This document shows positions 1 to 64,000 of a DNA stretch of 64,000 nt, in pieces. The translations under genes were made by a program, and so were the position numbers. Source of the DNA: a virus. The notes beneath the pieces were generated by a model that worked only from the letters and a program-made list of their open reading frames with translations, did no database searches and was not told the DNA's origin. The stretch is from positions 64,001-128,000 of IMG/VR virus record IMGVR_UViG_3300020048_000018; one strand, written 5' to 3'. Each line of letters starts with the position of its first letter. The stretch's first letter is position 1.

Positions 1-32
1 ACTAAAGAACGAGCAATTTTATTAGGAGATTC

Positions 33-506
33 TTGGAGATGACATTAATAACCCCTGAAAGTATAATTTTTACCGTAATAGCTGTACTGGCATTTAGTGG
101 ATGGATGTGGATTATTTTTTCACTCAAGAATATTAGAAACTCGCCCAGTCCTTTTGAGGTATTTAAGAAAAACCATTTTAATGAGATTTTTTCTAAAAAA
201 GGTACATATAGGGAAGGAACCTTTTCAGAGTTTGAGGAGTTTTACAATACCCATAAATATATTTTTAAAACTCAACCTACTTATGATGATGACGGTAATT
301 CAATATGTTTATCCTCAGATCGTTATAATGATTTCCCTCAGGTTTATATAGGGAAACATATAATAATATTTGATTATGTAAAGTTTTATTTTATTGAAAT
401 AGAAGAATTAAGAAAGTATTACTCTTGGTGGAATAACATAGAAGCTGAAACCAAAGAAAAAGAAAGACTTAGTAATCTACCCGTTCGGCTTACGGATTCT
501 TGGTAG
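33..506 (+). CDS. Hypothetical protein with N-terminal TM helix
   Basis: ORF track; hydrophobic N-terminus IIFTVIAVLAFSGWMWIIFSL; GGAG upstream of start. Confidence 0.6.
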   Translation: MEMTLITPESIIFTVIAVLAFSGWMWIIFSLKNIRNSPSPFEVFKKNHFNEIFSKKGTYREGTFSEFEEFYNTHKYIFKTQPTYDDDGNSICLSSDRYNDFPQVYIGKHIIIFDYVKFYFIEIEELRKYYSWWNNIEAETKEKERLSNLPVRLTDSW

Positions 507-516
507 AAACTTTAAG

Positions 517-549
517 ATAAAAGATGCCATTGGGGATAGAATGAAATAG
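517..549 (+). pseudogene. Decayed duplicate of the first 10 codons of the Thg1 gene
   Basis: ATA AAA GAT GCC ATT GGG GAT AGA ATG AAA TAG (IKDAIGDRMK*) versus Thg1 start ATG AAA GAT GCA CTT GGG GAT AGA ATG AAA TCA (MKDALGDRMKS) at 1516. Confidence 0.8.
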
Positions 550-561
550 AAAGACCAAAAG

Positions 562-594
562 GTTAGGGTATGAAAGCTTAGTTAGGGTATGAAA
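562..594 (+). repeat. 14-bp direct repeat GTTAGGGTATGAAA x2 upstream of the endonuclease
   Basis: Copies at 562-575 and 581-594. Confidence 0.8.
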
Positions 595-622
595 CCTTTC
601 AAGGACTGTATACTAATTAGGT

Positions 623-1513
623 ATGAAGAAATATTATTTGTACCAAATCACAAACCTAATTAATGGAAAAATTTATATCGGAGTTCATCAGACAGAGAAT
701 TTGGAAGATGGTTACATGGGATCGGGTTCTTACTTAAAAAGGTCTATTAAAAAAAATGGAAAGGATAATTTTAAAAAAATAATCTTAAAGTTTTTTGATA
801 ATGAAAAAGAAATGTACCTTTCAGAAGCAGAGATTGTAACCCCAGAGTTTATAGAGAAAGAAACTAATTATAATCTTAAAGAAGGGGGTTCTGGTGGAAC
901 TCTCCCTTGTGAAGAACTTAGGTTACTGTATAGAAAACAACGAGCTAGGGAACGTGAACAAGGCATAGGTATTTTTAGTGAAGAATCTAAGGCTAAAATT
1001 AAACTCTATAGAGATTCAGAAAAAGGTAAAGATAATATTTTAAGATCAGGTTTATTGGGTTGCAATGAGGCTAATAGTAAAAAGAGACTAACAACCCTAT
1101 TTGAAAAAAATTACTTTGGTGCAGGGAGTTCTCCAAACAATGGTTCTATTTGTATTACAAATGGTACAATAAACAAAATGATTAAAAAAGATTGTCAAAT
1201 CCCAGAATCATTTAAACAAGGAATGACCCGAGTTTCTAAAAATGCTAAGGTTCATTACGGATCGGAAACAAATAATTTTGGTAAAACTTGGTATACTAAT
1301 GGAATAGAAAATTTGTTTTTAAAACCTGATGAATCAGTTCCAGATTTGTTTCACAAAGGAAGAACACAGAAGTCTAAGACTTATTATGGTAAAGAAAATT
1401 GTAATTTTGGTAAGTCTTGGTATACAAATGGAACAGACAACTTGCTTTTAAAACAGGAAGAACCTGTACCCAATGGATTTTATAAGGGAAGAACACTAAT
1501 CAAAAAGGAATAA
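623..1513 (+). mobile_element. Free-standing GIY-YIG homing endonuclease (Seg-like)
   Basis: YYLYQITNLINGKIYIGVH..Y.GSG, E and N catalytic-type residues (EAEIV, YNLKEGG); C-terminal repeated GK(T/S)WYTNG..N..LK..E.VP..F.KGR DNA-binding-type modules. Confidence 0.9.
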
Positions 1514-1515
1514 AA

Positions 1516-2328
1516 ATGAAAGATGCACTTGGGGATAGAATGAAATCAAACTATGAGTCTTGTACTCGAACTTTTCTTCCTAGAAGGAATTATACCCTTA
1601 TTAGGGTCGATGGTCGAGCCTTTCATACACTGACCAGAACAATGGAAAAACCTTTTGACCAAGGATTTATTTGCGCCATGAACGCCACGGCAGAATATCT
1701 TTGTCAGAATATTATGGGTGCTCAGTTTGCATTTACTCAGTCTGATGAAATCTCAGTTCTTGTTACAGACTTTGCAAGAATAGGAACTGAGGCTTGGTAT
1801 GGAAACAACTTGCAGAAAATGTGTAGTGTAAGTGCAGGACTGGCTACTGAGGCTTTTAACAAATCCCGTATTCTAAATTTTATAAAATCTTTCAACTGGA
1901 ATAACTCCCTTTATAACGAATATAGTAAGTCGGAAGAACTTTTAAACTCTCTTGAACATTATATTTCTTGGGGAGTATTTGATTCAAGAGTTTTTCAGAT
2001 TCCACAGCGAACCGAAGTTATCAATTATTTCAGATGGAGACAACAGGACACCGTAAGGAATAGTATTTCATCTGTTGCACACAGCCTTTATTCTCAGAAA
2101 GAACTTCAAGGTAAAAACAGTAGTCAACTTCAGGAGCTTATTTTTCAGAAGGGTACTAACTGGAATGAACTTGATGCAGGATTGAAACGTGGAAGGGTTA
2201 CAGTTAAAACTAGTGATGGAAGGGGATTCCTTACTCACGGTGCTCCAGACTTTATAAAAGAAGATGGGATTTCATTCATGTCGGAGAAAGTTTTAGTGAA
2301 TGAAATTACCTTCGATGACAAGATTTGA
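1516..2328 (+). CDS. thg1: tRNA(His) guanylyltransferase Thg1-like (3'-5' polymerase)
   Basis: LGDRMKSNYE, IRVDGRAFH, FTQSDEIS, FDSRVF, WRQQDTVRNS motifs. Confidence 0.93.
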   Translation: MKDALGDRMKSNYESCTRTFLPRRNYTLIRVDGRAFHTLTRTMEKPFDQGFICAMNATAEYLCQNIMGAQFAFTQSDEISVLVTDFARIGTEAWYGNNLQKMCSVSAGLATEAFNKSRILNFIKSFNWNNSLYNEYSKSEELLNSLEHYISWGVFDSRVFQIPQRTEVINYFRWRQQDTVRNSISSVAHSLYSQKELQGKNSSQLQELIFQKGTNWNELDAGLKRGRVTVKTSDGRGFLTHGAPDFIKEDGISFMSEKVLVNEITFDDKI

Positions 2329-2361
2329 GACTTTCATAAGTTTAGAACTAAATATAATACT

Positions 2362-3552
2362 ATGGAGTTCAAAATGGAGATAGACAAAAAAACAATTCTT
2401 TTAGTTGAAGATGAAGAATTGATAGCAATAGATAGAAAGCTTAATTTAGAAAAATATAATTTTAAGGTTGTTCATGCCAGCAACGGAGAACAAGCCTTAG
2501 AATTATTTAACACTGAAGAGAACATTTCTTTAGTTCTCATGGACATTGACCTTGGATGCTGTCCCGATGGTATAATGATAGCAAAAAATATCTTAAGTAT
2601 TAAGTATCTCCCCATAATATTTCTTTCAAATAAGAATGAGTCAGAATTAATATTAGAGATTGAATCTATAAACTCTTTTGGATACCTTAGTAAAACTTGT
2701 GACACCAAGGTGTTAGTTTCAGTTATGAATACTGCACTTAAACATTTTGAGTATTTTACGAAAGTTGAAGAAGGTGAGTCTAAATTAAAAGTAATGATAG
2801 CAAACATTGCGGATGTAATAGCAATTGTAACTCCTGAGGGAAGGGTACTCTATAAAAGTGAAAATATTAAAGAATCTTTCGGATATGAACCTATGGATTT
2901 TGGTGTTCACCTCACAGATACAAAAAATGCATGGGATTTGATTCATCCCAGTGATATAAGTATTATTCAAGTTCTTAGGAACAGACTTGTACAAAAAGAT
3001 AATATTTCATTAAAAGCAGATTTACGACTTTTATGTAAAAATGGTTCATATAAAAACATAAAACTTACTGCAACAAGCTTGCTAAACAATCCAAGCATAA
3101 AAGGGATATTATTAAGCTTTCATGATGTAACCGAAAAATCAAAAATTGAAAATGATATAACAGAAGCTAAATTATTATTTCATTCGGTAATTGATAGTAT
3201 ACCTCAAAACCTGTATGTTAAGGACCGTGAAGGAAGATTTATTCATGCTAATATTAATTACTGTAAACTTCAAGAGAAAACATTAAAAGAAATAATTGGT
3301 ATGACTGATTTTGATATGCACTCTAAAGAATTAGCGGAAAAATATTTAATGGATGATCAGCTTGTTATTGAGTCAGGGGTTATCCTTGAACTAGAAGAGT
3401 CTCATGAGGTTAATGGTACTCTCGAAACTGTACATGTAATAAAATCTCCCCTGCATGATCATAGAATGAGAACAGTAGGAACTATAGGTATTTTTTGGAA
3501 ATTGGATGGTATTCCTAAAAAAATTAAAAGGAAACCCAGAAAAAAACTTTAA
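2362..3552 (+). CDS. Response-regulator receiver + two PAS domains, no output domain
   Basis: ILLVEDE, LVLMDIDLG (phospho-Asp), PIIFLS, GYLSK; PAS-like IHPSD and YVKDREGRFIHAN...IIGMTDFD. Confidence 0.85.
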   Translation: MEFKMEIDKKTILLVEDEELIAIDRKLNLEKYNFKVVHASNGEQALELFNTEENISLVLMDIDLGCCPDGIMIAKNILSIKYLPIIFLSNKNESELILEIESINSFGYLSKTCDTKVLVSVMNTALKHFEYFTKVEEGESKLKVMIANIADVIAIVTPEGRVLYKSENIKESFGYEPMDFGVHLTDTKNAWDLIHPSDISIIQVLRNRLVQKDNISLKADLRLLCKNGSYKNIKLTATSLLNNPSIKGILLSFHDVTEKSKIENDITEAKLLFHSVIDSIPQNLYVKDREGRFIHANINYCKLQEKTLKEIIGMTDFDMHSKELAEKYLMDDQLVIESGVILELEESHEVNGTLETVHVIKSPLHDHRMRTVGTIGIFWKLDGIPKKIKRKPRKKL

Positions 3553-3556
3553 GATT

Positions 3557-3600
3557 AAAGTTTTGAACTTTTCCTGAAATTCCTATATATTATATATGTA
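3557..3600 (+). promoter_or_regulatory. Class I repeated promoter (TTGAAC-17-TATATT)
   Basis: AAAGTTTTGAACTTTTCCTGAAATTCCTATATATTATATATGTA directly upstream of pncB; one of 10 copies. Confidence 0.8.
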
Positions 3601-3624
3601 TGTTAAAACCAAGGAGTTTCTCAA

Positions 3625-4791
3625 ATGCAACACATAATTAAGTCTCTTATCGATAATGACCTTTATAAATTTAGCATGGCACAGGCAGTTCTTCATCAAT
3701 ATCCGGGTGCTTTGGTTGAATATTCCTTCAAGTGCCGAAACAAAGAACAGTTTTCAAAAAAGATGTTCAAGGAAATCCTAAAGGAGATTGACCATCTTTG
3801 TGCCTTGAAACTTACTCCAGAGGAACTTTCCTACCTTGGAACAATTAGATTCCTTAAAAAGGATTTTATTGATTTTCTCTCCCTATTGAAATTAAACCGT
3901 GACCACATTGTAATAACCCTTTCGGATGAAGGTCAACTCAGTATAAAGATTAAGGGTAGCTGGCTCCTCACCATCTTTTTCGAAATACCCGTCCTGTCAA
4001 TTGTCAATGAGGTCTATTTCAAAAATCTTGGAGTAAAACCAGACTATAAAGTGGCTATGGAACGTCTGTATGAAAAAATAGCCATAGCAAAAGTATCCAA
4101 GTTCAAGTTTTCTGAATTTGGAGGTAGGCGTCGATACAGCAGGGATTGGCAAGAACAGGTAATAGCAGAATTGGTTAAGCAGAAAGATGAAATTAATTTC
4201 ACTGGAACTTCCAATGTTTACTTTGCCATGAAGTTTGGTATTAAACCAATTGGTACAGTTGCTCATGAGTTTATTATGGCTCATCAACAACTCGGTCCAA
4301 GGCTCATTGATTCTCAAAGTGCCGCCCTTCAATCTTGGGTATCTGAATATCGTGGAGACAATGGTACCTTTCTTACGGACGTAATTTCCACTGACTCGTT
4401 CCTGAAAGACTTTGACCTGTATTTTGCAAAACTCTATGATGGACTTCGACATGATTCAGGAGACCCTATTGTATGGGCTAACAAATGTATCGCCCATTAT
4501 GAAAGCCTTAAAATAAACCCCATGACTAAGACCTTGATCTTCAGTGATGGTTTGGATTTCACCAAGGCTTCATATATCAATGAGGTATTAAAAGGACGAA
4601 TCAATGTAGCCATGGGAGTAGGAACGAACTTAACGAATGATTTTCCTGATATCAAAGCTCTTAATATTGTTCTCAAAATGACTGAGTGCAATGGGCGACC
4701 GGTGGCAAAGATTAGTGACACCCCGGGTAAGGGAATGTGCGAAAATCAAGACTTCATTGATTATCTTAAAAGCGTGTATGAATTAAAGTGA
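3625..4791 (+). CDS. pncB: Nicotinate phosphoribosyltransferase
   Basis: SLIDNDLYKFSM, SEFGGRRR, GTSNV, PIGTVAHE (phospho-His), GLRHDSGDP, FSDGLD, GVGTNLTND, VAKISDTPGK: PncB-type rather than NAMPT. Confidence 0.93.
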   Translation: MQHIIKSLIDNDLYKFSMAQAVLHQYPGALVEYSFKCRNKEQFSKKMFKEILKEIDHLCALKLTPEELSYLGTIRFLKKDFIDFLSLLKLNRDHIVITLSDEGQLSIKIKGSWLLTIFFEIPVLSIVNEVYFKNLGVKPDYKVAMERLYEKIAIAKVSKFKFSEFGGRRRYSRDWQEQVIAELVKQKDEINFTGTSNVYFAMKFGIKPIGTVAHEFIMAHQQLGPRLIDSQSAALQSWVSEYRGDNGTFLTDVISTDSFLKDFDLYFAKLYDGLRHDSGDPIVWANKCIAHYESLKINPMTKTLIFSDGLDFTKASYINEVLKGRINVAMGVGTNLTNDFPDIKALNIVLKMTECNGRPVAKISDTPGKGMCENQDFIDYLKSVYELK

Positions 4792-4803
4792 AAGGATGTT
4801 AAT

Positions 4804-5136
4804 ATGTCTCTTAAAGAAGAAATAAGCTATACTGTTAAAGGTATTAGTATTGTATTTTTAATTTTTTTCTCCGTGGTAGGTTTTTTAACCTTTTGTTTTA
4901 AGCCCTACCTTATAGATAAATCCATCTATTTTTATGTAGAAAGTAAAACCTCCCTTACCTCAACATCAACAAGGGAGGATTCGGTATCCTTAAGTTCTGT
5001 ACCTTATACAAAATACCTTATGAAGGTAAGAGGGTATATTAATGAAAGAACAATTTGGTCTCCCGTACTCTTTGAGAAAGAGGTTTCAAAAGAGGAATTC
5101 GATAAATACGAAATTAATGACCACTATAGCCGGTAA
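4804..5136 (+). CDS. Hypothetical membrane-anchored protein
   Basis: ORF track; N-terminal hydrophobic helix. Confidence 0.55.
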   Translation: MSLKEEISYTVKGISIVFLIFFSVVGFLTFCFKPYLIDKSIYFYVESKTSLTSTSTREDSVSLSSVPYTKYLMKVRGYINERTIWSPVLFEKEVSKEEFDKYEINDHYSR

Positions 5137-5141
5137 AATAA

Positions 5142-5402
5142 ATGAAAAGATCAAGACAATATAGACGAAACAAAAGGTCAAATCTTATTAAAAGAGCTTG
5201 TAAGATTTTTAAAAACTCAAACTACTCTAGCTCCTCAGATGAAGAAGTTTTAGCTAAAGCAACAAAGGAATTTGATACTTTAACCAGAGGTCACTGTGAA
5301 TGTTGCTGTAATGTAAGAAAATCAGAAATGAATAAGCATCGAAGATTTGCTAAACTTTCCCGTCAGGAACAAAAAGCAATAATTGTAGACAAAGAAGATT
5401 AA
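5142..5402 (+). CDS. Small basic hypothetical protein (HCECCC motif)
   Basis: ORF track. Confidence 0.55.
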   Translation: MKRSRQYRRNKRSNLIKRACKIFKNSNYSSSSDEEVLAKATKEFDTLTRGHCECCCNVRKSEMNKHRRFAKLSRQEQKAIIVDKED

Positions 5403-5413
5403 AGGAAAATATT

Positions 5414-5962
5414 ATGCTATCAAAAGATATTTACCCGCCAATTTCCTCCTGTAGTAAAATACACGAACATGAAGAACTATTCGTTCCAGAATACACAAAG
5501 TCCCCCTTGTTCAAAGCAATGGAAGAAACTGGAGATTTTTTAGTGAGAAAAGCACCTTCAAGTAAAGATATATACAAGATGTCCATGCCGGAAAAATTAC
5601 AAGCCTACTTAGATAGAGGGGACTTAGCTACCGTGAAACGTCTTCAGGGTATAATAGAGGGTCTACATTCCCATGACATAGAAGAAGAAATACTCAAACC
5701 TACGGAACCCCTAAAAGTAGAATCCTGTACTATTCCTGAAAACTTAAAAAATGCCTATGATACCATGGAAAGTAATGAAAAGTTTAAGGAATCCATCAAA
5801 AGCCTTGTTGATGAACTAGTTTCGGATGAAATGAGATCTCATTCTTACGCAGATAAATCCCATGAACTCGTTTTCCAAATTTACCGGCTCTTCATTGGCT
5901 ATGATTCAGCATTAAGGGAACTTTCGGGATTAAAGGTTCTAATTCAAAAAGAATTAACCTAA
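5414..5962 (+). CDS. Hypothetical protein
   Basis: ORF track; AAGGA RBS. Confidence 0.6.
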   Translation: MLSKDIYPPISSCSKIHEHEELFVPEYTKSPLFKAMEETGDFLVRKAPSSKDIYKMSMPEKLQAYLDRGDLATVKRLQGIIEGLHSHDIEEEILKPTEPLKVESCTIPENLKNAYDTMESNEKFKESIKSLVDELVSDEMRSHSYADKSHELVFQIYRLFIGYDSALRELSGLKVLIQKELT

Positions 5963-6004
5963 AAGTTTTGAACTTTTCTTTAATACCCTATATATTATAT
6001 ATGT
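5961..6004 (+). promoter_or_regulatory. Class I repeated promoter
   Basis: AAAAGTTTTGAACTTTTCTTTAATACCCTATATATTATATATGT. Confidence 0.8.
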
Positions 6005-6022
6005 AAGTTTGAGGAGAATAAA

Positions 6023-6166
6023 ATGAGTTCATTTGAGTGGCATTTTGAGCATGGGATATTAGGTAAGGTTTTGATACTCTCAGGAAGAGCTATTGTCTTT
6101 CTTACCTTTGCCTTTGCAGGATGGAAAATCCTTGAAGTTATTTACATCGTATCACAAAGACATTAA
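6023..6166 (+). CDS. 47-aa single-TM peptide (not in ORF track)
   Basis: GAGGAG RBS; MSSFEWHFEHGILGKVLILSGRAIVFLTFAFAGWKILEVIYIVSQRH; first ORF after promoter. Confidence 0.6.
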   Translation: MSSFEWHFEHGILGKVLILSGRAIVFLTFAFAGWKILEVIYIVSQRH

Positions 6167-6175
6167 GAGGTTTTT

Positions 6176-6415
6176 ATGTATCGAAACATGCATGATTCGG
6201 ATGATGATATCCGACACGATCAACTTAAAGATTTAAGATCCTTTAAGAGTATTTCCGATTTGGAAAAAGAGGATATTCCTGAAGAAGATGACGACAAAAC
6301 TACTGAGTGCGAAAGTGAATTGCACCATCACATTACAACCAACGAGAAGACTAAAAGTTTTTTCGTAAATGATATGGATTACAACAGGAGAACATTGGAT
6401 GTCAGGACAAACTAG
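6176..6415 (+). CDS. Acidic hypothetical protein
   Basis: ORF track; GAGG RBS. Confidence 0.55.
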   Translation: MYRNMHDSDDDIRHDQLKDLRSFKSISDLEKEDIPEEDDDKTTECESELHHHITTNEKTKSFFVNDMDYNRRTLDVRTN

Positions 6416-6623
6416 CGAAGCAATCAGTTACGCAACTTCCGCAATAGCTATCTCAGCTATCAACCCAGCCTCAGACAATGAAGAGCTATTTCGTGAAGAC
6501 CTAAACTTCGCAGTAGTTGGATTTATACAGAATCTTTTTGATTCTGTTTCCTCAAAGTATGGGAAGCTGAAACTTTCCGACATTGTAGATGAACTGGATA
6601 AGTTTGCGAAGGTCTGTGAATGA
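6399..6623 (+). CDS. Hypothetical protein
   Basis: ORF track 6369..6623; start moved to ATG 6399 after AGGAG. Confidence 0.55.
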   Translation: MSGQTSEAISYATSAIAISAINPASDNEELFREDLNFAVVGFIQNLFDSVSSKYGKLKLSDIVDELDKFAKVCE

Positions 6624-6865
6624 AACTCAAAAACACTCTCCTGCAAGAGGTTCTTGTAGACATCCTCTTAAAATCTGCAAATGCTTCAGTAAAGGATATC
6701 CTTGTTACCAGTGACCCTTCTGCTCAGTATTATGAATCTGAAAAGTTTTATGACCTGACAGACTCCATTCTCGATATTATTCGAGGTGTTGTAGAGGGTG
6801 TTTGTAAAGCAGATAATTCTTTTGATTACAATCAAACTATTTTGGCAATTAAAGAACAACTCTAA
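6620..6865 (+). CDS. Hypothetical protein
   Basis: ORF track; overlaps upstream stop. Confidence 0.55.
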   Translation: MKLKNTLLQEVLVDILLKSANASVKDILVTSDPSAQYYESEKFYDLTDSILDIIRGVVEGVCKADNSFDYNQTILAIKEQL

Positions 6866-6900
6866 CTACTACTCTTGCTCTACTTTAAGAAGGAGATTCT

Positions 6901-7104
6901 ATGTGTACACCAAGACTCTACACCTTTGTAAATGAAACCCATCTTTTCAATTTCTTTATGGATAACTTGAAATATGTTTCTCTTTCTAAGGATTTTGAGT
7001 GTTTTGGATTAAGGTCAAGTGACTGCAAAAAACTGTACATACAAGTAGTTTCAAATTGGAAAGAAGAGCGAGAGTGTTTTAATGAAATGAAAGTCTTCAT
7101 GTGA
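6901..7104 (+). CDS. Hypothetical protein
   Basis: ORF track; AAGGAG RBS. Confidence 0.55.
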   Translation: MCTPRLYTFVNETHLFNFFMDNLKYVSLSKDFECFGLRSSDCKKLYIQVVSNWKEERECFNEMKVFM

Positions 7105-7116
7105 AAAGGAACTTAA

Positions 7117-7536
7117 ATGTCTGTTGTAATATTTACAGGAAATACAAATACTCCTCTCAATGAAATGAATCCTTTATGGTTAGAAAGCATCACAAGAAAG
7201 AATGGAAAAATAGTTTCAGGTCGTGTTATTAATGGTCACTGGGACTTAAAGGTAACTGATACTGAATGGCAAGCAGGTGGCTTTAGCTCAAATAGTAAGT
7301 ACTGTACCGTCACCTCATCAAAGATACCTGAAGAAATAATTGAAGTTTCGGTTACTTGGGAATGGGGAGACTATGATAATTATAATGAAGTAATCTATAC
7401 GGCTATGAAAATTGCGGGTAATCCAGAAAAACTTATAGCGAACGAAATCTTGGCAGTTCAACAACAAAAAGATTATAAGAAACTTAAAAAACTTGAAAAG
7501 ATTGTAGAAAAAGAATACTGTAATATTCCGTTTTAA
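7117..7536 (+). CDS. Hypothetical protein
   Basis: ORF track; AAAGGA RBS. Confidence 0.6.
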   Translation: MSVVIFTGNTNTPLNEMNPLWLESITRKNGKIVSGRVINGHWDLKVTDTEWQAGGFSSNSKYCTVTSSKIPEEIIEVSVTWEWGDYDNYNEVIYTAMKIAGNPEKLIANEILAVQQQKDYKKLKKLEKIVEKEYCNIPF

Positions 7537-7559
7537 AAAATTTTTGTTAATATAGTTTC

Positions 7560-8039
7560 ATGACCCAAATGAAACTAACTCGTGAGAGTGACAAGTGTTA
7601 TGCTGTAATATTAAATGACGAAAAGATTGGAACCGCAGAAAAGTTAAATGGCTTTTTTGTAAATTTTTTATTCTTCAACCTAATTAATATCATATCAGTA
7701 TCCTCCTTCGATGACAATTTAGAAAAAGAATTGCCTGAAATGTTTTGTAGGCTCTCTGAAACAATTGAGGGCTTTTCCAGACAAGTTTTTAATGTAGAAA
7801 AAGTTTTTGATACTTTCTTTATCACTTACAACAATGATATAGAATTGTGTTCTATGAATTATATCAAGAAGTCTTTTCAATTTAATTTCAATCTACCTCA
7901 AAGTATTAAAGAAGCTTCTTACAAATTTGTGGAAGATAAACTTCTATATAAAATAATAACAGAGGAACTTGTCTGTTCTGTTTTTTCAGAGCTAATGAAC
8001 ATCTTATATAGTTGGATGCTAACCGAGAAATCTAAGTAG
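7560..8039 (+). CDS. Hypothetical protein
   Basis: ORF track; preceded by TGTTAATAT motif at 7545. Confidence 0.55.
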   Translation: MTQMKLTRESDKCYAVILNDEKIGTAEKLNGFFVNFLFFNLINIISVSSFDDNLEKELPEMFCRLSETIEGFSRQVFNVEKVFDTFFITYNNDIELCSMNYIKKSFQFNFNLPQSIKEASYKFVEDKLLYKIITEELVCSVFSELMNILYSWMLTEKSK

Positions 8040-8143
8040 GTAACACTACTGAAAATATAAGTTTCTTATTTTACTATTCTAAAAATAAGTGGTGGGAAGT
8101 AGGGGTCTTTTAAAAACCCTAATTCAATTATAGGAGGTCTTGT

Positions 8144-9346
8144 ATGGCAAGATCAATGGCTGTGGTAAACACAATAGCAAATGTGGAGAGTATTCCAGAA
8201 AAAGACAGAATCGTTCTTTATGGATTTTCGGAAAATGATTGGAAAATTATCGATGGAAAGGATACCTATAAAGTAGGTGACTTGGTAGTGAGAATTGAGG
8301 TTGATTCGCTTTTACCGGTTAGGGAAGAATTTGAGTTCCTAAGAAGTAAATGCTATACATCTAAGTTTGATCGGTTCAGAATTAAAGCTTTAAAACTGGG
8401 TGGCGTAGTATCGCAGGGACTACTTCTTAACTTGAGTATACTTCCGAAAGGAAAATATAAATCAGGGGACGATGTTACTGAGTTACTGGATATCCTTAAG
8501 ATGGAGGATGCAGAAGATGCTTCTCCAAAAGCCAATGGAACATCAAAACTCCAAACGCCTTTCATTAAGTTTTTAATGGATCACAAGTTGACTAGGAAAT
8601 TAGGAAAACTTTTAATTAAGTTTAAGCTGAGAAATCATATCAGTGGCAATTTCCCTTCGAGTACTATTTCAAAAACCGATGAAACCATTCTACAGAATTA
8701 CAAGGGTCTTTTAACCAAACATGCTAAGGATGGTTCGTATATCACCCTGAAGTGTGAGGGACAGAGTAGCACCTTTCTGTACAAAATGAAAAAGAAAAAG
8801 CCTTTTGCTTTTTTTGCATGTTCAAGAAACATTGCGTATCCAAAAGATAACGATAATAATTTCTGGAAAATGGCTAAGAAGTATAAGCTGGACGAAAAAC
8901 TTAGAAAGTATTTTAAGGATACGGGAAAAGTATTAGCAATCCAGTGTGAGGTAATCGGACCGGGTGTGCAGGAAAATATCTATAAACTTAAAGAACTTGA
9001 GATAAGGATGTTTACTGCGAAAGATATCACAAACGATATTCTTTTAACTTATTCCGAACTTATTGACTTACGAGATAACTATGATATTCCGATGGTTCCT
9101 GTTTTAACTACAGGAATTCTTGAAGATATTCTTCCTGATCTCGAAACTGCTTTAAGACTTTCATTTATCAAAAAGAATGATTTAAGTCATCTTGACGAAA
9201 GATTCAGAGAATCCCTTAAAAAGGAAACTTGGATACCTGAGGATGTACTTAATGAAGGAATGGTTATCAGGGGGCTTAACAATGAATTCTCATTCAAGGT
9301 AAGAAATCCGCAATATGTCTTTGGTGGAATTACAGCTAAATACTAA
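8144..9346 (+). CDS. RNA ligase, DRB0094/Rnl2-like family
   Basis: N-terminal OB-like module (YKVGDLVVRIE.DSLLP..EEFEFL, IKALKLGGVVSQGL); motif I ITLKCEGQS; IQCEVIGPGVQEN.Y; NEGMVIR; SFKVRN. Confidence 0.85.
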   Translation: MARSMAVVNTIANVESIPEKDRIVLYGFSENDWKIIDGKDTYKVGDLVVRIEVDSLLPVREEFEFLRSKCYTSKFDRFRIKALKLGGVVSQGLLLNLSILPKGKYKSGDDVTELLDILKMEDAEDASPKANGTSKLQTPFIKFLMDHKLTRKLGKLLIKFKLRNHISGNFPSSTISKTDETILQNYKGLLTKHAKDGSYITLKCEGQSSTFLYKMKKKKPFAFFACSRNIAYPKDNDNNFWKMAKKYKLDEKLRKYFKDTGKVLAIQCEVIGPGVQENIYKLKELEIRMFTAKDITNDILLTYSELIDLRDNYDIPMVPVLTTGILEDILPDLETALRLSFIKKNDLSHLDERFRESLKKETWIPEDVLNEGMVIRGLNNEFSFKVRNPQYVFGGITAKY

Positions 9347-9350
9347 AAAG

Positions 9351-9376
9351 AAAGTTCAGCGAAAGCTGAACTTTTT
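9351..9376. terminator. Bidirectional intrinsic terminator
   Basis: AAAGTTCAGC-GAAA-GCTGAACTTTTT between convergent genes. Confidence 0.85.
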
Positions 9377-9380
9377 AGTT

Positions 9381-10415
9381 TTAAATTCTTCTTAATTTTT
9401 TTAGTTTCTTATATTGTTTCTCTTCCAACTTAATTAAGCTCTTATTATCAAACACATAGTTTGAGTTAACAATAAAACCTATTATTACAACTACCCGAAA
9501 CAGATAGGAATAAATCACATTATGAACTCCAATAAACTCGGTTACTGGAATTTTTAGACTTTCACTAAAACCATTAAAGTAGGTTAAAAGTTTAAATATC
9601 ACCATATCAAAGTTTGGAGTACCATTACTAAAATACTCGCTAGGAAGTATCTTTCCCCAGCGCAGGTCAGCATAATTTGAGTAAAAAATCTTTTGAGTAG
9701 AGTTGTATAAACTTAAGGTAAAAACAACTATAAGTACAGCATAGGTAAAATAAAAACGTTTGGTAAGTTTTGCTTTTCTGATAAACCTCATCATAGCAAT
9801 AACCATTATTATTCTATATAAATATAAAACAATATTTGGGGTAAATGACTTAAAAGACAAACAGTCTGTTTGAAGGAGGGGTTCAATAGAACCAACCAGA
9901 ATATTTTTATAGGATCTGGGTTCTATAATAGGAACACTTCTGTATTCAATTATTGAGTATAAATAAACAATTACTCCTATAACCATTAAAATAAGTATCG
10001 TCCTCAGTAATTGGGTATATTTCTTAAGTTCTACAATAGAGGGCGTCAATAAAATCGAGAGCGCAAAATAATAGCCTACAAGTACTAAGCATATAGCATT
10101 AATAATTGAAAAGAATTGATAGGAATAATATGTTACCGAAACCCATATTCTTAAAAAACTAATAATACAAATTAATAGACTTGTAACAAAAATATACAAT
10201 TCAGAAGTTGACCCGTTAGACTTTAAGTACAATCTTAAAGACTTAATAGAATAATATACAAGGATAGCTATTGTGACTACCGAAATAATTAAATCTATAA
10301 TTACCAACCAATCGAATACTCCGGTAGAAACGAGATTTCCCTGTATGTGAAATATCCCAAAGACTTCTAAAAACTTAAAGTAAAATATATTTAATAGGTT
10401 TAACATAAATAGCAT
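9381..10415 (-). CDS. Polytopic membrane protein (about 7-8 hydrophobic segments), unknown function
   Basis: ORF track; alternating long hydrophobic stretches; basic C-tail. Confidence 0.7.
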   Translation of the reverse strand: MLFMLNLLNIFYFKFLEVFGIFHIQGNLVSTGVFDWLVIIDLIISVVTIAILVYYSIKSLRLYLKSNGSTSELYIFVTSLLICIISFLRIWVSVTYYSYQFFSIINAICLVLVGYYFALSILLTPSIVELKKYTQLLRTILILMVIGVIVYLYSIIEYRSVPIIEPRSYKNILVGSIEPLLQTDCLSFKSFTPNIVLYLYRIIMVIAMMRFIRKAKLTKRFYFTYAVLIVVFTLSLYNSTQKIFYSNYADLRWGKILPSEYFSNGTPNFDMVIFKLLTYFNGFSESLKIPVTEFIGVHNVIYSYLFRVVVIIGFIVNSNYVFDNKSLIKLEEKQYKKLKKLRRI

Positions 10416-11191
10416 CCTTCCAACACGTTTACCTTTGTTATTACCTTTCTATAGATATGACCAAAGAAGTAAATCCTAAAAGAAATTATAACCAAGGAAA
10501 TTAGTAATAATACTCCCTTATAAGACGAGGTAAAGTCTACTACATTTAATAAAAATACAGTTAGACAGTAGATTAAGAATAAAAAGTATTCATGAAATAC
10601 CGCAGTATTATTTTTAGTATATGAAATAGTCCTACTTAGATAAATAAACAATGCAGTAAATGACATACAAAAAAAGCACAAGAATAAGGTTAAAAACGAA
10701 TTTAATTGAGGAAGTGATTTTATTTGTCCCATTCCAAAAATGAGATTAAAAACAGAGTTTTCTAAATAGGTGTTATATATGATATCTCCATTAACACTTA
10801 CTGGTAGAAAGACTAGATAAATCATTAAGGAAATTTCTAAAAATACAATTATATGTTTTTGAAACAGAGTAGTAGTAAAAGTTATATTTCTTATAAGATA
10901 CAAACAATGAAAAAACAAAGCAATAAGATTAAAAACATTAAAAGCAATTTGATTATATCCTACAACCCTAAAACTAAAAATATTTGGAAACAAATAATGA
11001 TTAAAACTTAATAGATAAAAAGCATTTGAAATTATCATACTTGTAAGTGAAATGAGAAGATAATAGGTATTATACTTTGGTACTCCCTTAAAATAAGCTA
11101 CCTTTATAAGTTTTAGTGCTGACCTAATCAGTAAAAGTTCTATAAAAATAAAGCAACTAAAAAATATAGCATTTGTAATATAAGTAATCAT
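10400..11191 (-). CDS. Polytopic membrane protein (about 7 hydrophobic segments), unknown function
   Basis: ORF track; hydrophobic throughout. Confidence 0.7.
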   Translation of the reverse strand: MITYITNAIFFSCFIFIELLLIRSALKLIKVAYFKGVPKYNTYYLLISLTSMIISNAFYLLSFNHYLFPNIFSFRVVGYNQIAFNVFNLIALFFHCLYLIRNITFTTTLFQKHIIVFLEISLMIYLVFLPVSVNGDIIYNTYLENSVFNLIFGMGQIKSLPQLNSFLTLFLCFFCMSFTALFIYLSRTISYTKNNTAVFHEYFLFLIYCLTVFLLNVVDFTSSYKGVLLLISLVIISFRIYFFGHIYRKVITKVNVLEGCYLC

Positions 11192-12097
11192 TTATAACCC
11201 CACAATTTGACCCAAATCAGTGGATTTAATATCAGGAATATTTATAGTCATTATTTGAATAAGTTTCTTATTACAATCAGTATTCCTTTCTACTATTTGA
11301 GATTTATTTTCCTCTGACTGTCTCTTAGCATCATCTATACATGCAAGAATTTGCTTAAAGAGTTCATCTTTATTATCCTCAAAAGTTACTCTTGCAATTA
11401 TTAGGTCAACAGGATTTCTATAGTTGTCCATGCTTGCTTCAAAAGCTTTCACACATCTTCTTGCAATGTTGGTACCATATGCTTGAAACTCTTCTTCGTT
11501 TTTTTCAACCAAGTGGTTTCTGCTATATGCCTCATCTAGTTCTTTCATAATTATAGTTTCAAAATCTAAATCAATAAGTTTGCCAAAAAACCAAGAAGAA
11601 TCATCATACCTTATATCAAAGGAAGCATTGTCCTTATTCTTTCTCTCTAATTGTGTTTTATAGGCTTGAGTAAAAGTAAATGATATTGGGTTCAACATTC
11701 TTTTTGTGTTTGCTAACTGAGATTTTAATAATTGATTTTTTATCTCATTTGTCTCAGTGTAATAGTTAATAACCTCATCAATGGATTGGGTCATACAATT
11801 AATTATATTGTTTTTAGTAACCCCTACCATTGAAGATACAAAAGTCTTAGAGGGTTCCTCGGAGACTCCCTTAACGGCTTTTACCTCATCTTCTTTAGGT
11901 TTACGTTTTGTTGAAAACTTAAATAGTCCGTTCCCAAGTTCAATATTACTATCCTCAGAATTGCTAAATATTTTAGATATTAAGGATACACCAACTTTAA
12001 CTATATGCAACACTCCGAAAATACACAGTGCCATTAAAACTATAAGTATTAAGATATTTTGAGGGGTTGTAATGGATTTTATAAACTCTTCTGACAT
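11192..12097 (-). CDS. Protein with N-terminal TM helix and helical soluble domain
   Basis: ORF track; ILILIVLMALCIFGVLHIV then charged helical region; ACTAATTA motif upstream (12131-12138, minus). Confidence 0.7.
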   Translation of the reverse strand: MSEEFIKSITTPQNILILIVLMALCIFGVLHIVKVGVSLISKIFSNSEDSNIELGNGLFKFSTKRKPKEDEVKAVKGVSEEPSKTFVSSMVGVTKNNIINCMTQSIDEVINYYTETNEIKNQLLKSQLANTKRMLNPISFTFTQAYKTQLERKNKDNASFDIRYDDSSWFFGKLIDLDFETIIMKELDEAYSRNHLVEKNEEEFQAYGTNIARRCVKAFEASMDNYRNPVDLIIARVTFEDNKDELFKQILACIDDAKRQSEENKSQIVERNTDCNKKLIQIMTINIPDIKSTDLGQIVGL

Positions 12098-12212
12098 AAT
12101 TGAAAGTTCCTTAGCAGATTTTAGGATATTTAATTAGTTGTCTATTTTTTTTAGCTTTCAATCCCCTTAAATACTGAGAAAGGAGTGCCTTAATACCTAA
12201 AAAATAATTGTG

Positions 12213-12254
12213 AAAGTTTTGAACTTTTCTTGAATTCTCTATATATTATATAGG
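12213..12254 (+). promoter_or_regulatory. Class I repeated promoter
   Basis: AAAGTTTTGAACTTTTCTTGAATTCTCTATATATTATATAGG. Confidence 0.75.
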
Positions 12255-12384
12255 TAAACAAGGAGGGAAAAGGCAGAAAAGTGAGTAATCCTTAGTACAA
12301 TTGAAAAATACTTGTTAATATAACGTTATTGGCGTTCCATTATATACTTTGGGATGAAAGTTTAATCAGCCTTAGGGAGAGTTT

Positions 12385-12705
12385 ATGAAATCAGAGTATT
12401 TGGGAATGAGAATAACCTCGGCAGTAAGAACTGCCGATGCCCTCCTGAGAAAGGAATCAAAAAACCTTAGAATATTTGCACGAATAAATGAGTCAGAAAT
12501 TATGCCCATTTTTGATATTGATGAATTGGAAGATAGCCTTGTGTCTTCTTCTATTCGCATTTTCGAGAATACCAAGGTAGAAAAATCCGTGTTCTGGCTG
12601 GACAGAATATCCGAAACTTCTGCACAGATTCGGAGCGTAAACTTTAGTAATAATATCGAACTTGGATCTAAAATAGAGTTTGATATAAAACAAGTGGAGG
12701 CTTAA
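12385..12705 (+). CDS. Hypothetical protein
   Basis: ORF track; GGGAGAG RBS. Confidence 0.55.
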   Translation: MKSEYLGMRITSAVRTADALLRKESKNLRIFARINESEIMPIFDIDELEDSLVSSSIRIFENTKVEKSVFWLDRISETSAQIRSVNFSNNIELGSKIEFDIKQVEA

Positions 12706-13128
12706 ATGAATGCTATCAGTGAAAAAACCCCTAGTAGAACTAAGAATGTATTTTCTCTGGTAGCAAACTACCTTAGTAATACCCATGAATTCTCAAAGAT
12801 TTACAAGAAACCTTTTGGATTTATTTGTGTTACTAAGGATAATAAAACTTGGTTCATTGCGGTTAAAACCAAAATTAATAATTATCCAAACTTTACCTAT
12901 AAGAATGAGTTTAATTATTCCAAGGTTCTTGTTTCCAAAGACCTTGTTATAGATGAGTTTCTTCATATTTTTTCCTCCAACTCTCAGTCTTTTGAGGCTT
13001 ATAGAACAAAGGGGAAAAAAATAAAATATCTTTCTAGATATGGAAAGGAAAATAGAAAGTATCTTTCCATAAATCTTAAAGATATAAAGAAAGTTTCTGA
13101 TTATGTCAGGTATATCGAGGAGTACTAA
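12706..13128 (+). CDS. Hypothetical basic protein, faint degenerate PD-(D/E)xK resemblance
   Basis: ORF track; WFIAVKTK resembles FIEVKT. Confidence 0.5.
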   Translation: MNAISEKTPSRTKNVFSLVANYLSNTHEFSKIYKKPFGFICVTKDNKTWFIAVKTKINNYPNFTYKNEFNYSKVLVSKDLVIDEFLHIFSSNSQSFEAYRTKGKKIKYLSRYGKENRKYLSINLKDIKKVSDYVRYIEEY

Positions 13129-13335
13129 ATGGATAAAAACTCTAAGCTCATAAATAAATATGAGAGTATCCTTACACAGCTATCAGAAGCTTTCGATGAT
13201 CCTTTCACATGGAATGTGAAAGCGGCAAAGATATTGGAAGAAGCTTTTAAGAAAAAAGATGAGGAACTAACCTTTTTTAAGGACAAAGTTGTATATTACA
13301 AACAACTTTTCAAGGATCTTAATAAGACCAACTAA
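13129..13335 (+). CDS. Hypothetical protein
   Basis: ORF track; GAGGAG RBS. Confidence 0.55.
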   Translation: MDKNSKLINKYESILTQLSEAFDDPFTWNVKAAKILEEAFKKKDEELTFFKDKVVYYKQLFKDLNKTN

Positions 13336-13387
13336 TTTTTAAAAGTGGTTATAATAGCCTCTTATTACTTACTATGGAGTATAACAA

Positions 13388-13567
13388 ATGAGCGATTTTA
13401 ATGATGATGATTATTTTGATGGAGTGGACCTTGATGAAGAAGATGACCTTCTTGGAGATTATTCTGATGATGATGAAGATGACTTCGATGAAGATGAATC
13501 CCTGTGGGATGACGATGACTTCGAGGATGATTTTGATGAGGAAGACGGATTCTCGTTCGTAGAATAA
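13388..13567 (+). CDS. 59-aa hyperacidic peptide (not in ORF track)
   Basis: GGAG RBS; MSDFNDDDYFDGVDLDEEDDLLGDYSDDDEDDFDEDESLWDDDDFEDDFDEEDGFSFVE; stop overlaps next ATG (TAATG). Confidence 0.75.
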   Translation: MSDFNDDDYFDGVDLDEEDDLLGDYSDDDEDDFDEDESLWDDDDFEDDFDEEDGFSFVE

Positions 13568-13752
13568 TGATTAAAAACATTGACTCTGTAGGTCTGGTAG
13601 ATTTTGTAATGGAATCTGCCACCTGCAACTTACCTAGGATTTGTTCTCAAGCTACAATAACTGATATGCAACTCAATCCAAAATCCCATAAAAACTTAAA
13701 GTTTGAGGGATACACAATCAAAGTATCTGTGGAGTTTATTAAGAATGGCTAA
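13567..13752 (+). CDS. Hypothetical protein
   Basis: ORF track. Confidence 0.5.
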   Translation: MIKNIDSVGLVDFVMESATCNLPRICSQATITDMQLNPKSHKNLKFEGYTIKVSVEFIKNG

Positions 13753-13948
13753 AAAAATTATGAAGGTTACAATATCCTTTTGTGGAGAATGTTGCTATTG
13801 TGAAGCAGGGGAAAAAATGGACAATGGTAAGACTCAAGTATTTTGTGAGTTTGGAAATAAACACCAAATAATTCTGGAATCAAAAGACCTTCAACCAATC
13901 TGGGATAGAATTGTCCTTGGAGACAAATGCCCTTTGGATAATGTGTGA
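13745..13948 (+). CDS. Small Cys-rich hypothetical protein (CGECCYC)
   Basis: ORF track 13703..13948; start moved to 13745. Confidence 0.5.
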   Translation: MAKKIMKVTISFCGECCYCEAGEKMDNGKTQVFCEFGNKHQIILESKDLQPIWDRIVLGDKCPLDNV

Positions 13949-14003
13949 AACACACTAAAAGTTTTTGTTAATATTAATAGTATCAAAACATTAGGAGAAT
14001 AGT

Positions 14004-14249
14004 ATGAGACGGACAATTACAATAGTTTCAGATTTGGTTCCAACAGCAAATGATTTTACTTATTTTAGATCAAATGGTTTCTCTATGGAAAAGTATGGTG
14101 AGGAAGGTAAGGAAGGTGTTGAAGTAGTTGGAATTCCTGAGGACTTCGACCAGTTTGAGTTCATGGAGAAAGATAAGTTTTCAAAAAATATCCTTAGCAA
14201 TTTCATTTCAGACATTTTCTCAAAATATGTAAATTACGATTATGCTTGA
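14004..14249 (+). CDS. Hypothetical protein
   Basis: ORF track; AGGAG RBS; TGTTAATAT at 13966. Confidence 0.55.
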   Translation: MRRTITIVSDLVPTANDFTYFRSNGFSMEKYGEEGKEGVEVVGIPEDFDQFEFMEKDKFSKNILSNFISDIFSKYVNYDYA

Positions 14250-14306
14250 TAGAGAAGATGGAGTGTATTTCAGAAACACCCTGAAATAAAGACGTAAAGG
14301 AAAAAT

Positions 14307-14405
14307 ATGATTGAGATTGGTACCAACCTTCAGCAAATAATTCTTGGAGCACTGGCAATAGTTGCTATTGCTATAGTACTTATAAACCTCATCAAGCGTA
14401 TATGA
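14307..14405 (+). CDS. 32-aa single-TM peptide (not in ORF track)
   Basis: AAAGGA RBS; MIEIGTNLQQIILGALAIVAIAIVLINLIKRI; stop overlaps next ATG. Confidence 0.55.
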   Translation: MIEIGTNLQQIILGALAIVAIAIVLINLIKRI

Positions 14406-14809
14406 AGAGTTCTTATGATGTTTGGATGTCTACATACAAAGGTGAAATTTACCGAAAGTGTGTAGAAGTAACCAATGAAATGAAAAAGGTCTTTCCAGAA
14501 CTCATCATTGTGAAAGGTCTTGCTCAGATCATGGAAAATGAAGAATGGTATCCACATCAGTGGTTAATTGATCCTGTTACCAAAGAAATAATAGACCCAA
14601 CAGAACGTCAATGGAAGGGAATCCTTGAGTATAAGGAACTTCCTAAGACTATGACAAAGCTAGAAAAATGTCCTAACTGTGGGCATTGGATTCTAAATGA
14701 AGACTTTGAGGGTCTCTGTTCTGAAAAATGTGAGAAAGAATACCTTGAATATCTGAATGCATGTGTTGTCACAAACTATGACGACGATGATTGCCCAGAG
14801 GATTATTAG
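14402..14809 (+). CDS. Possible papain/transglutaminase-fold protein with C-terminal Zn-binding motif
   Basis: RKCVE ... PHQWL ... IIDPT..Q (Cys-His-Asp order); CPNCG...CSEKC. Confidence 0.45.
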   Translation: MKSSYDVWMSTYKGEIYRKCVEVTNEMKKVFPELIIVKGLAQIMENEEWYPHQWLIDPVTKEIIDPTERQWKGILEYKELPKTMTKLEKCPNCGHWILNEDFEGLCSEKCEKEYLEYLNACVVTNYDDDDCPEDY

Positions 14810-14883
14810 ACTAAATCCAACGGAAGAGATATGTGACTTGATGATTCCAAAAAAAAAATTAAAAACCATTGGAGGTTTTATAT

Positions 14884-15312
14884 ATGAAGATAACCTTGCC
14901 TTTTGAAGGTTCCAAAGAAGAAATTGAATTAATTTCTAAAAAATATAATGTAGAGTTCGAGAGCCTTAGTAACGTTAAGCTATCAATCGTTTCTTCTCCT
15001 CTCTATATTGTAGAAGGTACTAGCAAAGAACTGTTAGTTTTTATTAACAAGTTTATGGAATCAATAGGTTGCTCAGGCAGTATTGATAGTTTTCTCAAAG
15101 TCTCAAATGACAAAATCTTTGTCTATTGGGAACGACTCGGTGAAACTTTTAAGTTGGAATATTATTTAAGTGCTGTGGAAGCAGAGCTTAATCAGAAAGC
15201 TATCGATGCTAAAACTACCGATAAAGCTAAGACTGAGGATGATATTGAAAATATTAAAAATAGAGTTGACACCAGACAGAAACTTAAAATGGATATTTCT
15301 AAGATTCTGTAG
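14884..15312 (+). CDS. Hypothetical protein
   Basis: ORF track 14869 (TTG); ATG 14884 follows GGAGG. Confidence 0.55.
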   Translation: MKITLPFEGSKEEIELISKKYNVEFESLSNVKLSIVSSPLYIVEGTSKELLVFINKFMESIGCSGSIDSFLKVSNDKIFVYWERLGETFKLEYYLSAVEAELNQKAIDAKTTDKAKTEDDIENIKNRVDTRQKLKMDISKIL

Positions 15313-15374
15313 TTGACCCTTTTCTAATTTTCCTGTACATTAATAAGTGTAGGATGAAAGTCCTACCGTACATA

Positions 15375-15446
15375 GTCCCGTTCGCCAAATGGTTAAGGCG
15401 GTGTTCTGCAAAAGCACTATCGTGAGTTCAATTCTCACACGGGACT
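15375..15446 (+). tRNA. trnC: tRNA-Cys (GCA), CCA not encoded
   Basis: Acceptor GTCCCGT/ACGGGAC; D arm GCC..TGG..GGC; anticodon stem GTGTT/AGCAC, loop CTGCAAA; T arm GTGAG-TTCAATT-CTCAC; discriminator U as expected for Cys. Confidence 0.93.
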
Positions 15447-15452
15447 CTTTAG

Positions 15453-15483
15453 AACCTTGAAACTTTTGTTTCAGGGTTTTTTG
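15453..15483 (+). terminator. Intrinsic terminator after tRNA-Cys
   Basis: AACCTTGAAAC-TTTT-GTTTCAGGGTT then T run. Confidence 0.75.
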
Positions 15484-15496
15484 TTAATATAGTTTA

Positions 15497-15991
15497 ATGA
15501 ACTATAAACCCTTTGATAAAAAAGAATATGAAAGAAATGATGAACGAGCTAAAAAAGCAGGACAGATTTTTCTGAGACAAAAAGGCTGTATGCCTGTACG
15601 TGAAACACAAGAGTTCTATAAACTTAAAGATTTTTCAGTTATCTATAAAGGAGAAGATATCCCCGTAGAAGTTGAAATTAAAAATATGTGGAAGTCTTCT
15701 TTCAAATGGCTAGGATATTCAACCGTCAGTATTCCTACTCGAAAAAACCAAAGTAAATCTACCCTCTACCTACTCTTTAATGATAGAATGGATACCCTTC
15801 TGTATTGTCCTACAAGTGAGGTCTTATCCTCTACAATCATAAAAAAGAATACAAGCAAGGGTACTGTTTTAGAACCCTTCTTCGATAGCCCTCTATCAAA
15901 ATGGAGAATGGAAGCCCTGATAAATGGGGTTTGGAGCGAAGTAACCAATTTTGGAGGAGTAAGCCTTCAGGAGATATTAATAGGAAAATGA
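15497..15991 (+). CDS. Putative PD-(D/E)xK nuclease-fold protein
   Basis: LKDF...VEVEIK (D...ExK); SIPTRK; LLFN. Confidence 0.55.
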   Translation: MNYKPFDKKEYERNDERAKKAGQIFLRQKGCMPVRETQEFYKLKDFSVIYKGEDIPVEVEIKNMWKSSFKWLGYSTVSIPTRKNQSKSTLYLLFNDRMDTLLYCPTSEVLSSTIIKKNTSKGTVLEPFFDSPLSKWRMEALINGVWSEVTNFGGVSLQEILIGK

Positions 15992-16006
15992 AGGTGAATT
16001 CGGTAA

Positions 16007-16050
16007 AAAGTTTTGAACTTTTTGAAAATATTCTATATATTATATATATA
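16007..16050 (+). promoter_or_regulatory. Class I repeated promoter
   Basis: GAATTCGGTAAAAAGTTTTGAACTTTTTGAAAATATTCTATATATTATAT. Confidence 0.8.
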
Positions 16051-16077
16051 TATATAGAAGGTTCATAAGGAGTTCAT

Positions 16078-16191
16078 ATGATTCAATTTTCAGTTTTTCA
16101 AGTTATCGTTATTGTTGCCGTGTGGTCAGTTATAAGCGATTTGATTGCATTTTTTGTTATCAAACGGTTCTTCAATGTGACCCGAAAATAA
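16078..16191 (+). CDS. 37-aa single-TM peptide (not in ORF track)
   Basis: AAGGAG RBS; MIQFSVFQVIVIVAVWSVISDLIAFFVIKRFFNVTRK; own promoter and terminator. Confidence 0.65.
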   Translation: MIQFSVFQVIVIVAVWSVISDLIAFFVIKRFFNVTRK

Positions 16192-16209
16192 CTTTTATTT
16201 CGTTGGTTA

Positions 16210-16240
16210 AACCCTGAAAACAAGCTTTTCAGGGTTTTTT
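16210..16240 (+). terminator. Intrinsic terminator
   Basis: AACCCTGAAAA-CAAGC-TTTTCAGGGTT then T run. Confidence 0.8.
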
Positions 16241-16266
16241 ATTTTAAAATCGTTCAGAATTCGGTA

Positions 16267-16311
16267 AAAAGATTTGAACTTTTTCTTAAACTCCTATATA
16301 TTATATAAGTA
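16267..16311 (+). promoter_or_regulatory. Class I repeated promoter
   Basis: GAATTCGGTAAAAAGATTTGAACTTTTTCTTAAACTCCTATATATTATAT. Confidence 0.8.
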
Positions 16312-16333
16312 AGGTAACAAAGGAGTATATGGT

Positions 16334-17287
16334 ATGAAAGAGATGTTTGACAGTAAGGGCGTTCCAATGATTGAAAACTATCTTGAAGCGAGAGAGATTG
16401 CTTTGAGATTCCTAAATATTAAGTATACTCTCAAAGAATATGTTAGATTACATGATTTCGGAGTATTTGATGGACTTGGGATGCCTCCTGACCCTGTTGA
16501 GTTTTATCAAATTAAATGGTTCACCTTTATCGGGAAAATCCCTATTATAAAAGACTTTATGGAAGCAAGAAAACTTGCCATACCTCTCCTTAATGAAATT
16601 CTCACTCGACCAGAATATGAAAGATTATTTGAACTCGGTGTTTTTTATGGCACCGGGCTTCCTCAAAGTCCTGTAGATACTTATCATATGTCTTGGGATA
16701 AGTTTATCGGAAACCCCCCTCGAATACCCATGATTCAAGATTACCTTGAAGCAAGAGCAATTGCTTTGGTATATCTTAAAGATAAACCAACTCATACGGA
16801 ATATAGTCGTTTACATGCCCTTAAAGTATTTAAGGGAATGGGAATGCCCTCTAATCCAGCAGACTATTATCATTTGGAAGATTGGTATGCTTTTATTGGA
16901 ATAGTAAAAACTCCGATAATTAAGAGTTATCTTAAGGCAAGGAAAGTTGCTTTAAAAGCCCTTAAAGGAGATATCTCTAAATCCGAATACAGAAGATTAT
17001 ATGTTCTGGGTGTACTGGAAGATTTGGGGCTTCCAAGAGACCCTGTTAATTATTATAATCTGGATACTTGGGGGGATTTTACCGGCGTTAAAAAAGTCCC
17101 TATAATAAAAGACCCCTCGGAAGCAAGGACGGTGGCTTTAGCTCTTATGGGAGACAACATTAATCCTAAGGAATATAAGAGATTAAATGACATTGGCTCA
17201 CTGAAAGAAGTAGGTCTACCATATAATTTAGTCCAACAATACAATATGTCTTTTTATATTTTCATGGGAACCCAGAAAGCTATTTGA
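16334..17287 (+). CDS. Tandem-repeat protein, five units of about 60 aa, resembling integrase-repeat (INT_rpt)-type units
   Basis: Unit consensus P(I/M)I..Y.EAR..AL..L......EY.RL...GV..G.G(L/M)P..PV.YY....W..F.G. Confidence 0.65.
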   Translation: MKEMFDSKGVPMIENYLEAREIALRFLNIKYTLKEYVRLHDFGVFDGLGMPPDPVEFYQIKWFTFIGKIPIIKDFMEARKLAIPLLNEILTRPEYERLFELGVFYGTGLPQSPVDTYHMSWDKFIGNPPRIPMIQDYLEARAIALVYLKDKPTHTEYSRLHALKVFKGMGMPSNPADYYHLEDWYAFIGIVKTPIIKSYLKARKVALKALKGDISKSEYRRLYVLGVLEDLGLPRDPVNYYNLDTWGDFTGVKKVPIIKDPSEARTVALALMGDNINPKEYKRLNDIGSLKEVGLPYNLVQQYNMSFYIFMGTQKAI

Positions 17288-17317
17288 TAAAAACTTCACA
17301 AGGAAAAGGGAATAATA

Positions 17318-17692
17318 ATGAGAGAAGAACTTCAGAAAATTGAAAATGTACGTGAAACCTTTTCTGCAACTTTTGTACGTTATGGTCTAATCCAAAACTT
17401 CTATTGTCCTCAAGAGTCTATTGTCCTGAAAAACATTAAGAACACTAAAACTGATGAAGTGGTTGTTGCAGAAGAATACACCTTTAGACTTTCAAAGGGT
17501 TTTGCCCAACTAAGCGGAGTTCTTAAGGAAAATGACACAATTCAATTTGATGCCAGAGTTTCCGAGTGCGAAGTTATTTCTGGAAGGGAAGATTGTGGAT
17601 ATGTTCCAAAGATTCAAAATGAATACAGTCTCGTTAAGTCCAGTAAAAAGGATTACCGATTCTCCCATCCCAACAAAATAAGTAAACTGTGA
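17318..17692 (+). CDS. Hypothetical protein, possible OB-like fold
   Basis: ORF track; beta-rich, IQFDARV. Confidence 0.55.
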   Translation: MREELQKIENVRETFSATFVRYGLIQNFYCPQESIVLKNIKNTKTDEVVVAEEYTFRLSKGFAQLSGVLKENDTIQFDARVSECEVISGREDCGYVPKIQNEYSLVKSSKKDYRFSHPNKISKL

Positions 17693-17788
17693 AATATTTT
17701 TAAGAATAAAGAACTAAAACTTCTTCTACTAATTACTTAAAGTTATTATCTTAGAATCATTTCTAGATAAACAAAAAAGGAAACAAAT

Positions 17789-18778
17789 ATGGACGATAAT
17801 GAAGACCTGAACGTTAATGATGAAATGGACAATACCTCTGAACCTATGGGTAATGATGGAATTGATAATACAGACGACATTTCTCTTTCAGAAGAAATGA
17901 AACTTGAATTGGGGAAAATGCTTACCTCCAATTACTTTATAAAAGAAGGTGATAGTGAATATCACTATGACTCAGAACCTGACTACCGTGACAATCTTGA
18001 TCAGAAAGACATAAAAAAAATATTATCAGATGAAGACCCAAGGATGGCTTTTTACTCACTCTTTGATGAAGCTGACATGTATGCTATGGATGGTGCTCGT
18101 GATTTTGCAAAAGAGTGTATAGAAAGAGAATGGGAAGATACTTTTGATGAAGATACCCAAGGAACTTTCGAAGAACTTGAACAAGAAGTATTAGATTGGA
18201 TTTCTGAAAATGTTTTTGGTAGTTATGACACTTCTTCCTTACTGGACACGGAGGTTCGTTGTGACCTTATCATAGATACAGGGGATGCAAACCTTGATTA
18301 CTCACTCGGATATGAAAGTTTGGATACTGACGAAAATGGCGATCCTGTTCTTCCAGATGAATCACCTTTTATCTGGTTGGCAGAAACACAGGGATATACT
18401 CGTGAACAAATTACAAAAGCAATTACGGGAGATTTTGAGGGAAGCAAATTCCTAAAATCCGTATATGTAGAAGTAATAAACTGTACTACCAGTATGAACG
18501 CCCTTGGTTTCTTTGGAACATGTTCACTTAAAACTCTTATTGAGATGAAAGAAAACAAGGAAGATAAAAAGAGTATTCCAATAAAAGTTGGAACTCCCTG
18601 TGGTCTTTATGACGCATGGAATGGTGCTGGTGGAACACTTGAAATAGAACTTGAAAAAGACTTGGTTGTCCCTGCTGAGTTTATCGGAAGTTTTAGTATT
18701 GATGGTTCAAGAGGTTACTCCATTGATGAAATCTATGGAATGACTGGAAAGTTCTGGGACACTACATTCAGTGTATAA
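17789..18778 (+). CDS. Highly acidic hypothetical protein
   Basis: ORF track; D/E-rich throughout; AAAGGA RBS; ACTAATTA at 17728. Confidence 0.7.
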   Translation: MDDNEDLNVNDEMDNTSEPMGNDGIDNTDDISLSEEMKLELGKMLTSNYFIKEGDSEYHYDSEPDYRDNLDQKDIKKILSDEDPRMAFYSLFDEADMYAMDGARDFAKECIEREWEDTFDEDTQGTFEELEQEVLDWISENVFGSYDTSSLLDTEVRCDLIIDTGDANLDYSLGYESLDTDENGDPVLPDESPFIWLAETQGYTREQITKAITGDFEGSKFLKSVYVEVINCTTSMNALGFFGTCSLKTLIEMKENKEDKKSIPIKVGTPCGLYDAWNGAGGTLEIELEKDLVVPAEFIGSFSIDGSRGYSIDEIYGMTGKFWDTTFSV

Positions 18779-18797
18779 TTTAACGCATTAATTTGAG

Positions 18798-18830
18798 AGC
18801 CTGTTACATTAATTTGTGACAGGCTTTTTT
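18798..18830 (+). terminator. Intrinsic terminator
   Basis: AGCCTGTTACA-TTAATT-TGTGACAGGCT then T run. Confidence 0.8.
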
Positions 18831-18835
18831 TATAT

Positions 18836-18880
18836 AAAGTTTTGAACTTTTCTTGAATATCCTATATATTATATATGTAA
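18836..18880 (+). promoter_or_regulatory. Class I repeated promoter heading the long + strand run that includes the pncA cluster
   Basis: AAAGTTTTGAACTTTTCTTGAATATCCTATATATTATATATGTAA. Confidence 0.8.
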
Positions 18881-18898
18881 GGTATATAGGGGGCAAAA

Positions 18899-19159
18899 AT
18901 GAAAGTTACACTGATTAACATCAATAATGCACTAAAAAAGGAATTCCCTAGACATAAACTGACAATGTACAAAAGTTTCGGATGGGGCTATTTTTACTTT
19001 CTCTCTGATGCCGAACTTAAATCCCCTGATTATGTAGATGATATAGAAAATTTATACTGTTATTCTATTATACAGATTCCCTCGATTGATTTCGTACTTG
19101 ATCATGTCAGGCACTATTTGCCTAAAGAAGAAAAAGAAGGGAGCAAAAATGAAGACTAA
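18899..19159 (+). CDS. Hypothetical protein
   Basis: ORF track. Confidence 0.55.
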   Translation: MKVTLININNALKKEFPRHKLTMYKSFGWGYFYFLSDAELKSPDYVDDIENLYCYSIIQIPSIDFVLDHVRHYLPKEEKEGSKNED

Positions 19160-19400
19160 AGCAACGAAAGAACAGATCGCCAAAGTACTGGAAGGGGTTA
19201 AGAAGGAAAGAAATATTCTCCCTGAGTATTCCATGTTTGGTGACAATAACTGGGAGGGAATGGATAAAAGGATTCGCCTCCTTGAACGAGGTCTTGAAGG
19301 TATTTACCCTACGGTAGACATCGACAATGATGACACATACTACTGTGCTGAGTGGATGAATGATATCAACTCCTCAGAATTCGGAGATGATTATTCTTAA
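19149..19400 (+). CDS. Hypothetical protein
   Basis: ORF track 19086..19400; start moved to 19149 after GGGAG. Confidence 0.6.
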   Translation: MKTKATKEQIAKVLEGVKKERNILPEYSMFGDNNWEGMDKRIRLLERGLEGIYPTVDIDNDDTYYCAEWMNDINSSEFGDDYS

Positions 19401-19414
19401 TATGAAGGAGAAAT

Positions 19415-19591
19415 ATGGAATGTGAGAATGTGAATCACCTATCAATTGGTGAATCAATGGTGTTTGTGGCAGAAGCCAAAAAGGACACTATACATGTTAT
19501 AACCTTTGTTGTAACAAGAGTTATAACAGGTTGGCTTTACACTTGTTCAACTTTGGGTACAGTAACTTTTGTACCTGAAAGAATCATATAA
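19415..19591 (+). CDS. 58-aa hypothetical protein (not in ORF track)
   Basis: AAGGAG RBS; open frame MECENVNHLS...VPERII. Confidence 0.5.
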   Translation: MECENVNHLSIGESMVFVAEAKKDTIHVITFVVTRVITGWLYTCSTLGTVTFVPERII

Positions 19592-19606
19592 TAAGAGGAG
19601 ATACAC

Positions 19607-20407
19607 ATGAAACTAGGTCTTTTTGTAATTGACCCACAGAATGATTTCTGTGATGCAAATGGTGCTTTGTTCGTCCCTGGTGCTGATCAGGATATGAAAA
19701 AGCTTTCCGGTCTGGTAAACCGTCTCGGGAGCAAGATCAAGAATATTTTTGTGACAATGGATTCACATCATGTTTTTGACATTGCTCACCCCACTTTCTG
19801 GGTAGGCAGGGATCTCAGTAATCCTCCGGTCTACACCATCATCTCGGAAGCAGATGTTTCCACAGGAATTTGGAGAGCATCAAACCCTTCCATGCAAAAG
19901 TGGGCTGAGGAATATGTGAAGGGTCTTTCTGTCAAAGGCAGATTTCCCCTCTGTATCTGGCCCGAACATTGCCTGATTGGAAGTTGGGGTAACAACATTT
20001 ATCCTGACCTCTACAATTCCCTTACCGCACTCGAAAAGAAGGGTGCTTTTGTGCAGTACCAGACAAAAGGCTCGAACTACAAAACGGAACACTATTCTGT
20101 TTTCGAAGCTGAATATCCTGACCCTTCGGATATGTCAACTCAGTTCAACAGCCTGTTCGCAAACGCAATCAACTCAAGCGACAAAGTTTTGATTGCAGGT
20201 GAGGCCCGAACCCATTGTGTTATCAACTCCCTTCGGAGTCTGATTGATTACATGGGAGAAGATTTCATCAAGAAGATGATCTTCATCGAAGATGCCAGTT
20301 CCAATGTAACTGTAATTCCCGCCCTGATTACTGCCGCAGACGATTACTTCGCTGAACTGGTACGTAAGGGCATGGAAGTCACCACGACCGATAAGTTTTT
20401 GGCATAA
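19607..20407 (+). CDS. pncA: Nicotinamidase / isochorismatase-family cysteine hydrolase
   Basis: VIDPQNDFC, GALFVPGA, VTMDSH, WPEHC, TKG, AGEARTHCV (Asp-Lys-Cys triad plus Asp/His/His metal ligands). Confidence 0.85.
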   Translation: MKLGLFVIDPQNDFCDANGALFVPGADQDMKKLSGLVNRLGSKIKNIFVTMDSHHVFDIAHPTFWVGRDLSNPPVYTIISEADVSTGIWRASNPSMQKWAEEYVKGLSVKGRFPLCIWPEHCLIGSWGNNIYPDLYNSLTALEKKGAFVQYQTKGSNYKTEHYSVFEAEYPDPSDMSTQFNSLFANAINSSDKVLIAGEARTHCVINSLRSLIDYMGEDFIKKMIFIEDASSNVTVIPALITAADDYFAELVRKGMEVTTTDKFLA

Positions 20408-20418
20408 GGAGAATTTCT

Positions 20419-21144
20419 ATGGATACAGAAAATGAAGTAATGAATATTCCCAACACCCCGTTCTCGTACAGTGCAGTAGCACCTGAGAATCTTGGAGAGC
20501 CTGAGTACACCCTTGTTTCGTTTATTCGTGACAAGAGTGGTTCGGTCAGTCCCTTCGATGATGAAATCTCGAAAGCCCTGAACATCTCTCTCGATGCTTG
20601 CAGGAAATCCCCTCGGTCGGAAAACCTCCTCGTTCGGGCAGGAGCCTTCAACGAAAGTTTGACGGAAATTCATGGATTCACGGAACTTTCCAAACTTCCT
20701 GACTATCGGGGATGTAACTGCAACGGAGGTACCTCCCTCTTTGATGCCGTGTATTCTGCACTCGGAGCGACAGTCGCCTATGCAAACAAACTCCGAAGCA
20801 TGGACTATAGCGTAAATGCTATCATCTTTATTACTACTGATGGTCAGGACAATTCCTCAACCTTTCGTGCTCAGGAAATCAAGACCCTTATTGATGACCT
20901 TATCCAGAAGGAAGAAATTGGTTCAATCACCACAGTTCTTATCGGAGTGAATGATCAGGGTAGTCTCAGTACCTACCTCACTGACTTCAAGAACGAAGCA
21001 GGATTGACCCAGTATGTTTCGCTCGGTGATGCCACCGCAGGAAAATTGGCCCGCCTTGGTGGATTTATCAGTAAATCCATTTCGAGTTCTTCGCAGAGCC
21101 TTGCAAGCGGAACAGTTGTTTCGGTTGCTGATCTTACTTTCTAA
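20419..21144 (+). CDS. vWA domain protein (TerY-like)
   Basis: MIDAS DKSGS, GGTSLFDAV, FITTDGQDNSS. Confidence 0.88.
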   Translation: MDTENEVMNIPNTPFSYSAVAPENLGEPEYTLVSFIRDKSGSVSPFDDEISKALNISLDACRKSPRSENLLVRAGAFNESLTEIHGFTELSKLPDYRGCNCNGGTSLFDAVYSALGATVAYANKLRSMDYSVNAIIFITTDGQDNSSTFRAQEIKTLIDDLIQKEEIGSITTVLIGVNDQGSLSTYLTDFKNEAGLTQYVSLGDATAGKLARLGGFISKSISSSSQSLASGTVVSVADLTF

Positions 21145-21153
21145 GGAATTAAA

Positions 21154-21510
21154 ATGAAAACAGTTACAGTCATTTCATGGAACGCATCGGGTTACGACTG
21201 GTCTTCAGAAGAGATTGTAGCTGTTTACATTAACGAGAAAAAAGCACTTGAAAGATGCAAGCTTCTAAATGAAGCAATAGACTTATATATTGAAGGGGAA
21301 CAAAAAGCCCATAATGAAAAAGCTATTTTCACGAAAGATATTGGTAAAAATAAACTTCTGTATGTAGAGCACTTTAAAAAAGAAACTGACAACTTTAATC
21401 TTAAGATTAATACTCTGAGAAAAGAGATTGACGAGATATCGGAAATAGACAACTTTTTTGAATACATCGAGGGATGTTTCAATACTGAGACTAAACCCTT
21501 TTTTGATTAA
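21154..21510 (+). CDS. Hypothetical protein
   Basis: ORF track. Confidence 0.55.
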   Translation: MKTVTVISWNASGYDWSSEEIVAVYINEKKALERCKLLNEAIDLYIEGEQKAHNEKAIFTKDIGKNKLLYVEHFKKETDNFNLKINTLRKEIDEISEIDNFFEYIEGCFNTETKPFFD

Positions 21511-21517
21511 GGAAAAA

Positions 21518-21862
21518 ATGAAAAAATTATCTGTAGATTTTGACTGTACCTTATTCTCTCTTAGTGAAAACTGGCCCGAAGTGGGAAAACAAAAATTAAT
21601 TCACAAGTTTGTTGCTTCTTACGTTCGGCGTAAAAAGAAACAAGGTTGGGTTATTATCTTGAATACAATGAGAGAATATAGTAAAGGTCTTGATATTGCG
21701 GTAGAAGCTTGCAAGGCACATAACATTCCCATTGATTATGTAAATGAAAATTACCCTCCTGACATAGAACGTTGGGGAGAGAGTAGGAAAATAGGTGCCA
21801 CCAGAAGTATCGATGATACCCAGATTGGTATTATTGGATGGGCATTGAGAACATTTTCATAA
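21518..21862 (+). CDS. Small HAD-superfamily phosphatase-like protein
   Basis: SVDFDCTL (DxD motif I), IILNTMR, IDYVNEN, SIDD; start moved from 21458 to ATG 21518. Confidence 0.7.
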   Translation: MKKLSVDFDCTLFSLSENWPEVGKQKLIHKFVASYVRRKKKQGWVIILNTMREYSKGLDIAVEACKAHNIPIDYVNENYPPDIERWGESRKIGATRSIDDTQIGIIGWALRTFS

Positions 21863-21877
21863 CAAGGGAAAACAAAG

Positions 21878-22720
21878 ATGATAAAGAATGTAGACAACTT
21901 TTTCTATATAGGAAAATCTCATACAGTCTGTGATGATTTCTCTCTCTCAAAATCTTGGGATTCCTCAGGAGAAACTATTACCCTTTCCATAGTTTCTGAT
22001 GGATGTTCAAACTCCAAGAACAGTGATATCGGTTCAAGGATGTTATGTTCTGACATCATGAGAGTTTGCTCAAAAGTACAAGAGAATTTTGAGAATTGTA
22101 AAAATACAATACTTTCAGGACTTAAGTTTATTTTTTATGACCTTATGGACAGATATGGGAACATTTATGGAGCAAGCTTTTTAGATTGCACACTCTTGAT
22201 TGCTCTCTCAAATAAAGATATTACAGAAGTGTTTGTATTCGGAGATGGTTCCCTTCTTGTGGATTACAGAGACCACAATTCTTATAGGGGTGGTATTGAG
22301 TTTTACAATTTTGAGTTTGAAAATAATGCTCCTCCCTATCAATCCTATAGGATGAATGAAGAAAGGGAAAGAAGATATTTGAAACTCGCTCCCACAATGA
22401 CAGTAGAAGTTTTTTCAGACATTAAGGAAAACTGTTCTGTAAGAGTACATGAACAAAATCTTCTGAGCGTAAAAACTTTTAAGTTTTTGCATGAGGATAT
22501 TTATAGGTTGATTCTATGCACAGATGGAGTTTCTTCTTTTAGTAATAAGGTAACAGGAGAAATTAAAAGCTTCAGTGATATAGGGAAAGAGCTTATAGCA
22601 ATTAAAAATGATACTGGGGTTTTTTTACAGAGAAGGGCAAAGCGTATCTTGGAAGACATGGGGAAAGAAAACTTTTTCAACCAAGATGATTTTTCTGCCT
22701 GTGCAATTTTGTATATATAA
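21878..22720 (+). CDS. PP2C-like protein phosphatase
   Basis: IGKSH..CDD, IVSDGCS..NSDIGS, FGDG, LCTDG, DDFS. Confidence 0.85.
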   Translation: MIKNVDNFFYIGKSHTVCDDFSLSKSWDSSGETITLSIVSDGCSNSKNSDIGSRMLCSDIMRVCSKVQENFENCKNTILSGLKFIFYDLMDRYGNIYGASFLDCTLLIALSNKDITEVFVFGDGSLLVDYRDHNSYRGGIEFYNFEFENNAPPYQSYRMNEERERRYLKLAPTMTVEVFSDIKENCSVRVHEQNLLSVKTFKFLHEDIYRLILCTDGVSSFSNKVTGEIKSFSDIGKELIAIKNDTGVFLQRRAKRILEDMGKENFFNQDDFSACAILYI

Positions 22721-22731
22721 GGAGAGCTGTT

Positions 22732-24438
22732 GTGAAAAAAGTTTTATGCAATGGAAAACAAGTAACTCTCCGTGATTCGGATTTTCTATCCTCTGGTGGA
22801 GAAGGGGAAATCTATAAGAAAGATGGACTCATATACAAAGTCTATATAAATAGAATTGATCAGAACAAAGAAAAGAAACTAAAGTTTCTTTCTATCCTAA
22901 GCAAAGACAATATCATTTCTCCTAAGGATATCCTGTACTCAGCCTCAAACGAGCCTGTTGGATATACAATGAATCTCGTGGACAACTCAAGTTCACTTGC
23001 ACTTTTATTCACCAACTCGTTTAAGAAAAGAAACAGTATTACTTCAACCCATCTTGAAAAAATATTTCTTAAGATGTCGGAGACCATAAAATATATCCAT
23101 GAAAAAGATATTATAATTGTGGATGGGAACGAATTAAATTACTTGATTTCAAACTCTGATTTCAGTACACCTTATTTTATAGACGTTGACAGCTACGAAA
23201 CTAAGGACTTTCCCGCTACGGTTATCATGCCCTCTATAAGAGATTTTTGTACTAAAGGGTTTTCAGAAAATACAGATTGGTATTCCTTTGCCATCTTGAT
23301 GTTTCAACTGTACGTTGGTATACATCCTTACAAAGGATATCATCCTAAGTACAATATCGTAAACTACAATGGGGTAGAAAAGAAAGTTGATAATTTAGAG
23401 GAACGATGCAAGAACAAAGTTTCTATATATAATTCAAGTGTTAAGTATCCTCCTTTTGTGGACTTGAATAATATTCCTTCAAACTTAAATGATTGGTTTA
23501 TTTCGATATTCGAGAAAGGTGAAAGAACTCCCCCACCAAATATTGTATCTGCTACATTGGCTATTGCTCCGAGGATGGTAATTAATTATAGCCAAGGTGT
23601 TGATCAGACTTTGCTCAATACTTACTCTGGAAATATTTCAAGGGTATTTTTTATCCGTGGTCAAATGTTGGTTATTACGGAGAATAACTATTACTACAAT
23701 AATCAGCAGTACAATAAAAAGTACCATAAGGAAGTACCTCTCATCGTTGAGGAAAAAGGTAACATTGCAATATATCATGTATCCAAAGGTCTTGACTGGC
23801 TTTTAGTACACAACAGAGACATGGACGAACAAAAGTTTGAGTTGCCTACTCTCCAGAAAGTTATGTATTCTAACAACCGGTTATTTGCTTTGACTGATGA
23901 TCAATTGCTTGAGCTTGAAATTAATCCTTATACACACAAACTTTCTACCAAGGAAAGCAGGAGTGTATTAGCAAATGCTTCCAAGTTCTTTATGAACTGT
24001 ATGTACTGTGACTCTTTTGGAAATGCGCTGTTCTATATTCCAGAAGTGAAAGAAGGGAATAATGTTCTTCATGTTATCAAGGTAACTCAGTTGAACTCTC
24101 ATAAAATAATTGATGCGTATTATGAGAACTCAACTCTTATTACTATCAGCAAGTTTAAGTCTGATTATTATAAAACTCTCACAAAGTTTGATGAACATTT
24201 TATTAAGAATGAATTTGTTCAAGAAACTTGTAATCTACAGGAAGTAAACGCAACTGTAATATCAAATGGTATGAGCTTGGTTATTGAAGAAGACACATTA
24301 GAAATAAGTGCAAAGTATAGTGTCAACAGAAAAAAGGTGAATGTCAATCTTGACATGCAATTATCCCATAAGGGAAATGAAGTTCTTGGATTCAGAAACA
24401 ATGAACTTTATTCTCTAAGTTTAAAGAAAGGAAACTAA
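22732..24438 (+). CDS. Ser/Thr kinase-like protein with beta-rich C-terminal domain
   Basis: GGEGEIY Gly loop, IYK, VDGNELNYLI catalytic loop, FIDVDSY, TDWYSFAILMFQLYVGIHPY. Confidence 0.85.
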   Translation: MKKVLCNGKQVTLRDSDFLSSGGEGEIYKKDGLIYKVYINRIDQNKEKKLKFLSILSKDNIISPKDILYSASNEPVGYTMNLVDNSSSLALLFTNSFKKRNSITSTHLEKIFLKMSETIKYIHEKDIIIVDGNELNYLISNSDFSTPYFIDVDSYETKDFPATVIMPSIRDFCTKGFSENTDWYSFAILMFQLYVGIHPYKGYHPKYNIVNYNGVEKKVDNLEERCKNKVSIYNSSVKYPPFVDLNNIPSNLNDWFISIFEKGERTPPPNIVSATLAIAPRMVINYSQGVDQTLLNTYSGNISRVFFIRGQMLVITENNYYYNNQQYNKKYHKEVPLIVEEKGNIAIYHVSKGLDWLLVHNRDMDEQKFELPTLQKVMYSNNRLFALTDDQLLELEINPYTHKLSTKESRSVLANASKFFMNCMYCDSFGNALFYIPEVKEGNNVLHVIKVTQLNSHKIIDAYYENSTLITISKFKSDYYKTLTKFDEHFIKNEFVQETCNLQEVNATVISNGMSLVIEEDTLEISAKYSVNRKKVNVNLDMQLSHKGNEVLGFRNNELYSLSLKKGN

Positions 24439-24439
24439 C

Positions 24440-24889
24440 ATGAAGCAATCAGAAAAGGCACAACAACTTAAAGACCTCATCACAAAAGAAACAGATAAAT
24501 ACTTGTCACATTGGACACCTGAGGAAATTAAGGAAAGATTATTAACAACACTTAATTCTGAGGTTTCATCCGTTATGACCAATGCGTTAGGCTTTGATAG
24601 CGATAGATGGTCTGGAAGACTTACTCTCAGAAGTTCATCACCTCTCTATGTGAAGGCTATGAAAATAGTGAATGACATAGCAGATAAATATGAATTCAAA
24701 GAACCTGAGTTCACTGACAAAGAAAAGGCACGATTCCAATCTGCTTACGATAGGGCTTATAAAAACACTTTGATAGACCTTGCAGAAGAACGTGCAAGAG
24801 GAGATGCCCAGAAGTTTTTTGATTCTATTTCAAGTACGATTGATTACTCTGAAGTTAAGAAATCTTCTCAGGACAACACCGATATTTGA
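24440..24889 (+). CDS. Hypothetical protein
   Basis: ORF track. Confidence 0.6.
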   Translation: MKQSEKAQQLKDLITKETDKYLSHWTPEEIKERLLTTLNSEVSSVMTNALGFDSDRWSGRLTLRSSSPLYVKAMKIVNDIADKYEFKEPEFTDKEKARFQSAYDRAYKNTLIDLAEERARGDAQKFFDSISSTIDYSEVKKSSQDNTDI

Positions 24890-24924
24890 TAAGTTGTTAA
24901 TATAACATTAAGGAAGATTAAAAA

Positions 24925-25143
24925 ATGGGAAATAAAATGCCTATAGCATGGCACAAAGAGGGCTTGTTTAATTGGGGTAAATCCATTGAACGAGAAGAAA
25001 AAGAATTGAAGGTAAGAATTGAATCTCTTAATGTTATGAAAGATAAATATGGCTTCTACAAAAAACAAATTGAAGAAGCAGAAGTTCAAGGAAAAGATAG
25101 TTTTGATAATGATAAGTTTTTAGTTTCTCGACCTAAAAAATAA
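24925..25143 (+). CDS. Hypothetical coiled-coil protein
   Basis: ORF track; TGTTAATAT at 24895. Confidence 0.55.
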   Translation: MGNKMPIAWHKEGLFNWGKSIEREEKELKVRIESLNVMKDKYGFYKKQIEEAEVQGKDSFDNDKFLVSRPKK

Positions 25144-25188
25144 TCTAACCCAAAAACTAACAACCTCTCAACACGTAAGGATTATTAA

Positions 25189-25386
25189 ATGATTTATGGA
25201 ATTATCCTCCTCTGCCTTGCATTCTATTTTATTGGTGCAGGGCATTCTCAATACCATGAAAGCAAAATTGCTGAAAATGGTGGAACAACATTATACAAGG
25301 GAATTATTTATCGGTATGTGAAAGTACCTGAATCTCATAAACCCGAAACCGTAATTGAATCTCCTGACAAATCAGCAGAGAAATAA
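25189..25386 (+). CDS. Small membrane-anchored/secreted protein
   Basis: ORF track; hydrophobic N-terminus. Confidence 0.55.
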   Translation: MIYGIILLCLAFYFIGAGHSQYHESKIAENGGTTLYKGIIYRYVKVPESHKPETVIESPDKSAEK

Positions 25387-25398
25387 ACGTAGGAAAAA

Positions 25399-26670
25399 AT
25401 GAAAACATACACAAATCTAACTCATGAAAACAATGCTCTGGTGAAATTTATTAACTCCAATTCAGACTGGCTTAAAATCCTGTCTGATGAAAGGGGTGTT
25501 TATGCTTTAAAAATTAAACAGTCAACTTGGAAAGGGGAAGAAAATCTTTGGATGTTTTCCTACAACCAAATTAAATCAAACTTCCGTTACCAAGAATGTT
25601 GTGTAGCCCGAGGTATCATTCTTGAAATTATCGATAACAAGGTAACTCAGATTGTTCGCCATGCATTTGATAAGTTTTTTAATTCTCAGGAAGGTTTGTC
25701 TGCAAAGATAGATTTCACTTCTCCCGATACTGTATCCTCAATGAAAATGGATGGCTCAATCATAGCCCTATATAATTATCAGGGTAGATGGAATTGGTCT
25801 ACCAATGGTATGTTCCATGCAGAAGATGCAACACTTTCTGATGTCCCTGCTTTTGCATTGGACGGAGCAGAAGACTCACAGACTTTCAACGACCTTATCC
25901 AGTATTGTGTAAAAAAACAAGGAATTGAGGAATCTTGGTTTCTTGATTGCTTTACCTATGTATTTGAACTTACCTCACCAAGAAATAGGATTGTAACTCC
26001 TTACCAAGATACAAAACTTACTCTTATCGGTATAAGAAATAATCTTACGGATGACGAAGTGGATGTGTTTACTTCTCCTCTTGCAACTTTAATACCTACC
26101 CCTGAAATTTTTAAGTTTGCTTCTCTTGAAGAAGCTCTTGAAAGTGCAGACAAACTTCCTGACCTACTTGAGGGATATGTTACACGAGGTAAGATGTTGG
26201 AAAATGGATCTTATGAAAGAAGTAAATCTAAATCTGCATCCTATATTAAAACTCACCATATCCGTGGAGAGAACAACTTCTCTAACAAGCAGTTGTTTGA
26301 AGTTGCTCAGGCTAATGAGACTGGGGAAGTAGAAGCATATTTCCCTGAGATTAAAGAAAAGATTGCGAAAGTATTGTCTTCTTTCAATACCCTGAAAGAA
26401 AGAGTTCTTGACGAAGTTAATATTGGTATGGTAAAATGGACTAGTCTCTGTAATGAAGACCCGCTTTACAAGTACTCTGATGTAAACGTAAAAAAGAAAT
26501 ACGAAACTTGGGTAAATAGTCCAGAGGTAGATGCAGGATACCGCTCGTTTATGTTCCTTATACATAAGGGTAATCCGGTTGCAATGTTAGACAATTATTT
26601 TAAGACAGTCAATTGGAAAGATTACAAGAATCTCCTTTTGAAAATTAACAAAGAGAATATGGAGGATTAA
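25399..26670 (+). CDS. RNA ligase, T4 Rnl1 (RnlA)-like
   Basis: ARGIILE, HAFDKFFN, SMKMDGS (motif I), TYVFELTSP.NRIV..Y, EGYV, KSKS..Y. Confidence 0.85.
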   Translation: MKTYTNLTHENNALVKFINSNSDWLKILSDERGVYALKIKQSTWKGEENLWMFSYNQIKSNFRYQECCVARGIILEIIDNKVTQIVRHAFDKFFNSQEGLSAKIDFTSPDTVSSMKMDGSIIALYNYQGRWNWSTNGMFHAEDATLSDVPAFALDGAEDSQTFNDLIQYCVKKQGIEESWFLDCFTYVFELTSPRNRIVTPYQDTKLTLIGIRNNLTDDEVDVFTSPLATLIPTPEIFKFASLEEALESADKLPDLLEGYVTRGKMLENGSYERSKSKSASYIKTHHIRGENNFSNKQLFEVAQANETGEVEAYFPEIKEKIAKVLSSFNTLKERVLDEVNIGMVKWTSLCNEDPLYKYSDVNVKKKYETWVNSPEVDAGYRSFMFLIHKGNPVAMLDNYFKTVNWKDYKNLLLKINKENMED

Positions 26671-26673
26671 TTT

Positions 26674-28572
26674 ATGGCAAATGAAGAAAGAATTGCAGAG
26701 CTTGTAAAAGATATTAAATTTTATCAAGACGATTATTACAATGGGGGACAAACAATCTCGGACTCCGATTTTGATGACCTCTGGAATGAACTCACAAAAC
26801 TTGACCCTAAAAACCCCATCTTGGGTGCGATAGGGTCAGACATGGAAGATGATGTTGAGGAAAGCTTCGATGGATTTGCAAAAGCAAAGCATATAATCCC
26901 AATGGGTTCTCAGCAAAAAGCCGCAAGTCCCGAGGAGTTTCTTACTTGGGGTAAAAAACATATCTATCCTGAGTACCTTGTCCAATTCAAATGTGATGGT
27001 GCTAGTTTAGAACTACAATATGAAAAAGGAATTCTACTTCGGGGTATTACCCGTGGAGACGGAAATTTTGGTGACGATATCACAGACAATGTTCGTAAGA
27101 TGAAAAATGTTGTTCTTAAACTTCCTGTACCTTTTACTGGGGGTATTCGTGGAGAAGTAATTATGGAGCATACTGTTCATAAAAACTTTTTTTCTGATAA
27201 AGCAAATTGTAGAAACGCCGCTGTAGGTCTTATGAAAAAGAAAGACGGAACAGGTTCAGAACATCTTAAAGTTATAACCTACGATGCAACTCCTACAGAC
27301 GGTAATTCCTACTTTATTACAGAGGAAGACAAAATCGAATGGCTCAAAGAAATGGGTTTCGAGATTGTAACTACAGTTATAGTGGAATCACTGGAAGAAG
27401 TAATTGATTATCGAGCACAAGTAATGTCTACTCGTCCTTCACTTGATTATGATATTGATGGTCTTGTTGTTAAGAACAACAGTATTGATCAGGCTGACCT
27501 TGCTAAACATCGTCCAGACAAACAGATTGCTTTTAAGTTCTCACTCGATGAAGCAGTAGCACCAATCCTCTCGGTTCGTTGGAGTGAGACCGGTGCTTCC
27601 TATACCCCAGTTGCACAGATTGAACCTACACAACTTTGTGGTACAACCGTTAGACAAGCAAACCTTTGTAATCCTAACATGATTACAAAAATGGATCTTA
27701 GAATTGGTTCACTCATTGTTATCACAAAACGTGGTGAGATTATTCCTAAGATTGAATCCCTTGTGGAAAATCCTGAAGGTTCAACACCAATTGAAATTCC
27801 TACGGAATGTTCTACCTGTGGTTCTAAACTTGTAAATGAAGGTACCCGATTGTATTGCCCGAACAGCACTTGCAGTAAAAAAGGTATTCATCAGATTATG
27901 AAATGGATAAAGACTCTTAAAATAAAAGAGTTTGGTACTGCTCTGGTAGATAGTCTCTACAGAGAAAAACTTATTACTTCCATTTATAGCTTGTATGTTT
28001 TGAAAACTTCTGACCTTGCAAACCTTGATCGTATGGGTGAAAAAAGTGCTTTGAAAGTATTGAAGAACCGAGATGCAATTAAATCAATTTCACTTCCTAA
28101 GTTTATTGCCGGATTTGACATTGAGGATATCGGACAGACTCTTGTAGAAAAACTTGAAGCAAGTGGATTTGATACTCTTGAAAAAATCTTAAAGATTAGA
28201 GTTTCTGAGATTTCTGACTTAAAGGGATTCAATACGATTACTGCTGAAAAGATTGTTAAGGGTCTTTCTGAAAATGCAGACCAGATGAGAAAACTTTCAA
28301 AAGATTTCATCACGATTGAACAGAAGTCCTTGCCAACAGATGGAGGAAAACTTAAGGGAATGTCCTTTGTATTCACCGGAGCACTTAATAATATTAAGAG
28401 AGCTGAAGCTGAAGATTTGGTTAAATCTTTGGGGGGTACAATTACGAGTGTTAATAAAAATTTATCGTTCCTTGTGACAAATGAATCCAGTAGTTCCGCA
28501 AAGTATCTAAAAGCATCTGAACTAGGTATTCCTGTCATTGATGAAGAAACTTTCTTAAATATGACAAGATAA
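26674..28572 (+). CDS. ligA: NAD-dependent DNA ligase
   Basis: YYNG...ISDSDFD.L, FKCDG, ITRGDG..GDDIT, IRGEV, IDGLVVK, AFKF, KRGEIIP, C..C Zn finger, HhH repeats, C-terminal BRCT (FVFTGAL). Confidence 0.95.
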   Translation: MANEERIAELVKDIKFYQDDYYNGGQTISDSDFDDLWNELTKLDPKNPILGAIGSDMEDDVEESFDGFAKAKHIIPMGSQQKAASPEEFLTWGKKHIYPEYLVQFKCDGASLELQYEKGILLRGITRGDGNFGDDITDNVRKMKNVVLKLPVPFTGGIRGEVIMEHTVHKNFFSDKANCRNAAVGLMKKKDGTGSEHLKVITYDATPTDGNSYFITEEDKIEWLKEMGFEIVTTVIVESLEEVIDYRAQVMSTRPSLDYDIDGLVVKNNSIDQADLAKHRPDKQIAFKFSLDEAVAPILSVRWSETGASYTPVAQIEPTQLCGTTVRQANLCNPNMITKMDLRIGSLIVITKRGEIIPKIESLVENPEGSTPIEIPTECSTCGSKLVNEGTRLYCPNSTCSKKGIHQIMKWIKTLKIKEFGTALVDSLYREKLITSIYSLYVLKTSDLANLDRMGEKSALKVLKNRDAIKSISLPKFIAGFDIEDIGQTLVEKLEASGFDTLEKILKIRVSEISDLKGFNTITAEKIVKGLSENADQMRKLSKDFITIEQKSLPTDGGKLKGMSFVFTGALNNIKRAEAEDLVKSLGGTITSVNKNLSFLVTNESSSSAKYLKASELGIPVIDEETFLNMTR

Positions 28573-28604
28573 TTATTTGCATTAATTCCAACTAACTTCC
28601 TATC

Positions 28605-28847
28605 ATGCCAATGAAAATCTTGGACATCTTGGAAGTTTGTTTGGTTTTAAAGGAAACAGAGCTTACCCCAGAACAAAAACACAAACTTATCAGTGTGAAC
28701 TTCCGAACTACTAAGGTTTTAGAGGATGAAAAATGCGAAAATTGTATAAAACATCGATATGTCTTAAAATGTACTAAAATAATGTGTATATTACTTAGAT
28801 CTTATGTTTTTGGAAATTGCATTTGTAATCAATATTCTAAAAAATAG
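28605..28847 (+). CDS. Small Cys-rich hypothetical protein
   Basis: ORF track. Confidence 0.45.
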   Translation: MPMKILDILEVCLVLKETELTPEQKHKLISVNFRTTKVLEDEKCENCIKHRYVLKCTKIMCILLRSYVFGNCICNQYSKK

Positions 28848-28890
28848 TTTTGAACTTTTTCAAAATATCCTATATATTATATATGTAAGG
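28845..28890 (+). promoter_or_regulatory. Class I repeated promoter
   Basis: TAGTTTTGAACTTTTTCAAAATATCCTATATATTATATATGTAAGG. Confidence 0.8.
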
Positions 28891-28908
28891 ATGAAAAAGG
28901 GGTCAAAT

Positions 28909-30060
28909 ATGAAATATGAAGTAGTTAAAGTGGCTTTTCCTGAGTTTATGGACTATCTCGAACGAATGAACAAAAAAATCAAAAAGTTTGGAAAAGCCAT
29001 CACAATTGAAAATACTGAGGAAGCTACCAAGTATGATGACCGAAAGAACCCCTACCAAGTAGTTCTTGTTACCCTGAGTAACCCTGAAATAGTCAGTAAT
29101 GGGAAGAATGTTACCTCTGTAGGAATGATTTCCATAAAAGACGGAATAAAAACCGTCTACAACACCAATGAAAAGTTTGTCTTGAATACAATGGAATTGA
29201 GATGCGATCATTGCAATAAGAATCGAAAAAGAAATAAATACTACGTCTTTGAAGAAAACGGTAAAGCCCTTATGATAGGCTCAGGATGTTCCGAGGAATA
29301 TTTTGGTATAAATGTTGAGGGTTACATCCAAAGTTACTTCGACTATTTTGGAACTCCCGATGATGAAGACTCCAAAGGTGAGGATTTTTCCAATATTTCT
29401 AACTATGGCGACAATATCAATGTTGTAATTCAGGCGGTTTACCTCGCCACCAATAAATGGACTAAGTATTTAAGCAGGGATAAAGCTGAAATAATGGGGA
29501 CTACCTCTACCGCAACCTCAGTAGCCGGTATCTTAGGAAATAAATTCGAGTATATCTATAATAGGGACTATTCCCTTCGCCCCGAACTCGAAGGTCTGGA
29601 TTGCGAGGAGGTTAAAAAAACTTTAATCTCTAAGTATTCCAATATGGTTCCTACAGGGGATTTTGAGTACAATATCAAATCCATGCTTTTCTATGAAGAT
29701 GATACCCTCCGAGACGTTTTCAAGTCTGTAGGAATAGTTGCTTTCGCAATTTTCAAAGCCATGCAACGTGAACCTGAGGAAGGTCCGAAACAAGAAAGCA
29801 AATACCTTGGTGCAGTAGGTGACAAAGTTCAATGCAAAGTAACCCTCAAGGATGTTCGCTCCTTCGATACCATGTATGGTACAAGCTACCTAATGACTTT
29901 CGATGATGAAGCAGGGAATGTCATAAAAACTTTTACCACTGGTGCAATCGTCGATGTAGAAGTTGGAACCGTCCTTACTATCAAAGGTACTATCAAGGTA
30001 CTCGAAGAATACAAAGGGGTAAAAAATACCCAACTTACCCGAGTGAAAATTGTAAACTAA
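28909..30060 (+). CDS. Phage hypothetical protein with Zn-binding motif and C-terminal OB-like fold
   Basis: CDHC..NR.R...Y, IGSGC; C-terminal YLGAVGDKV...YGTSYL..F.DE.GN...TF....TIK..EEYKG..TQL.RVK; start moved from 28804 to 28909. Confidence 0.7.
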   Translation: MKYEVVKVAFPEFMDYLERMNKKIKKFGKAITIENTEEATKYDDRKNPYQVVLVTLSNPEIVSNGKNVTSVGMISIKDGIKTVYNTNEKFVLNTMELRCDHCNKNRKRNKYYVFEENGKALMIGSGCSEEYFGINVEGYIQSYFDYFGTPDDEDSKGEDFSNISNYGDNINVVIQAVYLATNKWTKYLSRDKAEIMGTTSTATSVAGILGNKFEYIYNRDYSLRPELEGLDCEEVKKTLISKYSNMVPTGDFEYNIKSMLFYEDDTLRDVFKSVGIVAFAIFKAMQREPEEGPKQESKYLGAVGDKVQCKVTLKDVRSFDTMYGTSYLMTFDDEAGNVIKTFTTGAIVDVEVGTVLTIKGTIKVLEEYKGVKNTQLTRVKIVN

Positions 30061-30084
30061 TTTAATAGCTACAGGAGATTTATT

Positions 30085-31116
30085 ATGAATGAAAACGATT
30101 CCCTTCCTAACTTGGAAGTTGACAAAGTTGCTTTAAATAAAGTAGAACATGAGGGACGTTCTGCTACCCACTATGGTACATGCCAAGCTTGTATGAGACA
30201 ACAGAAGGCACCGGGTGGGGTCTTGGCTAAACATGGTTATGTAGTGGCTAAGTATGGTTTTTTTGTTGGAACTTGTCCGGGTTCTGGACAACTACCTTTT
30301 GAGGTCTCCTGTGATTATATCATAAGTAGAATAATTCCTGCACTATATACCCAAATTGACTGGATTACAAAAGAACAAGAAAAACCTTTCCCCCAATTTC
30401 CCCGAGTGGCTTTTTGGGATACAGTTCATCGGTATACCACCGAAGCAACTGTAGTTAAAAGTGACCTTGGGAAAACTGTTTTAGTTGATGATAAGGGTGA
30501 ATTACTAAAGTACAAACATAATGTAGGCTATGCAGGATTGCTTGTAGCACATGGAGAGATGAAAAAGACTTTAGCCTATTCGCTACAGAATCTCCTTAAT
30601 AGTACGAAGGGTAACTTAAAAGAATGTGAACATATGGTTGATACTTGGAAAGAACAACCCCTTAAAAAGATTTTGAACTCCGAAGAACTTTATGCCAAAA
30701 AATTGGAAAAACCTCTATCATCTTCTGAAAAGGATTGTTTTTTAAGCCTCCTTCTTGTGAGAAAATCCTTTTCTTTCAACCTAAGGAAGCCTCTTACCTC
30801 CGCAGAAAAGTCTAGACAAAGGGTTTTAGAAAAATTAAGAAGTCTTGGTGCGGTTCTTCATTCAATTGATAATAACTCCTCAGAGTATTCTCTTAATCCT
30901 AGCTATGTCCCCACAAAAGAAATGCTTACACCTAATTTTGATACTAAGACACAAGAAAAAGTATGGGAAGCAGTTAAAACTGGGGTTTTTGTCCCCAACT
31001 ACAAAGTAGATGATTTTGATCCAAAGTTTGAGGTAGTTGAAAGATTCCTAAGACATAAGTTTTTTGTAGGAACCTACGAAAAACCAGAAATTAACCCAAA
31101 ATTGCTGAGTTTTTAA
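30085..31116 (+). CDS. Phage hypothetical protein with N-terminal Zn-ribbon-like motif
   Basis: GTCQAC...LAKHGY...GTCPGS. Confidence 0.65.
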   Translation: MNENDSLPNLEVDKVALNKVEHEGRSATHYGTCQACMRQQKAPGGVLAKHGYVVAKYGFFVGTCPGSGQLPFEVSCDYIISRIIPALYTQIDWITKEQEKPFPQFPRVAFWDTVHRYTTEATVVKSDLGKTVLVDDKGELLKYKHNVGYAGLLVAHGEMKKTLAYSLQNLLNSTKGNLKECEHMVDTWKEQPLKKILNSEELYAKKLEKPLSSSEKDCFLSLLLVRKSFSFNLRKPLTSAEKSRQRVLEKLRSLGAVLHSIDNNSSEYSLNPSYVPTKEMLTPNFDTKTQEKVWEAVKTGVFVPNYKVDDFDPKFEVVERFLRHKFFVGTYEKPEINPKLLSF

Positions 31117-31549
31117 AATAAAACTTAAATTAAGTGAAAAAGTTTTGAACTTTTCCTAAATATCCTATATATTATATATGTAAGCCTATAGGAAGAACTT
31201 AGGAGGAATATATGTTACAAGAAAACGTGATTAAAGCCGGTCAGGAAATAGCAAATGACCTTATGGATGCTCATGTATCTAAAACTATGGGAAATCTGGG
31301 AGGTCATGTCATAAGAAGTGTGTCGGACTACAATAATAGTGATCTTATTCAGAAATATCTAGACGACGAAATTTGCAGTGTCGAAGCAATTTACCTAGCA
31401 ATGAAACGTGCGGAGGATGTAAGCAGATAGGTTTAGTGTATGATAGGGCGTAGCCATGCAACCAACAAAAGAAAATATTAAAATAAAACTTAAATTAGGT
31501 GAAAAGTTTTGAACTTTTCCTAAATATCCTATATATTATATATGTAAGC
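31113..31549 (+). repeat. Near-identical direct repeats of about 72 bp, each containing a class I promoter (31113-31185, 31478-31549), flanking one small ORF
   Basis: TTAAAATAAAACTTAAATTA(A/G)GTGAAAA(A)GTTTTGAACTTTTCCTAAATATCCTATATATTATATATGTAAGC. Confidence 0.9.
31212..31430 (+). CDS. Hypothetical protein inside promoter-repeat cassette
   Basis: ORF track; AGGAGG RBS. Confidence 0.65.
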   Translation: MLQENVIKAGQEIANDLMDAHVSKTMGNLGGHVIRSVSDYNNSDLIQKYLDDEICSVEAIYLAMKRAEDVSR

Positions 31550-31565
31550 TATAAAGGAGCCAAAA

Positions 31566-32498
31566 ATGGCAAGTCAAATCTTAGAGAATGATTCAATGTT
31601 TTCAGCACACGGGATTCGCCCTTGGCATGGTCTTGGTACCGTAATTGATGATGCACCATCTTCTGAAGATGCAATTCGTATTGCAGGTCTTGACTGGAGC
31701 ATCGAACAAGTCCAGATTTATGCAGGAACCAAAGAAGTTGATGGCTACTTTGGAAACGTTCGCTCTGACACCAAAGAGTGTGTTGGAATCATCACCGATA
31801 AATACAAGATCGTCCAGAACTCCGAAGCTTTTTCTTTCGTGGATGATATCATGGCACAGAAAGACCTTCCCTGCAAGTACGAAACCGCAGGAAGTCTCTT
31901 TAACGGTCGCCGTGTTTGGATGTTGGTTGAAATGCCCACCCGAACACTTCTTGGAGATGAAGTAAAGAATTATCTTTGGGTATCCAATTCCCATGATGGT
32001 ACTTCCTCCATGAAAGCAGGTATCAGCCCCATCCGTGTTGTCTGCAACAATACCCTTACTGCCGCTCTCAATTCTTCACCCCGAGTCTGGTCTTTCCGTC
32101 ACATGGGTGATCTGGAAAACAGAAAACGGGAAGCTATGGAAACCCTCGGTCTTGCTACCGACTACCTCGATGAACTCGAATCTTTTGCCGAGATGATGGC
32201 TTCCAAAAAAGTCAACATCATCAAGTTCGTGGACAAACTTTTCCCTATCGACGAGGAAGCCACCGACCGCCAGATTTTTACCATCGAAGAAGAAAAACGG
32301 AAGATTATCAGTCTGTCCGAAGTTGCGAACATCTCCAACTTCAAGGGTACTGCTTGGGGTGCTTGGAATGCTGTTGCAGACCATATCTCCAACTCTGACC
32401 CGAAACGCAAAACTGACACCCTGCAACGTTCCAAGTTCGTGGACTTCATGGACGGTTCAAAACTTCTGGTTCGAGCACAGAAGATTCTTACCGCATAA
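31566..32498 (+). CDS. DUF932/DUF945-family phage/plasmid-like protein
   Basis: PWHGLGT, AGLDW, Y..VQN.EAF.F.D, YETAGSL.NGRRVW, NSHDG, PIRVVCNNTL, H.G, GT.WGA.NAV. Confidence 0.88.
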   Translation: MASQILENDSMFSAHGIRPWHGLGTVIDDAPSSEDAIRIAGLDWSIEQVQIYAGTKEVDGYFGNVRSDTKECVGIITDKYKIVQNSEAFSFVDDIMAQKDLPCKYETAGSLFNGRRVWMLVEMPTRTLLGDEVKNYLWVSNSHDGTSSMKAGISPIRVVCNNTLTAALNSSPRVWSFRHMGDLENRKREAMETLGLATDYLDELESFAEMMASKKVNIIKFVDKLFPIDEEATDRQIFTIEEEKRKIISLSEVANISNFKGTAWGAWNAVADHISNSDPKRKTDTLQRSKFVDFMDGSKLLVRAQKILTA

Positions 32499-32502
32499 CC
32501 CT

Positions 32503-32533
32503 AAGGGGGAGGAAACTCCCCCTTCATTTTTTT
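32503..32533 (+). terminator. Intrinsic terminator
   Basis: AAGGGGGAG-GAAA-CTCCCCCTT then T-rich. Confidence 0.8.
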
Positions 32534-32543
32534 GGAGGTTTTT

Positions 32544-32843
32544 ATGAAAGAAAATAATGTTAATATAGATACAGGTAATGAAGGGGATGATATAGTTAAA
32601 TCTGGATATCCCATACTTCGTGCAGACAAGATTCATTGCCTGTATGTCCCGTCTAAAGTTGCTCTGGAAGTTGATGCTATCGGAAATGGAAGTCATCCAA
32701 ATCTTATGGTAACGGTTTCAGAGAAGTTTGGAAAAAGTTTTCCAATATCATTCACTGACTATGGAAGCATGTGGGACGTTTTTTCAGCTACGGCAGAAAA
32801 GTCTGGAATACGAGTTACTCTCTATCAACCGGAGCATTCATGA
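32544..32843 (+). CDS. Hypothetical protein
   Basis: ORF track 32532 (TTG); ATG 32544 follows GGAGG. Confidence 0.55.
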   Translation: MKENNVNIDTGNEGDDIVKSGYPILRADKIHCLYVPSKVALEVDAIGNGSHPNLMVTVSEKFGKSFPISFTDYGSMWDVFSATAEKSGIRVTLYQPEHS

Positions 32844-33016
32844 ACTCTGAATCCAGTGATTTTAGCAAAGAAGTTGAAAAACAACTTTCGAATATGACTG
32901 AACGGGTTTGTAATCTTTTAGGAGTTTCTGAAAAAGGGTACACAATCTCTCGGTGCAAAGTAATTACAAAAGAACAAATACGTGATGCGATATCTAATCG
33001 CCCCATAAGAAGGTAA
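32840..33016 (+). CDS. Hypothetical protein
   Basis: ORF track 32771..33016; start moved to 32840. Confidence 0.5.
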   Translation: MNSESSDFSKEVEKQLSNMTERVCNLLGVSEKGYTISRCKVITKEQIRDAISNRPIRR

Positions 33017-33018
33017 AT

Positions 33019-33678
33019 ATGACAGAAAAAAAAACAGACAAGAGCTATGGAGTGGTGGGACTTACCAGATGGAGCAGTTCCAAAAATGAAAATTTTTTTG
33101 GTACTGATGTTAAATCTTCTACTGGAGTGAAGCTTTCTATATCTCAGGCAAATATCCGAAGGGAAGGTTCTCAGGATTATATTTTCGACGAACAACTTCT
33201 TATTGAAGTGGAGTTATCCCCAATCCAATTTGCTGACATGGTTACAAATATGAATGTAGGTTGCGGAGTTCCTTGCACAATCAAGGCTTTTAAAACTGAT
33301 GAAAAAATAGAGCATTATAAATATGAAGTAACTGAACCAAAGGTTGATCTTTTCAAGAAAGAATACAATGAAAAAATCTCTAGTTCTAAAAGATTAATTA
33401 AAAATGCACAGGATATAATCAAGACCTCAAAGTTGAGTAAGAAGGAACAAGAATCAATAGGTAATCTTCTTTTCTCCATAGGAAATGAAATTGATAGTAA
33501 TAGCCATTTCATAAGAAAACAGTTCGAGGAATTCATTGACCTTTCTACCATGGAAGCAAAGAAAAATGTCGATTATCACATCGAAAATACGATGATCTCC
33601 CTTGGAAAAGAAAAACTTCAAGAAGTTATTGAATCAGGAACTTTCAATATATCTCTGCCTGAGACTACAGATGATTGA
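33019..33678 (+). CDS. Phage hypothetical protein
   Basis: ORF track. Confidence 0.65.
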   Translation: MTEKKTDKSYGVVGLTRWSSSKNENFFGTDVKSSTGVKLSISQANIRREGSQDYIFDEQLLIEVELSPIQFADMVTNMNVGCGVPCTIKAFKTDEKIEHYKYEVTEPKVDLFKKEYNEKISSSKRLIKNAQDIIKTSKLSKKEQESIGNLLFSIGNEIDSNSHFIRKQFEEFIDLSTMEAKKNVDYHIENTMISLGKEKLQEVIESGTFNISLPETTDD

Positions 33679-33820
33679 AACTAATCCCCGAGTTTGTACC
33701 CGATGTGGAAAAACTGTACCCTTAAACGAAGGGATTATTGATAACACTGACCCAAATAACAGGAGCTTGATTTGCGACGATTGTTATGAAATACTTTTCA
33801 GTGAAATAATGAACGATTAA
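33674..33820 (+). CDS. Small Zn-finger protein (CTRC...CDDC)
   Basis: ORF track 33602..33820; start moved to 33674. Confidence 0.5.
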   Translation: METNPRVCTRCGKTVPLNEGIIDNTDPNNRSLICDDCYEILFSEIMND

Positions 33821-33832
33821 GGAGTTATAAAT

Positions 33833-34327
33833 ATGTTTGTAGCAGTACCTATTTACAAAAAAATTAATGGCATTTTTGGGATTGTCGATATCAAAATCCA
33901 CTCAGGACAACTCATATCTACTACTTCGGATTCAATATTCAACTACGAGATATTAAAAATAAAAATAGGTAAAAAGGACATACGAGTTTCATCTGAATTT
34001 GCAAATGAAGATAAGTATTTTGTATGTAAAAAAATAAGGTCTGATGTTGAAAAGGAACTTAATTCTCTTGTAATTATGGGGAATACTGCAAAAGCAATTC
34101 TTATTAATAACGGAGACACAAAAAACTTGGAAAAGAGAATTGAGAAAACAAAAAAGTTTTTTCAAAGAAAGTTGAGAACCATTTTATTCAAAGTGTCCTT
34201 TTGGGAATTTATTTATTTTATGTTTCCATCTGAGGAAAACGAAGACACTTATATCCATAGCTATTATAGGAGAGACAAATATAATGGTAAGAGTATCTAT
34301 TCTAAAAAGAAGTATTATGAATCCTGA
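33833..34327 (+). CDS. Hypothetical protein
   Basis: ORF track; AAGGAG RBS. Confidence 0.55.
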   Translation: MFVAVPIYKKINGIFGIVDIKIHSGQLISTTSDSIFNYEILKIKIGKKDIRVSSEFANEDKYFVCKKIRSDVEKELNSLVIMGNTAKAILINNGDTKNLEKRIEKTKKFFQRKLRTILFKVSFWEFIYFMFPSEENEDTYIHSYYRRDKYNGKSIYSKKKYYES

Positions 34328-34394
34328 TAATTGAAAGGCTAAATAGAAAGGAACAGGGAAACCCTGAAATAGCGTTTGTAGAAGTTTCCTATTA

Positions 34395-34426
34395 AAAAGG
34401 GTGTCCAGAAAACTGGACACCCTTTT
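34395..34426. terminator. Bidirectional intrinsic terminator
   Basis: AAAAGGGTGTCCAG-AAAA-CTGGACACCCTTTT between convergent genes. Confidence 0.88.
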
Positions 34427-34435
34427 GATTTAGAT

Positions 34436-36463
34436 TTAAGATACGTCTGGAAGTATCTTTTCGGAATATGTAACCCAATTAATAGCATTCTTGTATTCAG
34501 AATAAGACACAGATGGAACAATAATTTGTACAACAGAACTTGGAAATACCAAGGTTCCAATATTTGTAAGTGGTGAAGACCTATTAACTATTACGGTATG
34601 CAACGCATTGCACCCAAGGAAAGCCGAGTTCCCAATAACATTAACAGACTCAGGAAGGGTTATTGTTGTTATAGCTTGACAGCTTTGGAAAGAAGACTCC
34701 CCTATTGTTAAAATACCTGAAGGAAGTATCACACTTAAAAGTGCAGTACAACTCTGGAATAATTTATCTGCAATATTTGTAATTCCTTGAGGAAGTACAA
34801 GAGAAGAAATCTTTGAGCATCCTTGGAATGCACCAGAACCAATTGTGGTTACAGTTGAGGGAACCTCTAATACTTCAAGGTTATAACAATTTTGAAAGGT
34901 GTTAGAGTTTATTGAAACTAGATTATTCGGAAGTGTTACAGAAACTAGCTGAGTACAGGAAATAAATGCTCCTGCCCCAAGAGATAATACTGTCTGAGGA
35001 ATTACCATGCTCGTTAGCATTGAACACTGACTAAACGCATTTGTCCCTATTGAGGTTAAAGATGAAGGAAGGGTAACATTTACCATTAAGCTACACCCCG
35101 AGAAAGTTCCTGACCCAATAGTTTTCACGGAAGATGGGATAGATAAAGAAGTAATCCCTGAGTTCTTAAATGCATTGTCATCTATTTTAGTTAGACTGCT
35201 TGGAAGACCAACTGTAGAAAGGGATGTACATCCAGAGAATATTCCTTCTGGTAGGATTGAAATTTTATTTGGGACAACAATATCCGTTAGGGAAGTGCAA
35301 CCATCAAAGGCACTTGTTCCTATGAAAGTAAGGGTGTATGGCAAGTCTATTGAAGTTAGTTCAGTACAACCTGCAAAAACAGAAGACCCTAATAGGTTTA
35401 ATGTTGAAGGTAACACGATTTCACTTAATACTTTACATCCTGCAAAAGCGTTTTCTCCAATGCTATTTATTTCGTCCTGAAGTACAATTGAAGAAAGGGA
35501 TTCACAACCAAAGAATAAGTTTGAAGGAATAGTGGTTATTGAGGAAGGAATACTTATTTCAACAAGGGAGGAATTAGAAAAAGAACCAGAACCAATTGAA
35601 GTAACTGTTGGAGGAATTACAATATTTGTAAGACCAGAACAATTCTCAAATACACCAGACCCTATATAAGTCACCGATTCAGGAATTATTAGTGTAGTAA
35701 TAGGAGAGTTTTTGAAAGCATTATCTTCTATACGAACAATAAAATCTGGTATCGATACAACGGTTTCAGTTCCTACAAACGAAGTTAGATTAGTTCCTGT
35801 AATAACAAAACTGGATAGGTCTGTTGTCATAGGATAAATTATATCAGCATACATAGAAAAATATTCAGAACTTTTATAAGCTTCCACGCTCTCATTTGGA
35901 ACTAAAATAACAAAGTTTGGACTACACCCAAGAAATACATCTACTCCTTGGGTAGGTGGAGATATTTGATTGTAAATTGCATAGGAAAGGGACTCACAAT
36001 TCTCAAAAGAGCTTGAACCTATTGAATTAATATTTTCCATAAACTCGATGTGAGTCAAGTTAGTACCAAAAAAGGAGTTGCTTTCAAGAGTAGTAAGGCT
36101 TTGGGGTAATTTTATTCCTGATAGTTTTGTACATCCTTCAAAAGCTCCATACCTAATTTCTAATAAACCAGAAGGAAAAATAACATCTGTAATATATTCC
36201 TTATCCTTAAACACATTTTGATATATGCTTAATACTCCATCAGGTATTATTACATAACTACTTAAGCTGTTGTAAGAAGACAATCCAGATTCATCTATAA
36301 CAAAAGTAGGTACATCCCCTTGTACTGCGATAAGTCTAATCAAAGAACTATAAGTTCTAAAAGGTAACGAGGGTGATACTTCTACCCCTTTCTCAATTAA
36401 AGCTGACCTTATCATGGCTTTTGTTTCTCTTAAATATTCAAGTTTGTTCAATATGATGCTCAT
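34436..36463 (-). CDS. BspA/TpLRR-type leucine-rich repeat protein (probable adhesin or tail component)
   Basis: Many units of about 23 aa: LTSIxLPxxLTxIGxxAFxxC. Confidence 0.9.
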   Translation of the reverse strand: MSIILNKLEYLRETKAMIRSALIEKGVEVSPSLPFRTYSSLIRLIAVQGDVPTFVIDESGLSSYNSLSSYVIIPDGVLSIYQNVFKDKEYITDVIFPSGLLEIRYGAFEGCTKLSGIKLPQSLTTLESNSFFGTNLTHIEFMENINSIGSSSFENCESLSYAIYNQISPPTQGVDVFLGCSPNFVILVPNESVEAYKSSEYFSMYADIIYPMTTDLSSFVITGTNLTSFVGTETVVSIPDFIVRIEDNAFKNSPITTLIIPESVTYIGSGVFENCSGLTNIVIPPTVTSIGSGSFSNSSLVEISIPSSITTIPSNLFFGCESLSSIVLQDEINSIGENAFAGCKVLSEIVLPSTLNLLGSSVFAGCTELTSIDLPYTLTFIGTSAFDGCTSLTDIVVPNKISILPEGIFSGCTSLSTVGLPSSLTKIDDNAFKNSGITSLSIPSSVKTIGSGTFSGCSLMVNVTLPSSLTSIGTNAFSQCSMLTSMVIPQTVLSLGAGAFISCTQLVSVTLPNNLVSINSNTFQNCYNLEVLEVPSTVTTIGSGAFQGCSKISSLVLPQGITNIADKLFQSCTALLSVILPSGILTIGESSFQSCQAITTITLPESVNVIGNSAFLGCNALHTVIVNRSSPLTNIGTLVFPSSVVQIIVPSVSYSEYKNAINWVTYSEKILPDVS

Positions 36464-37212
36464 TTCTTTTCCTCTTTATATGTAATTATTTTTGAAGTTG
36501 TTTTGCCAACAAGATACCAGCAGTAAAGGATGCAATAGAAGACAAGACTAATCCACCAATAAGTAGCTTGTTCTTTAAGATTAAAGATTTTATTTGTTTC
36601 TGGTCCTTGTCCACTGATTCCTGTAAGGTTGTTGAGGTCTCCTGTGATAGTGTCAACAAGTCGGATACTCCTTTCAATTCCGCTTCCAAGTTTGCTATTA
36701 TAAGCTTCAATTGACCTATTATATCCTGTAAGCTTGTCTGTTGAATCAAGGCTTGATCTAATTGCTTCTGAAGCTGTTGTATTTTCAACTCCGAGCTGTC
36801 CAGTAATTTCTTGGAGTTGGCTAAGGAAGACCTTGCTTTCAGTAAGAGTAATGTTAAGCTCTTTATTTCGTTCTGTGAGTTCTTCAACAGTACTTGTGAG
36901 AGTTCCAACTGTTTTGAGGCTTCCATCAAGTTCTGTTTTAGCAGAATCAAGTTGTCCACGGAGGGTTGAAACGAGTAGCTTTGAATCTGAATAGTTGTTG
37001 CTTGTGCTGATAATGGAAGTGATAAGAACAATGTTGAGAACAATAGATATGCCACAACCAATGTAAAATGCTTTCTTAATTTTATCATTAGAGATTTCCT
37101 TTATAGGGAGTATTTTTGAAAAGTTTTCTGCTGAAAAAGTTTCTTTTAATTTATCAAATGCTTCAGACTTTATCTTTTTTAGACCTGAGAAAAGTATTGC
37201 TCTTATATTCAT
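36460..37212 (-). CDS. TM-anchored coiled-coil protein (i-spanin/Rz-like candidate)
   Basis: AAAGGG RBS; cytoplasmic-type basic N-terminus, TM FYIGCGISIVLNIVLITSII, long heptad region. Confidence 0.6.
   Translation of the reverse strand: MNIRAILFSGLKKIKSEAFDKLKETFSAENFSKILPIKEISNDKIKKAFYIGCGISIVLNIVLITSIISTSNNYSDSKLLVSTLRGQLDSAKTELDGSLKTVGTLTSTVEELTERNKELNITLTESKVFLSQLQEITGQLGVENTTASEAIRSSLDSTDKLTGYNRSIEAYNSKLGSGIERSIRLVDTITGDLNNLTGISGQGPETNKIFNLKEQATYWWISLVFYCILYCWYLVGKTTSKIITYKEEKK
36486..37088 (-). CDS. Embedded out-of-frame coiled-coil protein with signal peptide and C-terminal TM
   Basis: Own AAAGGA RBS; MIKLRK + hydrophobic + AQA site; Leu/Gln heptads; C-terminal LLIGGLVLSSIASFTAGILLA. 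Confidence 0.6.
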   Translation of the reverse strand: MIKLRKHFTLVVAYLLFSTLFLSLPLSAQATTIQIQSYSFQPSVDNLILLKQNLMEASKQLELSQVLLKNSQNEIKSLTLLLLKARSSLANSKKLLDSSELKIQQLQKQLDQALIQQTSLQDIIGQLKLIIANLEAELKGVSDLLTLSQETSTTLQESVDKDQKQIKSLILKNKLLIGGLVLSSIASFTAGILLAKQLQK

Positions 37213-37337
37213 TTTTTACCCTTTCGCTTATGAATTAGTTGCAAGAAATTATTATTACTTTTTTTATAAATTTAATCAAAATTCCAAGTATCCCTGTTAA
37301 TATATCATATATAGACAATACGAATTAGGAGAAATTA

Positions 37338-37625
37338 ATGATCAGTGCTACCCTTCAAACAAACTTTGTAAAGGTTTTGAGTGACTTGAAACTATACAAT
37401 GAATCTCATGATGTTCTTGAGGTTGAATCAGATGACAACCTTATTGAAGTAACCCATAAAAATGGAAAGATTTTTACTTTTTATCTCGACCCTATCACAC
37501 AAGGTGGGTCAAAGGTTTCACAGCTAACTTACATCGACGATGAGGGAAAGAAATTTCTTGGATTTGTTCATGATGAAAATGATGAAAAAGATATCCGATC
37601 TGGAATTAAAAAAGTTTTCATGTAA
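37338..37625 (+). CDS. Hypothetical protein
   Basis: ORF track; AGGAG RBS; TGTTAATAT at 37295. Confidence 0.6.
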   Translation: MISATLQTNFVKVLSDLKLYNESHDVLEVESDDNLIEVTHKNGKIFTFYLDPITQGGSKVSQLTYIDDEGKKFLGFVHDENDEKDIRSGIKKVFM

Positions 37626-37641
37626 ACTAAAGTTTGTTTTG

Positions 37642-37669
37642 GCTCCTTGCTTCGGCAAGGGGCTTTTTT
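37642..37669 (+). terminator. Intrinsic terminator with C(UUCG)G loop
   Basis: GCTCCTTGC-TTCG-GCAAGGGGC-TTTTTT. Confidence 0.85.
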
Positions 37670-37764
37670 CATTTAAATACTTAATAGCTAAACTACCTAC
37701 TAATTCTACATAGGCTAAAAACCTAATCAAAATATACGAGGGTTAATTAAAGGTATAATAAATT

Positions 37765-39042
37765 ATGAATAGAATACAACTTCTCAGATCACAAACCAAG
37801 TCAAGCTTGCCTGAACTTAAATATGGTGAACTTGCCTATCTAAAAAACAAAGAACTTATTGTAGGAAATGGGGGAGATGGCGAAGACCTAGTTATTAATG
37901 ACTGGAAAAATATCATCAACAAACCTGTAGCTCTCCTTGAGTTAGCAAGTACAAGTCTAATAACCGAATCCCAACATTTCATGAGAATTACCAACGCCCA
38001 AGGATGTAGATGGGAGATAGTCTACAGAGACGAATCAAACTCAAATGTTAGATTCGATACAATCATGTCCGTACTTGGCTCAAATGAAACCATTAAATGG
38101 ACAGAAACCTCAACCGGATCTATTGGAGACACCTCAGGGATATCCCCCATGTTTACCGTTGTAGATAGAGATATTATCTTGAGTTTTGAAGTTACCTCAG
38201 GAGTTTGGAATGTATCAGTTAATCCAAGCCCCTTATCTTTTAATAATTCAACAGTAATCGTACAACTTCTTGAAGACGCTGTTTCAAATGGTGGGTATAG
38301 TTTTACTCCACCCTCATATGCTCAAGTTGGTTTTAGAATTGACCTCAATGCTACCCTAATTACAAACCCAATACCCGGAACCTACTCAGGAGTCTCCTTC
38401 ACAAATCCTATCTCACTTAATACCTATGGAAATTATATTTTTAATGACTGTGATTTTCCTCTTGGATTTGAAAACATTTCCGGTGGTGCAGGAGTATCAA
38501 GAACAGTAGAATTAAATCACTGTAGAGTTAGTTCCTCAGGTTTATTTTTTGAGGATGGTGGTCAAAAAGATTGGAAAGTTACTTGGAGTTATATTTCAAG
38601 CGATAGAGAACAAGCCTTTAGTGCAACAGGTGTATTAGGTATAACTGATTATACTTCACCAACCCCTTGTATAGTAGAAGACTGTATTATTGAACTACAT
38701 AATTTAGGTACTCCTGAAATAGAAGTAGAAGCCTATATCTCAAGCGGGGGTAATGGACTCACTTTCAAGAGAGTTCGATTTATTACTCAAGGACCAAAAG
38801 TTGATGGAATAACTGGTCAATTTGCTGTTATCGCACACTCAGGAAATAACGCACTGTTCGATACCTGTGAGTTCCTTACAGAAAACTGTGCTGACTATAC
38901 TGTATTCTCAGATGGAACTAATGTACTGTTTAAGGATTGTAAGTTTGCAAAGGGTAAACTCGGATACTATGACACTCTGTACCCAGTAGATGAGACATAC
39001 TTAAGATGTGTAGATATAACTTCTGGTGAATCAATACACTAA
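37765..39042 (+). CDS. Putative tail fibre/spike protein with beta-helix-like C-terminus
   Basis: N-terminus RIQLLRS...PELKYGELAY resembles tail-fibre attachment motif; C-terminal pectin-lyase-like strands (FNDCDF, VEDCII, FKRVRF, FDTCEF, FKDCKF). Confidence 0.6.
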   Translation: MNRIQLLRSQTKSSLPELKYGELAYLKNKELIVGNGGDGEDLVINDWKNIINKPVALLELASTSLITESQHFMRITNAQGCRWEIVYRDESNSNVRFDTIMSVLGSNETIKWTETSTGSIGDTSGISPMFTVVDRDIILSFEVTSGVWNVSVNPSPLSFNNSTVIVQLLEDAVSNGGYSFTPPSYAQVGFRIDLNATLITNPIPGTYSGVSFTNPISLNTYGNYIFNDCDFPLGFENISGGAGVSRTVELNHCRVSSSGLFFEDGGQKDWKVTWSYISSDREQAFSATGVLGITDYTSPTPCIVEDCIIELHNLGTPEIEVEAYISSGGNGLTFKRVRFITQGPKVDGITGQFAVIAHSGNNALFDTCEFLTENCADYTVFSDGTNVLFKDCKFAKGKLGYYDTLYPVDETYLRCVDITSGESIH

Positions 39043-39067
39043 TTAGATAATATAAAGGAAGATACAA

Positions 39068-40918
39068 ATGAGTGAACTACTGAACAAAATAAATTACTTG
39101 ACTGAAACGAAAAACCTGATGAAAGCAAAATTAGGTACAACCTCTGACATCTTGAGAGACTATGTTCCTCTCATGAAATATGATGACGGAACAGCTCCAA
39201 AAGAATGGAGCGAAGCTGATTGGTTAGATGTTTATAATAGTTACCAAAGACCTGCTGATTGGTTAACAATTCCTACAATTTTGGAATCTGAACAAAAAGT
39301 AATTGGTCTCTATCCAGTTTACGACCATGACTCAAATTTCGTTGCAGTTACAATCTCAGGAAATTATTCCGTAGACTGGGGTGATGGAGTTACAGAAAAC
39401 TTCGTAGCAGGTGTGAAAGCTGAACATAGTTATGACTATGCAACTTGTGGAAATCTTTCTACATTAGGCTACAAGCAGGTATTAATTACGATTACTCCTC
39501 AAGCAACTTTTAATTTGACCTCAGTAAACTTAGGGGTTTTTCATACTTCAGCACCAAATAGCCCCAATTCATTTTTAGACATTTCTGGGAATGGAAGTTT
39601 AATTACTCTCTTTAATGTTCAAAACTTACCTATATTAAACTCTTTTAGTTTAGGATTAAATAATATTACAAACTTTTCTTATTTGTTTTATGGTTGTCCT
39701 TCTTTACAAACTATCCCACTTCTAAATACAAGTTTAGGTACAAACTTTCAATCTATGTTTTATACTTGTCTTGCACTACAAACTATTCCACTTTTTGATA
39801 CAAGTAAAGGTACAAACTTTTCTCAGATATTTAGTAATTGTACTGCCTTGCAAACGATTCCACTTCTTAATACAAGTTTAGGTACTGACTTTTCTGGTAT
39901 GTTTATTAATTGTACTTCCTTAAAAACAATTCCACTTCTCGATACAAGTAATGGTACAAACTTTTCTGCTATGTTTCAGAATTGTTATTCCTTACAAACG
40001 ATTCCCCTTCTTGATACAAGTTTAGGTACAACCTTTTCTCAGATGTTTAATATGTGTAAGTCATTACAAACGATTCCACTTATTGATACAAGTTTAGGTA
40101 CAAATTTTTCTATTATGTTTACTAGTTGTTATTCCTTACAAACGATTCCACTTCTCGATACAAGTTTAGGTACAAACTTTACTTCTATGTTTAGTAGTTG
40201 TACTTCCTTACAAACGATTCCTCTTCTTGATACAAGTTCAGGTACAAACTTTACTTATATGTTTAGTGGTTGTTCTTCATTACAAATTATCCCACTTCTC
40301 AATACAAGTTTAGGTACAGGACTTGGGGCTATGTTTAGTGATTGTACTTCCTTACAAACGATTCCGATTCTTGATACAAGTAAATGTACAAACTTTACTT
40401 CTATGTTTCAATCTTGTAAATCATTACAAACTATTCCACTTCTTGATACAAGTTTAAGTTCAAACTTTTCTTCTATGTTTTATGATTGTCCTTCCTTACA
40501 AACGATTCCACTTATTGATATAAGTTTAGGTACAGACTTCTCTTATATGTTTTATAATTGTAAATCCTTACAAAGTATTCCACTTCTCAATACAAATTTA
40601 GGTACAAACTTTAATTCTATGTTTAATGGTTGTCCTTCCTTACAAAGGATTCCACTTCTCGATACAAGTAAGGGTACGAGCTTTACGGCTATGTTTCAAG
40701 GTAGTTCTTCATTAGGGAAAGCAACTTTACTAAACACGAAAACAACAATTTCATTTGAAAGTTGTAAGTTGAGTAAATCCGCTCTTGTTGATATTTTTAA
40801 TAATTTAGCAACAGTGACTGGTCAGACTATTACTATTACAGGAAATTACGGTGCATCTTTATTAACCGCAGAGGATAGATTAATTGCAACAAATAAAGGT
40901 TGGACAATAGTTGGATAA
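39068..40918 (+). CDS. LRR (BspA/DUF285-like) repeat protein, probable receptor-binding or tail protein
   Basis: PKD-like VDWGDG module; 24-aa repeats; N-terminus similar to 34436..36463 protein. Confidence 0.85.
   Translation: MSELLNKINYLTETKNLMKAKLGTTSDILRDYVPLMKYDDGTAPKEWSEADWLDVYNSYQRPADWLTIPTILESEQKVIGLYPVYDHDSNFVAVTISGNYSVDWGDGVTENFVAGVKAEHSYDYATCGNLSTLGYKQVLITITPQATFNLTSVNLGVFHTSAPNSPNSFLDISGNGSLITLFNVQNLPILNSFSLGLNNITNFSYLFYGCPSLQTIPLLNTSLGTNFQSMFYTCLALQTIPLFDTSKGTNFSQIFSNCTALQTIPLLNTSLGTDFSGMFINCTSLKTIPLLDTSNGTNFSAMFQNCYSLQTIPLLDTSLGTTFSQMFNMCKSLQTIPLIDTSLGTNFSIMFTSCYSLQTIPLLDTSLGTNFTSMFSSCTSLQTIPLLDTSSGTNFTYMFSGCSSLQIIPLLNTSLGTGLGAMFSDCTSLQTIPILDTSKCTNFTSMFQSCKSLQTIPLLDTSLSSNFSSMFYDCPSLQTIPLIDISLGTDFSYMFYNCKSLQSIPLLNTNLGTNFNSMFNGCPSLQRIPLLDTSKGTSFTAMFQGSSSLGKATLLNTKTTISFESCKLSKSALVDIFNNLATVTGQTITITGNYGASLLTAEDRLIATNKGWTIVG
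39662..40720 (+). repeat. Coding tandem repeat, 72-bp unit, 14 full copies plus one partial
   Basis: Unit (L/K)GTNFSxMFxxCxSLQTIPLLDTS; DNA core ACAAACGATTCCACTTCTTGATACAAGTTTAGGTACAAACTTT. Confidence 0.9.
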
Positions 40919-40986
40919 ATATTAAAAAGTAACTACTAATTTAGACAGGAAAGAGTGAACTCTTACCTAAAAATAAGGAGCCAAAC

Positions 40987-42381
40987 ATGGCAGCAATTTC
41001 AAAGAAAGCGAACGATTTTCTAACATCAGGTATCGCATTTAGATCGGGAGTAAACGGCGTAAATGCCAATGGTAGAATTATTTCTTCTGTTGGTGATCCT
41101 AACGGACAGACTATTGTACCTACTCCTAGTGCGGGTACGGTTTGTATAGATGCAAACACTGGTGCAATGTACCAGTATGTATCTGGTACTTCATGGAATA
41201 CCTTCACAGTTGGTGGAACGGTAACAACCCTAGACTTTAAGAACTCAGTAAGAGTAGCTTCAACTGCCAACGTTGCAACCCCTCTTACTACTGCACCTAA
41301 CACGTTGGACGGGATTTCTCTTATACAAGGGGATCGTGTTCTCTTAAAGAATCAGACACTTGGTCAAGACAATGGTATCTATGTTGTTACAACTTTAGGT
41401 ACTGGTGCCAATGGTGTATGGACTAGAGCATTAGACGCAGATTCTTCTGCTGAGTTTAATACTGGAGCATTTATTCCTGTTGAAGAAGGAACCGTAAATG
41501 CAAGTTCATTCTGGCTCTTAACTACTGTAGCCCCAATCGTTCTCGGTACTACTCCAATTGTATTCAAGAACTTTGGTACGTATGTTGCAGGTAATGGTAT
41601 TACCCTTACAGGTAATTCAATCTCTGTTACAGCTCAAGCCGCTAACGCTGTTCAAGTTACGGGATCTGGTGTTGGTTTAGTTCTTCCTGCCGTGTCGGGT
41701 TTAGCTCAATCAGCTTCTGGACTTAACGTTGTTGTTGACCCTACAACTCCAACTTTATCAATGACTGCAACTGGTCTTAAAGTACTTATTCCTACTGCAT
41801 TAACAAGTGGTTTGACTGCTACTGCCGCAGGTCTTGTGGTAGAACTTGATGAAACAACTGGTGCATTAGCTCACAGTGCTTCAGGTCTTAAAGTTGTAAC
41901 CCCTGCTGTTGAAACAAGTGGTTTAACAATCTCTGGAACCGGTATCGCAGTTACTCTTGACCCTTCGTCAGGTCTTGTACATAGTGCAACGGGTATTAAA
42001 GCTGTTGTTGATACAACCAATGGTTCTACTGCACTTGTTGGTAATGCTATTGTAGTACCGGGTCTTTCAAGAAAAACAATTGCTTCCTCAACTGCTTCTC
42101 AAATTGTGGATACTATCCCTCTTGCATCTTTCACAGGTGCTAAATGGTTAGTAAATATTAAAAATGCAACTGGTGCAAGATATCTTACTGAAATCCTCAG
42201 TGTAGGGGCAGGTCTAGGACTTGTTGATTCAACTGAGTATGGTACAGTTGTTCTCTCTGGTGCAACACCTTTTGTTGCTAATCCCGTTCTTACTGTAACC
42301 GCAGATGCAACTAATATGATTCTCACGTATACTGGTGACGCTTCAGTCGCTATCAATGTTGAAAGAACTGCATTAGCTTAA
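40987..42381 (+). CDS. Putative tail fibre / virion structural protein
   Basis: KNSVRVASTAN...DG..L..GDRVLLKNQT...NGIYVV...WTRA.DAD...VEEGT module typical of phage tail proteins; Thr/Gly/Ala/Val-rich shaft. Confidence 0.75.
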   Translation: MAAISKKANDFLTSGIAFRSGVNGVNANGRIISSVGDPNGQTIVPTPSAGTVCIDANTGAMYQYVSGTSWNTFTVGGTVTTLDFKNSVRVASTANVATPLTTAPNTLDGISLIQGDRVLLKNQTLGQDNGIYVVTTLGTGANGVWTRALDADSSAEFNTGAFIPVEEGTVNASSFWLLTTVAPIVLGTTPIVFKNFGTYVAGNGITLTGNSISVTAQAANAVQVTGSGVGLVLPAVSGLAQSASGLNVVVDPTTPTLSMTATGLKVLIPTALTSGLTATAAGLVVELDETTGALAHSASGLKVVTPAVETSGLTISGTGIAVTLDPSSGLVHSATGIKAVVDTTNGSTALVGNAIVVPGLSRKTIASSTASQIVDTIPLASFTGAKWLVNIKNATGARYLTEILSVGAGLGLVDSTEYGTVVLSGATPFVANPVLTVTADATNMILTYTGDASVAINVERTALA

Positions 42382-42400
42382 CAGTTTAAGTTTTTAATGG

Positions 42401-42429
42401 AGGGATACTCAAAAAGAGTATCCCTTTTT
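42401..42429 (+). terminator. Intrinsic terminator
   Basis: AGGGATACTC-AAAAA-GAGTATCCCT then T run. Confidence 0.85.
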
Positions 42430-42464
42430 AATTAAGCACTAATTAAATATAGAGGTTTATTAAA

Positions 42465-43298
42465 ATGAGTTCCAATTTAGATTTTACAGTTAAGGGTCTT
42501 GGGATTAAAACAGGTCCCTCGGGATTAAACACCTCTGGTAGAATTATATCTTCGATAGGAAACCCAAATGGTCAAACAACTCTCCAGTCACCTGATGTAG
42601 GGACACTATGTATAGATTCAACTACTGGGGATGTATATAAGTTTGTCTCTGGTACAATTTGGAATCCCTATGTTAGTAGAGCTTATTTTGAATCTGTTTT
42701 AGGTACTAATCCTCAAGGAGGTGCCTCAACAGTACAAGAAAGGTTAACAACTATTTCAAACTTTGCTTCACCAAATGCCGGTGGATATATTTCAGGAAAT
42801 TATTATGACAATAGTTTTCATGGATTAACAAGTGGGACTAGAAGAAGGGGTTCTAATAATACTTTAGAGCTTTCACCTTTTTTTACAAATATTTTTTTAA
42901 CAATAGATCAACTAGGTGTAGCGGTTTCAACTTCAAATGGTACAGGAACTGTTTCAATTTATACCTCTGGAAATGATGGATGGCCCTCAGAAAAAGTATT
43001 TGAGACTCCAACAATAAATATGGGTTCTACTGGATACGCTGGAGCTACAGTAAGTTTCACATTCTTGCCGGGTGTATTATACTGGTTTGGAACATTTACT
43101 ACAACTAGACCAACATTAAGAGCAGTTAATCTAGGAAGTTCAGTAAACTTAGGGTTAGCAAGTAATAATGGGACAGGAACAAACTCAATAATATCTCTTA
43201 CAGAACAAAGCACTCCAACCCCTACAACCTTACCAGTTATTATTGATAGTATGTTACTTTCCCTTACCCCAATATCTGTAAGATTTAGAGCTGTTTAA
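42465..43298 (+). CDS. Putative tail protein sharing N-terminal module with 40987..42381
   Basis: RIISSIGNPNGQT...P..GTLCID..TG..Y..VSGT.WN versus RIISSVGDPNGQT...P..GTVCID..TG..Y..VSGT.WN. Confidence 0.7.
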   Translation: MSSNLDFTVKGLGIKTGPSGLNTSGRIISSIGNPNGQTTLQSPDVGTLCIDSTTGDVYKFVSGTIWNPYVSRAYFESVLGTNPQGGASTVQERLTTISNFASPNAGGYISGNYYDNSFHGLTSGTRRRGSNNTLELSPFFTNIFLTIDQLGVAVSTSNGTGTVSIYTSGNDGWPSEKVFETPTINMGSTGYAGATVSFTFLPGVLYWFGTFTTTRPTLRAVNLGSSVNLGLASNNGTGTNSIISLTEQSTPTPTTLPVIIDSMLLSLTPISVRFRAV

Positions 43299-43308
43299 GG
43301 AGATTATA

Positions 43309-43743
43309 ATGAGAAGTACAATTAATAATAATGGAATAGAGGAAGTCGAGTTTTCAGGAGACTTAGTACAAAACAGAGCGGAAGCTTTTTTAATTGTAAA
43401 AGAGAATTTTGAACATATAGCAAAAACAAATACTTTTATAACTTCTTTAGGTTTTGAGGCAGACAATAGATGGATAGATAAAAATGATATTGATAATGCT
43501 ACCTGTTGTATTGAAGCATGGTTTGAGGGTCAAGAAATCGCCTATTTTAGGGATACACAAAATGAGACTCACGTAATTAATTTAGAGCAATTAAAACTTT
43601 TGAAAAAAGAAGCACAACAAAATAGACTTTTAAAACTTTCAACAAAATGGAAAAGAGAATATTTTATCGAACTTGCAACCAGCTTAGAACAGGTGTGGAA
43701 TTTAGTAGATGCTTCTGAGGAGTATATTCAGTCAATTGTCTAA
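43309..43743 (+). CDS. Possible tail-fibre assembly chaperone-like protein (DUF4376-like)
   Basis: Follows fibre genes; FRDTQNETHVINLEQLK.L...KW.RE..I..A..LEQV pattern. Confidence 0.55.
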   Translation: MRSTINNNGIEEVEFSGDLVQNRAEAFLIVKENFEHIAKTNTFITSLGFEADNRWIDKNDIDNATCCIEAWFEGQEIAYFRDTQNETHVINLEQLKLLKKEAQQNRLLKLSTKWKREYFIELATSLEQVWNLVDASEEYIQSIV

Positions 43744-43770
43744 AAAAAGAGGTCTTAAAGACCTCTTTTT
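43743..43770. terminator. Bidirectional intrinsic terminator
   Basis: AAAAAGAGGTCT-TAA-AGACCTCTTTTT between convergent genes. Confidence 0.85.
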
Positions 43771-43773
43771 AAT

Positions 43774-44625
43774 TTAAGAAAACTTAATTGCAAAATAAAA
43801 TATTATACTAAAAACAGAAAGTACAGAAATACCAACTATCAAGGGGACTCTCATTATCCAAATCCATTTTTTTATTTTTGTACTTAGATAATTTCTTTCT
43901 TTATAAAGTTTTGCACTATCTCCATCTACTGCACTCCAAGCCTCTTTAATAAACTTAAAGTCTTCATAAGGAAGAATAGTATAGCCCTTGTTTGCCCAAG
44001 AAGTGCCCCAGCTATTCCTTACAATAAATCCTAATTCATCATATCCTACAATTGTCATTGCATGTTTACCTACCTTTATGTCTTCTACTCTTTCTTTTTT
44101 CCAAAGAGAAGATCCATAATTGTATACATCAACAACTATCATGCAAGGTCCATAGGCAATTAAAGCTTTTTTCATACCATCAATTGTTTTAACCTTTGCA
44201 TAGCTTTTTATTGCGAAAGGAAGCGAGTTTTTAATTAATTCTGAGGAAGGGATACTGATAAGCTTTTCGTTATCAACATAAGGAAACTCCTTTTCCAGAG
44301 AAATTCCTTTTGTGTATAAAATTGACATAGCATCTCTTGGATACATACCACTAAAAGGTTTAGTCATTCGTTGGGAATATACATATAAGGGGCTAGTGTA
44401 TCCTTCAATTTTAGAATCAATCTTCTCTTGATAATCTTTTATTGTGGAAACCGTCATAGCAACACAAGAGCCTAGAGTGCCTTGATTTCTGACAGGAAAA
44501 AGTTTATCTACCAATGAAAAAGTTTCTGGTAGATTTGAAGAAAATGCAATTGACTTGAAAACTTTTTCAATTTTCCAATCACGCAAATCAAATTTAGACT
44601 TTAAAGAACCTAAATAAAAATCCAT
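43774..44625 (-). CDS. Papain-family (C1) cysteine peptidase with C-terminal TM anchor
   Basis: VRNQGTLGSCVA (Gln, Cys), KHAMTIVGY (His), VRNSWGTSW (Asn); C-terminal hydrophobic helix. Confidence 0.88.
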   Translation of the reverse strand: MDFYLGSLKSKFDLRDWKIEKVFKSIAFSSNLPETFSLVDKLFPVRNQGTLGSCVAMTVSTIKDYQEKIDSKIEGYTSPLYVYSQRMTKPFSGMYPRDAMSILYTKGISLEKEFPYVDNEKLISIPSSELIKNSLPFAIKSYAKVKTIDGMKKALIAYGPCMIVVDVYNYGSSLWKKERVEDIKVGKHAMTIVGYDELGFIVRNSWGTSWANKGYTILPYEDFKFIKEAWSAVDGDSAKLYKERNYLSTKIKKWIWIMRVPLIVGISVLSVFSIIFYFAIKFS

Positions 44626-44631
44626 AATAAA

Positions 44632-45279
44632 TTACTCCTTATCCCCAAAAATAGATTCACCTTTAACAAGCCAAGATGTACCAAAAGCATATAACATAAT
44701 AAACTCAATGATTAAAATAATAACATTGTCCTGCATTTCTACTCTACTTATTATCAAAGTCATAACAGATAAAATAATAAAACCAACAGCCATAATTAGA
44801 CCACAAGAAATATAAATTAAGTTTCTAAGTTTCTTTTTATCTGTCATGGTCTCTTTATTTCCTGTCCTTGTGAATAAAAAAATACAATTATAAGATAAAA
44901 GTAAAAAGAAGGTAGTAGCAAAGAACAGATGAATCCAACCCGAAATGAAAGGAGGTAATTGAAATACTCCTATAGGTAAAACTCCGTCATTAACCGTAGA
45001 TGCAGGAACAAGAGCAATAATTATTCCAGATATTCCAATTAGGGTTGTAATTATGTTATCCAATTTTGAGTATCCAAAATAAGTTATACAAAACAGACTT
45101 ATACCAAATAAAATTCCTACAAACACATCTTGCATATTAGTATAATAATATGCGCTTATATTTGGTTGTATACCATGTTTACTTAATATTCCCCCTATCA
45201 AACATGACAAAGGCAATAAAAAAGCTAAAAACCCTATCAACCTTCTTAAGCTTCTATACGAGATAATAATTGAATCCAT
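44632..45279 (-). CDS. Polytopic membrane protein, DUF998-like
   Basis: LRRLIG.L...LP, ISAYYYT...DVFVG.L, HL.FA..FF, E......FG.SWLVKG. Confidence 0.65.
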   Translation of the reverse strand: MDSIIISYRSLRRLIGFLAFLLPLSCLIGGILSKHGIQPNISAYYYTNMQDVFVGILFGISLFCITYFGYSKLDNIITTLIGISGIIIALVPASTVNDGVLPIGVFQLPPFISGWIHLFFATTFFLLLSYNCIFLFTRTGNKETMTDKKKLRNLIYISCGLIMAVGFIILSVMTLIISRVEMQDNVIILIIEFIMLYAFGTSWLVKGESIFGDKE

Positions 45280-45359
45280 TTAATAACTCCTTCTGAATTA
45301 GTTGGTTTTTAAATCTATTTTTAAAAAAGCAACTAATTTTTCAGAGAAGGATTTTAAAA

Positions 45360-46064
45360 TTGAATAATAGTTATACTAAAAAAGCAAAAGATATTGTTCT
45401 TTCAATAAGTAGCAATTTAACACATGACACAATAGAAGAACTTATAGATATATCTATAGATATGTATGAAATGTTTGTTGAAAACTTAGATGAAAGAAAA
45501 GGGATTATTTATCACATGATGGATATTTTACACAAGGATATTCCCTTACAAGCCAAATGCTATTTAATTTCTCATAAGCTTTATGATAAGTTTATTAGAT
45601 TAGTTAAAACAGATTTACGAGAAACAACAACCTCAGGAGCTTTTTCAGGATTTACACCAGAAAATGCATTAAGGGTTTCAAGGCTTGGATATATTTATGC
45701 TAATCCTCAAGACTATCAATATAAATTAAGAGAATCGTCTGAGGATATACTTATACCTTATGATATAAGTCTTGAACACTTTTATTTTACCTATGATAAT
45801 GGGAAAAATCCTAAAGGAAACCCCTCAGACAAAACCCTTTCAGGAGATAAGGAACTAATTGCTAAGGAATCTTTTTCAAATACTTTTCCAGAGGGTTTAG
45901 AGGGACAAGCAGTACGAGTTCTCATAGACTATACTGATATAGTTGAGTTAAGACTTTTAATTACCTTAACTAAATTCTTGGAACTTGAGAAGAAGGTCTA
46001 TGCAAAAACTGTTTTGATATTCAAGGACATTGAAGAAGCAAGAAGTCTTGGTTGGGAAATATAA
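45360..46064 (+). CDS. Hypothetical protein, possibly virion-associated
   Basis: ORF track; ACTAATT at 45332; LRE motifs. Confidence 0.55.
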   Translation: MNNSYTKKAKDIVLSISSNLTHDTIEELIDISIDMYEMFVENLDERKGIIYHMMDILHKDIPLQAKCYLISHKLYDKFIRLVKTDLRETTTSGAFSGFTPENALRVSRLGYIYANPQDYQYKLRESSEDILIPYDISLEHFYFTYDNGKNPKGNPSDKTLSGDKELIAKESFSNTFPEGLEGQAVRVLIDYTDIVELRLLITLTKFLELEKKVYAKTVLIFKDIEEARSLGWEI

Positions 46065-46074
46065 AGGAATTACC

Positions 46075-46374
46075 ATGGGATACAATTACTCAAACTTTTC
46101 AACAGAAAAGAAACAAATTATTAATGATTATATCATGAGATTATTAGATATTTGCTATCCTGAGGGTGATTATCTGGGAGCTGAAGAAACCACCCTAAAA
46201 AATGTTGCTTTAGACCTTGTTTATCATATATTAGATGTTGGCTATAACGAAGAAACACTTCTTGTATATGTTGTAAACTACGTGGATTCCAACTTTGAAA
46301 GCTTCGAAAAAGACCTTATTATTGAGGTATTGATGGATTTAGCAGTAGAATTTAGAAAAAGTACGAATTCTTAA
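46075..46374 (+). CDS. Acidic hypothetical protein
   Basis: ORF track 46030..46374; start moved to ATG 46075 after AAAGGA. Confidence 0.55.
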   Translation: MGYNYSNFSTEKKQIINDYIMRLLDICYPEGDYLGAEETTLKNVALDLVYHILDVGYNEETLLVYVVNYVDSNFESFEKDLIIEVLMDLAVEFRKSTNS

Positions 46375-46420
46375 AATAGTTTTGAACTTTTTCTAAAAAT
46401 GCTATATATTATAAGTGTAA
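46375..46420 (+). promoter_or_regulatory. Class I repeated promoter
   Basis: AATAGTTTTGAACTTTTTCTAAAAATGCTATATATTATAAGTGTAA. Confidence 0.75.
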
Positions 46421-46439
46421 GGTAAAGGGGAATAAAAGA

Positions 46440-46790
46440 ATGGTATATTTTATTGACACAGAGGCACTTTTAACTCTCCAAAAGCTCTTTAATCTCTTTT
46501 CTTACGAAATTATTGGAAAACGGCTAGTTTGCATCAAAAAACTGGATTCGTCCTTCTCACCCCTACAATACAGCAAAAAATACCGGAAAATTACCCTTAA
46601 ACTGTATGGAAAAATCTTTTTGGCTTGGACACCAGAACTTCTTCAGAAAGTGTGCATTGATAGTAATAAACTTGTTACCAAACTTATTGCTGAGTTCGGA
46701 GACTTCACAAAAGATCCTGCTTGGGATTCCATAGACACCCTTGACAGGCTAACCCTTACTGATATTGCAAAGTCAACCATGACTAAATGA
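46440..46790 (+). CDS. Hypothetical protein
   Basis: ORF track; single early-type gene inside late region. Confidence 0.6.
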   Translation: MVYFIDTEALLTLQKLFNLFSYEIIGKRLVCIKKLDSSFSPLQYSKKYRKITLKLYGKIFLAWTPELLQKVCIDSNKLVTKLIAEFGDFTKDPAWDSIDTLDRLTLTDIAKSTMTK

Positions 46791-46830
46791 GAAAAAAGAC
46801 TTGTTGAGTCTTCTAAAATACTTCGCAACG

Positions 46831-46900
46831 GGGAGGAATCAAAAGGGTTCCTCCCTTTTCTTTTTTAAAATAAAAAAGAGGAACTTTTTCAAGTTCCTCT
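46831..46900. terminator. Back-to-back terminators for convergent genes
   Basis: GGGAGGAATC-AAAAG-GGTTCCTCCC + T run; A run + AGAGGAACT-TTTTCA-AGTTCCTCT. Confidence 0.8.
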
Positions 46901-46905
46901 CCTTT

Positions 46906-48321
46906 CTAATTTGCTTTTCCAAAAAGCTGTTGGTAAACATTTGCAAGTGATTTTCCAGAGTTGCCCCCAGATAGTGCAGTCTGTAAATATCCGTTTCTTT
47001 CTAATTGGATGGCTAACGCTCTTTTAATATTACTAAAAAGATTCATAATATGTTCTTTGTTTTTACTTCTACTTATATAGGAATTCAACTTAATGATTTC
47101 TTGATTAGCAGTTAGTTTAATGTACAGACTATTTAAAACCGAGTTAACGGTATTAGAAGCGGCAACATCAGAAGAAACCTTTCGACCGGTCTCAGAGTCT
47201 ATTATCAATCCATTTTCTGCTTGACCTATAGTATTTCTTAAGGAAATATATATTTCATTCGGGTTTTGAATAGACTTTAAAAAACTGGATTCTCCAATAA
47301 CATTTCCACCTTTTTCAATAACAGGAACCTTAAAATTATTTATCAGTTTAGCTAACTGAGTATAAAGACCTTTTGTTGAAGTCTCAGTTAATTTTTTTTT
47401 TGACTCTGCAAGTAAGCAGAGTGCATCAATGATATTTCCATTAGTTTCTTTTAAGGCTTGCTTGTTTGAGGTTTCATCGAAACCAAATCTATCACACACA
47501 AACTCAAAAAGACCCTCATCGGATGGCTTTTCCTCATTAGAGTAATAGTCATCAAAACTTGCTTCGTAAGCTTCATCACTATAGTCATTATAATAAGGGG
47601 GTTCTAAATCAATATCATTGCTAAAATCAACTTCATTGTCGTTATCTATCATAACATTATCTTGGTCATAAATAATTGAATTAATAGTTTCTTCAATTAT
47701 ATATCTATCTGTTTCTACCCCTGCTGAAATTACCATATCAACAAGTTCATCAACTTCCATAGTTCCTACATAAGGGCTTATGATGTTTAAAATCTCAAGG
47801 TCAGCATCATAGAGTGAGTCCTGTATAGCCCCAGTGTAATCATATGATTCAAGAGTATCTTCCATAACGGCATCTGCAATCTCAGTTGATTCTTGCATGG
47901 ATTGTGCTTTATCATTTAGATAGTTTGTAAGAATTTTGGTTTCTGAGGAAGTTCCACTATTAACTTGTGCCTGTAGTAAAGCCGCATCAATCTTAGATTT
48001 AACTTCGGTTTCATTTTTCTTAGCATCATCGCCTAAAGATGAAATGATTGCTTGGGTAATCTTATCTTTATCAGTAGTAGATGCACTTGAAATTTTATTT
48101 ACATCAAGTCGCCCCATCATGGCATCGATAGAATCCTCAAGTTCCTCATTTAACTTTTTCCCAGTTAGTTTAACTTCACTTAGCTTATTCAAGCTAATCC
48201 ATTTTCTGGATTCATTAATAACGATTTTTTCACCATTCTTTTCAGAGATATAACCGTTAAAAGAGGTTCCAGTTTTAGTAGTTGCAGAAACTGTTTGTCC
48301 ATTTAAATATTTTTTCAACAT
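46906..48321 (-). CDS. Large acidic protein with UBA-like motif and LxE motifs (possible internal virion protein)
   Basis: FGFDETSNKQALKETNGNIIDALCLL; LNE, LKE, LAE, LTE, MQE motifs. Confidence 0.6.
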   Translation of the reverse strand: MLKKYLNGQTVSATTKTGTSFNGYISEKNGEKIVINESRKWISLNKLSEVKLTGKKLNEELEDSIDAMMGRLDVNKISSASTTDKDKITQAIISSLGDDAKKNETEVKSKIDAALLQAQVNSGTSSETKILTNYLNDKAQSMQESTEIADAVMEDTLESYDYTGAIQDSLYDADLEILNIISPYVGTMEVDELVDMVISAGVETDRYIIEETINSIIYDQDNVMIDNDNEVDFSNDIDLEPPYYNDYSDEAYEASFDDYYSNEEKPSDEGLFEFVCDRFGFDETSNKQALKETNGNIIDALCLLAESKKKLTETSTKGLYTQLAKLINNFKVPVIEKGGNVIGESSFLKSIQNPNEIYISLRNTIGQAENGLIIDSETGRKVSSDVAASNTVNSVLNSLYIKLTANQEIIKLNSYISRSKNKEHIMNLFSNIKRALAIQLERNGYLQTALSGGNSGKSLANVYQQLFGKAN

Positions 48322-48375
48322 AGCGTTTTAGTCCTTAAACAAGAGATATATAGTTAGTTGTATATCTTTTATTAG

Positions 48376-48741
48376 TTAATTATTCGTATTTTTAAAAGTA
48401 TCAGAGGTTTTATCGAACTCTAACGTAGCTTTTCTTGAAAAAATAGCAGACGATTTAATTCCTTTCTCAATCTTACCATCAGGAAGTCTTCTAAGAACAA
48501 GAGCAACAAATCCATTCTCAGGTTTTGAATAAGAAAAATCTAAGTTTAAATCCGTACCACCTAAGTCTTTAGGTAACTGTACCGTCCTTTCATCAACTGC
48601 CAGACATTCAATAGCTACTGCTTTATCTAAAGGTAGATTGGATAAAAACTCTTGAAAAGATTTAGTTATTCCATGAGCTAATAGAATATCATTTTCAATA
48701 TTCTTTTTAAATCTTTCTTTTTTTTCTTTTCTTTGACTCAT
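48376..48741 (-). CDS. Hypothetical protein
   Basis: ORF track. Confidence 0.55.
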   Translation of the reverse strand: MSQRKEKKERFKKNIENDILLAHGITKSFQEFLSNLPLDKAVAIECLAVDERTVQLPKDLGGTDLNLDFSYSKPENGFVALVLRRLPDGKIEKGIKSSAIFSRKATLEFDKTSDTFKNTNN

Positions 48742-49272
48742 TTAAGTCCCGTCCTTTGGCTTTCTTGTTTCTTCATCATACTCAAGGGTTGCATATAGTC
48801 TACTGCAATCTTCTTTTATCATAGGTTTTCCACCTTTAACAAAAATAAAGTTTGCCATACCATCTTCATCAATAAAACCATTCTCTTCCAAGTAGTCAGA
48901 TAGAATATTTAATCCGTCAGAACCTTCTAATACTCCGAAAAATACTTCAATAAGAATTTTCATACTTAAAAAATATTTTCCCTCTACGTATTGTATAAGA
49001 GAAGACCTTGAACCCTCTTGCACAGTACCCATTACAAGAATTGTCTTAAAATCAAATTTTTTGCATAGGTCAACAAGCTCTTCCATGTTTAACCCATTAG
49101 AAAACATTGTCCATGTGTTTATAATCTTAAAGTCAGTATCACTCATAGATAAAAACTTGCTGATTAAAAGGCTATACATCCTAACTACTTCTTCATATAC
49201 GTCAAGAGTCTTACTAGCCTGTTCGTTGAAAATTTCATTTTGTGTTTTTTCTTTCTTCTTAAAAAATCCCAT
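48742..49272 (-). CDS. Hypothetical protein
   Basis: ORF track. Confidence 0.55.
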   Translation of the reverse strand: MGFFKKKEKTQNEIFNEQASKTLDVYEEVVRMYSLLISKFLSMSDTDFKIINTWTMFSNGLNMEELVDLCKKFDFKTILVMGTVQEGSRSSLIQYVEGKYFLSMKILIEVFFGVLEGSDGLNILSDYLEENGFIDEDGMANFIFVKGGKPMIKEDCSRLYATLEYDEETRKPKDGT

Positions 49273-49627
49273 CTTTTAACCTTCTTCTGAGGATATTCTG
49301 ATGTGTCCCAGACCCTTCTCGTCTACTCCAAGCAATATCATAATCAGTATTTTTTGTACAAAAGGAATCACGTTCTTCATCAGAGTCAAATCCCCCAAGA
49401 GTTTGGAACCTTTTCACATGATTTCTTGGTGAATCTTTCATATGTACTACAATTACATCTTCATAATTCTGTCTATCCAGATATTGCTGAACCAACAAAT
49501 CTGCACCTTCGTAATCACAGACATATATTGTATCTTCATTAATCATTGCCAAATTCAATTCTATGTAATAATGAAGATTAAACTCTTTCATGGTCAAATC
49601 TCTATGACCTGATACAAAAACTTTCAT
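49259..49627 (-). CDS. SLOG-superfamily-like protein
   Basis: VFVSGHR, CDYEGAD, RD, DYDIAW..GSGTHQNI.R pattern. Confidence 0.55.
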   Translation of the reverse strand: MKVFVSGHRDLTMKEFNLHYYIELNLAMINEDTIYVCDYEGADLLVQQYLDRQNYEDVIVVHMKDSPRNHVKRFQTLGGFDSDEERDSFCTKNTDYDIAWSRREGSGTHQNILRRRLKDGIF

Positions 49628-49681
49628 ATATTGTTCCTCTCATATTCAGATACATAAGGAGTTACACAAAAAGGTTTTTGT

Positions 49682-50215
49682 TTAGGTTTTGATTTTCGAA
49701 ATAACTTGTTCAACAACACTATTATAACCTTCTTCATTTCCTTCTATCTCCCTAAATCTAATCCAGTTTTCATTCAAGAATGTTTTAATTGTCTTAGCAA
49801 TCTGGTCACTTTCATCCTCAGTTTGAAAACGTCCTACAGGATTATACTCTTTAACTCTCTTTACAAAAAAGTTTAAGTTATTATAAGTATTAAATACCTC
49901 TAAAACTAATGCGTCAAACTTGGTTTTAAGCTGACCTTCATAAGGATTATATATGCTTGAAACATACAAGGGTGCATCCGTTATAATTACATCTACTTTA
50001 CCAGATGCTCGGCTTATCTTAAACGATTGTTTACCAAATATGTAGAGCTGATTTTCGAATACGGCTTTTGTATCTTCCCACTGTTTATCTTTGCAAAATT
50101 CACTCACATACTCACAATTAATCCCTGCCATTTTAAGCTTAGAAAAAATATAGGCTGACCCTGTACTTTTCCCTGCTCCCGGTTGTCCTGACAAATTCAC
50201 AATTAATGTTTCCAT
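49682..50215 (-). CDS. P-loop nucleotide kinase-like ATPase (AAA_28/NadR-like)
   Basis: NLSGQPGAGKST, VSEF.KD, IITDAP, GRFQ.E.E; start moved from 50239 to 50215. Confidence 0.7.
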   Translation of the reverse strand: METLIVNLSGQPGAGKSTGSAYIFSKLKMAGINCEYVSEFCKDKQWEDTKAVFENQLYIFGKQSFKISRASGKVDVIITDAPLYVSSIYNPYEGQLKTKFDALVLEVFNTYNNLNFFVKRVKEYNPVGRFQTEDESDQIAKTIKTFLNENWIRFREIEGNEEGYNSVVEQVISKIKT

Positions 50216-50216
50216 T

Positions 50217-51167
50217 CTACACCCTCCACATCTTTTCAATTATTTTTTCAAACTTATATATCTCAGATTTTGAGAAATTATATTTAGATACCACATTAGA
50301 ATAAAAGAAGTCTAATGGTTCATTCCTATTTTCTTCACTCATTGCACAATAGTCTGCACACATCTCTACAAGAGAGTAATCATCTATTGGTTCTGTCCTA
50401 TCAGTAAACTTCCAATAATCAGGATGATGTTTATTCTCTATTCTATGAATAGAAGTAGCTTGTTTTAAGATAACCGAAAGTTCATTTCTTGTTGCATCAT
50501 CCATGTAAGGTAAAAATTGTTCTCTACCAAATTTGCATCGCATCTTTTCAGTAAGCAAAGCATATTCTACGATTATTTCTCTACTAAACTTATGACTATC
50601 ATGTTTTATTACGGTATTGTATAGTTCCTCAAAATCCATTTTCTCAACAAAATCTTTTCCGAAACCTGTTTCATCAAGTTTTATATCAGCAATAAACTTC
50701 TTGGTGAATTTGATAACTCGTTGAATATGATTAATTGTCCTATAGTAAAAGTATTCCCGCATATCGTCAGTTATGAGCTGTGTTAAAGGGTTTCTATTAT
50801 TTCGAGGGTTTGAAAAGTTCCTGAGACTTACATAATAAGGAATGAATCTCCAATCAATATTAAGTAGGCAGTTATCATCAATGCAGGTATCTCCAAAAGC
50901 TTTTGGATAGGGCTTATATTCAAGGTAAGGACAATTCTCATTAATCTTATCATACTTAACACCATTATTGGTTAGGAAGTTTTTCACATCTTCAATATGT
51001 TCGTCCATGAATCTTGCAGTCCAGATAATAATGTAGTATCCATCATCATGTAATTTATTTATAGCTTCTTTTGCATAGGGCTTTAATTTCCCTGTTTCGC
51101 AGGAGAAGGGCCAACTTTCAGTTGCACAGGTATCGTCAAAGTCTATGAGTAAAACTTGAGGTCTCAT
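50217..51167 (-). CDS. Fusion of HAD-like phosphatase and HD-like (DUF5662-like) domain
   Basis: IDFDDT, IIWTAR, INEN, CIDD; then T..HI..V, HDSHKF, HR..NKHHPDYW, LVEMCAD; start moved to 51167. Confidence 0.7.
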   Translation of the reverse strand: MRPQVLLIDFDDTCATESWPFSCETGKLKPYAKEAINKLHDDGYYIIIWTARFMDEHIEDVKNFLTNNGVKYDKINENCPYLEYKPYPKAFGDTCIDDNCLLNIDWRFIPYYVSLRNFSNPRNNRNPLTQLITDDMREYFYYRTINHIQRVIKFTKKFIADIKLDETGFGKDFVEKMDFEELYNTVIKHDSHKFSREIIVEYALLTEKMRCKFGREQFLPYMDDATRNELSVILKQATSIHRIENKHHPDYWKFTDRTEPIDDYSLVEMCADYCAMSEENRNEPLDFFYSNVVSKYNFSKSEIYKFEKIIEKMWRV

Positions 51168-51535
51168 TTTGGTTTCCTTTTTGGTATAAACTTCTTTGTA
51201 GAAGTCTCTTTCAATTCCTTTATCCATTGAATCTTCTTTGACTCAAATACCCTACTATTATACATTGTAATACAAGATTCTTCTCTTAACAAGAACAGAT
51301 TAAAAGCACAAAGCATCTTGTAGTGGTTATCACCTTTTGCATGTATTTTACACAATAAATAGTGAGCAAGGAAATGTTCTCTAGGGGTTAGTAAAACTAA
51401 GTTAGCCTTGGTGTTTTTCCCACCAAGACTTCTAGGCTTAATGTGATGTTCTTCGTAATAGACACCCTTATATTTTTCTCTTTTAAGGGTTTTAATAAAC
51501 TTCACATAATCGGTATAATTTTTTTTATAATTCAT
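51164..51535 (-). mobile_element. Short free-standing HNH endonuclease
   Basis: YYEEHHIKPRSLGG.N...NLVLLTPREHFLAH.LL. Confidence 0.85.
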
Positions 51536-51553
51536 ATGTAAAGTTTAGTATTA

Positions 51554-51883
51554 CTATTCAGTTTTCACAATAATAGGAACTTCTGAGATTCCAACCTTAT
51601 TGAAACGTCTAAACCATTTCATATAAATTTTCCAGTCTTCTTTAAGTTCCTCAGTAATTTCTCTTTTTGTTTCAACTTCTGGAACAACTGGCTGATCAGG
51701 TGTAGCAACCTCTGATTCTTTCAAAGCCTTTTTTTCAATGTAATACTTTTCGAGAAACTTTTTAATACCTTCCTGATCTGCGTCAGTAGCATTAGAAAAA
51801 TCAATCCCCTCAATAAGTGTTCCATTTTCTGTTGTGATAAAAACTTTTCTCTTTTTACCTGTGTACATAAACTCTCTTAACAT
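51554..51883 (-). CDS. Hypothetical protein (Sm-like YTGKKRKVF pattern)
   Basis: ORF track; AGGAGG RBS. Confidence 0.55.
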   Translation of the reverse strand: MLREFMYTGKKRKVFITTENGTLIEGIDFSNATDADQEGIKKFLEKYYIEKKALKESEVATPDQPVVPEVETKREITEELKEDWKIYMKWFRRFNKVGISEVPIIVKTE

Positions 51884-51904
51884 ATAAATACCTCCTATGT
51901 ATTT

Positions 51905-52147
51905 TCATTTATACAAACTTTTCACTGTTACCTTTGGTTTTTTAATTTTCTTTGGTTCCACAAAATATTCTATTTTGCACTCTTTACATTTCCAAATATT
52001 TTTCTTCCTTGATAACTTAGAGGGTTTCTTTAAGTACAGAAAGCATTTAGGACAAACCTTAAACTTAATTATAATAGCCTTGAAAATAAGTATAAGAACT
52101 GAGAAAAAAACCGAACTTAACCCTAATTCTAATAAAAACAATTCCAT
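51905..52147 (-). CDS. Small TM + Zn-ribbon protein
   Basis: Hydrophobic N-terminus, CPKC...CKEC; start moved to 52147 after GGGAGG. Confidence 0.5.
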   Translation of the reverse strand: MELFLLELGLSSVFFSVLILIFKAIIIKFKVCPKCFLYLKKPSKLSRKKNIWKCKECKIEYFVEPKKIKKPKVTVKSLYK

Positions 52148-52181
52148 AACTAACCCTCCCTGTAAGAGAGTTAGTAGAAGA

Positions 52182-54038
52182 TTATATTGAATCGTAGGAA
52201 AAAACAAGTTCCTTTAATACATCTTTTCTTAATTGGGAGTCCTTACCAAACCAAAGATTTAATGAACTCTCAGTATCATCATCCAATTCGAAAGTTTGAA
52301 TCATTGTATCTAAACCGTCTTTTGCAATAATAAACTGCAAATCAGTTTTCTTCCAAGAACCTAAACCTTTTGAGTAGTATACCGGAGGTTTCAAATCCTT
52401 TCCATCTTTCATGGAGTAAACCCATTTGTCAGGTTTTCCATCCTTACCTTTCGTATTCATAATTGGGGTATTAAGAAATCGAATCTTACCTTCCCTTAAA
52501 AGAGTTTTTGCAAACCTGAAAAAGAAGGCTATAAGTAATCCACGAATATGAAGACCATCCGTATCTTGGTCGGAAGCAATAAGAACATAATCAAATTCCA
52601 TAGTGGTATTGTCATCTTTTGACATACTAATACCCATAATAGAACATACATTAATAAGCTCTTCATTTGCAACTAGGTCTTTCATCTTTGCTTCATAAAC
52701 ACTTAAAGGTTTTCCTCTCAAGGGGAAGTACCCATAGTCCTGTCTCCCTAAAATATCAGAAAGTGAGTTTGAAGCGGAATCCCCTTCAGTAAGTACAATG
52801 TACTTATTTTTATTAATACTTGGTAAATATTTTGGAATTATTTTTTTCTTATTTACTTTCTCTGCGGAACTAAGTTCTTTTCGTAAAGCAAACTCTTCTT
52901 TAATCTTAAAGTTTTCTTCAATAGAAAATAGAATATCTTTATTCTTCAATAATTGGGAACCCAGTTTATCCAGATCAATCCCTGTTAAATAATCCTTAAC
53001 TTCTGGTATTGAATTTGATAAAAATTCTTTTGTTTGTGAATCAAATCTCATATTAATAAAATCATTAAAAAATGCAAATACAAAAAGTTTGTTTTTAATA
53101 TCAGAAGGTTTTATTGTCTTATATTTCTTTTCCAACTTTACCTTCAAGAAGTTTACCACATAACTTGAAATGTAATCAAGATGTATTCCTCCTTTAGAAA
53201 GATAGAGTGCATTTACATAAGAAAGAAATTTAAACTCTTCGGCAGAACCTACTGCAATAGTTACCTTATCATTTGAGATAGTCTCAAAGTTTGACATGAA
53301 GTAAGATAGGAACTGTTTATCTTTACAGGAAGGAATCTTTTCTCCGTTGAAGGTAAAACTGATGCCCGGGTGTATAAAACTTAGAAATACTAATCTGCTA
53401 TAAATAACATCTGAGTATATTGAAGAAAAGCCTTTAATCTTAAACCTTACAAAGTCTGGAGTAAAGGTAACAGTTGTACCCTTTTTTATAGAGGAGGTAA
53501 CTTTAACTGTATGAGAAGAATTATTATCTTTAACTTTTAACTTAAGTTGATTCTCACCATCAGAGGTAGTTACCTCAAAAAGTTTTGACCATATGCATGT
53601 TAAAGATGCGCCTATTCCATTGACGCCAATTGAGTTTCTATCATCATCACTAAAATTACTTCCAGCTTTCAGCTCTGTAAACATAGCTTCTGGAATATAC
53701 TTCTCAGAACCTTTAAGGATTTTAACTGGTATCCCTCTACCATTATCCTCAATTGTTATTGAGGTTTGATCTATTGTAATTTTTATTTTATTTGAAAACT
53801 TCTTACCAGACTTTGTGTATTCATCAATAGAGTTATCTAAAACCTCATCAATCATTTTTCTAAGTCCCGGTATATAAGAAACCTTCTTCATCTCAAACTT
53901 AGTTTCTTTTCTGTTAAAAAGATATTCTTCAATCTCATTGATATCTACAGAACCTAAATAGGTATTAGGTCTGAGCAAAACATGTTCTACGTCAGACAAT
54001 ATTCTATAATCATCTTCTCTATTTTGTTCTTTTTTCAT
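52182..54038 (-). CDS. Type IIA DNA topoisomerase, ATPase/TOPRIM subunit (T4 gp39+60-like)
   Basis: EHVLLRP..YLGS, EVLDNSID, DNGRGIP, AGSNF, G.NGIGA, LTEGDSA, PLRGKPL, DQDTDG.HI, YSKGLGS; start moved from 54089 to 54038. Confidence 0.93.
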   Translation of the reverse strand: MKKEQNREDDYRILSDVEHVLLRPNTYLGSVDINEIEEYLFNRKETKFEMKKVSYIPGLRKMIDEVLDNSIDEYTKSGKKFSNKIKITIDQTSITIEDNGRGIPVKILKGSEKYIPEAMFTELKAGSNFSDDDRNSIGVNGIGASLTCIWSKLFEVTTSDGENQLKLKVKDNNSSHTVKVTSSIKKGTTVTFTPDFVRFKIKGFSSIYSDVIYSRLVFLSFIHPGISFTFNGEKIPSCKDKQFLSYFMSNFETISNDKVTIAVGSAEEFKFLSYVNALYLSKGGIHLDYISSYVVNFLKVKLEKKYKTIKPSDIKNKLFVFAFFNDFINMRFDSQTKEFLSNSIPEVKDYLTGIDLDKLGSQLLKNKDILFSIEENFKIKEEFALRKELSSAEKVNKKKIIPKYLPSINKNKYIVLTEGDSASNSLSDILGRQDYGYFPLRGKPLSVYEAKMKDLVANEELINVCSIMGISMSKDDNTTMEFDYVLIASDQDTDGLHIRGLLIAFFFRFAKTLLREGKIRFLNTPIMNTKGKDGKPDKWVYSMKDGKDLKPPVYYSKGLGSWKKTDLQFIIAKDGLDTMIQTFELDDDTESSLNLWFGKDSQLRKDVLKELVFSYDSI

Positions 54039-54045
54039 AACTAAC

Positions 54046-54471
54046 TCATCCCCAATTAGGTAATATTCCATGCTTAATTTGGAACTCAATATTATTGTCT
54101 TTCAAAGCAGTTATTATATCTTCAAGATCTACTTCACTTGCCCTATCAGGTATATCAAGAAACTTATCACAATCCCCTTCAATCCAAAAATGAAACTTAT
54201 TCTTTTCATTGAATACAATATAGTTTGGTATATATTCATCGAGTGACGTGTAAGTATCCTCAAAATTATTTTCTTCTAGAAAATTGCTTATATCAAAATC
54301 TACGAAAACTTTCCTAGTTAGTGAACCTCTTCGTCCTCCACAAGAGGAGCAGAACGGTGTATTTATTTTTTTCCCACAACCTTCACAAACACTTAATTCC
54401 TCTTCTGTCTCAATTTTTTTGGATACAATTTTTATGGCTGTTCCAACGTACACACTAAAATTACTTCCCAT
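54046..54471 (-). CDS. Hypothetical Zn-ribbon protein (CEGC...CSSC)
   Basis: ORF track. Confidence 0.55.
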   Translation of the reverse strand: MGSNFSVYVGTAIKIVSKKIETEEELSVCEGCGKKINTPFCSSCGGRRGSLTRKVFVDFDISNFLEENNFEDTYTSLDEYIPNYIVFNEKNKFHFWIEGDCDKFLDIPDRASEVDLEDIITALKDNNIEFQIKHGILPNWG

Positions 54472-54504
54472 AGTATTTTCCTTCTTATCTTAGATATATT
54501 AACA

Positions 54505-54537
54505 AAAAAATAGAAACCCTAAGGTTTCTATTCTTTT
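54505..54537. terminator. Intrinsic terminator
   Basis: AATAGAAACC-CTAA-GGTTTCTATT with flanking A/T runs. Confidence 0.75.
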
Positions 54538-54541
54538 ATTT

Positions 54542-54796
54542 TTAATCTAGGTCATTACACCAGATTGGAGTTTGTTCTCCCATATAAGCATCACCAATAT
54601 TAAAATCAAAGAACTCAAGAGCATCATCATAGGACATATCATCACGGGACATAAAAACATTTAATACTGCCTGTATAGAGTATATTATCCTTCTTGACCG
54701 AGTTTCTACTCCAAGAATCGCATCATCCAATCCCTCTGCAAATAAAGTTGTTTCATCTAAATCAAAGGATTCAAGAATCTTTTCTTTAGTTATCAT
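54542..54796 (-). CDS. Small conserved-type phage hypothetical protein
   Basis: GLDDAILG...IIYS......MSYDDALEFFDFNI..AYMGE.TP. Confidence 0.65.
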   Translation of the reverse strand: MITKEKILESFDLDETTLFAEGLDDAILGVETRSRRIIYSIQAVLNVFMSRDDMSYDDALEFFDFNIGDAYMGEQTPIWCNDLD

Positions 54797-55068
54797 AGCG
54801 GTTTTTCTTCATAGATAGGAATAATTTCTACTTTTCCAAACTCACCAGAGTCTTGAAACTTTTTAAGTAAATCATTAATGCACTGTAAGCAGTAGATATA
54901 ATGAGTTTCATGAACTTTACCATCAGTGTGCTTTGTAGCAAAGTTTAGACACACTGAACCGTTGGTTATATCTTCATGTTTTTGACATCTAAGTTTAAAG
55001 TTCTTAAACTCTTTTTTTCCATCCGAGATAGATTGTTCTGTTTCAATCCTAGTTACATTTTCATCCAT
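54793..55068 (-). CDS. Hypothetical Zn-binding protein (C..H...C..C)
   Basis: ORF track 54793..55185; start moved to 55068. Confidence 0.55.
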   Translation of the reverse strand: MDENVTRIETEQSISDGKKEFKNFKLRCQKHEDITNGSVCLNFATKHTDGKVHETHYIYCLQCINDLLKKFQDSGEFGKVEIIPIYEEKPL

Positions 55069-55069
55069 A

Positions 55070-55612
55070 TTATTTTCCTTTTTTAGTATCAAGATTTTTT
55101 CCAAAATCCTTACCGTATTTTTCCACGTAATCTGAAACTCTTTCACCCATATAATCTTTATTCTCTTCCGTAATAATTGAACCATTAAGGGTACTTGTAT
55201 CTTCCAATTTAATGTGTTTCATTTTATTACTCTTTTTATAACTGTCAGAAATTACAGGGGAACCATCTTCTAAAAGGACATAGCCTTCCTTTATATAAGT
55301 TTCATATTGTTTTGGAGTTAAGTCAATTACCTTCTCATTTTCCCCTAATTCTGACAGTCTAATTTTTGTGTTATTTTCTTCCACATACTTTTCCCATTTT
55401 TTATATTCAATAACAACAAGAGAAAAAATTCCCATACCAACAATATTTACAACTGATAATATAATACCAAGTATCTTGAAATTAAATGCATATAAAATAC
55501 AATTAATAGAAATAGTAAAAATGAGAATTGATACTACAATAAACTCAATCCTACGACAAAAGAAGGTAATAAGATCCAGTTTTGTAAATTTCTTTTTTTT
55601 AAGGGTGATCAA
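55070..55612 (-). CDS. Membrane protein with two N-terminal TM helices
   Basis: ORF track. Confidence 0.55.
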   Translation of the reverse strand: MITLKKKKFTKLDLITFFCRRIEFIVVSILIFTISINCILYAFNFKILGIILSVVNIVGMGIFSLVVIEYKKWEKYVEENNTKIRLSELGENEKVIDLTPKQYETYIKEGYVLLEDGSPVISDSYKKSNKMKHIKLEDTSTLNGSIITEENKDYMGERVSDYVEKYGKDFGKNLDTKKGK

Positions 55613-55901
55613 ATTCTAACCTCGTAATAGTAAGAGTGACTACTGCGGTTTTTACATAATCCTCATTAAGCATATTGTCATTAAGGAAAAGTTTTGCAGG
55701 GTCTAAAATCTTTTCTTTAACAAGCCTGTTTAAAAAAATAGGAAGGAAGTCCGTAGCTTCAGTAGGTGTTATAAACACTTCTTTTGAATCCAGAGGGTAT
55801 ACACTTTGGATTGTCTTAAACAATTTTTTCTCTGTACGAATCATCAAAACTCTTGGTTGATAAAGATTTGATGATTCAGGTTGCTTAAAAATATTTTTCA
55901 T
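55599..55901 (-). CDS. Hypothetical protein
   Basis: ORF track 55599..55979; start moved to 55901 after AGGAG. Confidence 0.55.
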   Translation of the reverse strand: MKNIFKQPESSNLYQPRVLMIRTEKKLFKTIQSVYPLDSKEVFITPTEATDFLPIFLNRLVKEKILDPAKLFLNDNMLNEDYVKTAVVTLTITRLEFDHP

Positions 55902-55917
55902 AAAAGTCTCCTTAATT

Positions 55918-57591
55918 TTAAAGCAATGCTTGCATATTAAACTCGTCCATAACAGGGTCATTAGACTCTTGTCTAACATTTTTTGCTTCGTTGGTTACTA
56001 CGCATTGAGTAGTCAATAAGGTTGATGCAATTGATACAGCATTTGAAAGAGCAGTCCTTGTTACCAAGATAGGGTCTATTACCCCTGCATCAAAAAGATT
56101 TTGAATCTTATCATCCTTGGCATTATAACCATATTCAAATTTTTTCTTTTGAACCGATTCTACAATACCATCAATTGACTTAGATGCATTCTGAATAATT
56201 CTTTTAAGTGGTGCAAGTATTCCAATTTTAACCAGTTTATATCCTGCAAGAATAGAAGACTTGGCTTCATCATTATAGGACTTATCAAGTTTAGGTTCTT
56301 TCATTGATTTAGATATATGTGCTAAAGCACATCCTCCACCAACTACTACACCCTCACTAACTGCCGCCCTGACTGAGTTAACAGCATCCTCATATCGATG
56401 CTTAAGTTCTATCATTTCAATTTCAGTTGTTGCACCTACAAGAATAGTAGCAATACCACCATTGAGTTTAGCAAGTCTTTCTTTATATGAATCAATTTGT
56501 GATTGACTCATTGAATCTTTTTCTGTTTCCAATTCTGCAATAAGAATATTACAGTAAGCGTCAAGGGCATCATCATTTGTATTAGCTCCAGTTATTATTG
56601 TTCTTTGGGGCCACATACGAATTGATTCACAGGTTCCTAAATGTTTTACATCAAAGTTTTCTGGGTACAATCCGTCTTTGTATAAGGGTGATGCACTTGT
56701 AAGAATCGCAATGTCATCGGTGTAGTCCTCAATCTGAGTTATTGACCAACCGGGTGTTTTTACCATGCACAATTTTACAACACCTTTTTTTTGATTAGCA
56801 AGAAGGAATGCTTCAACTTCTTCCTCGAATTCAGGTGCAATAATAACTAGATTAATTTTCTGTTTAGAACAATAATCTACAACAGAAATAATATCCTTGT
56901 AGTCATTAATAGGTTTTAATGAAAGTAAAATTTTAGGATCTTTATATTCACATGAGCCATCTTTGAGATTTGCAAAGGCAGAACTGATATACCCTTTGCT
57001 CAACTCAAGACCACTTGAAAACTTTACTTGAGTTTTTTCATTTAAGGAAGTTCCTATTGAAACAATTCCTAAATCTCCAATACCCTCAAAGGCTTCACGA
57101 ATACTCTTTCCTACATTTGGGTCATTGTTTGCCGAAATCATTGCTACATTATAAATAGACTCGGCGTCTTTAATAACCCGTTTATTTTTTTCGAGCTTCT
57201 CAAGAATTTCTGTAAGTGCTAAGTTCATTCCGATTTTAATAAGGTGAGGGTCGTATCCACCAACACTTGAAACAAGTCTCATACCTTCTCTTGCAAATTG
57301 AGATGCAAGAACTGTAGCTGTAGTTGTACCATCCCCTGCAATATGATTTGTTTTAATGGCGGCATCTTTTACAACCTGACAACCTAAGTTCATATATTTA
57401 TCTGAGAAATTAATTTCTCTTGCAACAGATACACCGTCTTTTGTAACAATAGGATGAGTACCCTTGTCTAATAAAACATTCCTACCCTTTGGACCAAGCG
57501 TAGTTCCTACTGCTTCATCTAAAATATTAATGCCCTTCATCAAGCGTTCCCTAACTGAATCTCCAAATAATACTTCTTTTGCTATTCCCAT
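55918..57591 (-). CDS. groEL: GroEL-like chaperonin
   Basis: TLGPKGRNV, TKDGVSVARE, AGDGTTTA, ISANND, ERLAKL.GGIA.I.VGA.TE.E, GVVVGGG, GVIDP..V. Confidence 0.95.
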   Translation of the reverse strand: MGIAKEVLFGDSVRERLMKGINILDEAVGTTLGPKGRNVLLDKGTHPIVTKDGVSVAREINFSDKYMNLGCQVVKDAAIKTNHIAGDGTTTATVLASQFAREGMRLVSSVGGYDPHLIKIGMNLALTEILEKLEKNKRVIKDAESIYNVAMISANNDPNVGKSIREAFEGIGDLGIVSIGTSLNEKTQVKFSSGLELSKGYISSAFANLKDGSCEYKDPKILLSLKPINDYKDIISVVDYCSKQKINLVIIAPEFEEEVEAFLLANQKKGVVKLCMVKTPGWSITQIEDYTDDIAILTSASPLYKDGLYPENFDVKHLGTCESIRMWPQRTIITGANTNDDALDAYCNILIAELETEKDSMSQSQIDSYKERLAKLNGGIATILVGATTEIEMIELKHRYEDAVNSVRAAVSEGVVVGGGCALAHISKSMKEPKLDKSYNDEAKSSILAGYKLVKIGILAPLKRIIQNASKSIDGIVESVQKKKFEYGYNAKDDKIQNLFDAGVIDPILVTRTALSNAVSIASTLLTTQCVVTNEAKNVRQESNDPVMDEFNMQALL

Positions 57592-57615
57592 TTTAATTTC
57601 CTCTACTATGATATT

Positions 57616-58935
57616 TTAGTTGTTGTTTGCTTTTTTCAAGAGTTTCAGGTCTTCTATCCAAAGGTCTTTTTCAGTTTTCAAAGTAAGAACTTCAAGTTCT
57701 TCTTTCGATTTTACAAGGTCTTCCTCAAGCTTTTTATATTTCTCTGTAGTAAAACTATCAATCCTCATAGCCAAAAGAAAATCATAGGAGTCATATACCT
57801 TTTCATACTTACCTGCTACTAGAAGTTTTTCAATATCAGACTTTGATTTCTTATACACTATGAGTTTGTCAGACATTATTTCTTTTAGAAATCTAATCTT
57901 GTTTTTTAATTCTATACTCTTCTCAGTAAGATTTTTTATAAGATATTTCTTTCTTAGATCATAATATTTGAGTCTGATTTTAATAAAGGCTTTCATTAAT
58001 TCAATCTCATTCTTGAATACTACAATAGTATCCTTTTCAGAAATGCAGGAAAAGTTTTCGGTTTGCTTATCAACCAACTTCAAAGTCGATAGGATTTCTT
58101 CATCAGGAAGAGAACAAAACTCTCGGGTACATTTAATATCAAATCGGTATATTCCATGTTCTGACAAATCTTTATAAGATTTTATGAGGTCTTTTTCTAC
58201 CAGATTTTCCAGTTCTTTAATATAAGCATCACGCTCATAAGAAAAAGGTAAATCAGTTATAGTAAGCTTTGCATCACCCTTCTCGAATTTACCCACAATC
58301 TCAACTCTGTTATCACCCAAGATTATTACATTTCCATTAAAAGAATTTAAGGAGGGTGTAATATTTTTTACCTTCTTATCATTGAGAAGCTTTTCAAGAG
58401 CATCAATAACAAATTCAAGTTTTCTAGGTAAAATCTTCTGAGCATACCCAGAGCCAATTCCCGAGGAACCATTTACTAAAATAAGAGGTACTATAGGTAC
58501 ATAGAAAAAGGGTTCAATTGAATCACCCTCGAAAAACCGATAATTTATTATATTCCTATCATCAGGATTAAGAATAAGGTCAAACCACTTCGATTTCTTG
58601 GTAAAAATATATCTTGAAGCGGAGGCATTATGTGCTAGTGAGTTCCCAAAATTTCCCTCAGGGTCTAATAAATTACAATTATTACAAAAGTCTTGTGCCA
58701 GACCAACAGTAGCACCTTCAAGTGATACGGCTCCATGTAAATAAGAAGTCAACTCAGCCGCTGATGAAGCTAAATTGGCTACTTTCATATTTTGAGTAAT
58801 GTTTCGCTTGTCAACAGTAAAAATTAATTTTCTTGTTGAGGGTTTTAATCCATCTACAAAATTAGCAATACCTCGGAACGAAGAATAAAGACTAAAATCC
58901 TTAAACTGATTGAGAAAGAAATGTGATATTTTCAT
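57616..58935 (-). CDS. Type IIA DNA topoisomerase, breakage-reunion subunit (T4 gp52-like)
   Basis: DGLKPS.RK, YLHG..SL, GNFG, ASASRYI (catalytic Tyr), P.ILVNGSSGIGSG. Confidence 0.93.
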   Translation of the reverse strand: MKISHFFLNQFKDFSLYSSFRGIANFVDGLKPSTRKLIFTVDKRNITQNMKVANLASSAAELTSYLHGAVSLEGATVGLAQDFCNNCNLLDPEGNFGNSLAHNASASRYIFTKKSKWFDLILNPDDRNIINYRFFEGDSIEPFFYVPIVPLILVNGSSGIGSGYAQKILPRKLEFVIDALEKLLNDKKVKNITPSLNSFNGNVIILGDNRVEIVGKFEKGDAKLTITDLPFSYERDAYIKELENLVEKDLIKSYKDLSEHGIYRFDIKCTREFCSLPDEEILSTLKLVDKQTENFSCISEKDTIVVFKNEIELMKAFIKIRLKYYDLRKKYLIKNLTEKSIELKNKIRFLKEIMSDKLIVYKKSKSDIEKLLVAGKYEKVYDSYDFLLAMRIDSFTTEKYKKLEEDLVKSKEELEVLTLKTEKDLWIEDLKLLKKANNN

Positions 58936-58945
58936 ATAGTATAGA

Positions 58946-59527
58946 TTAACATAAAGGGCTTAATTTATTCTTCTGAAGGTGGTCACGACATTTCTTGCAT
59001 AAAACCTTGTACACTGTATCACCCACTTCAATATCTGAGGTCTTAGTTCCTGTATGAAAGGAATAATTACCTAATTGAGAACCACATTCCATACAAACCC
59101 CATTGAGTTTAATTATTGTCTCACAATATGGAAGGAGCTTTGCCACTTCTTCAAATACAATGTTATCTGAGGAAGCAAGAAGTCCTGCATAATAAACGTC
59201 CATCATATCTCCAAAGAGATCCGCAATTTTATATACGTCTTTAATCATGAAACATTCATCAATGAAGACTGAATCAATTTCATCTCTCACTAAAATATTT
59301 AGACCTTCTTCATCTCGTAAGTCCTCAAATTTATCAATTTTAATAACCTTGATATCGTAATTGTTGTATCCGATGTTTACTGCATCTGAATGTGAAAAAT
59401 ATGACCTATCATCTTTCACTGGTCTAATTAAAATAATTTTCTTTTTCGCAAATAGATTCCTTTCTATATGCTTAAACAGCTCAGAACTCTTAAATGAAAA
59501 CATGGGGCCTGTAATAAATGTAACCAT
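58946..59527 (-). CDS. tdk: Thymidine kinase (type II) with altered P-loop
   Basis: GPMFSFKSSEL, FIDECF, CMECG...CKKC Zn site. Confidence 0.8.
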   Translation of the reverse strand: MVTFITGPMFSFKSSELFKHIERNLFAKKKIILIRPVKDDRSYFSHSDAVNIGYNNYDIKVIKIDKFEDLRDEEGLNILVRDEIDSVFIDECFMIKDVYKIADLFGDMMDVYYAGLLASSDNIVFEEVAKLLPYCETIIKLNGVCMECGSQLGNYSFHTGTKTSDIEVGDTVYKVLCKKCRDHLQKNKLSPLC

Positions 59528-60043
59528 AAACTCTCCTTTTCCTAATCAAAATTATATTAACATAAAATTGAAAACCTGTTAAAAACACAAGAATTTCCAA
59601 AGTGTGGAACATATGGGTAAGAAGATGATGTACCATGACTACCAAATATGTGACGAGGTTACTTAAAGAGGCTATAAATAGGATTTTAGAGCTATAGAGC
59701 TTGTCTTACTGAATATAGAAAATAGCTTAACAAATCTGGAGGCGAAAAGTTTAAAATTTTTTTGAGTCCTGAAATTTTTATTTTTACTTTTTTTTAAAAC
59801 TTTACAAACCTATTTTATTTGTCATTTTTTAGTGTCTATACTAATTAAAAATAAATGTTAATCTCTAGTAAAGGGAAACCTATTAAAGGCGAACAACTAA
59901 TTAATATAACCCACTACATAGTGGTAAACGACATATATGCTACGGTAAATCAATATTTGATTGTTAGAACAAAATCTACTATTAAATATTTGAGATAGTT
60001 CTCTTCGTATGAAGGAACACATTTATTTTCTTGGAGTCTCATT

Positions 60044-60595
60044 ATGAAAAATGGACACAGCTACGATTCACCCTTTTCTTTCTTTGATGATGTAATGGAT
60101 ATTTTCAATTCATCAGTCGCAAGAACCCAACACACAGGTAACAATTCGTTCCCTCAACAAAGTCCAGATTGGGTTATCAAACAAGTATTTCCTATTGGAA
60201 ATATTTTTGATACTGTAAGCAAGCTACCAAATTGTTTGGTTTCTTCTGCTTACCCTCCCTCAAATGTTTTTATTGATAAGGATAAAAATTACCGAATTCA
60301 ATGTGCTTGTGCAGGATATGATGAAAATTCGATTGGTCTTGATTTTGATAAAGACCATTTGGTAATTACATTATTAGGGGATTCACCTTTTGAGGCTTCT
60401 GAAATAATGCTTCAATCTGGGGTAAAAAGTAAAACTAAGGATTACAAAGTAAATTTCTTTATTGATACGAGAAATTTTGATGTAGAAAAACTAGAGTCTT
60501 CAATGGCTAATGGGCTTCTTGACATTAAGATTCCTGCGGTACCTACCAAGAAATTCACCGTTGGTGTAGGAAAACCTCTCTCAAAAGCTGAGTAA
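60044..60595 (+). CDS. Hsp20 / alpha-crystallin small heat shock protein
   Basis: YPPSNV, YRIQCACAGY, SSMANGLLDIKIP. Confidence 0.85.
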   Translation: MKNGHSYDSPFSFFDDVMDIFNSSVARTQHTGNNSFPQQSPDWVIKQVFPIGNIFDTVSKLPNCLVSSAYPPSNVFIDKDKNYRIQCACAGYDENSIGLDFDKDHLVITLLGDSPFEASEIMLQSGVKSKTKDYKVNFFIDTRNFDVEKLESSMANGLLDIKIPAVPTKKFTVGVGKPLSKAE

Positions 60596-60603
60596 TCAGG
60601 AAA

Positions 60604-60627
60604 GGGAACTACAGAAATGTGGTTCCC
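60604..60627 (+). terminator. GAAA-capped hairpin after Hsp20 (terminator-like, weak U tail)
   Basis: GGGAACTACA-GAAA-TGTGGTTCCC. Confidence 0.6.
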
Positions 60628-60769
60628 TATCATTTTAAAAGGTAACAACTAATTACCTGAGCTTACCACAAAAAGCGAAAGCAGAGTAAAATCTGTAATA
60701 GATTTCTCGTATGAGTAAATCTTAATGTGAGCAGAGATTAAGACCTAATCTCAAAAAGGAAAAAGAAAA

Positions 60770-61930
60770 ATGGTAGATTTTTCAAAATATGTAAAGATGT
60801 ACGAGAGCTATAAAGATCGTAACGACTTAGGGACTGGCATTACTCGTTCTGAGATTAAAGAACTTCGTGAGTCATATGCTACTGAGTCTAAGAAAGAACG
60901 TATCATGGAATCAAGACGTGGAACCGGTTATGCCAAGAGACTTGAGGAAAATGCTAAGGTAGATTCTGAACGCAAATCCCTTAAAGAAAAAGCTGATCTC
61001 AAAGATTCACGTATGGAAAGAATTAATGCTCTCCGTGAAGCTCGTGAGAACTCGGTTGTTGCTCCAGTAAAAGGTGTAGATAAAGTAGTTGCTACTCTTG
61101 ATGAAAAGAAAGCCCAAGAAGCTCGTTCTGCAAGAATTCAATCAATCCGTGAAGCTCGTGTTGCAAAACCTGCAACCTCTTCTGTTGAAAAGAAACCTGT
61201 ATCCAATGTAAATGAGAAAATCAATGAAGCTCGTTCTGCATACTTCAAAGCAAGAAAAGCTCTTCGTGAAGGTGACATGGGTATGGCAGGTGAACAAGCT
61301 GGAATCGCAACACAAGCTGTAGACGCTGTGAATGTAAACCAGACTGTAGTAAGCCCAGAAGTACTTGCAATTATCGAAGACCTTAAGAACAAAGTTGATA
61401 ATCTTGCTACCACTGTAGGTATCGTACCTGCTGATACTGGCATGACCGCAGAAGCTGACCCGAACGCTGGAGTTCCTGCACAAGTAGGACAACCTCTTGA
61501 CCAAGTTCAGGTTATGGAATCCGCTCAGTTGACTGCTGTAAAAGCAAGAATTGCTGAACGTAAAGCTATGATGGCTAAGACTTCTGCCGAAGTAGAAGCT
61601 CTTAATGAATCAGAAGCTGGACAAGCACAGATACTTGCAGTAATGAAAGCAACAACCCCAAAGGATATGAGCTTGGCAACTGTTGACAAGAAAGAATCCG
61701 TTCTTCCTAAGATGCCCTCAGTAGCAGAAATCGTAAAAGGTACTGCAAAAGGTGTTGAAAGATGGCCCAACAAAGCAATTAAGAAAGACCCTTCTGCCGC
61801 TTTACTCGGAAAAGGTATCACGATTAATGAAGCTGAAAAACCATTAGACGAACAAATGGTTGACAAAGTTCTGAATGAAGAAAAACTTAATTTCAGAGAT
61901 ATTTATAGAAATGGTGCTCTTACCAAATAA
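60770..61930 (+). CDS. Helical low-complexity protein with many (L/I/M)xE motifs; possible prohead core/scaffold or internal head protein
   Basis: LRES, IMES, LREAR, IREAR, INEAR, LREG, VMES, LNES; ACTAATTA at 60648. Confidence 0.55.
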   Translation: MVDFSKYVKMYESYKDRNDLGTGITRSEIKELRESYATESKKERIMESRRGTGYAKRLEENAKVDSERKSLKEKADLKDSRMERINALREARENSVVAPVKGVDKVVATLDEKKAQEARSARIQSIREARVAKPATSSVEKKPVSNVNEKINEARSAYFKARKALREGDMGMAGEQAGIATQAVDAVNVNQTVVSPEVLAIIEDLKNKVDNLATTVGIVPADTGMTAEADPNAGVPAQVGQPLDQVQVMESAQLTAVKARIAERKAMMAKTSAEVEALNESEAGQAQILAVMKATTPKDMSLATVDKKESVLPKMPSVAEIVKGTAKGVERWPNKAIKKDPSAALLGKGITINEAEKPLDEQMVDKVLNEEKLNFRDIYRNGALTK

Positions 61931-61946
61931 GATGATGTAAAATTAT

Positions 61947-61977
61947 AGGGGTCTCTATTTTTGGAGACCCCTTTTTT
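61947..61977 (+). terminator. Intrinsic terminator
   Basis: GGGGTCTCT-ATTTTT-GGAGACCCC then T run. Confidence 0.85.
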
Positions 61978-61994
61978 ATGTTAATATAATTGAT

Positions 61995-62744
61995 ATGAAT
62001 ATTAAAAATAAGTTTGGTTTTACTTCTTTCTCTATGGTAGATTCACCTAATGGTACAATTTCTTCTGTTATATATACACTAGGTTGTACAATGAGATGCA
62101 ATTATTGTTACAATAATACTTTGGTTTTGCCAGAGCTTTTTTCCTCAAATGACCCTCTATATTCAAAAGAAGAAATAAAGAGTTTAATACTTTCTAAAAG
62201 AACCTTAAACACTAAAAATAATACTTTTTTTAATAAATCAGATTATATTGTCCTTTCTGGTGGAGAACCTTTAATGCATTATGATGATGTAGTAGACTTC
62301 GCCATTTATGCAAAGTCTTTGGGATTTAAGGTTAAATTAAATACTAATTCATCTATTGATGTAACAAGACTTTTAGAAACAAAGTCGGTTGACTATGTTT
62401 CAATAGATTTTAAATTCCCCTTTCAGGATTACAATAATGAAAGTGTCCAACAAAATTTTAAGTATATACAACAGTCAAAAACTAAAAAACTTATTAATGA
62501 ATTCGAAATTCATACTGTTATATTAAAAGGTTTTATTGATAAAGAAACCATTATTAAAATGGCTGAGGAACTCAATACCTTAAGTATTTCTGCTTCTTGG
62601 TATCTGGTAGGTTACAAACATATGGACACGGTTCTTGATAAAACACTTTCCCCCAATAACCGATTTTTTGAGCCTGAAGCAAAAGAACTTTACCAAACTG
62701 CTCTTATGCATTATAATGGAAAAGTAATTCTTTCGGGATACTAA
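61995..62744 (+). CDS. Radical SAM protein, anaerobic RNR activating enzyme (NrdG)-like
   Basis: GCTMRCNYCYN (CxxxCxxC), LSGGEP, KLNTN, SIDFK. Confidence 0.8.
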   Translation: MNIKNKFGFTSFSMVDSPNGTISSVIYTLGCTMRCNYCYNNTLVLPELFSSNDPLYSKEEIKSLILSKRTLNTKNNTFFNKSDYIVLSGGEPLMHYDDVVDFAIYAKSLGFKVKLNTNSSIDVTRLLETKSVDYVSIDFKFPFQDYNNESVQQNFKYIQQSKTKKLINEFEIHTVILKGFIDKETIIKMAEELNTLSISASWYLVGYKHMDTVLDKTLSPNNRFFEPEAKELYQTALMHYNGKVILSGY

Positions 62745-62763
62745 AACCCTTTGGAGGTTTATA

Positions 62764-63303
62764 ATGAGTAGATCACTTAAGAAAGTTGCTTCGGGCAATC
62801 GTCATGCAAGTGATAAATATACAAAACAAAAAGCCTCCCGAAAAGTAAGACGAAAAAATAATATCTGTTTAAATTCATTTGAATCCAGTAACGATGAAGA
62901 CTTAATAGCCTTACGGGACTCTAAGGAACTTTGTTCTGTAGCATGGAGTGGAGAAAAAGAATCTTGCCATGGGGTATATACCGAGAAAGAATCTAGGAAA
63001 TATATCTTAAAAGAAATTGAATATGCTAAGAGAGAAATCTCTATGGGCAGATGGGAAAAGATTCGTAAATATGTCCTTAATGTTGACGCAGAGGATTATT
63101 GGGATGGTCACTATTTACATTCTTGGAGACAATTACCTAAGAGACCTTGGGACACTATTAAAAAAAATATTTTCTATAATTGGAACAACAAACTCTTAGT
63201 AGTCTTAAAGATTAAAGTTCCAAGTGACCTCTGGAAAATAACTGATAAAGACATAGAAAAAGCTGTTAAATTAACTCACAAATTTGAGTATTTAATGAAA
63301 TAG
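62764..63303 (+). CDS. Hypothetical basic protein
   Basis: ORF track; GGAGG RBS. Confidence 0.6.
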   Translation: MSRSLKKVASGNRHASDKYTKQKASRKVRRKNNICLNSFESSNDEDLIALRDSKELCSVAWSGEKESCHGVYTEKESRKYILKEIEYAKREISMGRWEKIRKYVLNVDAEDYWDGHYLHSWRQLPKRPWDTIKKNIFYNWNNKLLVVLKIKVPSDLWKITDKDIEKAVKLTHKFEYLMK

Positions 63304-63355
63304 TTTCAAGAGTTTATGTTAATATATCCTTATCACGTTTAAGGATGTATTAAGT

Positions 63356-63979
63356 ATGAGTTCACTTGAGTTATTGAAAATTAGAAATGTAAAAAGTCCA
63401 AATAGGGGAACCTCTCATTCAGCAGGAATAGATTTTTATATGCCCGAGTTTGATGAGGATTTCCTTATGGAAATGTTTATGAAAAATAAAAAAGTTTTTT
63501 ATTTTATGGCATTAAACTCTTTATCAATCAAAGATTTTGAGACTTTTGTAGAAAGTGTTAGTTTGGATATAACTAAAGATGTTTTGATTGGAATAAAACT
63601 ATTATGCAAACAAGATAATACTGAGTTTTATTTTGAGTTACCTGCTCTCAAGGATTTCTTAATTCCTTCTGGAATTAAAACTAAGTTTCTCAATGGTGTC
63701 TTTATTGCCTTTAATAAAGGTGGAGTTGCCACAAAACAGAAGCTTACCGTTGGAGCCTGTGTTGATGATGAAGATTTTATGGGAGAACTCTTTATTCATG
63801 TCGTGAATAGCTCTGATGAACCTCAGAGAATTACCCTTGGAAATAAACTTGTACAGTTCTTGTATATGCCAATAAACTATGATATTCCTGTAATCAAAGA
63901 AAATATTACCTCAGAGGAATTTTATGTAAAAGTAACAGACCGTGGAGAAGGTTGCTTAGGTTCCACCAGTATTAAATAG
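63356..63979 (+). CDS. dut: dUTPase (trimeric type) with internal insertion
   Basis: SAGIDF, IPSGI, GACVDDEDFMGE, KLVQ, DRGEGCLGST. Confidence 0.9.
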   Translation: MSSLELLKIRNVKSPNRGTSHSAGIDFYMPEFDEDFLMEMFMKNKKVFYFMALNSLSIKDFETFVESVSLDITKDVLIGIKLLCKQDNTEFYFELPALKDFLIPSGIKTKFLNGVFIAFNKGGVATKQKLTVGACVDDEDFMGELFIHVVNSSDEPQRITLGNKLVQFLYMPINYDIPVIKENITSEEFYVKVTDRGEGCLGSTSIK

Positions 63980-64000
63980 GTCTAAAATTAAAGTCTGAGA

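Follow-up and report, generated by a model that had tools for sequence, protein, structure and literature searches.

Two open reading frames with predicted roles in NAD+ metabolism, at positions 3625–4791 and 19607–20407, are present in the 64,000-nt window analyzed here (positions 64,001 to 128,000 of IMG/VR record IMGVR_UViG_3300020048_000018), which is part of a 178-kb record of a large uncultured aquatic phage that is 69% complete according to CheckV, ∼31% of the genome being missing. All of the window features described below are on the plus strand. The first gene, pncB (3625–4791), encodes a 388-aa nicotinate phosphoribosyltransferase (PncB) that scores 472.9 bits against the TIGR01514 equivalog model (cut-off 269.55) and 538.7 bits against NCBIfam NF003704 (cut-off 379), the curated models spanning residues 1–387 and hence the full length of the protein. 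A two-domain build is evident from the Pfam matches to NAPRTase (271.6 bits) and NAPRTase_N (115.4 bits), both over their cut-offs, and the protein contains the GT(V/M)AHE histidine motif, with H214 invariant in the family alignment. Because both curated PncB cut-offs are passed, the protein can be classified as a PncB-type NAPRTase, as the first-pass annotation had suggested, and identity as a NAMPT was rejected; the PHROG named nicotinamide PRTase matches with only E 3.2e-14. The closest named relatives are PncB proteins of Spirochaetes/Spirochaetota (56–58% identity), and the enzyme would be expected to prefer nicotinate over nicotinamide and to show ATP-stimulated activity. No second NAPRTase-family gene is found in the record.

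Located 24 nt upstream of pncB is a promoter-like element (3557–3600), a second copy of which (18836–18879) heads the unit that contains the nicotinamidase-like gene. Sequence comparison of the two copies revealed differences at 3 of 44 positions, and the 18836 copy contains TTGAAC and TATATT separated by 17 nt. A terminator-like hairpin (18795–18828), in which a T run follows a stem of 14 pairs, ends the preceding unit directly before this second copy. Between the latter and the nicotinamidase-like gene the ORF list places three small ORFs of 86, 104, and 58 aa (18899–19159, 19086–19400, and 19415–19591), for which no Pfam or PHROG match was detected. When up to 9 mismatches in 44 positions are allowed, the element occurs in 25 copies in the 178-kb record, all of them upstream of a same-strand ORF, and it is therefore not specific to NAD genes. 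The shared promoter described in the first-pass annotation is thus real at both sites but belongs to a general class, whereas the three intervening ORFs and an NAD-dependent ligase were found as that annotation had described them. The ligase, an NAD+ consumer of 632 aa (26674–28572; DNA_ligase_aden 132.3 bits; phrog_3869, E 7.8e-148), is encoded after the 18836 copy and before the next copy of the element at 28844.

The 266-aa product of the second gene (19607–20407) is a divergent protein of the isochorismatase superfamily that gave no Pfam match at E 0.01 and scores below the cut-offs of both the PF00857 family (10.3 bits versus 27) and the PncA equivalog NF008623 (34.4 bits versus 174). A profile of 25 family sequences nevertheless has yeast nicotinamidase Pnc1 (2h0r) as its top PDB match (E 8.3e-14), and 8 of the 12 PDB sequences among the matches listed for this profile are named nicotinamidase or pyrazinamidase. 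Residues D9, F14, D52, H54, W118, H121, K154, and C204 are invariant in the 25 long-nicotinamidase sequences; D9, K154, and C204 align to Pnc1 D8, K122, and C167, which we take to be the catalytic triad, and D52, H54, and H121 align to Pnc1 D51, H53, and H94, presumably the zinc ligands. A D-x-H...H metal site distinguishes nicotinamidases from other isochorismatase-fold enzymes. This site, the D-K-C triad and the WPxHC motif are common to the phage protein, Pnc1 and Mycobacterium tuberculosis PncA (3pl1), although the phage protein is ∼80 residues longer than the latter (266 versus 186 aa) and carries an insertion, of ∼25–30 residues in the alignment with Pnc1, between the metal-ligand motif and WPxHC. 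Its Atlas cluster, with 666 members of which 51% are viral, is labeled 'Nicotinamidase family protein'. Residue conservation and solved relatives thereby uphold the earlier identification of a nicotinamidase-type hydrolase in spite of the failed family cut-offs, and point to a divergent nicotinamidase-like enzyme in which the catalytic and metal residues are all kept.

The failure of the 266-aa protein to reach the PF00857 and PncA cut-offs, together with the insertion preceding WPxHC, would also fit an isochorismatase-superfamily hydrolase that does not act on free nicotinamide but on a different substrate, for instance some other amide or a nucleotide containing nicotinamide; in that case the phage would encode no entry step for nicotinamide. 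Such a substrate appears improbable in view of the invariant metal set and triad, the nicotinamidases that are its top solved relatives, and the location of pncB directly downstream in some bacteria. As in bacterial pncA-pncB salvage operons, pncB immediately follows the long-form gene at bacterial loci L101, L114, L116, and L158, and 14 of 40 bacterial loci with full flanks have PncB within 8 kb of the long form.

Outside the window, at C1:175684–177624, is a gene for a glutamine-dependent NadE (NF002730, 820.2 bits; cut-off 473). No NadD was detected in the 178-kb record, where the sole PF01467 (adenylyltransferase-fold) gene matches CoaD (TIGR01510, 140.9 bits; cut-off 103.3) and was rejected as a NadD or NMN adenylyltransferase; because the record is only 69% complete, this absence holds for the record and not for the whole phage. 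An NMN adenylyltransferase, PRPP synthetase, PnuC, or Nudix gene was likewise not found in the record, which gave no Pribosyltran_N match when a PRPP-synthetase-like gene was sought. Of the two additional enzymes that the route had been expected to need, NadE is thus present in the record, while a NaMN adenylyltransferase was not found there.

These gene assignments make it probable that phage genes account for three of the four steps in a deamidating salvage from nicotinamide to NAD+, which would keep NAD+ available in infection. In the proposed route, nicotinamide would be converted to nicotinate by the 266-aa nicotinamidase-like enzyme (step 1), and nicotinate and PRPP to NaMN by PncB (step 2); NaAD would then be formed from NaMN, presumably by host NadD or by the product of a gene in the missing part of the genome (step 3), and converted to NAD+ by the phage NadE (step 4). 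The phage itself would hence appear to supply steps 1, 2, and 4 of the Preiss-Handler route, the net effect being that NAD+ is maintained during infection for uses that would include the phage ligase. Nicotinamide is a product of NADase defense effectors, so that the route could rebuild NAD+ after NADase attack; we infer that nicotinamide is the substrate drawn upon, that flux passes through host NadD and that the genes are expressed early. Counting against this reading, the PncB, nicotinamidase-like and NadE genes occupy three separate transcription units, with PncB 14.8 kb upstream of the nicotinamidase-like gene and NadE ∼91 kb downstream.

Dispersal of the NAD genes over about 110 kb would also be expected of independent, horizontally acquired passengers that are functionally uncoupled in the phage. 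The nicotinamidase-like gene has the highest GC3 of 132 ORFs, and it (z 3.3) and the adjacent vWA gene (z 2.9; see below) are outliers whereas the PP2C, kinase, NadE, and ligase genes are not, suggesting separate or recent acquisition; furthermore, the tree needs at least five virus/cell label changes. That the genes are such passengers is nonetheless very improbable, since the reading frames and catalytic residues are all intact and the genes are found together in many unrelated viral records whichever of them is taken as the starting point, bearing out the association of pncA-type and pncB genes that the first-pass annotation had put forward as a test. Among 47 large viral records encoding the long nicotinamidase, a NAPRTase-family match was detected in 26 (20 of them at E≤1e-41, i.e., PncB) and NadE in 25, while 16 matched a NadD model at E≤1e-3 (13 of these below 1e-20, four over the cut-off), two of which were confirmed as NadD; in records G005, G024, and G033, PncB, NadE, and NadD are encoded within 4.3 kb. 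Conversely, an isochorismatase-family gene was found in 45 of 50 PncB-bearing viral records (a PF00857 gene in 42 and the long form in three others), a set in which a single lineage from one sample predominates and which includes several proviruses that may carry host flanks. A short isochorismatase-family gene lies ≤2 kb from PncB in 49 of 80 loci, and three such short PncB-adjacent proteins that were tested showed only weak similarity to PncA in two cases and similarity to RutB in the third.

Immediately downstream of the nicotinamidase-like gene is a gene for a 241-aa vWA-domain protein (20419–21144), a putative metal-binding adaptor with a MIDAS-type DxSxS...T...D motif in which D38, S42, T105, and D141 are invariant; 9 of 21 family members match VWA_2 and 6 match VWA. 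The cassette continues with a 280-aa PP2C-type phosphatase (21878–22720; PP2C_2 52.9 bits, cut-off 24), whose Asp-Gly motifs are invariant, and a 568-aa eukaryote-like Ser/Thr kinase (22732–24438). The latter matches Pfam Pkinase at E 9.1e-6, under the cut-off, and has an invariant G-loop, K36, D131, N136, and D151, relatives that include RSK2 and NEK2 (E 4e-5 to 5e-4), and a C-terminal beta-propeller-like domain (propeller-like models, TM 0.61–0.72). Two intervening ORFs lie outside the conserved cassette: one of 118 aa (21154–21510), which by neighbor counts occurs in none of 80 bacterial loci and is not among the conserved neighbors in 80 viral loci, and one of 134 aa (21458–21862), which matches phrog_1238 (E 1.8e-14), has no Pfam match and is absent from the same 80 bacterial loci. 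The vWA, PP2C, and kinase genes, the tightest partners of the nicotinamidase-like gene, had been omitted from the first-pass annotation.

The 80 viral loci include vWA in 73, the kinase in 69, PP2C in 65, and PncB in 23, and the nicotinamidase is far more tightly linked to the trio than to PncB. Gene order is conserved across loci; the trio is complete in 59 of the 80 and falls within 4.6 kb together with the nicotinamidase in 20, and of 40 bacterial loci with full flanks about 23 likewise contain the cassette. Unlike PncA-type nicotinamidases, the phage protein not only scores under curated model cut-offs but is usually tied to a signaling trio. These proportions could indicate that the nicotinamidase is mainly the enzymatic arm of a phospho-signaling or conflict module that does not serve to feed PncB but acts on the nicotinamide level, so as to modulate, for instance, enzymes inhibited by nicotinamide or to deprive rival phages of nicotinamide for their salvage. 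Consistent with this, 19 records with a completeness of at least 90% comprise nine with a strong PncB match, four with a weak one and six that have a cassette gene and no NAPRTase-family gene, so that the nicotinamidase often occurs without a phage PncB. That this is its main role is, however, unlikely: 33 of the 80 loci have NAD genes (PncB, NadE, Nudix) no more than 10 kb away, and in about seven these are interspersed with the cassette; the phage described here also has PncB and NadE.

The three domain types recall the TerY-P triad of a TerY-like vWA protein, PP2C, and a Ser/Thr kinase (Anantharaman et al., 2012; Gao et al., 2020), and TerY-P-like triads, as summarized in the available part of PMC10542128, are reported to be stand-alone anti-phage systems, which would favor a signaling role. 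All three are present in the phage as one co-oriented gene set, but among the PADLOC defense models, TerY-P included, none matches the vWA or PP2C protein, and the kinase gives only a mad6 fragment. Whereas the TerY-P kinase has a C-terminal zinc ribbon or OB fold, the phage kinase has its propeller-like domain instead, and the phage-borne cassette further differs in having the nicotinamidase as a fixed fourth gene and in adjoining NAD-salvage genes. Membership in the known defense TerY-P families was rejected on the PADLOC result and the lack of a zinc ribbon or OB fold.

A Preiss-Handler route in phages, such as the first-pass annotation had put forward, has already been proposed in print from sequence analysis: 'NAD-jumbo phages' with pncB, nadD, and nadE have been described from sequence data, with phage-encoded pncA also mentioned (Microbiome 2024, PMC11662467, available portions). 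They resemble the present phage in that a large genome carries pncB and nadE together with NAD-consuming enzymes such as an NAD-dependent ligase, but their genes are clustered and those of the 178-kb, 69%-complete record are dispersed; since nadD is lacking, the record falls outside the 'all genes' class (pncB, nadD, and nadE) of the same portions of that paper, in which no description of the long nicotinamidase subfamily or of its kinase, phosphatase, and vWA partners was found. Experimentally demonstrated phage NAD+ reconstitution pathways are NARP1 (Adps and Namat), NARP2 (Nampt and Nmnat), and NARP3 (PnuC and NadR; 10.1101/2024.02.11.579819; PMC13464706), the main texts of which do not contain PncA, PncB, nicotinamidase, or NadE. 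The proposed outcome, restoration of NAD+ by phage genes, is the same, and NARP1 and NARP2 also start from nicotinamide, but the route proposed here, known from sequence alone, would deamidate first, pass through NaMN and NaAD and need NadE. The chemical distinction from NARP1 and NARP2 that was originally drawn thus holds and extends to NARP3. Assignment to any of the three was rejected, the record having no PRPP-synthetase-like, NMN adenylyltransferase, or PnuC gene and its NAPRTase-family gene being PncB.

For the phage, the probable deamidating salvage may serve counter-defense or ordinary metabolic support, both of which fit the data. More tentatively, and with considerable doubt, regulated deamidating rebuilding of NAD+ could add a fourth chemical class to NARP1, NARP2, and NARP3, in which nicotinamide released by NADase defenses would be converted to NaMN and passed to a NaMN-preferring host NadD, the entry enzyme being gated by a phospho-switch of beta-propeller sensor kinase, PP2C, and vWA adaptor that would respond to the NAD+ pool or to the state of infection.

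The window covers bases 64001-128000 of the record, which is linear (178,053 bp, about 33% G+C) and 69% complete by CheckV; DNA of the window is present in runs from one aquatic-metagenome study, and a megablast search with window positions 3000-21000 against 50,697 phage records returned no match, i.e., no near-identical known phage. The ORF at 3625-4791 encodes a 388-aa protein with the Pfam domains NAPRTase_N and NAPRTase. Over its full length it reaches 538.7 bits with NF003704 and 472.9 bits with TIGR01514, the PncB equivalog model, above their respective cut-offs of 379 and 269.55, and it scores far lower against the remaining NAPRTase models and a PHROG labelled nicotinamide phosphoribosyltransferase. 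By family, it is therefore a nicotinate enzyme (PncB) and not a NAMPT, and the first-pass annotation, which had called it a NAPRTase pending an HMM check, was correct on this point. The nearest named relatives of this PncB are Spirochaetes/Spirochaetota proteins (56-58% identity). Directly 5' of pncB, at 2362-3552, is a gene whose product joins a response-regulator receiver domain to a pair of PAS domains, an uncommon phage cargo, and which is preceded by genes for a SegE-like GIY-YIG endonuclease (623-1513) and a Thg1-like tRNA-His guanylyltransferase homologue (1516-2328).

The second enzyme proposed at the outset, a nicotinamidase-type hydrolase of 266 aa at 19607-20407, is real but divergent, an assignment that draws on a profile and on conserved residues. 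The protein has no Pfam match at E 0.01, PF00857 scores just 10.3 bits and the PncA model NF008623 reaches 34.4 of the 174 bits set as its cut-off. It belongs to a large family of ∼265-aa proteins (3044 of 3523 candidates at E ≤ 1e-3), to some of which JGI gives the name nicotinamidase; its closest relatives are 63-79% identical. Eight residues (D9, F14, D52, H54, W118, H121, K154, and C204) are invariant across 25 aligned members, and a profile built from these 25 members finds yeast Pnc1 (2h0r) as its top relative among PDB sequences (E 8.3e-14), with 8 of the 12 listed matches named nicotinamidase or pyrazinamidase. D9, D52/H54, H121, K154, and C204 of the family align on Pnc1 D8, D51/H53, H94, K122, and C167, which we take from the Pnc1/PncA literature to be the catalytic triad and zinc ligands. 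In the long form, the D-x-H and WPxHC motifs are set apart by roughly 25-30 inserted residues that Pnc1 lacks. The ESM Atlas, which together with profile searches of PDB sequences supplied the fold arguments for this protein and its neighbours, places it in a cluster of 666 members (51% viral) automatically named 'Nicotinamidase family protein'. In a FastTree phylogeny of 153 long-form proteins, from which 8 of 160 loci were left out as partial matches, for stops or for lengths outside 240-330 aa, the window protein lies on a long branch in no supported clade, and the virus/cell label changes at least 5 times (parsimony count 14).

A NAD-rebuilding route through these two enzymes was expected to need further genes from elsewhere in the genome or from the host. 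One of them, for a complete glutamine-dependent NAD+ synthase (NadE) of 646 aa, was found outside the window at C1:175684-177624 of the full record (PF02540; NF002730 820.2 bits, cut-off 473), and is the only gene of the 178-kb record matched by the PF02540 profile. The first, second, and fourth steps from nicotinamide to NAD+ would thus be phage-encoded. A search for NadD had one candidate, the sole CTP_transf_like (PF01467) gene of the record at C1:145943-146440, which was rejected: it is CoaD by TIGR01510 (140.9 bits; cut-off 103.3), and the NadD model TIGR00482 gave just 14.7 and 11.5 bits. Neither a NUDIX domain, a PRPP-synthetase N-domain nor PnuC was matched anywhere in the 178-kb record. 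Since the third step is without a gene in this record, it must be supplied by a host NadD or by the unsequenced third of the genome; of the two further enzymes called for at the outset, NadE is accordingly encoded in the same genome and NadD is not found in the 69%-complete record. The CoaD gene (phosphopantetheine adenylyltransferase) is directly followed by a weak dephospho-CoA-kinase-like gene, the pair spanning C1:145943-146961 (1492-2510 of locus L003). Phosphopantetheine adenylyltransferase and dephospho-CoA kinase together complete the pathway to coenzyme A, as its final two enzymes. A consumer of NAD+, a NAD-dependent DNA ligase, is encoded at 26674-28572. The window also carries two different RNA ligase genes, at 8144-9346 and, just upstream of the DNA ligase, at 25399-26670; one product combines a PHA02142 OB domain with RNA_ligase, and its counterpart resembles T4 Rnl1.

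Each of the two genes had been noted to lie downstream of a copy of the same promoter. The copies are real, with 3 mismatches between the 44-nt element at 3557 and the one at 18836, the latter of which is directly preceded by a strong terminator (18795-18828). The element is not specific to NAD genes, however, as the record holds 25 copies of about 44 nt (at most 9/44 mismatches), each 5' of a same-strand ORF, those in the window lying at 3557, 5962, 12213, 16007, 16268, 18836, 28844, 31139, 31503, and 46376. One further copy, at 172576, heads a series of closely spaced genes whose last member is nadE. Within the element is the sequence TTGAAC - 17 nt - TATATT, of which the -35-like TTGAAC is conserved and the extended -10 region is AT-rich. 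The element represents a general class of phage promoter, which a sigma-70-type polymerase probably reads and which would drive early expression. Because the promoter is general, its sharing by the pncB and nicotinamidase units is weak evidence for a common NAD programme. Pfam scans of the genes between pncB and the nicotinamidase unit gave no NAD-related match.

The nicotinamidase gene is the first of a cassette (19607-24438) in which it is followed by genes for a vWA protein (241 aa), a PP2C phosphatase (280 aa) and a kinase (568 aa) with a beta-propeller-like tail. When every phage ORF was compared by tblastn with viral loci extending up to 10 kb on each side of a nicotinamidase relative (the best 80 of 194 confirmed viral contigs), the conserved neighbors proved to be these next genes downstream: the 241-aa protein was present in 73/80 loci, the 568-aa protein in 69/80 and the 280-aa protein in 65/80, with PncB in only 23/80 and the long NadE in 13/80. 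By ORF clustering of the same best 80 of 194 loci, the trio was complete in 59 and all four genes lay inside 4.6 kb in 20; PncB or NadE was no more than 10 kb away in 22, a number that rises to 33 when Nudix genes are counted too, and NAD genes were interleaved inside the cassette in about 7. The 241-aa protein is assigned as vWA on the basis of a MIDAS-type motif, in which D38, S42, T105, and D141 do not vary, and of the Pfam matches of family members (VWA_2 in 9/21, VWA in 6/21), as its profile gave weak vWA matches among PDB sequences (E 0.06). The 280-aa protein is a PP2C (PP2C_2 52.9 bits; cut-off 24); its profile found nothing among PDB sequences at E 0.1. Catalytic residues are intact in the 568-aa protein, a eukaryote-like kinase whose C-terminal domain has an Atlas model that resembles beta-propellers (TM 0.61-0.72).

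Two unrelated, non-conserved small ORFs (118 and 134 aa) separate the vWA and PP2C genes. GC3 is high in the nicotinamidase (0.483, z 3.3; 0/132 ORFs higher) and vWA (0.459, z 2.9; 2/132 higher) genes against a genome mean of 0.282 and is ordinary for the genome in the PP2C and kinase genes, which suggests that some of the cassette is a recent replacement; the two small ORFs between its halves may mark this half-cassette replacement. The vWA, PP2C, and kinase proteins comprise the same domain trio as the TerY-P triad described in the available text of PMC10542128, yet PADLOC defense models matched neither TerY-P nor any other system in the cassette. No description of a nicotinamidase-vWA-PP2C-kinase unit was found in the openly accessible literature, and the words 'nicotinamidase' and 'isochorismatase' do not occur in the available text of two surveys from the Aravind group (PMC9503650, PMC7824862). 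The fixed grouping of the nicotinamidase gene with those of the vWA-PP2C-kinase trio is the least expected element of the analysis and hints at post-translational control of NAD+ salvage; speculatively, the trio could plausibly regulate the nicotinamidase by phosphorylation.

Bacteria and some archaeal MAGs commonly encode the long nicotinamidase as well (at least 574 confirmed stretches). Of 40 cellular loci whose flanks were complete, 23 have a vWA gene, 22 a kinase gene, and 18 a PP2C gene following it, and PncB lies inside 8 kb in 14. In four bacterial loci (L101, L114, L116, and L158) pncB starts directly after the long nicotinamidase gene, a classic pncA-pncB arrangement that supports the substrate assigned to the nicotinamidase. 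A Nudix-domain gene lies immediately 5' of the cassette in Pyrinomonadaceae/Pyrinomonadales MAG contigs (L090, L091, L094, and L096).

Co-occurrence of pncA and pncB across phages, a check proposed in the first-pass annotation, was seen in both search directions. The nicotinamidase-first search covered the 47 records that reach 65 kb among the best 80 of 194; a NAPRTase-family match was present in 26 of them, 20 at E ≤ 1e-41, and the remaining 6 matches were weak, in 450-531-aa frames, and are possibly NAMPT-like. NadE was found in 25/47 and a NadD-model match (E ≤ 1e-3) in 16/47, of which 13 were below 1e-20 and 4 over the cut-off, with two confirmed by NCBIfam (NF000840 166.3 and 165.8 bits; cut-off 150). 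In the 19 records that are at least 90% complete, the PncB match was strong in 9, weak in 4, and lacking in 6. Large viral records G005, G024, and G033 encode PncB, NadE, and NadD inside 4.3 kb adjoining the cassette, and the records behind loci L058, L048, and L016 are examples with clustered pncB-nadE-nadD genes beside it. In the other direction, PncB relatives are encoded by at least 469 viral contigs (against 194 confirmed for the long nicotinamidase), and the 50 large records taken from the best 80 of these are dominated by near-identical records from a single sample and include 13 proviruses that may contain host DNA. The long nicotinamidase was found in 3/50 of these PncB-first records and a PF00857 gene in 42/50 (41 over the cut-off, mostly in 172-215-aa frames), so that 45/50 have an isochorismatase-family gene of either form. 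In 49 of the best 80 PncB loci (L169-L248), PncB has a short isochorismatase-family gene (about 175-185 aa) no more than 2 kb away; of three such proteins checked, two were weakly PncA-like and one was RutB-like. One abundant single-sample lineage, with records of 150-190 kb, accounts for many of these loci. In a curated phage collection, the long form occurs in 4 records and PncB in 14, and huge phages LR756511.1 and LR756500.1 have both.

From the gene identities, conserved active sites, and genomic associations observed here, we infer the enzymatic steps and the use of a host NadD as follows: the nicotinamidase would strip the amide from nicotinamide, PncB would make NaMN, host NadD would convert NaMN to NaAD, and the phage NadE would finish NAD+. 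Bacterial NadD generally prefers NaMN. The sequence fits two kinds of benefit alike: NAD+ could be supplied as a matter of routine, to serve the ligase or a host that depends on salvage, or it could be restored once a NADase defense has acted. Both enzymes of the initial observation are therefore confirmed and its interpretation as a deamidating route is partly supported, the anti-defense role being a proposal. The pathway logic is strengthened by the finding of NadE and by the two-way co-occurrence, but the route has already been proposed in print for jumbo phages, and this phage, with NadD not in the record and its genes dispersed, appears to be an incomplete, dispersed example of it. That study reports complete salvage or Preiss-Handler gene sets in 174 of 668 gut jumbo phages; it also names clusters of pncB, nadD, and nadE and refers to pncA encoded by phages (PMC11662467). 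In the main texts of the openly accessible literature, this paper and its preprint were the only accounts of a phage Preiss-Handler set that were found, and no study came to light in which a deamidating phage route is tested by experiment. PncA, PncB, nicotinamidase, and NadE are absent from the available main text of the papers on the phage NAD+ reconstitution pathways NARP1 and NARP2 (bioRxiv 10.1101/2024.02.11.579819) and NARP3 (PMC13464706).

The use of deamidated intermediates would let the phage draw on the host's essential NadD without a NMN adenylyltransferase of its own. NAD+ depletion is among the commonest bacterial anti-phage strategies and, to our knowledge, three phage pathways that rebuild NAD+ have been proven experimentally, none of which deamidates. 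Conversion of nicotinamide via nicotinate, NaMN, and NaAD to NAD+ would, if true, be a chemically separate answer to NAD+ depletion, one that would need only the host's essential NadD and whose genes are widespread on viral contigs.

Follow-up and report, generated by a model that had tools for sequence, protein, structure and literature searches.

A conserved nicotinamidase-vWA-PP2C-kinase unit in phages and bacteria: a putative phospho-switch on nicotinamide-to-NAD+ salvage

TerY-P-type triads such as yegL-pphC-yegI of E. coli consist of three components in the order vWA, PP2C and kinase, and to our knowledge neither the output of the triad nor the substrate of E. coli YegI has ever been identified. 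According to PMC11090510, the triad goes back to a description by Anantharaman, Iyer and Aravind in 2012, and Gao et al. (2020) reported an anti-phage defence function for TerY-P-like modules; biochemical work exists for YegI and PphC (bioRxiv 10.1101/819920 and 10.1101/303594). The kinase tail is a zinc ribbon in classic TerY-P triads and an OB-fold in the defence forms, while YegI carries two membrane helices. A mechanistically similar arrangement is found in the ArnA-ArnB-ArnC/ArnD-PP2A network of Sulfolobus acidocaldarius (PMC6509490, PMC12852372), where a vWA protein whose MIDAS is intact is phosphorylated at its C terminus by a kinase, reset by a phosphatase and acts as a conformational switch. 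In this protein, ArnB, the phosphosites are C-terminal, and the modifying enzyme is ArnC, a Hanks-type kinase (PMC6509490).

The second body of relevant work concerns NAD+ salvage. Phage-encoded rebuilding of NAD+ has been described as NARP1 (Adps and Namat), NARP2 (Nampt and Nmnat) and NARP3 (PnuC and NadR), and NARP1 and NARP2 both require nicotinamide (bioRxiv 10.1101/2024.02.11.579819; PMC13464706). In jumbo phages, pncB-nadD-nadE clusters and a phage pncA have been reported (PMC11662467). Neither the NARP papers nor PMC11662467 mention a kinase, phosphatase or vWA partner. Kinase, phosphatase and vWA genes are likewise absent from the operon tables that Rodionov et al. (2008, PMC2330246) give for NrtR-controlled nicotinamide salvage (nrtR-pncA-pncB-nadD-nadE). 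Our literature search found no published description of a nicotinamidase-vWA-PP2C-kinase unit or of an NAD+ phospho-switch formed by it.

Such a unit lies within the window analysed here, a 64,000-nucleotide stretch from the genome of a large, uncultured phage of aquatic origin (positions 64,001 to 128,000 of IMG/VR record IMGVR_UViG_3300020048_000018). A sequence-only reading of the window had described a tightly spaced cluster of a cysteine hydrolase, a vWA protein with an intact MIDAS, a 118-aa protein, a HAD phosphatase, a PP2C with metal-binding Asp motifs and a kinase with an extra beta-rich C-terminal domain. Its gene positions, spacing and motifs were all recovered, as six ORFs on the + strand with gaps of 7-15 nt, and the protein-level analysis upheld its description of the vWA protein, the PP2C and the kinase.

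The first core gene (19607..20407, + strand) encodes a long PncA-type nicotinamidase of 266 aa, assigned from matches to nicotinamidases in NCBIfam and the PDB and from a family profile that matched yeast Pnc1 (2h0r) at E 2.8e-11. The catalytic residues D9, K154 and C204 are kept in at least 99% of 118 homologues, the metal ligands D52, H54 and H121 in 100% and C122 in 97%. In addition, the protein carries a WPEHC motif (the WPxHC signature), and its invariant G198 and A200 belong to a GxAxxxC cis-peptide signature that aligns to Pnc1. The second core gene (20419..21144, + strand) encodes a TerY/YegL-like vWA protein of 241 aa. This protein had no Pfam match, and its AlphaFold2 model (pLDDT 89.8) resembles integrin I and VWA domains (Foldseek E ~1e-8, prob 1.00), with the ArnAB structure 8s05 also among the fold matches. 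Its MIDAS is complete (D38, S40, S42, T105 and D141) and reads DKSGS in the phage; D38, S42, T105 and D141 are kept in at least 99% of 121 vWA sequences. A Ser-rich C-terminal tail (S218, S220, S222 and S225) is kept in 94-99% of the same sequences and aligns with the tail of YegL.

The third core gene (21878..22720, + strand) encodes a Ser/Thr phosphatase of 280 aa that matches Pfam PP2C_2 above the cut-off (E 4.6e-14) and has conserved Asp pairs for metal binding at D41-G42, D123-G124, D216-G217 and D270-D271. The fourth (22732..24438, + strand), with a GTG start preceded by AGGAG, encodes a YegI-like Hanks-type Ser/Thr kinase (residues 1-277) followed by a propeller-like domain (282-564). 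Its Pkinase match falls below the Pfam cut-off, and its fold resembles Hanks kinases (PknB, Z 18.4); GGEGEIY, VDGNELN and IDVDS motifs are present, and K36, D131, N136 and D151 are conserved in the kinase family. Residues 282-564 are all-beta, with ~28 beta-strands, and were aligned by Foldseek to the LRRK2 WD40 domain and to beta-propellers within a search of the whole protein. Unlike the kinase tails of TerY-P triads and YegI, this ~285-residue tail is predicted to be beta-propeller-like rather than a zinc ribbon or an OB-fold.

The relationship to the E. coli system can be followed gene by gene. Aligned with YegI, the kinase family gives an hhalign probability of 97% (E 8.5e-11) and shares GGEG, IDxDS(Y/F)Q and HPY.G motifs. 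The vWA family aligns with YegL over 172 columns that include the MIDAS site and the Ser-rich tail (hhalign prob 52%, E 1.4e-4), which gives this pair moderate sequence support, and the PP2C matches PphC by BLASTP at 5e-4. Taken with the identical gene order, these matches indicate that the vWA-PP2C-kinase triad is homologous to the TerY-P-type yegL-pphC-yegI, as the sequence-only reading had proposed from the triad's composition. The locus differs from a TerY-P triad in having a fourth fixed gene, the nicotinamidase at the head of the unit. The likeness to the Arn network, by comparison, would be one of mechanism and not of membership, since that network has an FHA protein (ArnA), a PP2A-type phosphatase and archaellum expression as its output, and lacks a nicotinamidase.

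The unit recurs in huge phages, CPR bacteria and several bacterial phyla. Among 160 fetched loci, 113 hold all four core genes, and 107 of these keep the order PncA-vWA-PP2C-kinase on one strand (64 are viral contigs, and the genome records behind the other 43 are bacterial or archaeal). The nicotinamidase is present in 119 of the 160 loci. The sequence-only reading had called for just such a neighbourhood survey, and its view of the NAD-linked hydrolase as an integral partner is borne out; the module is not peculiar to phages, as it also occurs in CPR genomes, reduced ones included, and on complete chromosomes of bacteria, a distribution that suits a metabolic role. In bacteria the operons are tightly packed: their median span is 4.3 kb, and genes overlap or nearly abut. 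Moreover, the pairwise distance matrices of the four core families correlate (Spearman 0.45-0.60), and 0 of 200 permutations reached the observed values. A few relatives have the kinase alone, or with only PP2C or NrtR.

Only the nicotinamidase, vWA, PP2C and propeller-bearing kinase genes make up the conserved unit. The two genes that part vWA from PP2C in this phage, which the sequence-only reading had counted as cluster members, are private to it. One encodes a 118-aa protein of unknown function (21154..21510, + strand) that has no family match in Pfam, PHROGs, PADLOC or NCBIfam; the other encodes a small BT0820-like HAD-type phosphatase (21518..21862, + strand) with a DFDCT motif, matching phrog_1238 and the BT0820 family (1.9e-13, below the NCBIfam cut-off). 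No homologue of either was found in the 160 loci, and both are absent from the closest relative, L165, where the vWA and PP2C genes adjoin.

The neighbours of the unit were surveyed by clustering flanking ORFs and then applying Pfam. The recurrent ones are NrtR (46 loci), PncB (41), NadE (21) and NadD-like genes (13), followed by ADP-ribosylglycohydrolase (9) and, in viral loci, NAD-dependent ligase (9); TerY-P triads, in contrast, neighbour ter genes or restriction systems. At least one additional NAD-pathway gene occurs in 74 of the 160 loci, adjacent to or inside the module in 48. For example, the layout is PncB-PncA-vWA-PP2C-KIN-NrtR in Gammaproteobacteria, NrtR-PncA-vWA-PP2C-KIN-NadD-PncB-NadE in CPR bacteria and PncA-vWA-PncB-NadE-PP2C-KIN in one phage, and NAD enzymes are interleaved among the triad genes in several phages. 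With NrtR, PncA, PncB, NadD and NadE around the module, bacterial and CPR loci resemble NrtR-controlled salvage operons, from which they differ in that kinase, PP2C and vWA sit between pncA and the remaining pathway. These neighbours favour control of NAD+ recycling over the host takeover, exclusion or toxin-antidote roles suggested by the sequence-only reading.

This phage also appears to encode the Preiss-Handler set itself, as judged by family matches above cut-off. PncB, the nicotinate phosphoribosyltransferase that acts one step after the nicotinamidase, lies 15 kb upstream of the module (3625..4791, + strand; NAPRTase 1.3e-82 at G000:68102-68785). A NadD-like adenylyltransferase, putatively acting on NaMN, is represented by a CTP_transf_like match (5.5e-17, 166-aa frame) and NAD synthetase, NadE, by an NAD_synthase match (3.6e-29, 648-aa frame). 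Whereas NrtR operons carry NrtR, no Nudix or NrtR gene was found in the 178 kb of this phage on record. An NAD+ consumer, the NAD-dependent DNA ligase LigA (26674..28572, + strand), is encoded 2.2 kb downstream of the kinase.

On balance we lean towards a module that places the first step of nicotinamide-to-NAD+ salvage under a phosphorylation switch and that probably serves to restore NAD+ while the phage infects its host. A nicotinamidase would have been inherited jointly with a TerY-P-type phospho-switch of vWA, PP2C and a YegI-like kinase with a beta-propeller. The propeller could detect a signal of NAD+ breakdown or infection, whereupon the kinase would phosphorylate a target, with the Ser-rich vWA tail as the top candidate, and PP2C would reverse this; both the signal and the substrate are guesses. 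The phospho-state may alter binding at the vWA MIDAS and thereby gate the nicotinamidase through its activity, assembly or stability, a coupling that we infer. Nicotinamide would then pass through nicotinate to the phage-encoded PncB, NadD and NadE of the Preiss-Handler route, so that the phage could rebuild NAD+ from the nicotinamide freed when NAD+ is cleaved by NADases of host defence or by other consumers. Counted in favour of this salvage switch were the fixed order, co-inheritance, NAD neighbours, occurrence in small genomes, intact active sites, the phage's own NAD genes, the vWA tail and the ArnB precedent. Counted against it were the report of TerY-P-like modules as anti-phage defences in PMC11090510, the relatives with the kinase alone or with PP2C or NrtR, the scattered, non-adjacent PncB, NadD-like and NadE genes of this phage, and the roughly half of all loci in which a further NAD gene is lacking up to 8 kb away. 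Nor does any RNA run contain the stretch.

A looser association, with PncA as an ordinary salvage enzyme and the triad as a general phospho-signalling cassette travelling along without mechanistic coupling (for host takeover in phages or stress signalling in bacteria), would suit the relatives whose kinase lacks PncA or vWA and the much faster divergence of kinase and PP2C (mean pairwise distances 0.65 and 0.71) than of PncA and vWA (0.48 and 0.55). We consider it unlikely in view of the fixed order of 107 of the 113 complete loci across many phyla and phages, the overlapping or near-abutting bacterial genes, the correlated distance matrices and the NAD enzymes lodged between triad genes in several phages. 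It is distinctly unlikely that the unit is instead a stand-alone TerY-P-like conflict module, with the triad as sensor of a host factor or of a competing phage and the cysteine hydrolase as effector. Such an effector could, for example, destroy nicotinamide and leave rival phages without nicotinamide-dependent NAD+ rebuilding, giving superinfection exclusion in phages and defence in bacteria. The homology of all three triad parts to yegL-pphC-yegI, the defence role of TerY-P-like modules (Gao et al., 2020, as cited in PMC11090510) and the nicotinamide dependence reported for NARP1 and NARP2 would agree with this. However, the neighbours are nicotinate-using salvage enzymes (PncB, NadD-like, NadE) and NrtR rather than other defence genes, minimal CPR genomes carry the module and the phage encodes the downstream pathway, leaving defence or exclusion as a stand-alone role with less support. 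PADLOC-DB matches at E up to 10 were all weak (mad6 3.9e-5 over 39 residues, PD-T4-6 0.011, generic PP2C 0.03) and included no model named for TerY-P, the presence of such models in the library being unconfirmed.

The hydrolase itself might act on another amide, such as a nicotinamide-containing nucleotide or a signalling molecule, with its activity regulated by the triad. It is ~60-80 residues longer than solved PncA enzymes (an insert at about residues 75-116 and a C-terminal extension), has no Pfam Isochorismatase match and reaches 34 bits on NCBIfam PRK11609 against a cut-off of 174; by these comparisons it belongs to a divergent long subfamily. Nevertheless, another substrate seems very unlikely, given that all catalytic and metal-binding motifs of PncA are kept, including WPxHC and GxAxxxC, and that the gene is linked to PncB, a user of nicotinate. 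All ten matches of the family profile in the PDB (E up to 0.01) fall in the nicotinamidase/cysteine-hydrolase superfamily, as eight nicotinamidases or pyrazinamidases, one generic cysteine hydrolase and one alpha/beta-hydrolase-like entry.

A bolder form of the salvage switch, which we put forward tentatively and regard as doubtful, is a dedicated sensor that would activate a further phage route of NAD+ reconstitution, the fourth of its kind (PncA, PncB, NadD and NadE), when NADases of host immunity cleave NAD+. The propeller would sense a breakdown product or an immune effector, and the phosphorylated vWA tail would engage the MIDAS site and activate or scaffold the nicotinamidase. NAD+ depletion is a common anti-phage strategy, and the known counter-routes NARP1 to NARP3, none of which begins with PncA, are simple enzyme sets with no described regulator. 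They and the jumbo-phage clusters share phage-encoded NAD+ rebuilding with this locus, for which an anti-defence role is our hypothesis. If true, NAD+ salvage gated directly by protein phosphorylation would be seen for the first time in prokaryotes and their viruses, and a TerY-P-type triad would gain its first assigned output. The unit ties such a triad to one defined enzyme of the nicotinamide-to-NAD+ pathway, which offers a concrete, testable output for these switches and hints that NAD+ recycling is subject to a further, unstudied level of control.

The composition and borders of the locus add some detail. Third-position GC is 0.48 for PncA and 0.46 for vWA, compared with 0.31 for PP2C, 0.34 for the kinase and a mean of 0.29 (sd 0.075) over 50 long ORFs of the window. 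The excess in the first two genes, correctly seen by the sequence-only reading, is not peculiar to this locus; it is a trait of the whole family and so does not necessarily mark a recent transfer. A gene for a 149-aa protein of unknown function (24440..24889, + strand), which is not kept at other loci, abuts the kinase stop. Upstream, a terminator-like hairpin with a 14-bp stem and a T run (18795..18828, + strand) closes the preceding unit. It is followed by a sigma-70-like promoter candidate, TTGAAC-17-TATATT (18842..18870, + strand; a consensus match only), and no convincing terminator was seen between this candidate and 24889. The candidate is probably the start of a unit that runs via three small ORFs into the module.

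The six co-directional genes at 19607-24438, separated by intergenic gaps of 7-15 nt, contain a four-gene core that is a TerY-P-type triad (vWA protein, PP2C phosphatase and kinase) probably serving a nicotinamidase of the NAD+ salvage pathway, and this core is widespread. The IMG/VR source record, from an aquatic metagenome, is 178 kb long at an estimated completeness of 69%, which points to a large phage, and the GC content is about 0.33. A search for RNA runs containing the stretch listed none. Upstream of the block, 18795-18828 can form a strong hairpin resembling a terminator and 18842-18870 resembles a promoter; inside the block no convincing terminator was found. The sole tRNA gene in the window is a tRNA-Cys (GCA) at 15375-15447.

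The first core gene (19607-20407) encodes a long, divergent PncA-type nicotinamidase with weak NCBIfam and PDB matches and no match in a Pfam scan. A 25-member family profile matched yeast Pnc1 (E 2.8e-11), and among 118 homologues at least 97% keep the catalytic residues D9/K154/C204, the WPxHC signature and the metal-binding D52/H54/H121, in agreement with the cysteine hydrolase that a sequence-only reading had placed at the head of the cluster. The vWA protein (20419-21144) also lacked a Pfam match, although Pfam VWA was matched by 5 of 28 of its relatives. Since the family profile found no meaningful match among PDB sequences, identification relied on a fold search, in which the AlphaFold2 model (pLDDT 89.8) matched integrin I and VWA domains; MIDAS residues are conserved in the family alignment, so the vWA domain with intact MIDAS noted earlier is borne out. 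The C-terminal serines S218, S220, S222 and S225 are kept in 94-99% of 121 sequences, and the model shows the tail region as a helix that runs into a segment of low confidence. The PP2C_2 phosphatase (21878-22720), likewise proposed from sequence, exceeds the Pfam cut-off and has conserved Asp pairs.

Structure comparison of the Ser/Thr kinase (22732-24438) bears out the extra beta-rich C-terminal domain ascribed to it: residues 1-277 fold like a Hanks kinase (PknB at Z 18.4, rmsd 3.4, 233 aligned), and residues 282-564 form an all-beta domain. The whole-model structure search was dominated by kinase-domain matches, and Foldseek aligned the all-beta part with the LRRK2 WD40 region and beta-propellers such as Nup133 and Vps18. 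On the basis of these Foldseek matches the modelled C-terminal domain appears propeller-like; an ESM Atlas search with it gave no usable match. The kinase family is large and has full-length members, with more than 1,100 matches among the candidates listed.

Conservation was surveyed in 160 loci fetched by alignment-based scans (80 in bacterial or archaeal genomes, 80 on viral contigs) and probed with the window proteins using tblastn, phmmer and family HMMs. The kinase was detected in 160 loci, PP2C in 136, vWA in 124 and PncA in 119, and the order PncA, vWA, PP2C, kinase on one strand was found in 107 of the 113 complete loci, so that the gene order is conserved elsewhere for the four core genes. 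Across the four families, matrices of pairwise distance correlate (Spearman 0.45-0.60, the observed value being reached in 0 of 200 permutations), which argues that the core genes mostly travel together. In genome records the genes abut or overlap and the compact unit spans a median of 4.3 kb, and the module is located on complete chromosomes (Capsulimonadaceae) and in CPR genomes of about 1 Mb. Viral contigs frequently carry additional genes, unrelated to those of the present phage, at the vWA/PP2C or PP2C/kinase junctions, which look like insertion hot spots. The 118-aa protein and the BT0820-like HAD phosphatase encoded between vWA and PP2C in the present phage only (21154-21862), which had been counted as members of the cluster, are private inserts: their genes, like the 149-aa downstream gene, are absent from all 160 loci. 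They are also missing from the closest relative recovered, a compact four-gene form obtained via a second metagenome scan, whose products share 52% (kinase), 65% (PncA), 55% (vWA) and 37% (PP2C) identity with the window proteins. The idea that the HAD insert encodes an ADPR-1''-phosphate phosphatase like the one extending NARP1, one of the known phage NAD+ reconstitution pathways, was rejected, the NARP1-extending enzyme being a Macro-domain protein.

With the kinase or vWA sequence as a single query, scans of viral and metagenome contigs gave no matches, whereas the alignment-based scans succeeded. No GenBank phage was matched by blastn, and tblastn matched only four records, all uncultured and unannotated; thus a cultured phage with the module was not found. 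Several loci depart from the core arrangement. The propeller-like kinase occurs without PncA, vWA or PP2C within 8 kb in L012 and L028 (Thiotrichaceae, Candidatus Venteria) and in further bacterial loci (L006, L011, L013, L015, L037 and L043), and more sensitive family HMMs revealed no hidden PncA or vWA in the kinase-only loci. In two of these bacterial relatives the gene for the NAD regulator NrtR lies directly 3' of the kinase, so the two can remain linked where the other core genes are missing. Seven loci (L009, L019, L090, L092, L103, L104 and L107; e.g., L103:5594-6703) encode a protein of about 370 aa without a Pfam match between vWA and PP2C. Directly 3' of the kinase in 16 loci from Pyrinomonadaceae and other Acidobacteria (L014, L027, L038, L044, L047, L055, L056, L058-L060, L067, L075, L077 and others) is a gene for a protein of about 740 aa that begins with a class I methyltransferase domain and may be a lineage-specific fifth component of the module.

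By definition, TerY-P joins a PP2C and a TerY-like vWA protein with a Ser/Thr kinase that carries a fused zinc ribbon, and its OB-fold version is an anti-phage system (PMC11090510). In E. coli the TerY-P-type genes yegL-pphC-yegI have the identical vWA, PP2C, kinase order. The kinase family aligns with YegI (hhalign probability 97%, E 8.5e-11, 238 columns), with distinctive motifs common to both; the vWA family aligns with YegL (probability 52%, E 1.4e-4) over 172 columns that include the MIDAS site and Ser-rich C-terminal tail; and PP2C matches PphC by BLASTP (5e-4). Together with the shared order, these matches make the triad a real relative of TerY-P. The sequence-only reading is therefore sound as an observation and in part as an interpretation, since the TerY-P relation holds and the membership of the HAD and 118-aa genes does not. 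Unlike TerY-P, the module has a propeller-like kinase tail, a nicotinamidase as a fourth fixed gene and NAD-salvage surroundings, and no PADLOC model named for TerY-P was among the PADLOC matches of its proteins.

These surroundings were defined by clustering the remaining ORFs across the 160 loci and scanning representatives against Pfam. Recurrent neighbours are NrtR (Nudix plus winged helix; 46 loci), nicotinate phosphoribosyltransferase (PncB; 41), NAD synthetase (NadE; 21), a NadD-like nucleotidyltransferase (13), NAD-dependent DNA ligase (9) and ADP-ribosylglycohydrolase (9). At least one further NAD-pathway gene occurs in 74/160 loci, within or adjoining the module in 48. Gammaproteobacteria typically have the layout PncB-PncA-vWA-PP2C-kinase-NrtR and CPR bacteria NrtR-PncA-vWA-PP2C-kinase-NadD-PncB-NadE, and some phages have PncA-vWA-PncB-NadE-PP2C-kinase or PncB-NadE-PP2C-NadD-kinase. 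The ADP-ribosylglycohydrolase (PF03747, 2.9e-59 at L062:1698-2771, plus eight other loci) lies between vWA and kinase in two Capsulimonas loci, where PP2C was undetected; in other bacterial loci it precedes the module. The present phage encodes PncB (3625-4791), a long-frame NadE and a NadD-like protein, and with PncA it thus apparently holds the whole nicotinamide-to-NAD+ route. Just 3' of the module (25399-28572) the gene for a T4 Rnl1-type RNA ligase (PF09511, phrog_562) immediately precedes that for an NAD-dependent DNA ligase, which lies 2.2 kb beyond the kinase gene.

YegI is active as a Ser kinase and phosphorylates itself (bioRxiv 10.1101/819920), and a Hanks-type kinase switches the archaeal vWA protein ArnB, whose phosphosites are C-terminal (PMC6509490). 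By this precedent, and given the conserved vWA serines, we propose that the kinase would phosphorylate the vWA tail and PP2C would reset it. The phosphorylation state of vWA could then control a MIDAS-mediated interaction gating the nicotinamidase, with the kinase propeller likely acting as the sensor. For the phage, the most economical purpose would be rebuilding NAD+ from nicotinamide during infection, parallel to NARP1-NARP3, the proposed route here being Preiss-Handler. Full-text literature searches returned no description of nicotinamidase combined with vWA, PP2C and kinase. Jumbo-phage reviews and a paper on NAD in jumbo phages (PMC11662467) mention NAD genes without a kinase, PP2C or vWA partner, and the operon tables of the NrtR regulon paper (PMC2330246) list pncA-pncB operons without kinase, phosphatase or vWA genes. 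The four-gene unit is thus apparently undescribed in the literature searched.

The higher third-position C/G of the first two genes was also confirmed, with GC3 of 0.48 for PncA and 0.46 for vWA where long ORFs in the window average 0.29 +/- 0.075. Recent horizontal acquisition would be one cause, but when each core gene was compared with its neighbouring genes in 106 complete loci (among L002-L161), the mean excess was +0.10 for PncA (positive in 92% of loci), +0.09 for vWA (83%), +0.04 for the kinase (72%) and +0.01 for PP2C (50%). This recurrence makes raised GC3 of PncA and vWA a family property and recent transfer superfluous as a needed cause; the excess may instead reflect codon selection, expression level or slower divergence. 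In the present phage it amounts to +0.19, about twice the family mean, and here recent transfer may contribute. A 310-aa gene at 31566-32498 (phrog_1221, 3.5e-66) reaches the level of PncA and vWA, with a GC3 of 0.47.

Follow-up and report, generated by a model that had tools for sequence, protein, structure and literature searches.

Overprinted phage genes are classically known from φX174 (B in A, E in D) and from MS2 (L). These are tiny genomes under size pressure. Embedded or overlapped genes also encode two-component spanins. Examples are lambda Rz/Rz1, T7 18.5/18.7 and P2 LysB/LysC (Kongari et al. 2018, PMC6139136), and LambdaSo Rz/Rz1 (bioRxiv 10.1101/2024.01.23.576932). Phage T1 instead has a unimolecular spanin, gp11, with a lipoprotein signal, a β-rich periplasmic domain and a C-terminal transmembrane (TM) segment (PMC6139136).

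We analysed a 64,000 nt stretch of phage DNA (hereafter, the window). On the minus strand, an open reading frame (ORF) of 200 codons lies wholly within another of 250 codons. We refer to these as inner and outer, respectively. The two starts are 124 nt apart, which places the inner ORF in the +1 frame. The overlap occupies 603 of the 753 nt of the outer ORF (80%). An earlier note on this DNA had described nested same-strand ORFs, one covering about 80% of the other. Both were listed where that note had placed them.

The arrangement resembles embedded spanins in that the second gene is read in the +1 frame relative to the first, from its own internal Shine-Dalgarno (SD) sequence. As in an i-spanin, the outer protein is predicted to have an N-terminal TM followed by a helical, heptad-rich extracytoplasmic domain. 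In one of the lineages described below it has 154 aa, close to the 153 aa of Rz. This one gene-pair family includes both geometries used by spanins, embedded in the window and L003 and overlapped in L005-L012. Conversely, the nested partner is unlike an o-spanin. It has 200 aa rather than ~60-100 aa, is predicted to be fully α-helical and ends in a TM. It also has a type I signal-peptidase site, with neither a lipobox nor a conserved Cys. The inner protein shares with T1 gp11 an N-terminal export signal, a C-terminal TM and a domain of periplasm length between them. It differs in having a type I cleavage motif instead of a lipobox and in being a single long helix. The pair has no sequence match to Rz families and, in the window, is outside any recognised lysis cassette. 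Like the φX174 and MS2 cases, the locus combines a same-strand out-of-frame ORF, one frame of atypical codon usage and apparent selection on both. However, the phage is larger than 178 kb, the frames share ~200 codons and each product has a TM and a coiled coil. Each also resembles proteins of the FtsB/FtsL type, and DUF948, in having a single TM and a Leu-rich extracytoplasmic coiled coil. This likeness is of architecture only, with no significant homology; the homologue P0004 gave a weak, sub-threshold match to DUF948 (E=0.0012, 19 bits vs a cut-off of 37).

Layout and expression signals

The features of the locus are listed in Table 1. Each ORF has its own ribosome binding site ahead of its ATG, as the earlier note had read them. 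A 5-mer SD like that of the inner ORF precedes ~5.5% of internal out-of-frame ATGs and ~52% of true starts. The ACTAATT motif reported upstream of the pair was also found. The genome has 50 copies, of which 30 are outside long ORFs, a space making up 22% of the contig. For 20 of the 50, a gene start follows 15-80 nt downstream. The motif may function as a promoter. A scan for sigma-70 promoters gave nothing above shuffled sequences. The hairpin is likely to be a bidirectional terminator closing the minus-strand unit.

Table 1. Features of the locus, in window coordinates.
Feature	Position	Strand	Remarks
Outer ORF, 250 aa	36460..37212	-	ORF list, hydropathy, AF2
Inner ORF, 200 aa, +1 frame	36486..37088	-	ORF list, hydropathy, AF2
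Outer SD-like AAAGGG	37219..37224	-	6 nt before outer ATG
Inner SD-like AAAGGA	37097..37102	-	within outer coding sequence, 8 nt before inner ATG
ACTAATT motif, candidate phage (late) promoter element	37233..37239	-	upstream of pair; read in sequence
Outer TM segment	37003..37071	-	hydropathy and alignment; same bases as inner signal-peptide h-region
Inner C-terminal TM, IGG...G motif invariant	36504..36566	-	same bases as W/Y/C-rich C-terminal hydrophobic segment of outer
Co-transcribed downstream gene, 675-aa BspA-type LRR (LRR_5) protein	34436..36463	-	start overlaps outer stop by 4 nt (ATGA)
14-bp GC-rich hairpin	34395..34426		between convergent genes

Two other readings of the locus were rejected. 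The nested ORFs are not due to a frameshift or assembly error because three independent assemblies each show both frames open from one end of the overlap to the other. An antisense gene was also dismissed. L003 has an antisense ORF of 199 codons, but in the window this frame is closed, with 27, 9 and 6 stops in the antisense frames.

Predicted properties of the two proteins

Both products are predicted to be membrane-anchored helical rods. The outer protein has a basic N-terminus of ~45 aa, a TM at ~48-70, a long helix (74-198), a flexible stretch and a C-terminal hydrophobic helix (212-249). The N-terminal TM claimed previously appears as a hydropathy peak at residues 51-69, after the K-rich N-terminus. 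Within it, S56 and N60 are invariant across all homologues (IS...NIV block). The AF2 pLDDT is 62. The hydrophobic W/Y/C-rich end (~residues 216-236) overlies the inner TM and had been missed in the first reading. Its 'YWW' is forced by the 'IGG' of the inner protein.

The inner protein begins with a Sec-type signal peptide (residues 1-~29, ending ...SAQA). Next come ~15 disordered residues and then a single unbroken helix (41-198). Its last ~20 residues form a TM, one face of which has small residues in the manner of a glycine zipper. Hydropathy peaks at 8-26, with a K/R-rich n-region followed by ...SAQA, and at 175-193. This agrees with the signal (AQA) and C-terminal TM first proposed. AF2 models a single long helix with a pLDDT of 81, rising above 90 over ~residues 60-170. 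There is no Cys in the window protein. Homologues have Cys (position 9 in L003; ..STLC in lineage 3) but the position is not kept and there is no canonical lipobox. The earlier argument from Cys content is thus extended: with none in the window and none conserved in homologues, the sequences support a protein that is not lipidated.

The description of both proteins as heptad coiled coils also held. Hydrophobic periodicity of 3.5 residues is strong in both frames, with a power of 11.6 and 9.8 vs ~1 expected. No other ORF pair in the 178-kb contig is bitopic and strongly heptad. Sequence searches of the PDB returned generic coiled-coil matches at most, with E of at least 0.003. For the outer protein, the ESM Atlas gave nothing but look-alikes with long helices, MCP signalling domains among them, all scoring below 0.9.

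Both frames are open in three lineages

A HMMER search of 1.84 billion representatives identified only two outer homologues, P0002 and P0003. A profile search added P0004. The earlier note had proposed examining homologues, which might have kept one frame only. Both frames were found open in three deeply diverged lineages: the window, L003 and sewage contigs L005-L013 (lineage 3). Across these, nucleotide identity is ~59%, and the start codon and SD of the inner ORF are kept. The outer ATG and SD are also present in all three.

The inner protein is the better-conserved, full-length member of the pair. In each lineage it has 196-200 aa comprising a signal peptide, one long helix and a C-terminal TM. 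In L003 (3059-3649) it is 41% identical to the window protein over 194 ungapped residues, more than in every other frame of that alignment. The L003 start is TTG, with GGAGAGGAG 10 nt upstream. In lineage 3, the homologue is at L005:160-762. The 200-aa inner ORF of L005, L011 and L012 begins 4 nt after the outer ATG (ATGAATGA), so that one SD is shared, and runs 142 nt beyond the outer stop. Contig L013, of low coverage, has a C-to-T nonsense change at inner codon 114. Conversely, the outer protein has 250, 228 or 154 aa by lineage. Its C-terminus is variable; the N-terminal TM and helix are kept. Between the window and L003, its identity is 32.5%, compared with 29.5-32.5% in the non-coding frames. 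In this comparison, it is the openness of the frame, its start signals and its composition that argue for the outer protein, rather than conservation of residues.

Gene callers invariably choose the outer frame, and the inner one has never been annotated. The inner protein is therefore missing from every protein database, and homology searches at the protein level systematically overlook it. A word-indexed protein search recovered only the outer protein itself, and nothing for the inner. When 50,697 phage records were searched by blastn and tblastn, neither the region nor the inner protein nor the putative capsid found a match. IMG/VR likewise yielded none, whether the query was either protein, alignment A1 or A2, or a DUF998-like protein encoded nearby. 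Two JGI metagenome scans with alignments A3, of the inner protein, and A4 were also negative.

Chance and selection in the overlap

The open +1 run in the outer gene spans 204 codons. It is the longest among 184 genes of the 178-kb contig; the runner-up has 121. When synonymous codons were resampled by genome codon usage, none of 20000 trials reached 204 codons (maximum 127). Within-gene synonymous shuffling of the outer ORF gave P<5e-5 for the run, and permuting codon order gave P=7.5e-4. All seven +1-frame stops of the outer gene are outside the overlap. Outer codon choice is skewed away from +1 stops: TTA accounts for 1 of 29 Leu codons and GTA for 0 of 10 Val codons. Chance is excluded as the origin of the open inner frame in the window.

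Similar shuffles were applied to each lineage. The probability of no stop in the inner frame was 1.5e-4, <5e-5 and 5e-5. For the outer frame it was ~2e-3 in each. The composition of the inner wobble is that of a first codon position, not that of a wobble position, in each of the three lineages (chi2 ~60). Nucleotide identity was also compared by codon position. For single-coding control genes of the two compared phages, the values are.62/.74/.46. They are.63/.63/.50 for the inner frame and.51/.64/.62 for the outer.

Substitutions were analysed in the sewage variants, in a small sample of 51 + 30 changes mainly from one pair of clades. L005 and L011 differ at 51 positions of the 458-nt overlap, distributed 22/7/22 by outer codon position. 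Changes that are non-synonymous in both frames are depleted, with 14 observed vs 56% of opportunities. The data indicate constraint on the outer frame (p=2e-4, or 0.013 with ts/tv weighting). The corresponding test for the inner frame (p=1e-3, or 0.036 with weighting) is anti-conservative because first-position changes are milder. Suppressed synonymous variation, a check suggested at the outset, is evident: inner wobble divergence is halved, from 34% in the inner-only tail to 14.6% in the overlap (p=0.005). We conclude from the chance tests, the frames open in three lineages and the substitution pattern that dual coding of 36486-37088 is well supported and likely.

One frame or two

The inner frame could be the only gene. 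The outer frame would then be a non-functional open frame, favoured by gene callers for its AT-rich third positions. Such a reading accommodates the higher identity of the inner protein (41% vs 33%), its full length in all lineages and its far higher AF2 confidence. It has more difficulty with an outer frame that is open in three lineages, even under a conservative shuffle, and that has an ATG and SD in each. The inner wobble is the least conserved nucleotide position, which fits this reading, but its composition is that of a first position and its synonymous rate within the overlap is halved. Outer amino acid identity equals that of null frames, outer length varies and the C-terminal 'YWW' is imposed by the other frame. 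However, outer-synonymous changes are enriched among inner-non-synonymous substitutions (p=2e-4 to 0.013), in a test that is conservative if only the inner frame is coding. Signal-peptide h-regions are normally poorly conserved. Here, the h-region is overlain by the most conserved block of the locus, with 87% nucleotide identity between the window and L003, and the outer TM encoded there has an invariant Ser/Asn face. On balance, we regard a solitary inner gene as improbable.

Still harder to sustain, and in our view very improbable, is that only the annotated outer frame is a gene. The inner ORF would then have arisen incidentally, from the composition of a coiled coil and an unusual choice of codons. 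Codon-position GC is genome-typical for the outer frame (.435/.40/.28 vs.426/.332/.281 for the genome), and inner GC3 is.435. Heptad periodicity and hydrophobic segments do carry over in part between frames, and the antisense frames of the L003 region are stop-poor too. Against this, the open inner frame is an extreme outlier, and outer codon choice is skewed in just the way that avoids +1 stops. The inner frame, with its start codon and SD, has been kept in three lineages despite their divergence, and its ungapped identity is above that of all other frames. In lineage 3, it reaches 47 codons past the outer stop and still ends in the conserved TM. The outer third position is conserved like its second (.62 vs.46 in control genes). 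The likely reading is therefore a genuine same-strand dual-coding locus of an uncultured jumbo phage, with one late transcript and two start sites.

Gene neighbourhood and possible role

In the window, the pair is in a tail-fibre-like gene block and forms a two-gene minus-strand unit with the BspA-LRR gene. No holin or endolysin was found next to it in Pfam and PHROG scans. The only recognised peptidoglycan hydrolase domain found, an SLT domain, is 27 kb from the pair. In L003, two small multi-TM ORFs are directly upstream, with overlapping stops and starts, in a holin-like layout; no recognised endolysin was found near the L003 pair. In lineage 3, an ADP-ribosyltransferase-like gene is upstream. 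The gene neighbourhood thus differs in all three lineages. The Rz family (PF03245) has no match in the contig. Pfam and PHROG scans with both proteins and their homologues gave sub-threshold coiled-coil matches only; the best Rz-like match was phrog_739 to P0004 (E=0.07). A separated-spanin-like pair was identified at G000 50822-51703. Here, an N-terminal-TM protein precedes a lipoprotein of 86 aa, which has a weak Rz-like match (phrog_812). Judged by sequence, this is a more canonical spanin candidate than the nested pair.

The earlier note had suggested a non-canonical spanin or membrane-fusion device. Part of this stands: the +1 geometry and the Rz-like outer protein are as expected. The inner protein has no lipobox, no lysis cassette was recognised beside the pair in the window, and the more canonical pair is present elsewhere in the phage. 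It is possible that the proteins disrupt the outer membrane in a spanin-like manner without a lipid anchor. Superinfection exclusion or envelope remodelling is somewhat doubtful, and another form of lysis control, holin or antiholin-like, is unlikely. A different function altogether is also possible.

The following scheme can be drawn. One late transcript would run from the ACTAATT motif to the hairpin and carry both start sites. The first would yield the outer protein, oriented N-in, with the conserved Ser/Asn polar face in its TM and a helical rod of ~125 residues outside the cytoplasmic membrane. From the internal SD and ATG, the +1 frame would yield the inner protein, with its cleavable Sec signal and a short flexible tip. 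Its extracytoplasmic helix of ~135 residues would pass straight into the C-terminal TM with the glycine-zipper-like face. Both rods would stand on the inner membrane. One would be anchored N-terminally and the other C-terminally. Hence, if placed side by side, the rods would be antiparallel. They may oligomerise via heptads and the polar or small-residue TM faces, and late in infection the host envelope may be their target. Tentatively, the pair might be a lipid-anchor-free, two-subunit device for breaching the envelope, spanin-like or fusion-like, in which this membrane-rooted bundle engages the outer membrane with the processed N-terminal tip of the inner protein. We consider this rather doubtful as a specific proposal.

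No more assured is the alternative that both proteins are real but form a late or moron-type envelope module. Examples would be superinfection exclusion, injection blocking or a membrane scaffold linked to the LRR protein next door, which is of a receptor-binding type. Many known exclusion proteins are bitopic and sit in the inner membrane, the pair shares a unit with the BspA-LRR gene amid tail-fibre-like genes, and neighbourhoods are not conserved. A better canonical spanin candidate is also present elsewhere in the phage. Conversely, structural genes too are preceded by ACTAATT, a hint of late timing, and the L003 pair comes right after the two small multi-TM ORFs. The +1 nesting and the Rz-sized lineage-3 outer protein (154 aa) mirror embedded spanins (PMC6139136).

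Whichever role applies, this is a well-supported case of same-strand dual coding over ~200 codons, and in a dsDNA phage this large genome-size pressure cannot account for it. The locus would be a useful model of how heptad-repeat proteins tolerate overprinting. Should the pair act in lysis, it would provide a lipoprotein-free answer to a question raised in PMC6139136 and still open, namely how the outer membrane is breached by 'spanin-less' phages.

Two minor observations concern other genes of the phage. The earlier note had considered a spirochaete envelope. In a search for the host, the REC-PAS protein was compared with genome contigs; the only result was a 27% match to a Bacteroidota MAG, too weak to point to a spirochaete or any other host. 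The 675-aa LRR protein and a DUF285 protein (39068-40918) have a common N-terminal motif of ~20 aa.

Nested open reading frames in the window

The earlier note described two same-strand ORFs, one nested within the other, and both were returned by our ORF listing, on the minus strand. Here, they are called outer and inner. Their starts are separated by 124 nt. This places inner in the +1 frame, where it spans 80% of outer. As reported, each ORF has its own ribosome binding site: AAAGGG is 6 nt 5' of the outer ATG and AAAGGA is 8 nt 5' of the inner ATG. The upstream ACTAATT motif is also present. The outer stop shares ATGA with the start of a gene encoding a BspA-type LRR protein. This minus-strand unit, comprising outer, inner and the LRR gene, ends at a strong hairpin that is probably a bidirectional terminator.

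The whole contig contains 50 copies of ACTAATT. Thirty of these are in the 22% outside long ORFs and 20 of the 50 precede a gene start by 15-80 nt. A promoter element specific to the phage would fit this distribution.

Positions of features in the window, the whole phage contig (G000) and the homologous loci
Feature	Sequence	Position	Strand	Details
Outer ORF	window	36460-37212	-	250 aa
Inner ORF	window	36486-37088	-	200 aa, +1 frame
ACTAATT motif	window	37233-37239
BspA-LRR protein	window	34436-36463	-	675 aa
Hairpin	window	34395-34426		between convergent genes; perfect 14 bp, GC-rich, A-runs and T-runs flanking
DUF285/LRR protein	window	39068-40918	+
Peptidase_C1 and 6-TM DUF998-like genes	window	43774-45279	-	ORFs 43774-44625 and 44632-45279
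632-aa gene	window	26674-28572	+
Longest antisense open run	window	27984-28538		ORF of 184 aa; 195 codons stop-free
Inner ORF	L003	3059-3649		+1 frame, open over 196 codons
Antisense open frame	L003	2979-3578	-	199 codons
Two small multi-TM ORFs	L003	2334-2986		134 aa and 83 aa
Peptidase_C1 and DUF998-like genes	L003	3-1225
Truncated inner frame	L013	212-553		cut at codon 114
N-terminal-TM protein and lipoprotein	G000	50822-51703		outside window; L015:923-1804; 206 aa and 86 aa

The open inner frame is not due to chance

Among the contig's 184 long ORFs, the open +1 run of 204 codons is an extreme outlier; the runner-up is 121. With the outer protein fixed, and synonymous codons redrawn from genome usage, the mean was ~20 +1-frame stops and the longest open run was 127 codons in 20000 trials. 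Restricting the shuffle to the outer gene's own synonymous codons gave P<5e-5, and permuting codon order gave P=7.5e-4. Outer disfavours precisely those codons that would introduce stops into the +1 frame. Hence, for leucine, TTA is used once in 29 (27% expected) and CTC ten times (9% expected), while GTA accounts for none of ten valines (39% expected). The outer gene has seven +1-frame stops, none of which is in the overlap. A 5-mer SD like that of inner precedes ~5.5% of internal out-of-frame ATGs, compared with ~52% of true starts. We conclude that the frame is not open by chance.

Both frames are retained in three lineages

Word-based and pattern-based searches gave no hits. Searched exhaustively against 1.84 billion representatives with HMMER, outer yielded two relatives: P0002 (228 aa, E=8e-25) and P0003 (154 aa, E=7e-7). 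A profile search added P0004, and the P0003 cluster holds five further members. Homolog DNA was obtained for P0002 (L003 and L004) and for the 154-aa group (L005-L013, from sewage and wastewater metagenomes). L003 encodes a C1 peptidase and a 6-TM protein, 59% and 49% identical, respectively, to their window counterparts. By this measure, L003 is from a related phage.

The earlier note had asked whether homologs keep both frames open. They do so in all three lineages. In L003, inner starts with TTG, 10 nt 3' of GGAGAGGAG, and its product aligns to the window protein with 41% identity and no gaps. In the sewage lineage inner is also 200 aa. Its start codon comes 4 nt later than the outer ATG (ATGAATGA, with a single SD in front), and it extends 142 nt past the outer stop, terminating in a conserved TM. 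Hence, inner has the same length and architecture throughout, while outer is 250, 228 or 154 aa. Under within-gene synonymous shuffling, the inner frame stayed free of stops with P of 1.5e-4, <5e-5 and 5e-5, and the outer frame with P of ~2e-3 in every lineage. The third sense frame has 17-29 stops over the same stretch.

One low-coverage sewage contig, L013, has a C-to-T nonsense change in the inner frame that reads as Thr-to-Ile in outer. The change could be a low-coverage error or else a naturally occurring knockout. We also considered an L003 antisense frame that runs across the nested pair. In the window it is closed and so is probably compositional, and it was rejected as a gene.

Signatures of selection in the overlap

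We compared L005 and L011, which are 11% divergent, across their 458-nt overlap. The 51 substitutions are distributed 22/7/22 over outer codon positions 1/2/3. Eighteen are non-synonymous in outer and synonymous in inner, and 19 show the opposite pattern. Only 14 alter both proteins, although this class represents 56% of mutational opportunities. Outer-synonymous changes are enriched among inner-non-synonymous ones (p=2e-4; 0.013 with ts/tv weighting) in a test that is conservative if selection acted on inner only. The reciprocal test for inner, which is anti-conservative, gave p=1e-3 (0.036 with ts/tv weighting). The anticipated suppression of synonymous variation was also evident: inner wobble positions diverge by 14.6% in the overlap and by 34% in the tail that only inner occupies (p=0.005). 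Substitutions in this tail follow the usual distribution for a single gene, 11/3/16 over inner codon positions.

In all three lineages inner wobble positions are purine-rich, like first codon positions and unlike the genome's T-rich wobble (chi2 ~60). Between the window and L003, identity by codon position is.62/.74/.46 for control genes,.63/.63/.50 for inner and.51/.64/.62 for outer. The flattened profiles are as expected for two superimposed frames. Outer amino acid identity in this comparison (32.5%) is not above that of non-coding frames in the same ungapped alignment. Within the locus, conservation at the DNA level peaks in the outer TM block, 87% identical to L003, which encodes only a signal-peptide h-region in the inner frame. 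This points to the outer TM as a target of selection. Taken together, sequence comparisons strongly support dual coding of the locus.

Predicted proteins

Hydropathy analysis bore out the N-terminal TM described for outer, and the signal-like N-terminus (ending SAQA) and C-terminal TM described for inner, which has no Cys. Both proteins have strong 3.5-residue periodicity, in line with the heptad character noted earlier. At its C-terminal end, outer has a further hydrophobic segment, rich in W/Y/C, that overlies the inner TM and is absent from the first description. Its 'YWW' is dictated by 'IGG' of inner, and lineage 3 (sewage) lacks the segment altogether.

The AF2 model of inner, from a 4-sequence alignment (pLDDT 81), has a signal helix (2-21), disorder (22-40) and a single helix (41-198) running into the TM. 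Invariant residues include heptad-spaced Leu and a TM small-residue face, IGG...G. Confidence is lower for the outer model (pLDDT 62), which has a TM helix (43-70), a helix (74-198), disorder and a helix (212-249). Ser56 and Asn60 are invariant in the outer TM. The predicted topology puts both rods outside. Outer would have an N-in orientation, and inner, once processed, would be held in the membrane by its C-terminal end. If the two lay alongside each other, these rods of some 19-20 nm would be antiparallel.

Comparison with spanins

The earlier note proposed a non-canonical spanin. By the definition of two-component spanins in PMC6139136, the i-spanin architecture of outer and the +1 nesting agree with this. 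Unlike such spanins, the pair includes no lipoprotein and belongs to no spanin family; hence, we do not file it as one. Family searches with outer, inner and homologs gave only sub-threshold coiled-coil noise. In the literature, including the LambdaSo preprint, the nested spanins found were all canonical and lipoprotein-containing. Elsewhere in the contig, a 206-aa N-terminal-TM protein is directly followed by an 86-aa lipoprotein with lipobox FVSC and a weak match to phrog_812 'Rz-like spanin' (E=1.7e-4). These are a candidate for a more conventional, 'separated', spanin of the phage. The contig has at least six lipobox ORFs and a single SLT domain, 27 kb from the pair. It gave no match to Rz, Amidase_2 or lysozyme families.

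The spanin interpretation is no more than plausible and is weakened by gene context, which varies from one lineage to another. In the window, the pair adjoins the LRR gene within tail-fibre-like genes. In L003 it lies within a run of membrane proteins, directly 3' of two small multi-TM ORFs with overlapping stops and starts. These have a holin-like arrangement but no family hits. In the sewage lineage, an ADP-ribosyltransferase-like gene precedes the pair. Spanin-like action is, at best, a tentative assignment, albeit the likeliest single specific role among several.

Neighbouring genes and source contig

The BspA-LRR and DUF285/LRR proteins have in common a ~20-aa N-terminal motif, MS..LNK..YL.ETK... 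The motif suggests that the two, which lie on opposite strands, are receptor-binding or fibre paralogs with a shared attachment module. The Peptidase_C1 (papain-family, C-terminal TM) and DUF998-like genes occur in swapped order in the window and L003. They are ~1.7 kb upstream of the pair in L003 and ~6.5 kb from it in the window, with plus-strand fibre-like genes between.

The IMG/VR virus record is 178,053 bp, of which the window is bases 64001-128000, with a GC content of 33%. CheckV estimates completeness at 69%; hence, this is a jumbo-class phage. Neither the nested-pair region nor the putative capsid matched any of 50,697 deposited phage genomes, so the phage is far from anything cultured. 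The contig's longest antisense open run sits within the 632-aa gene.
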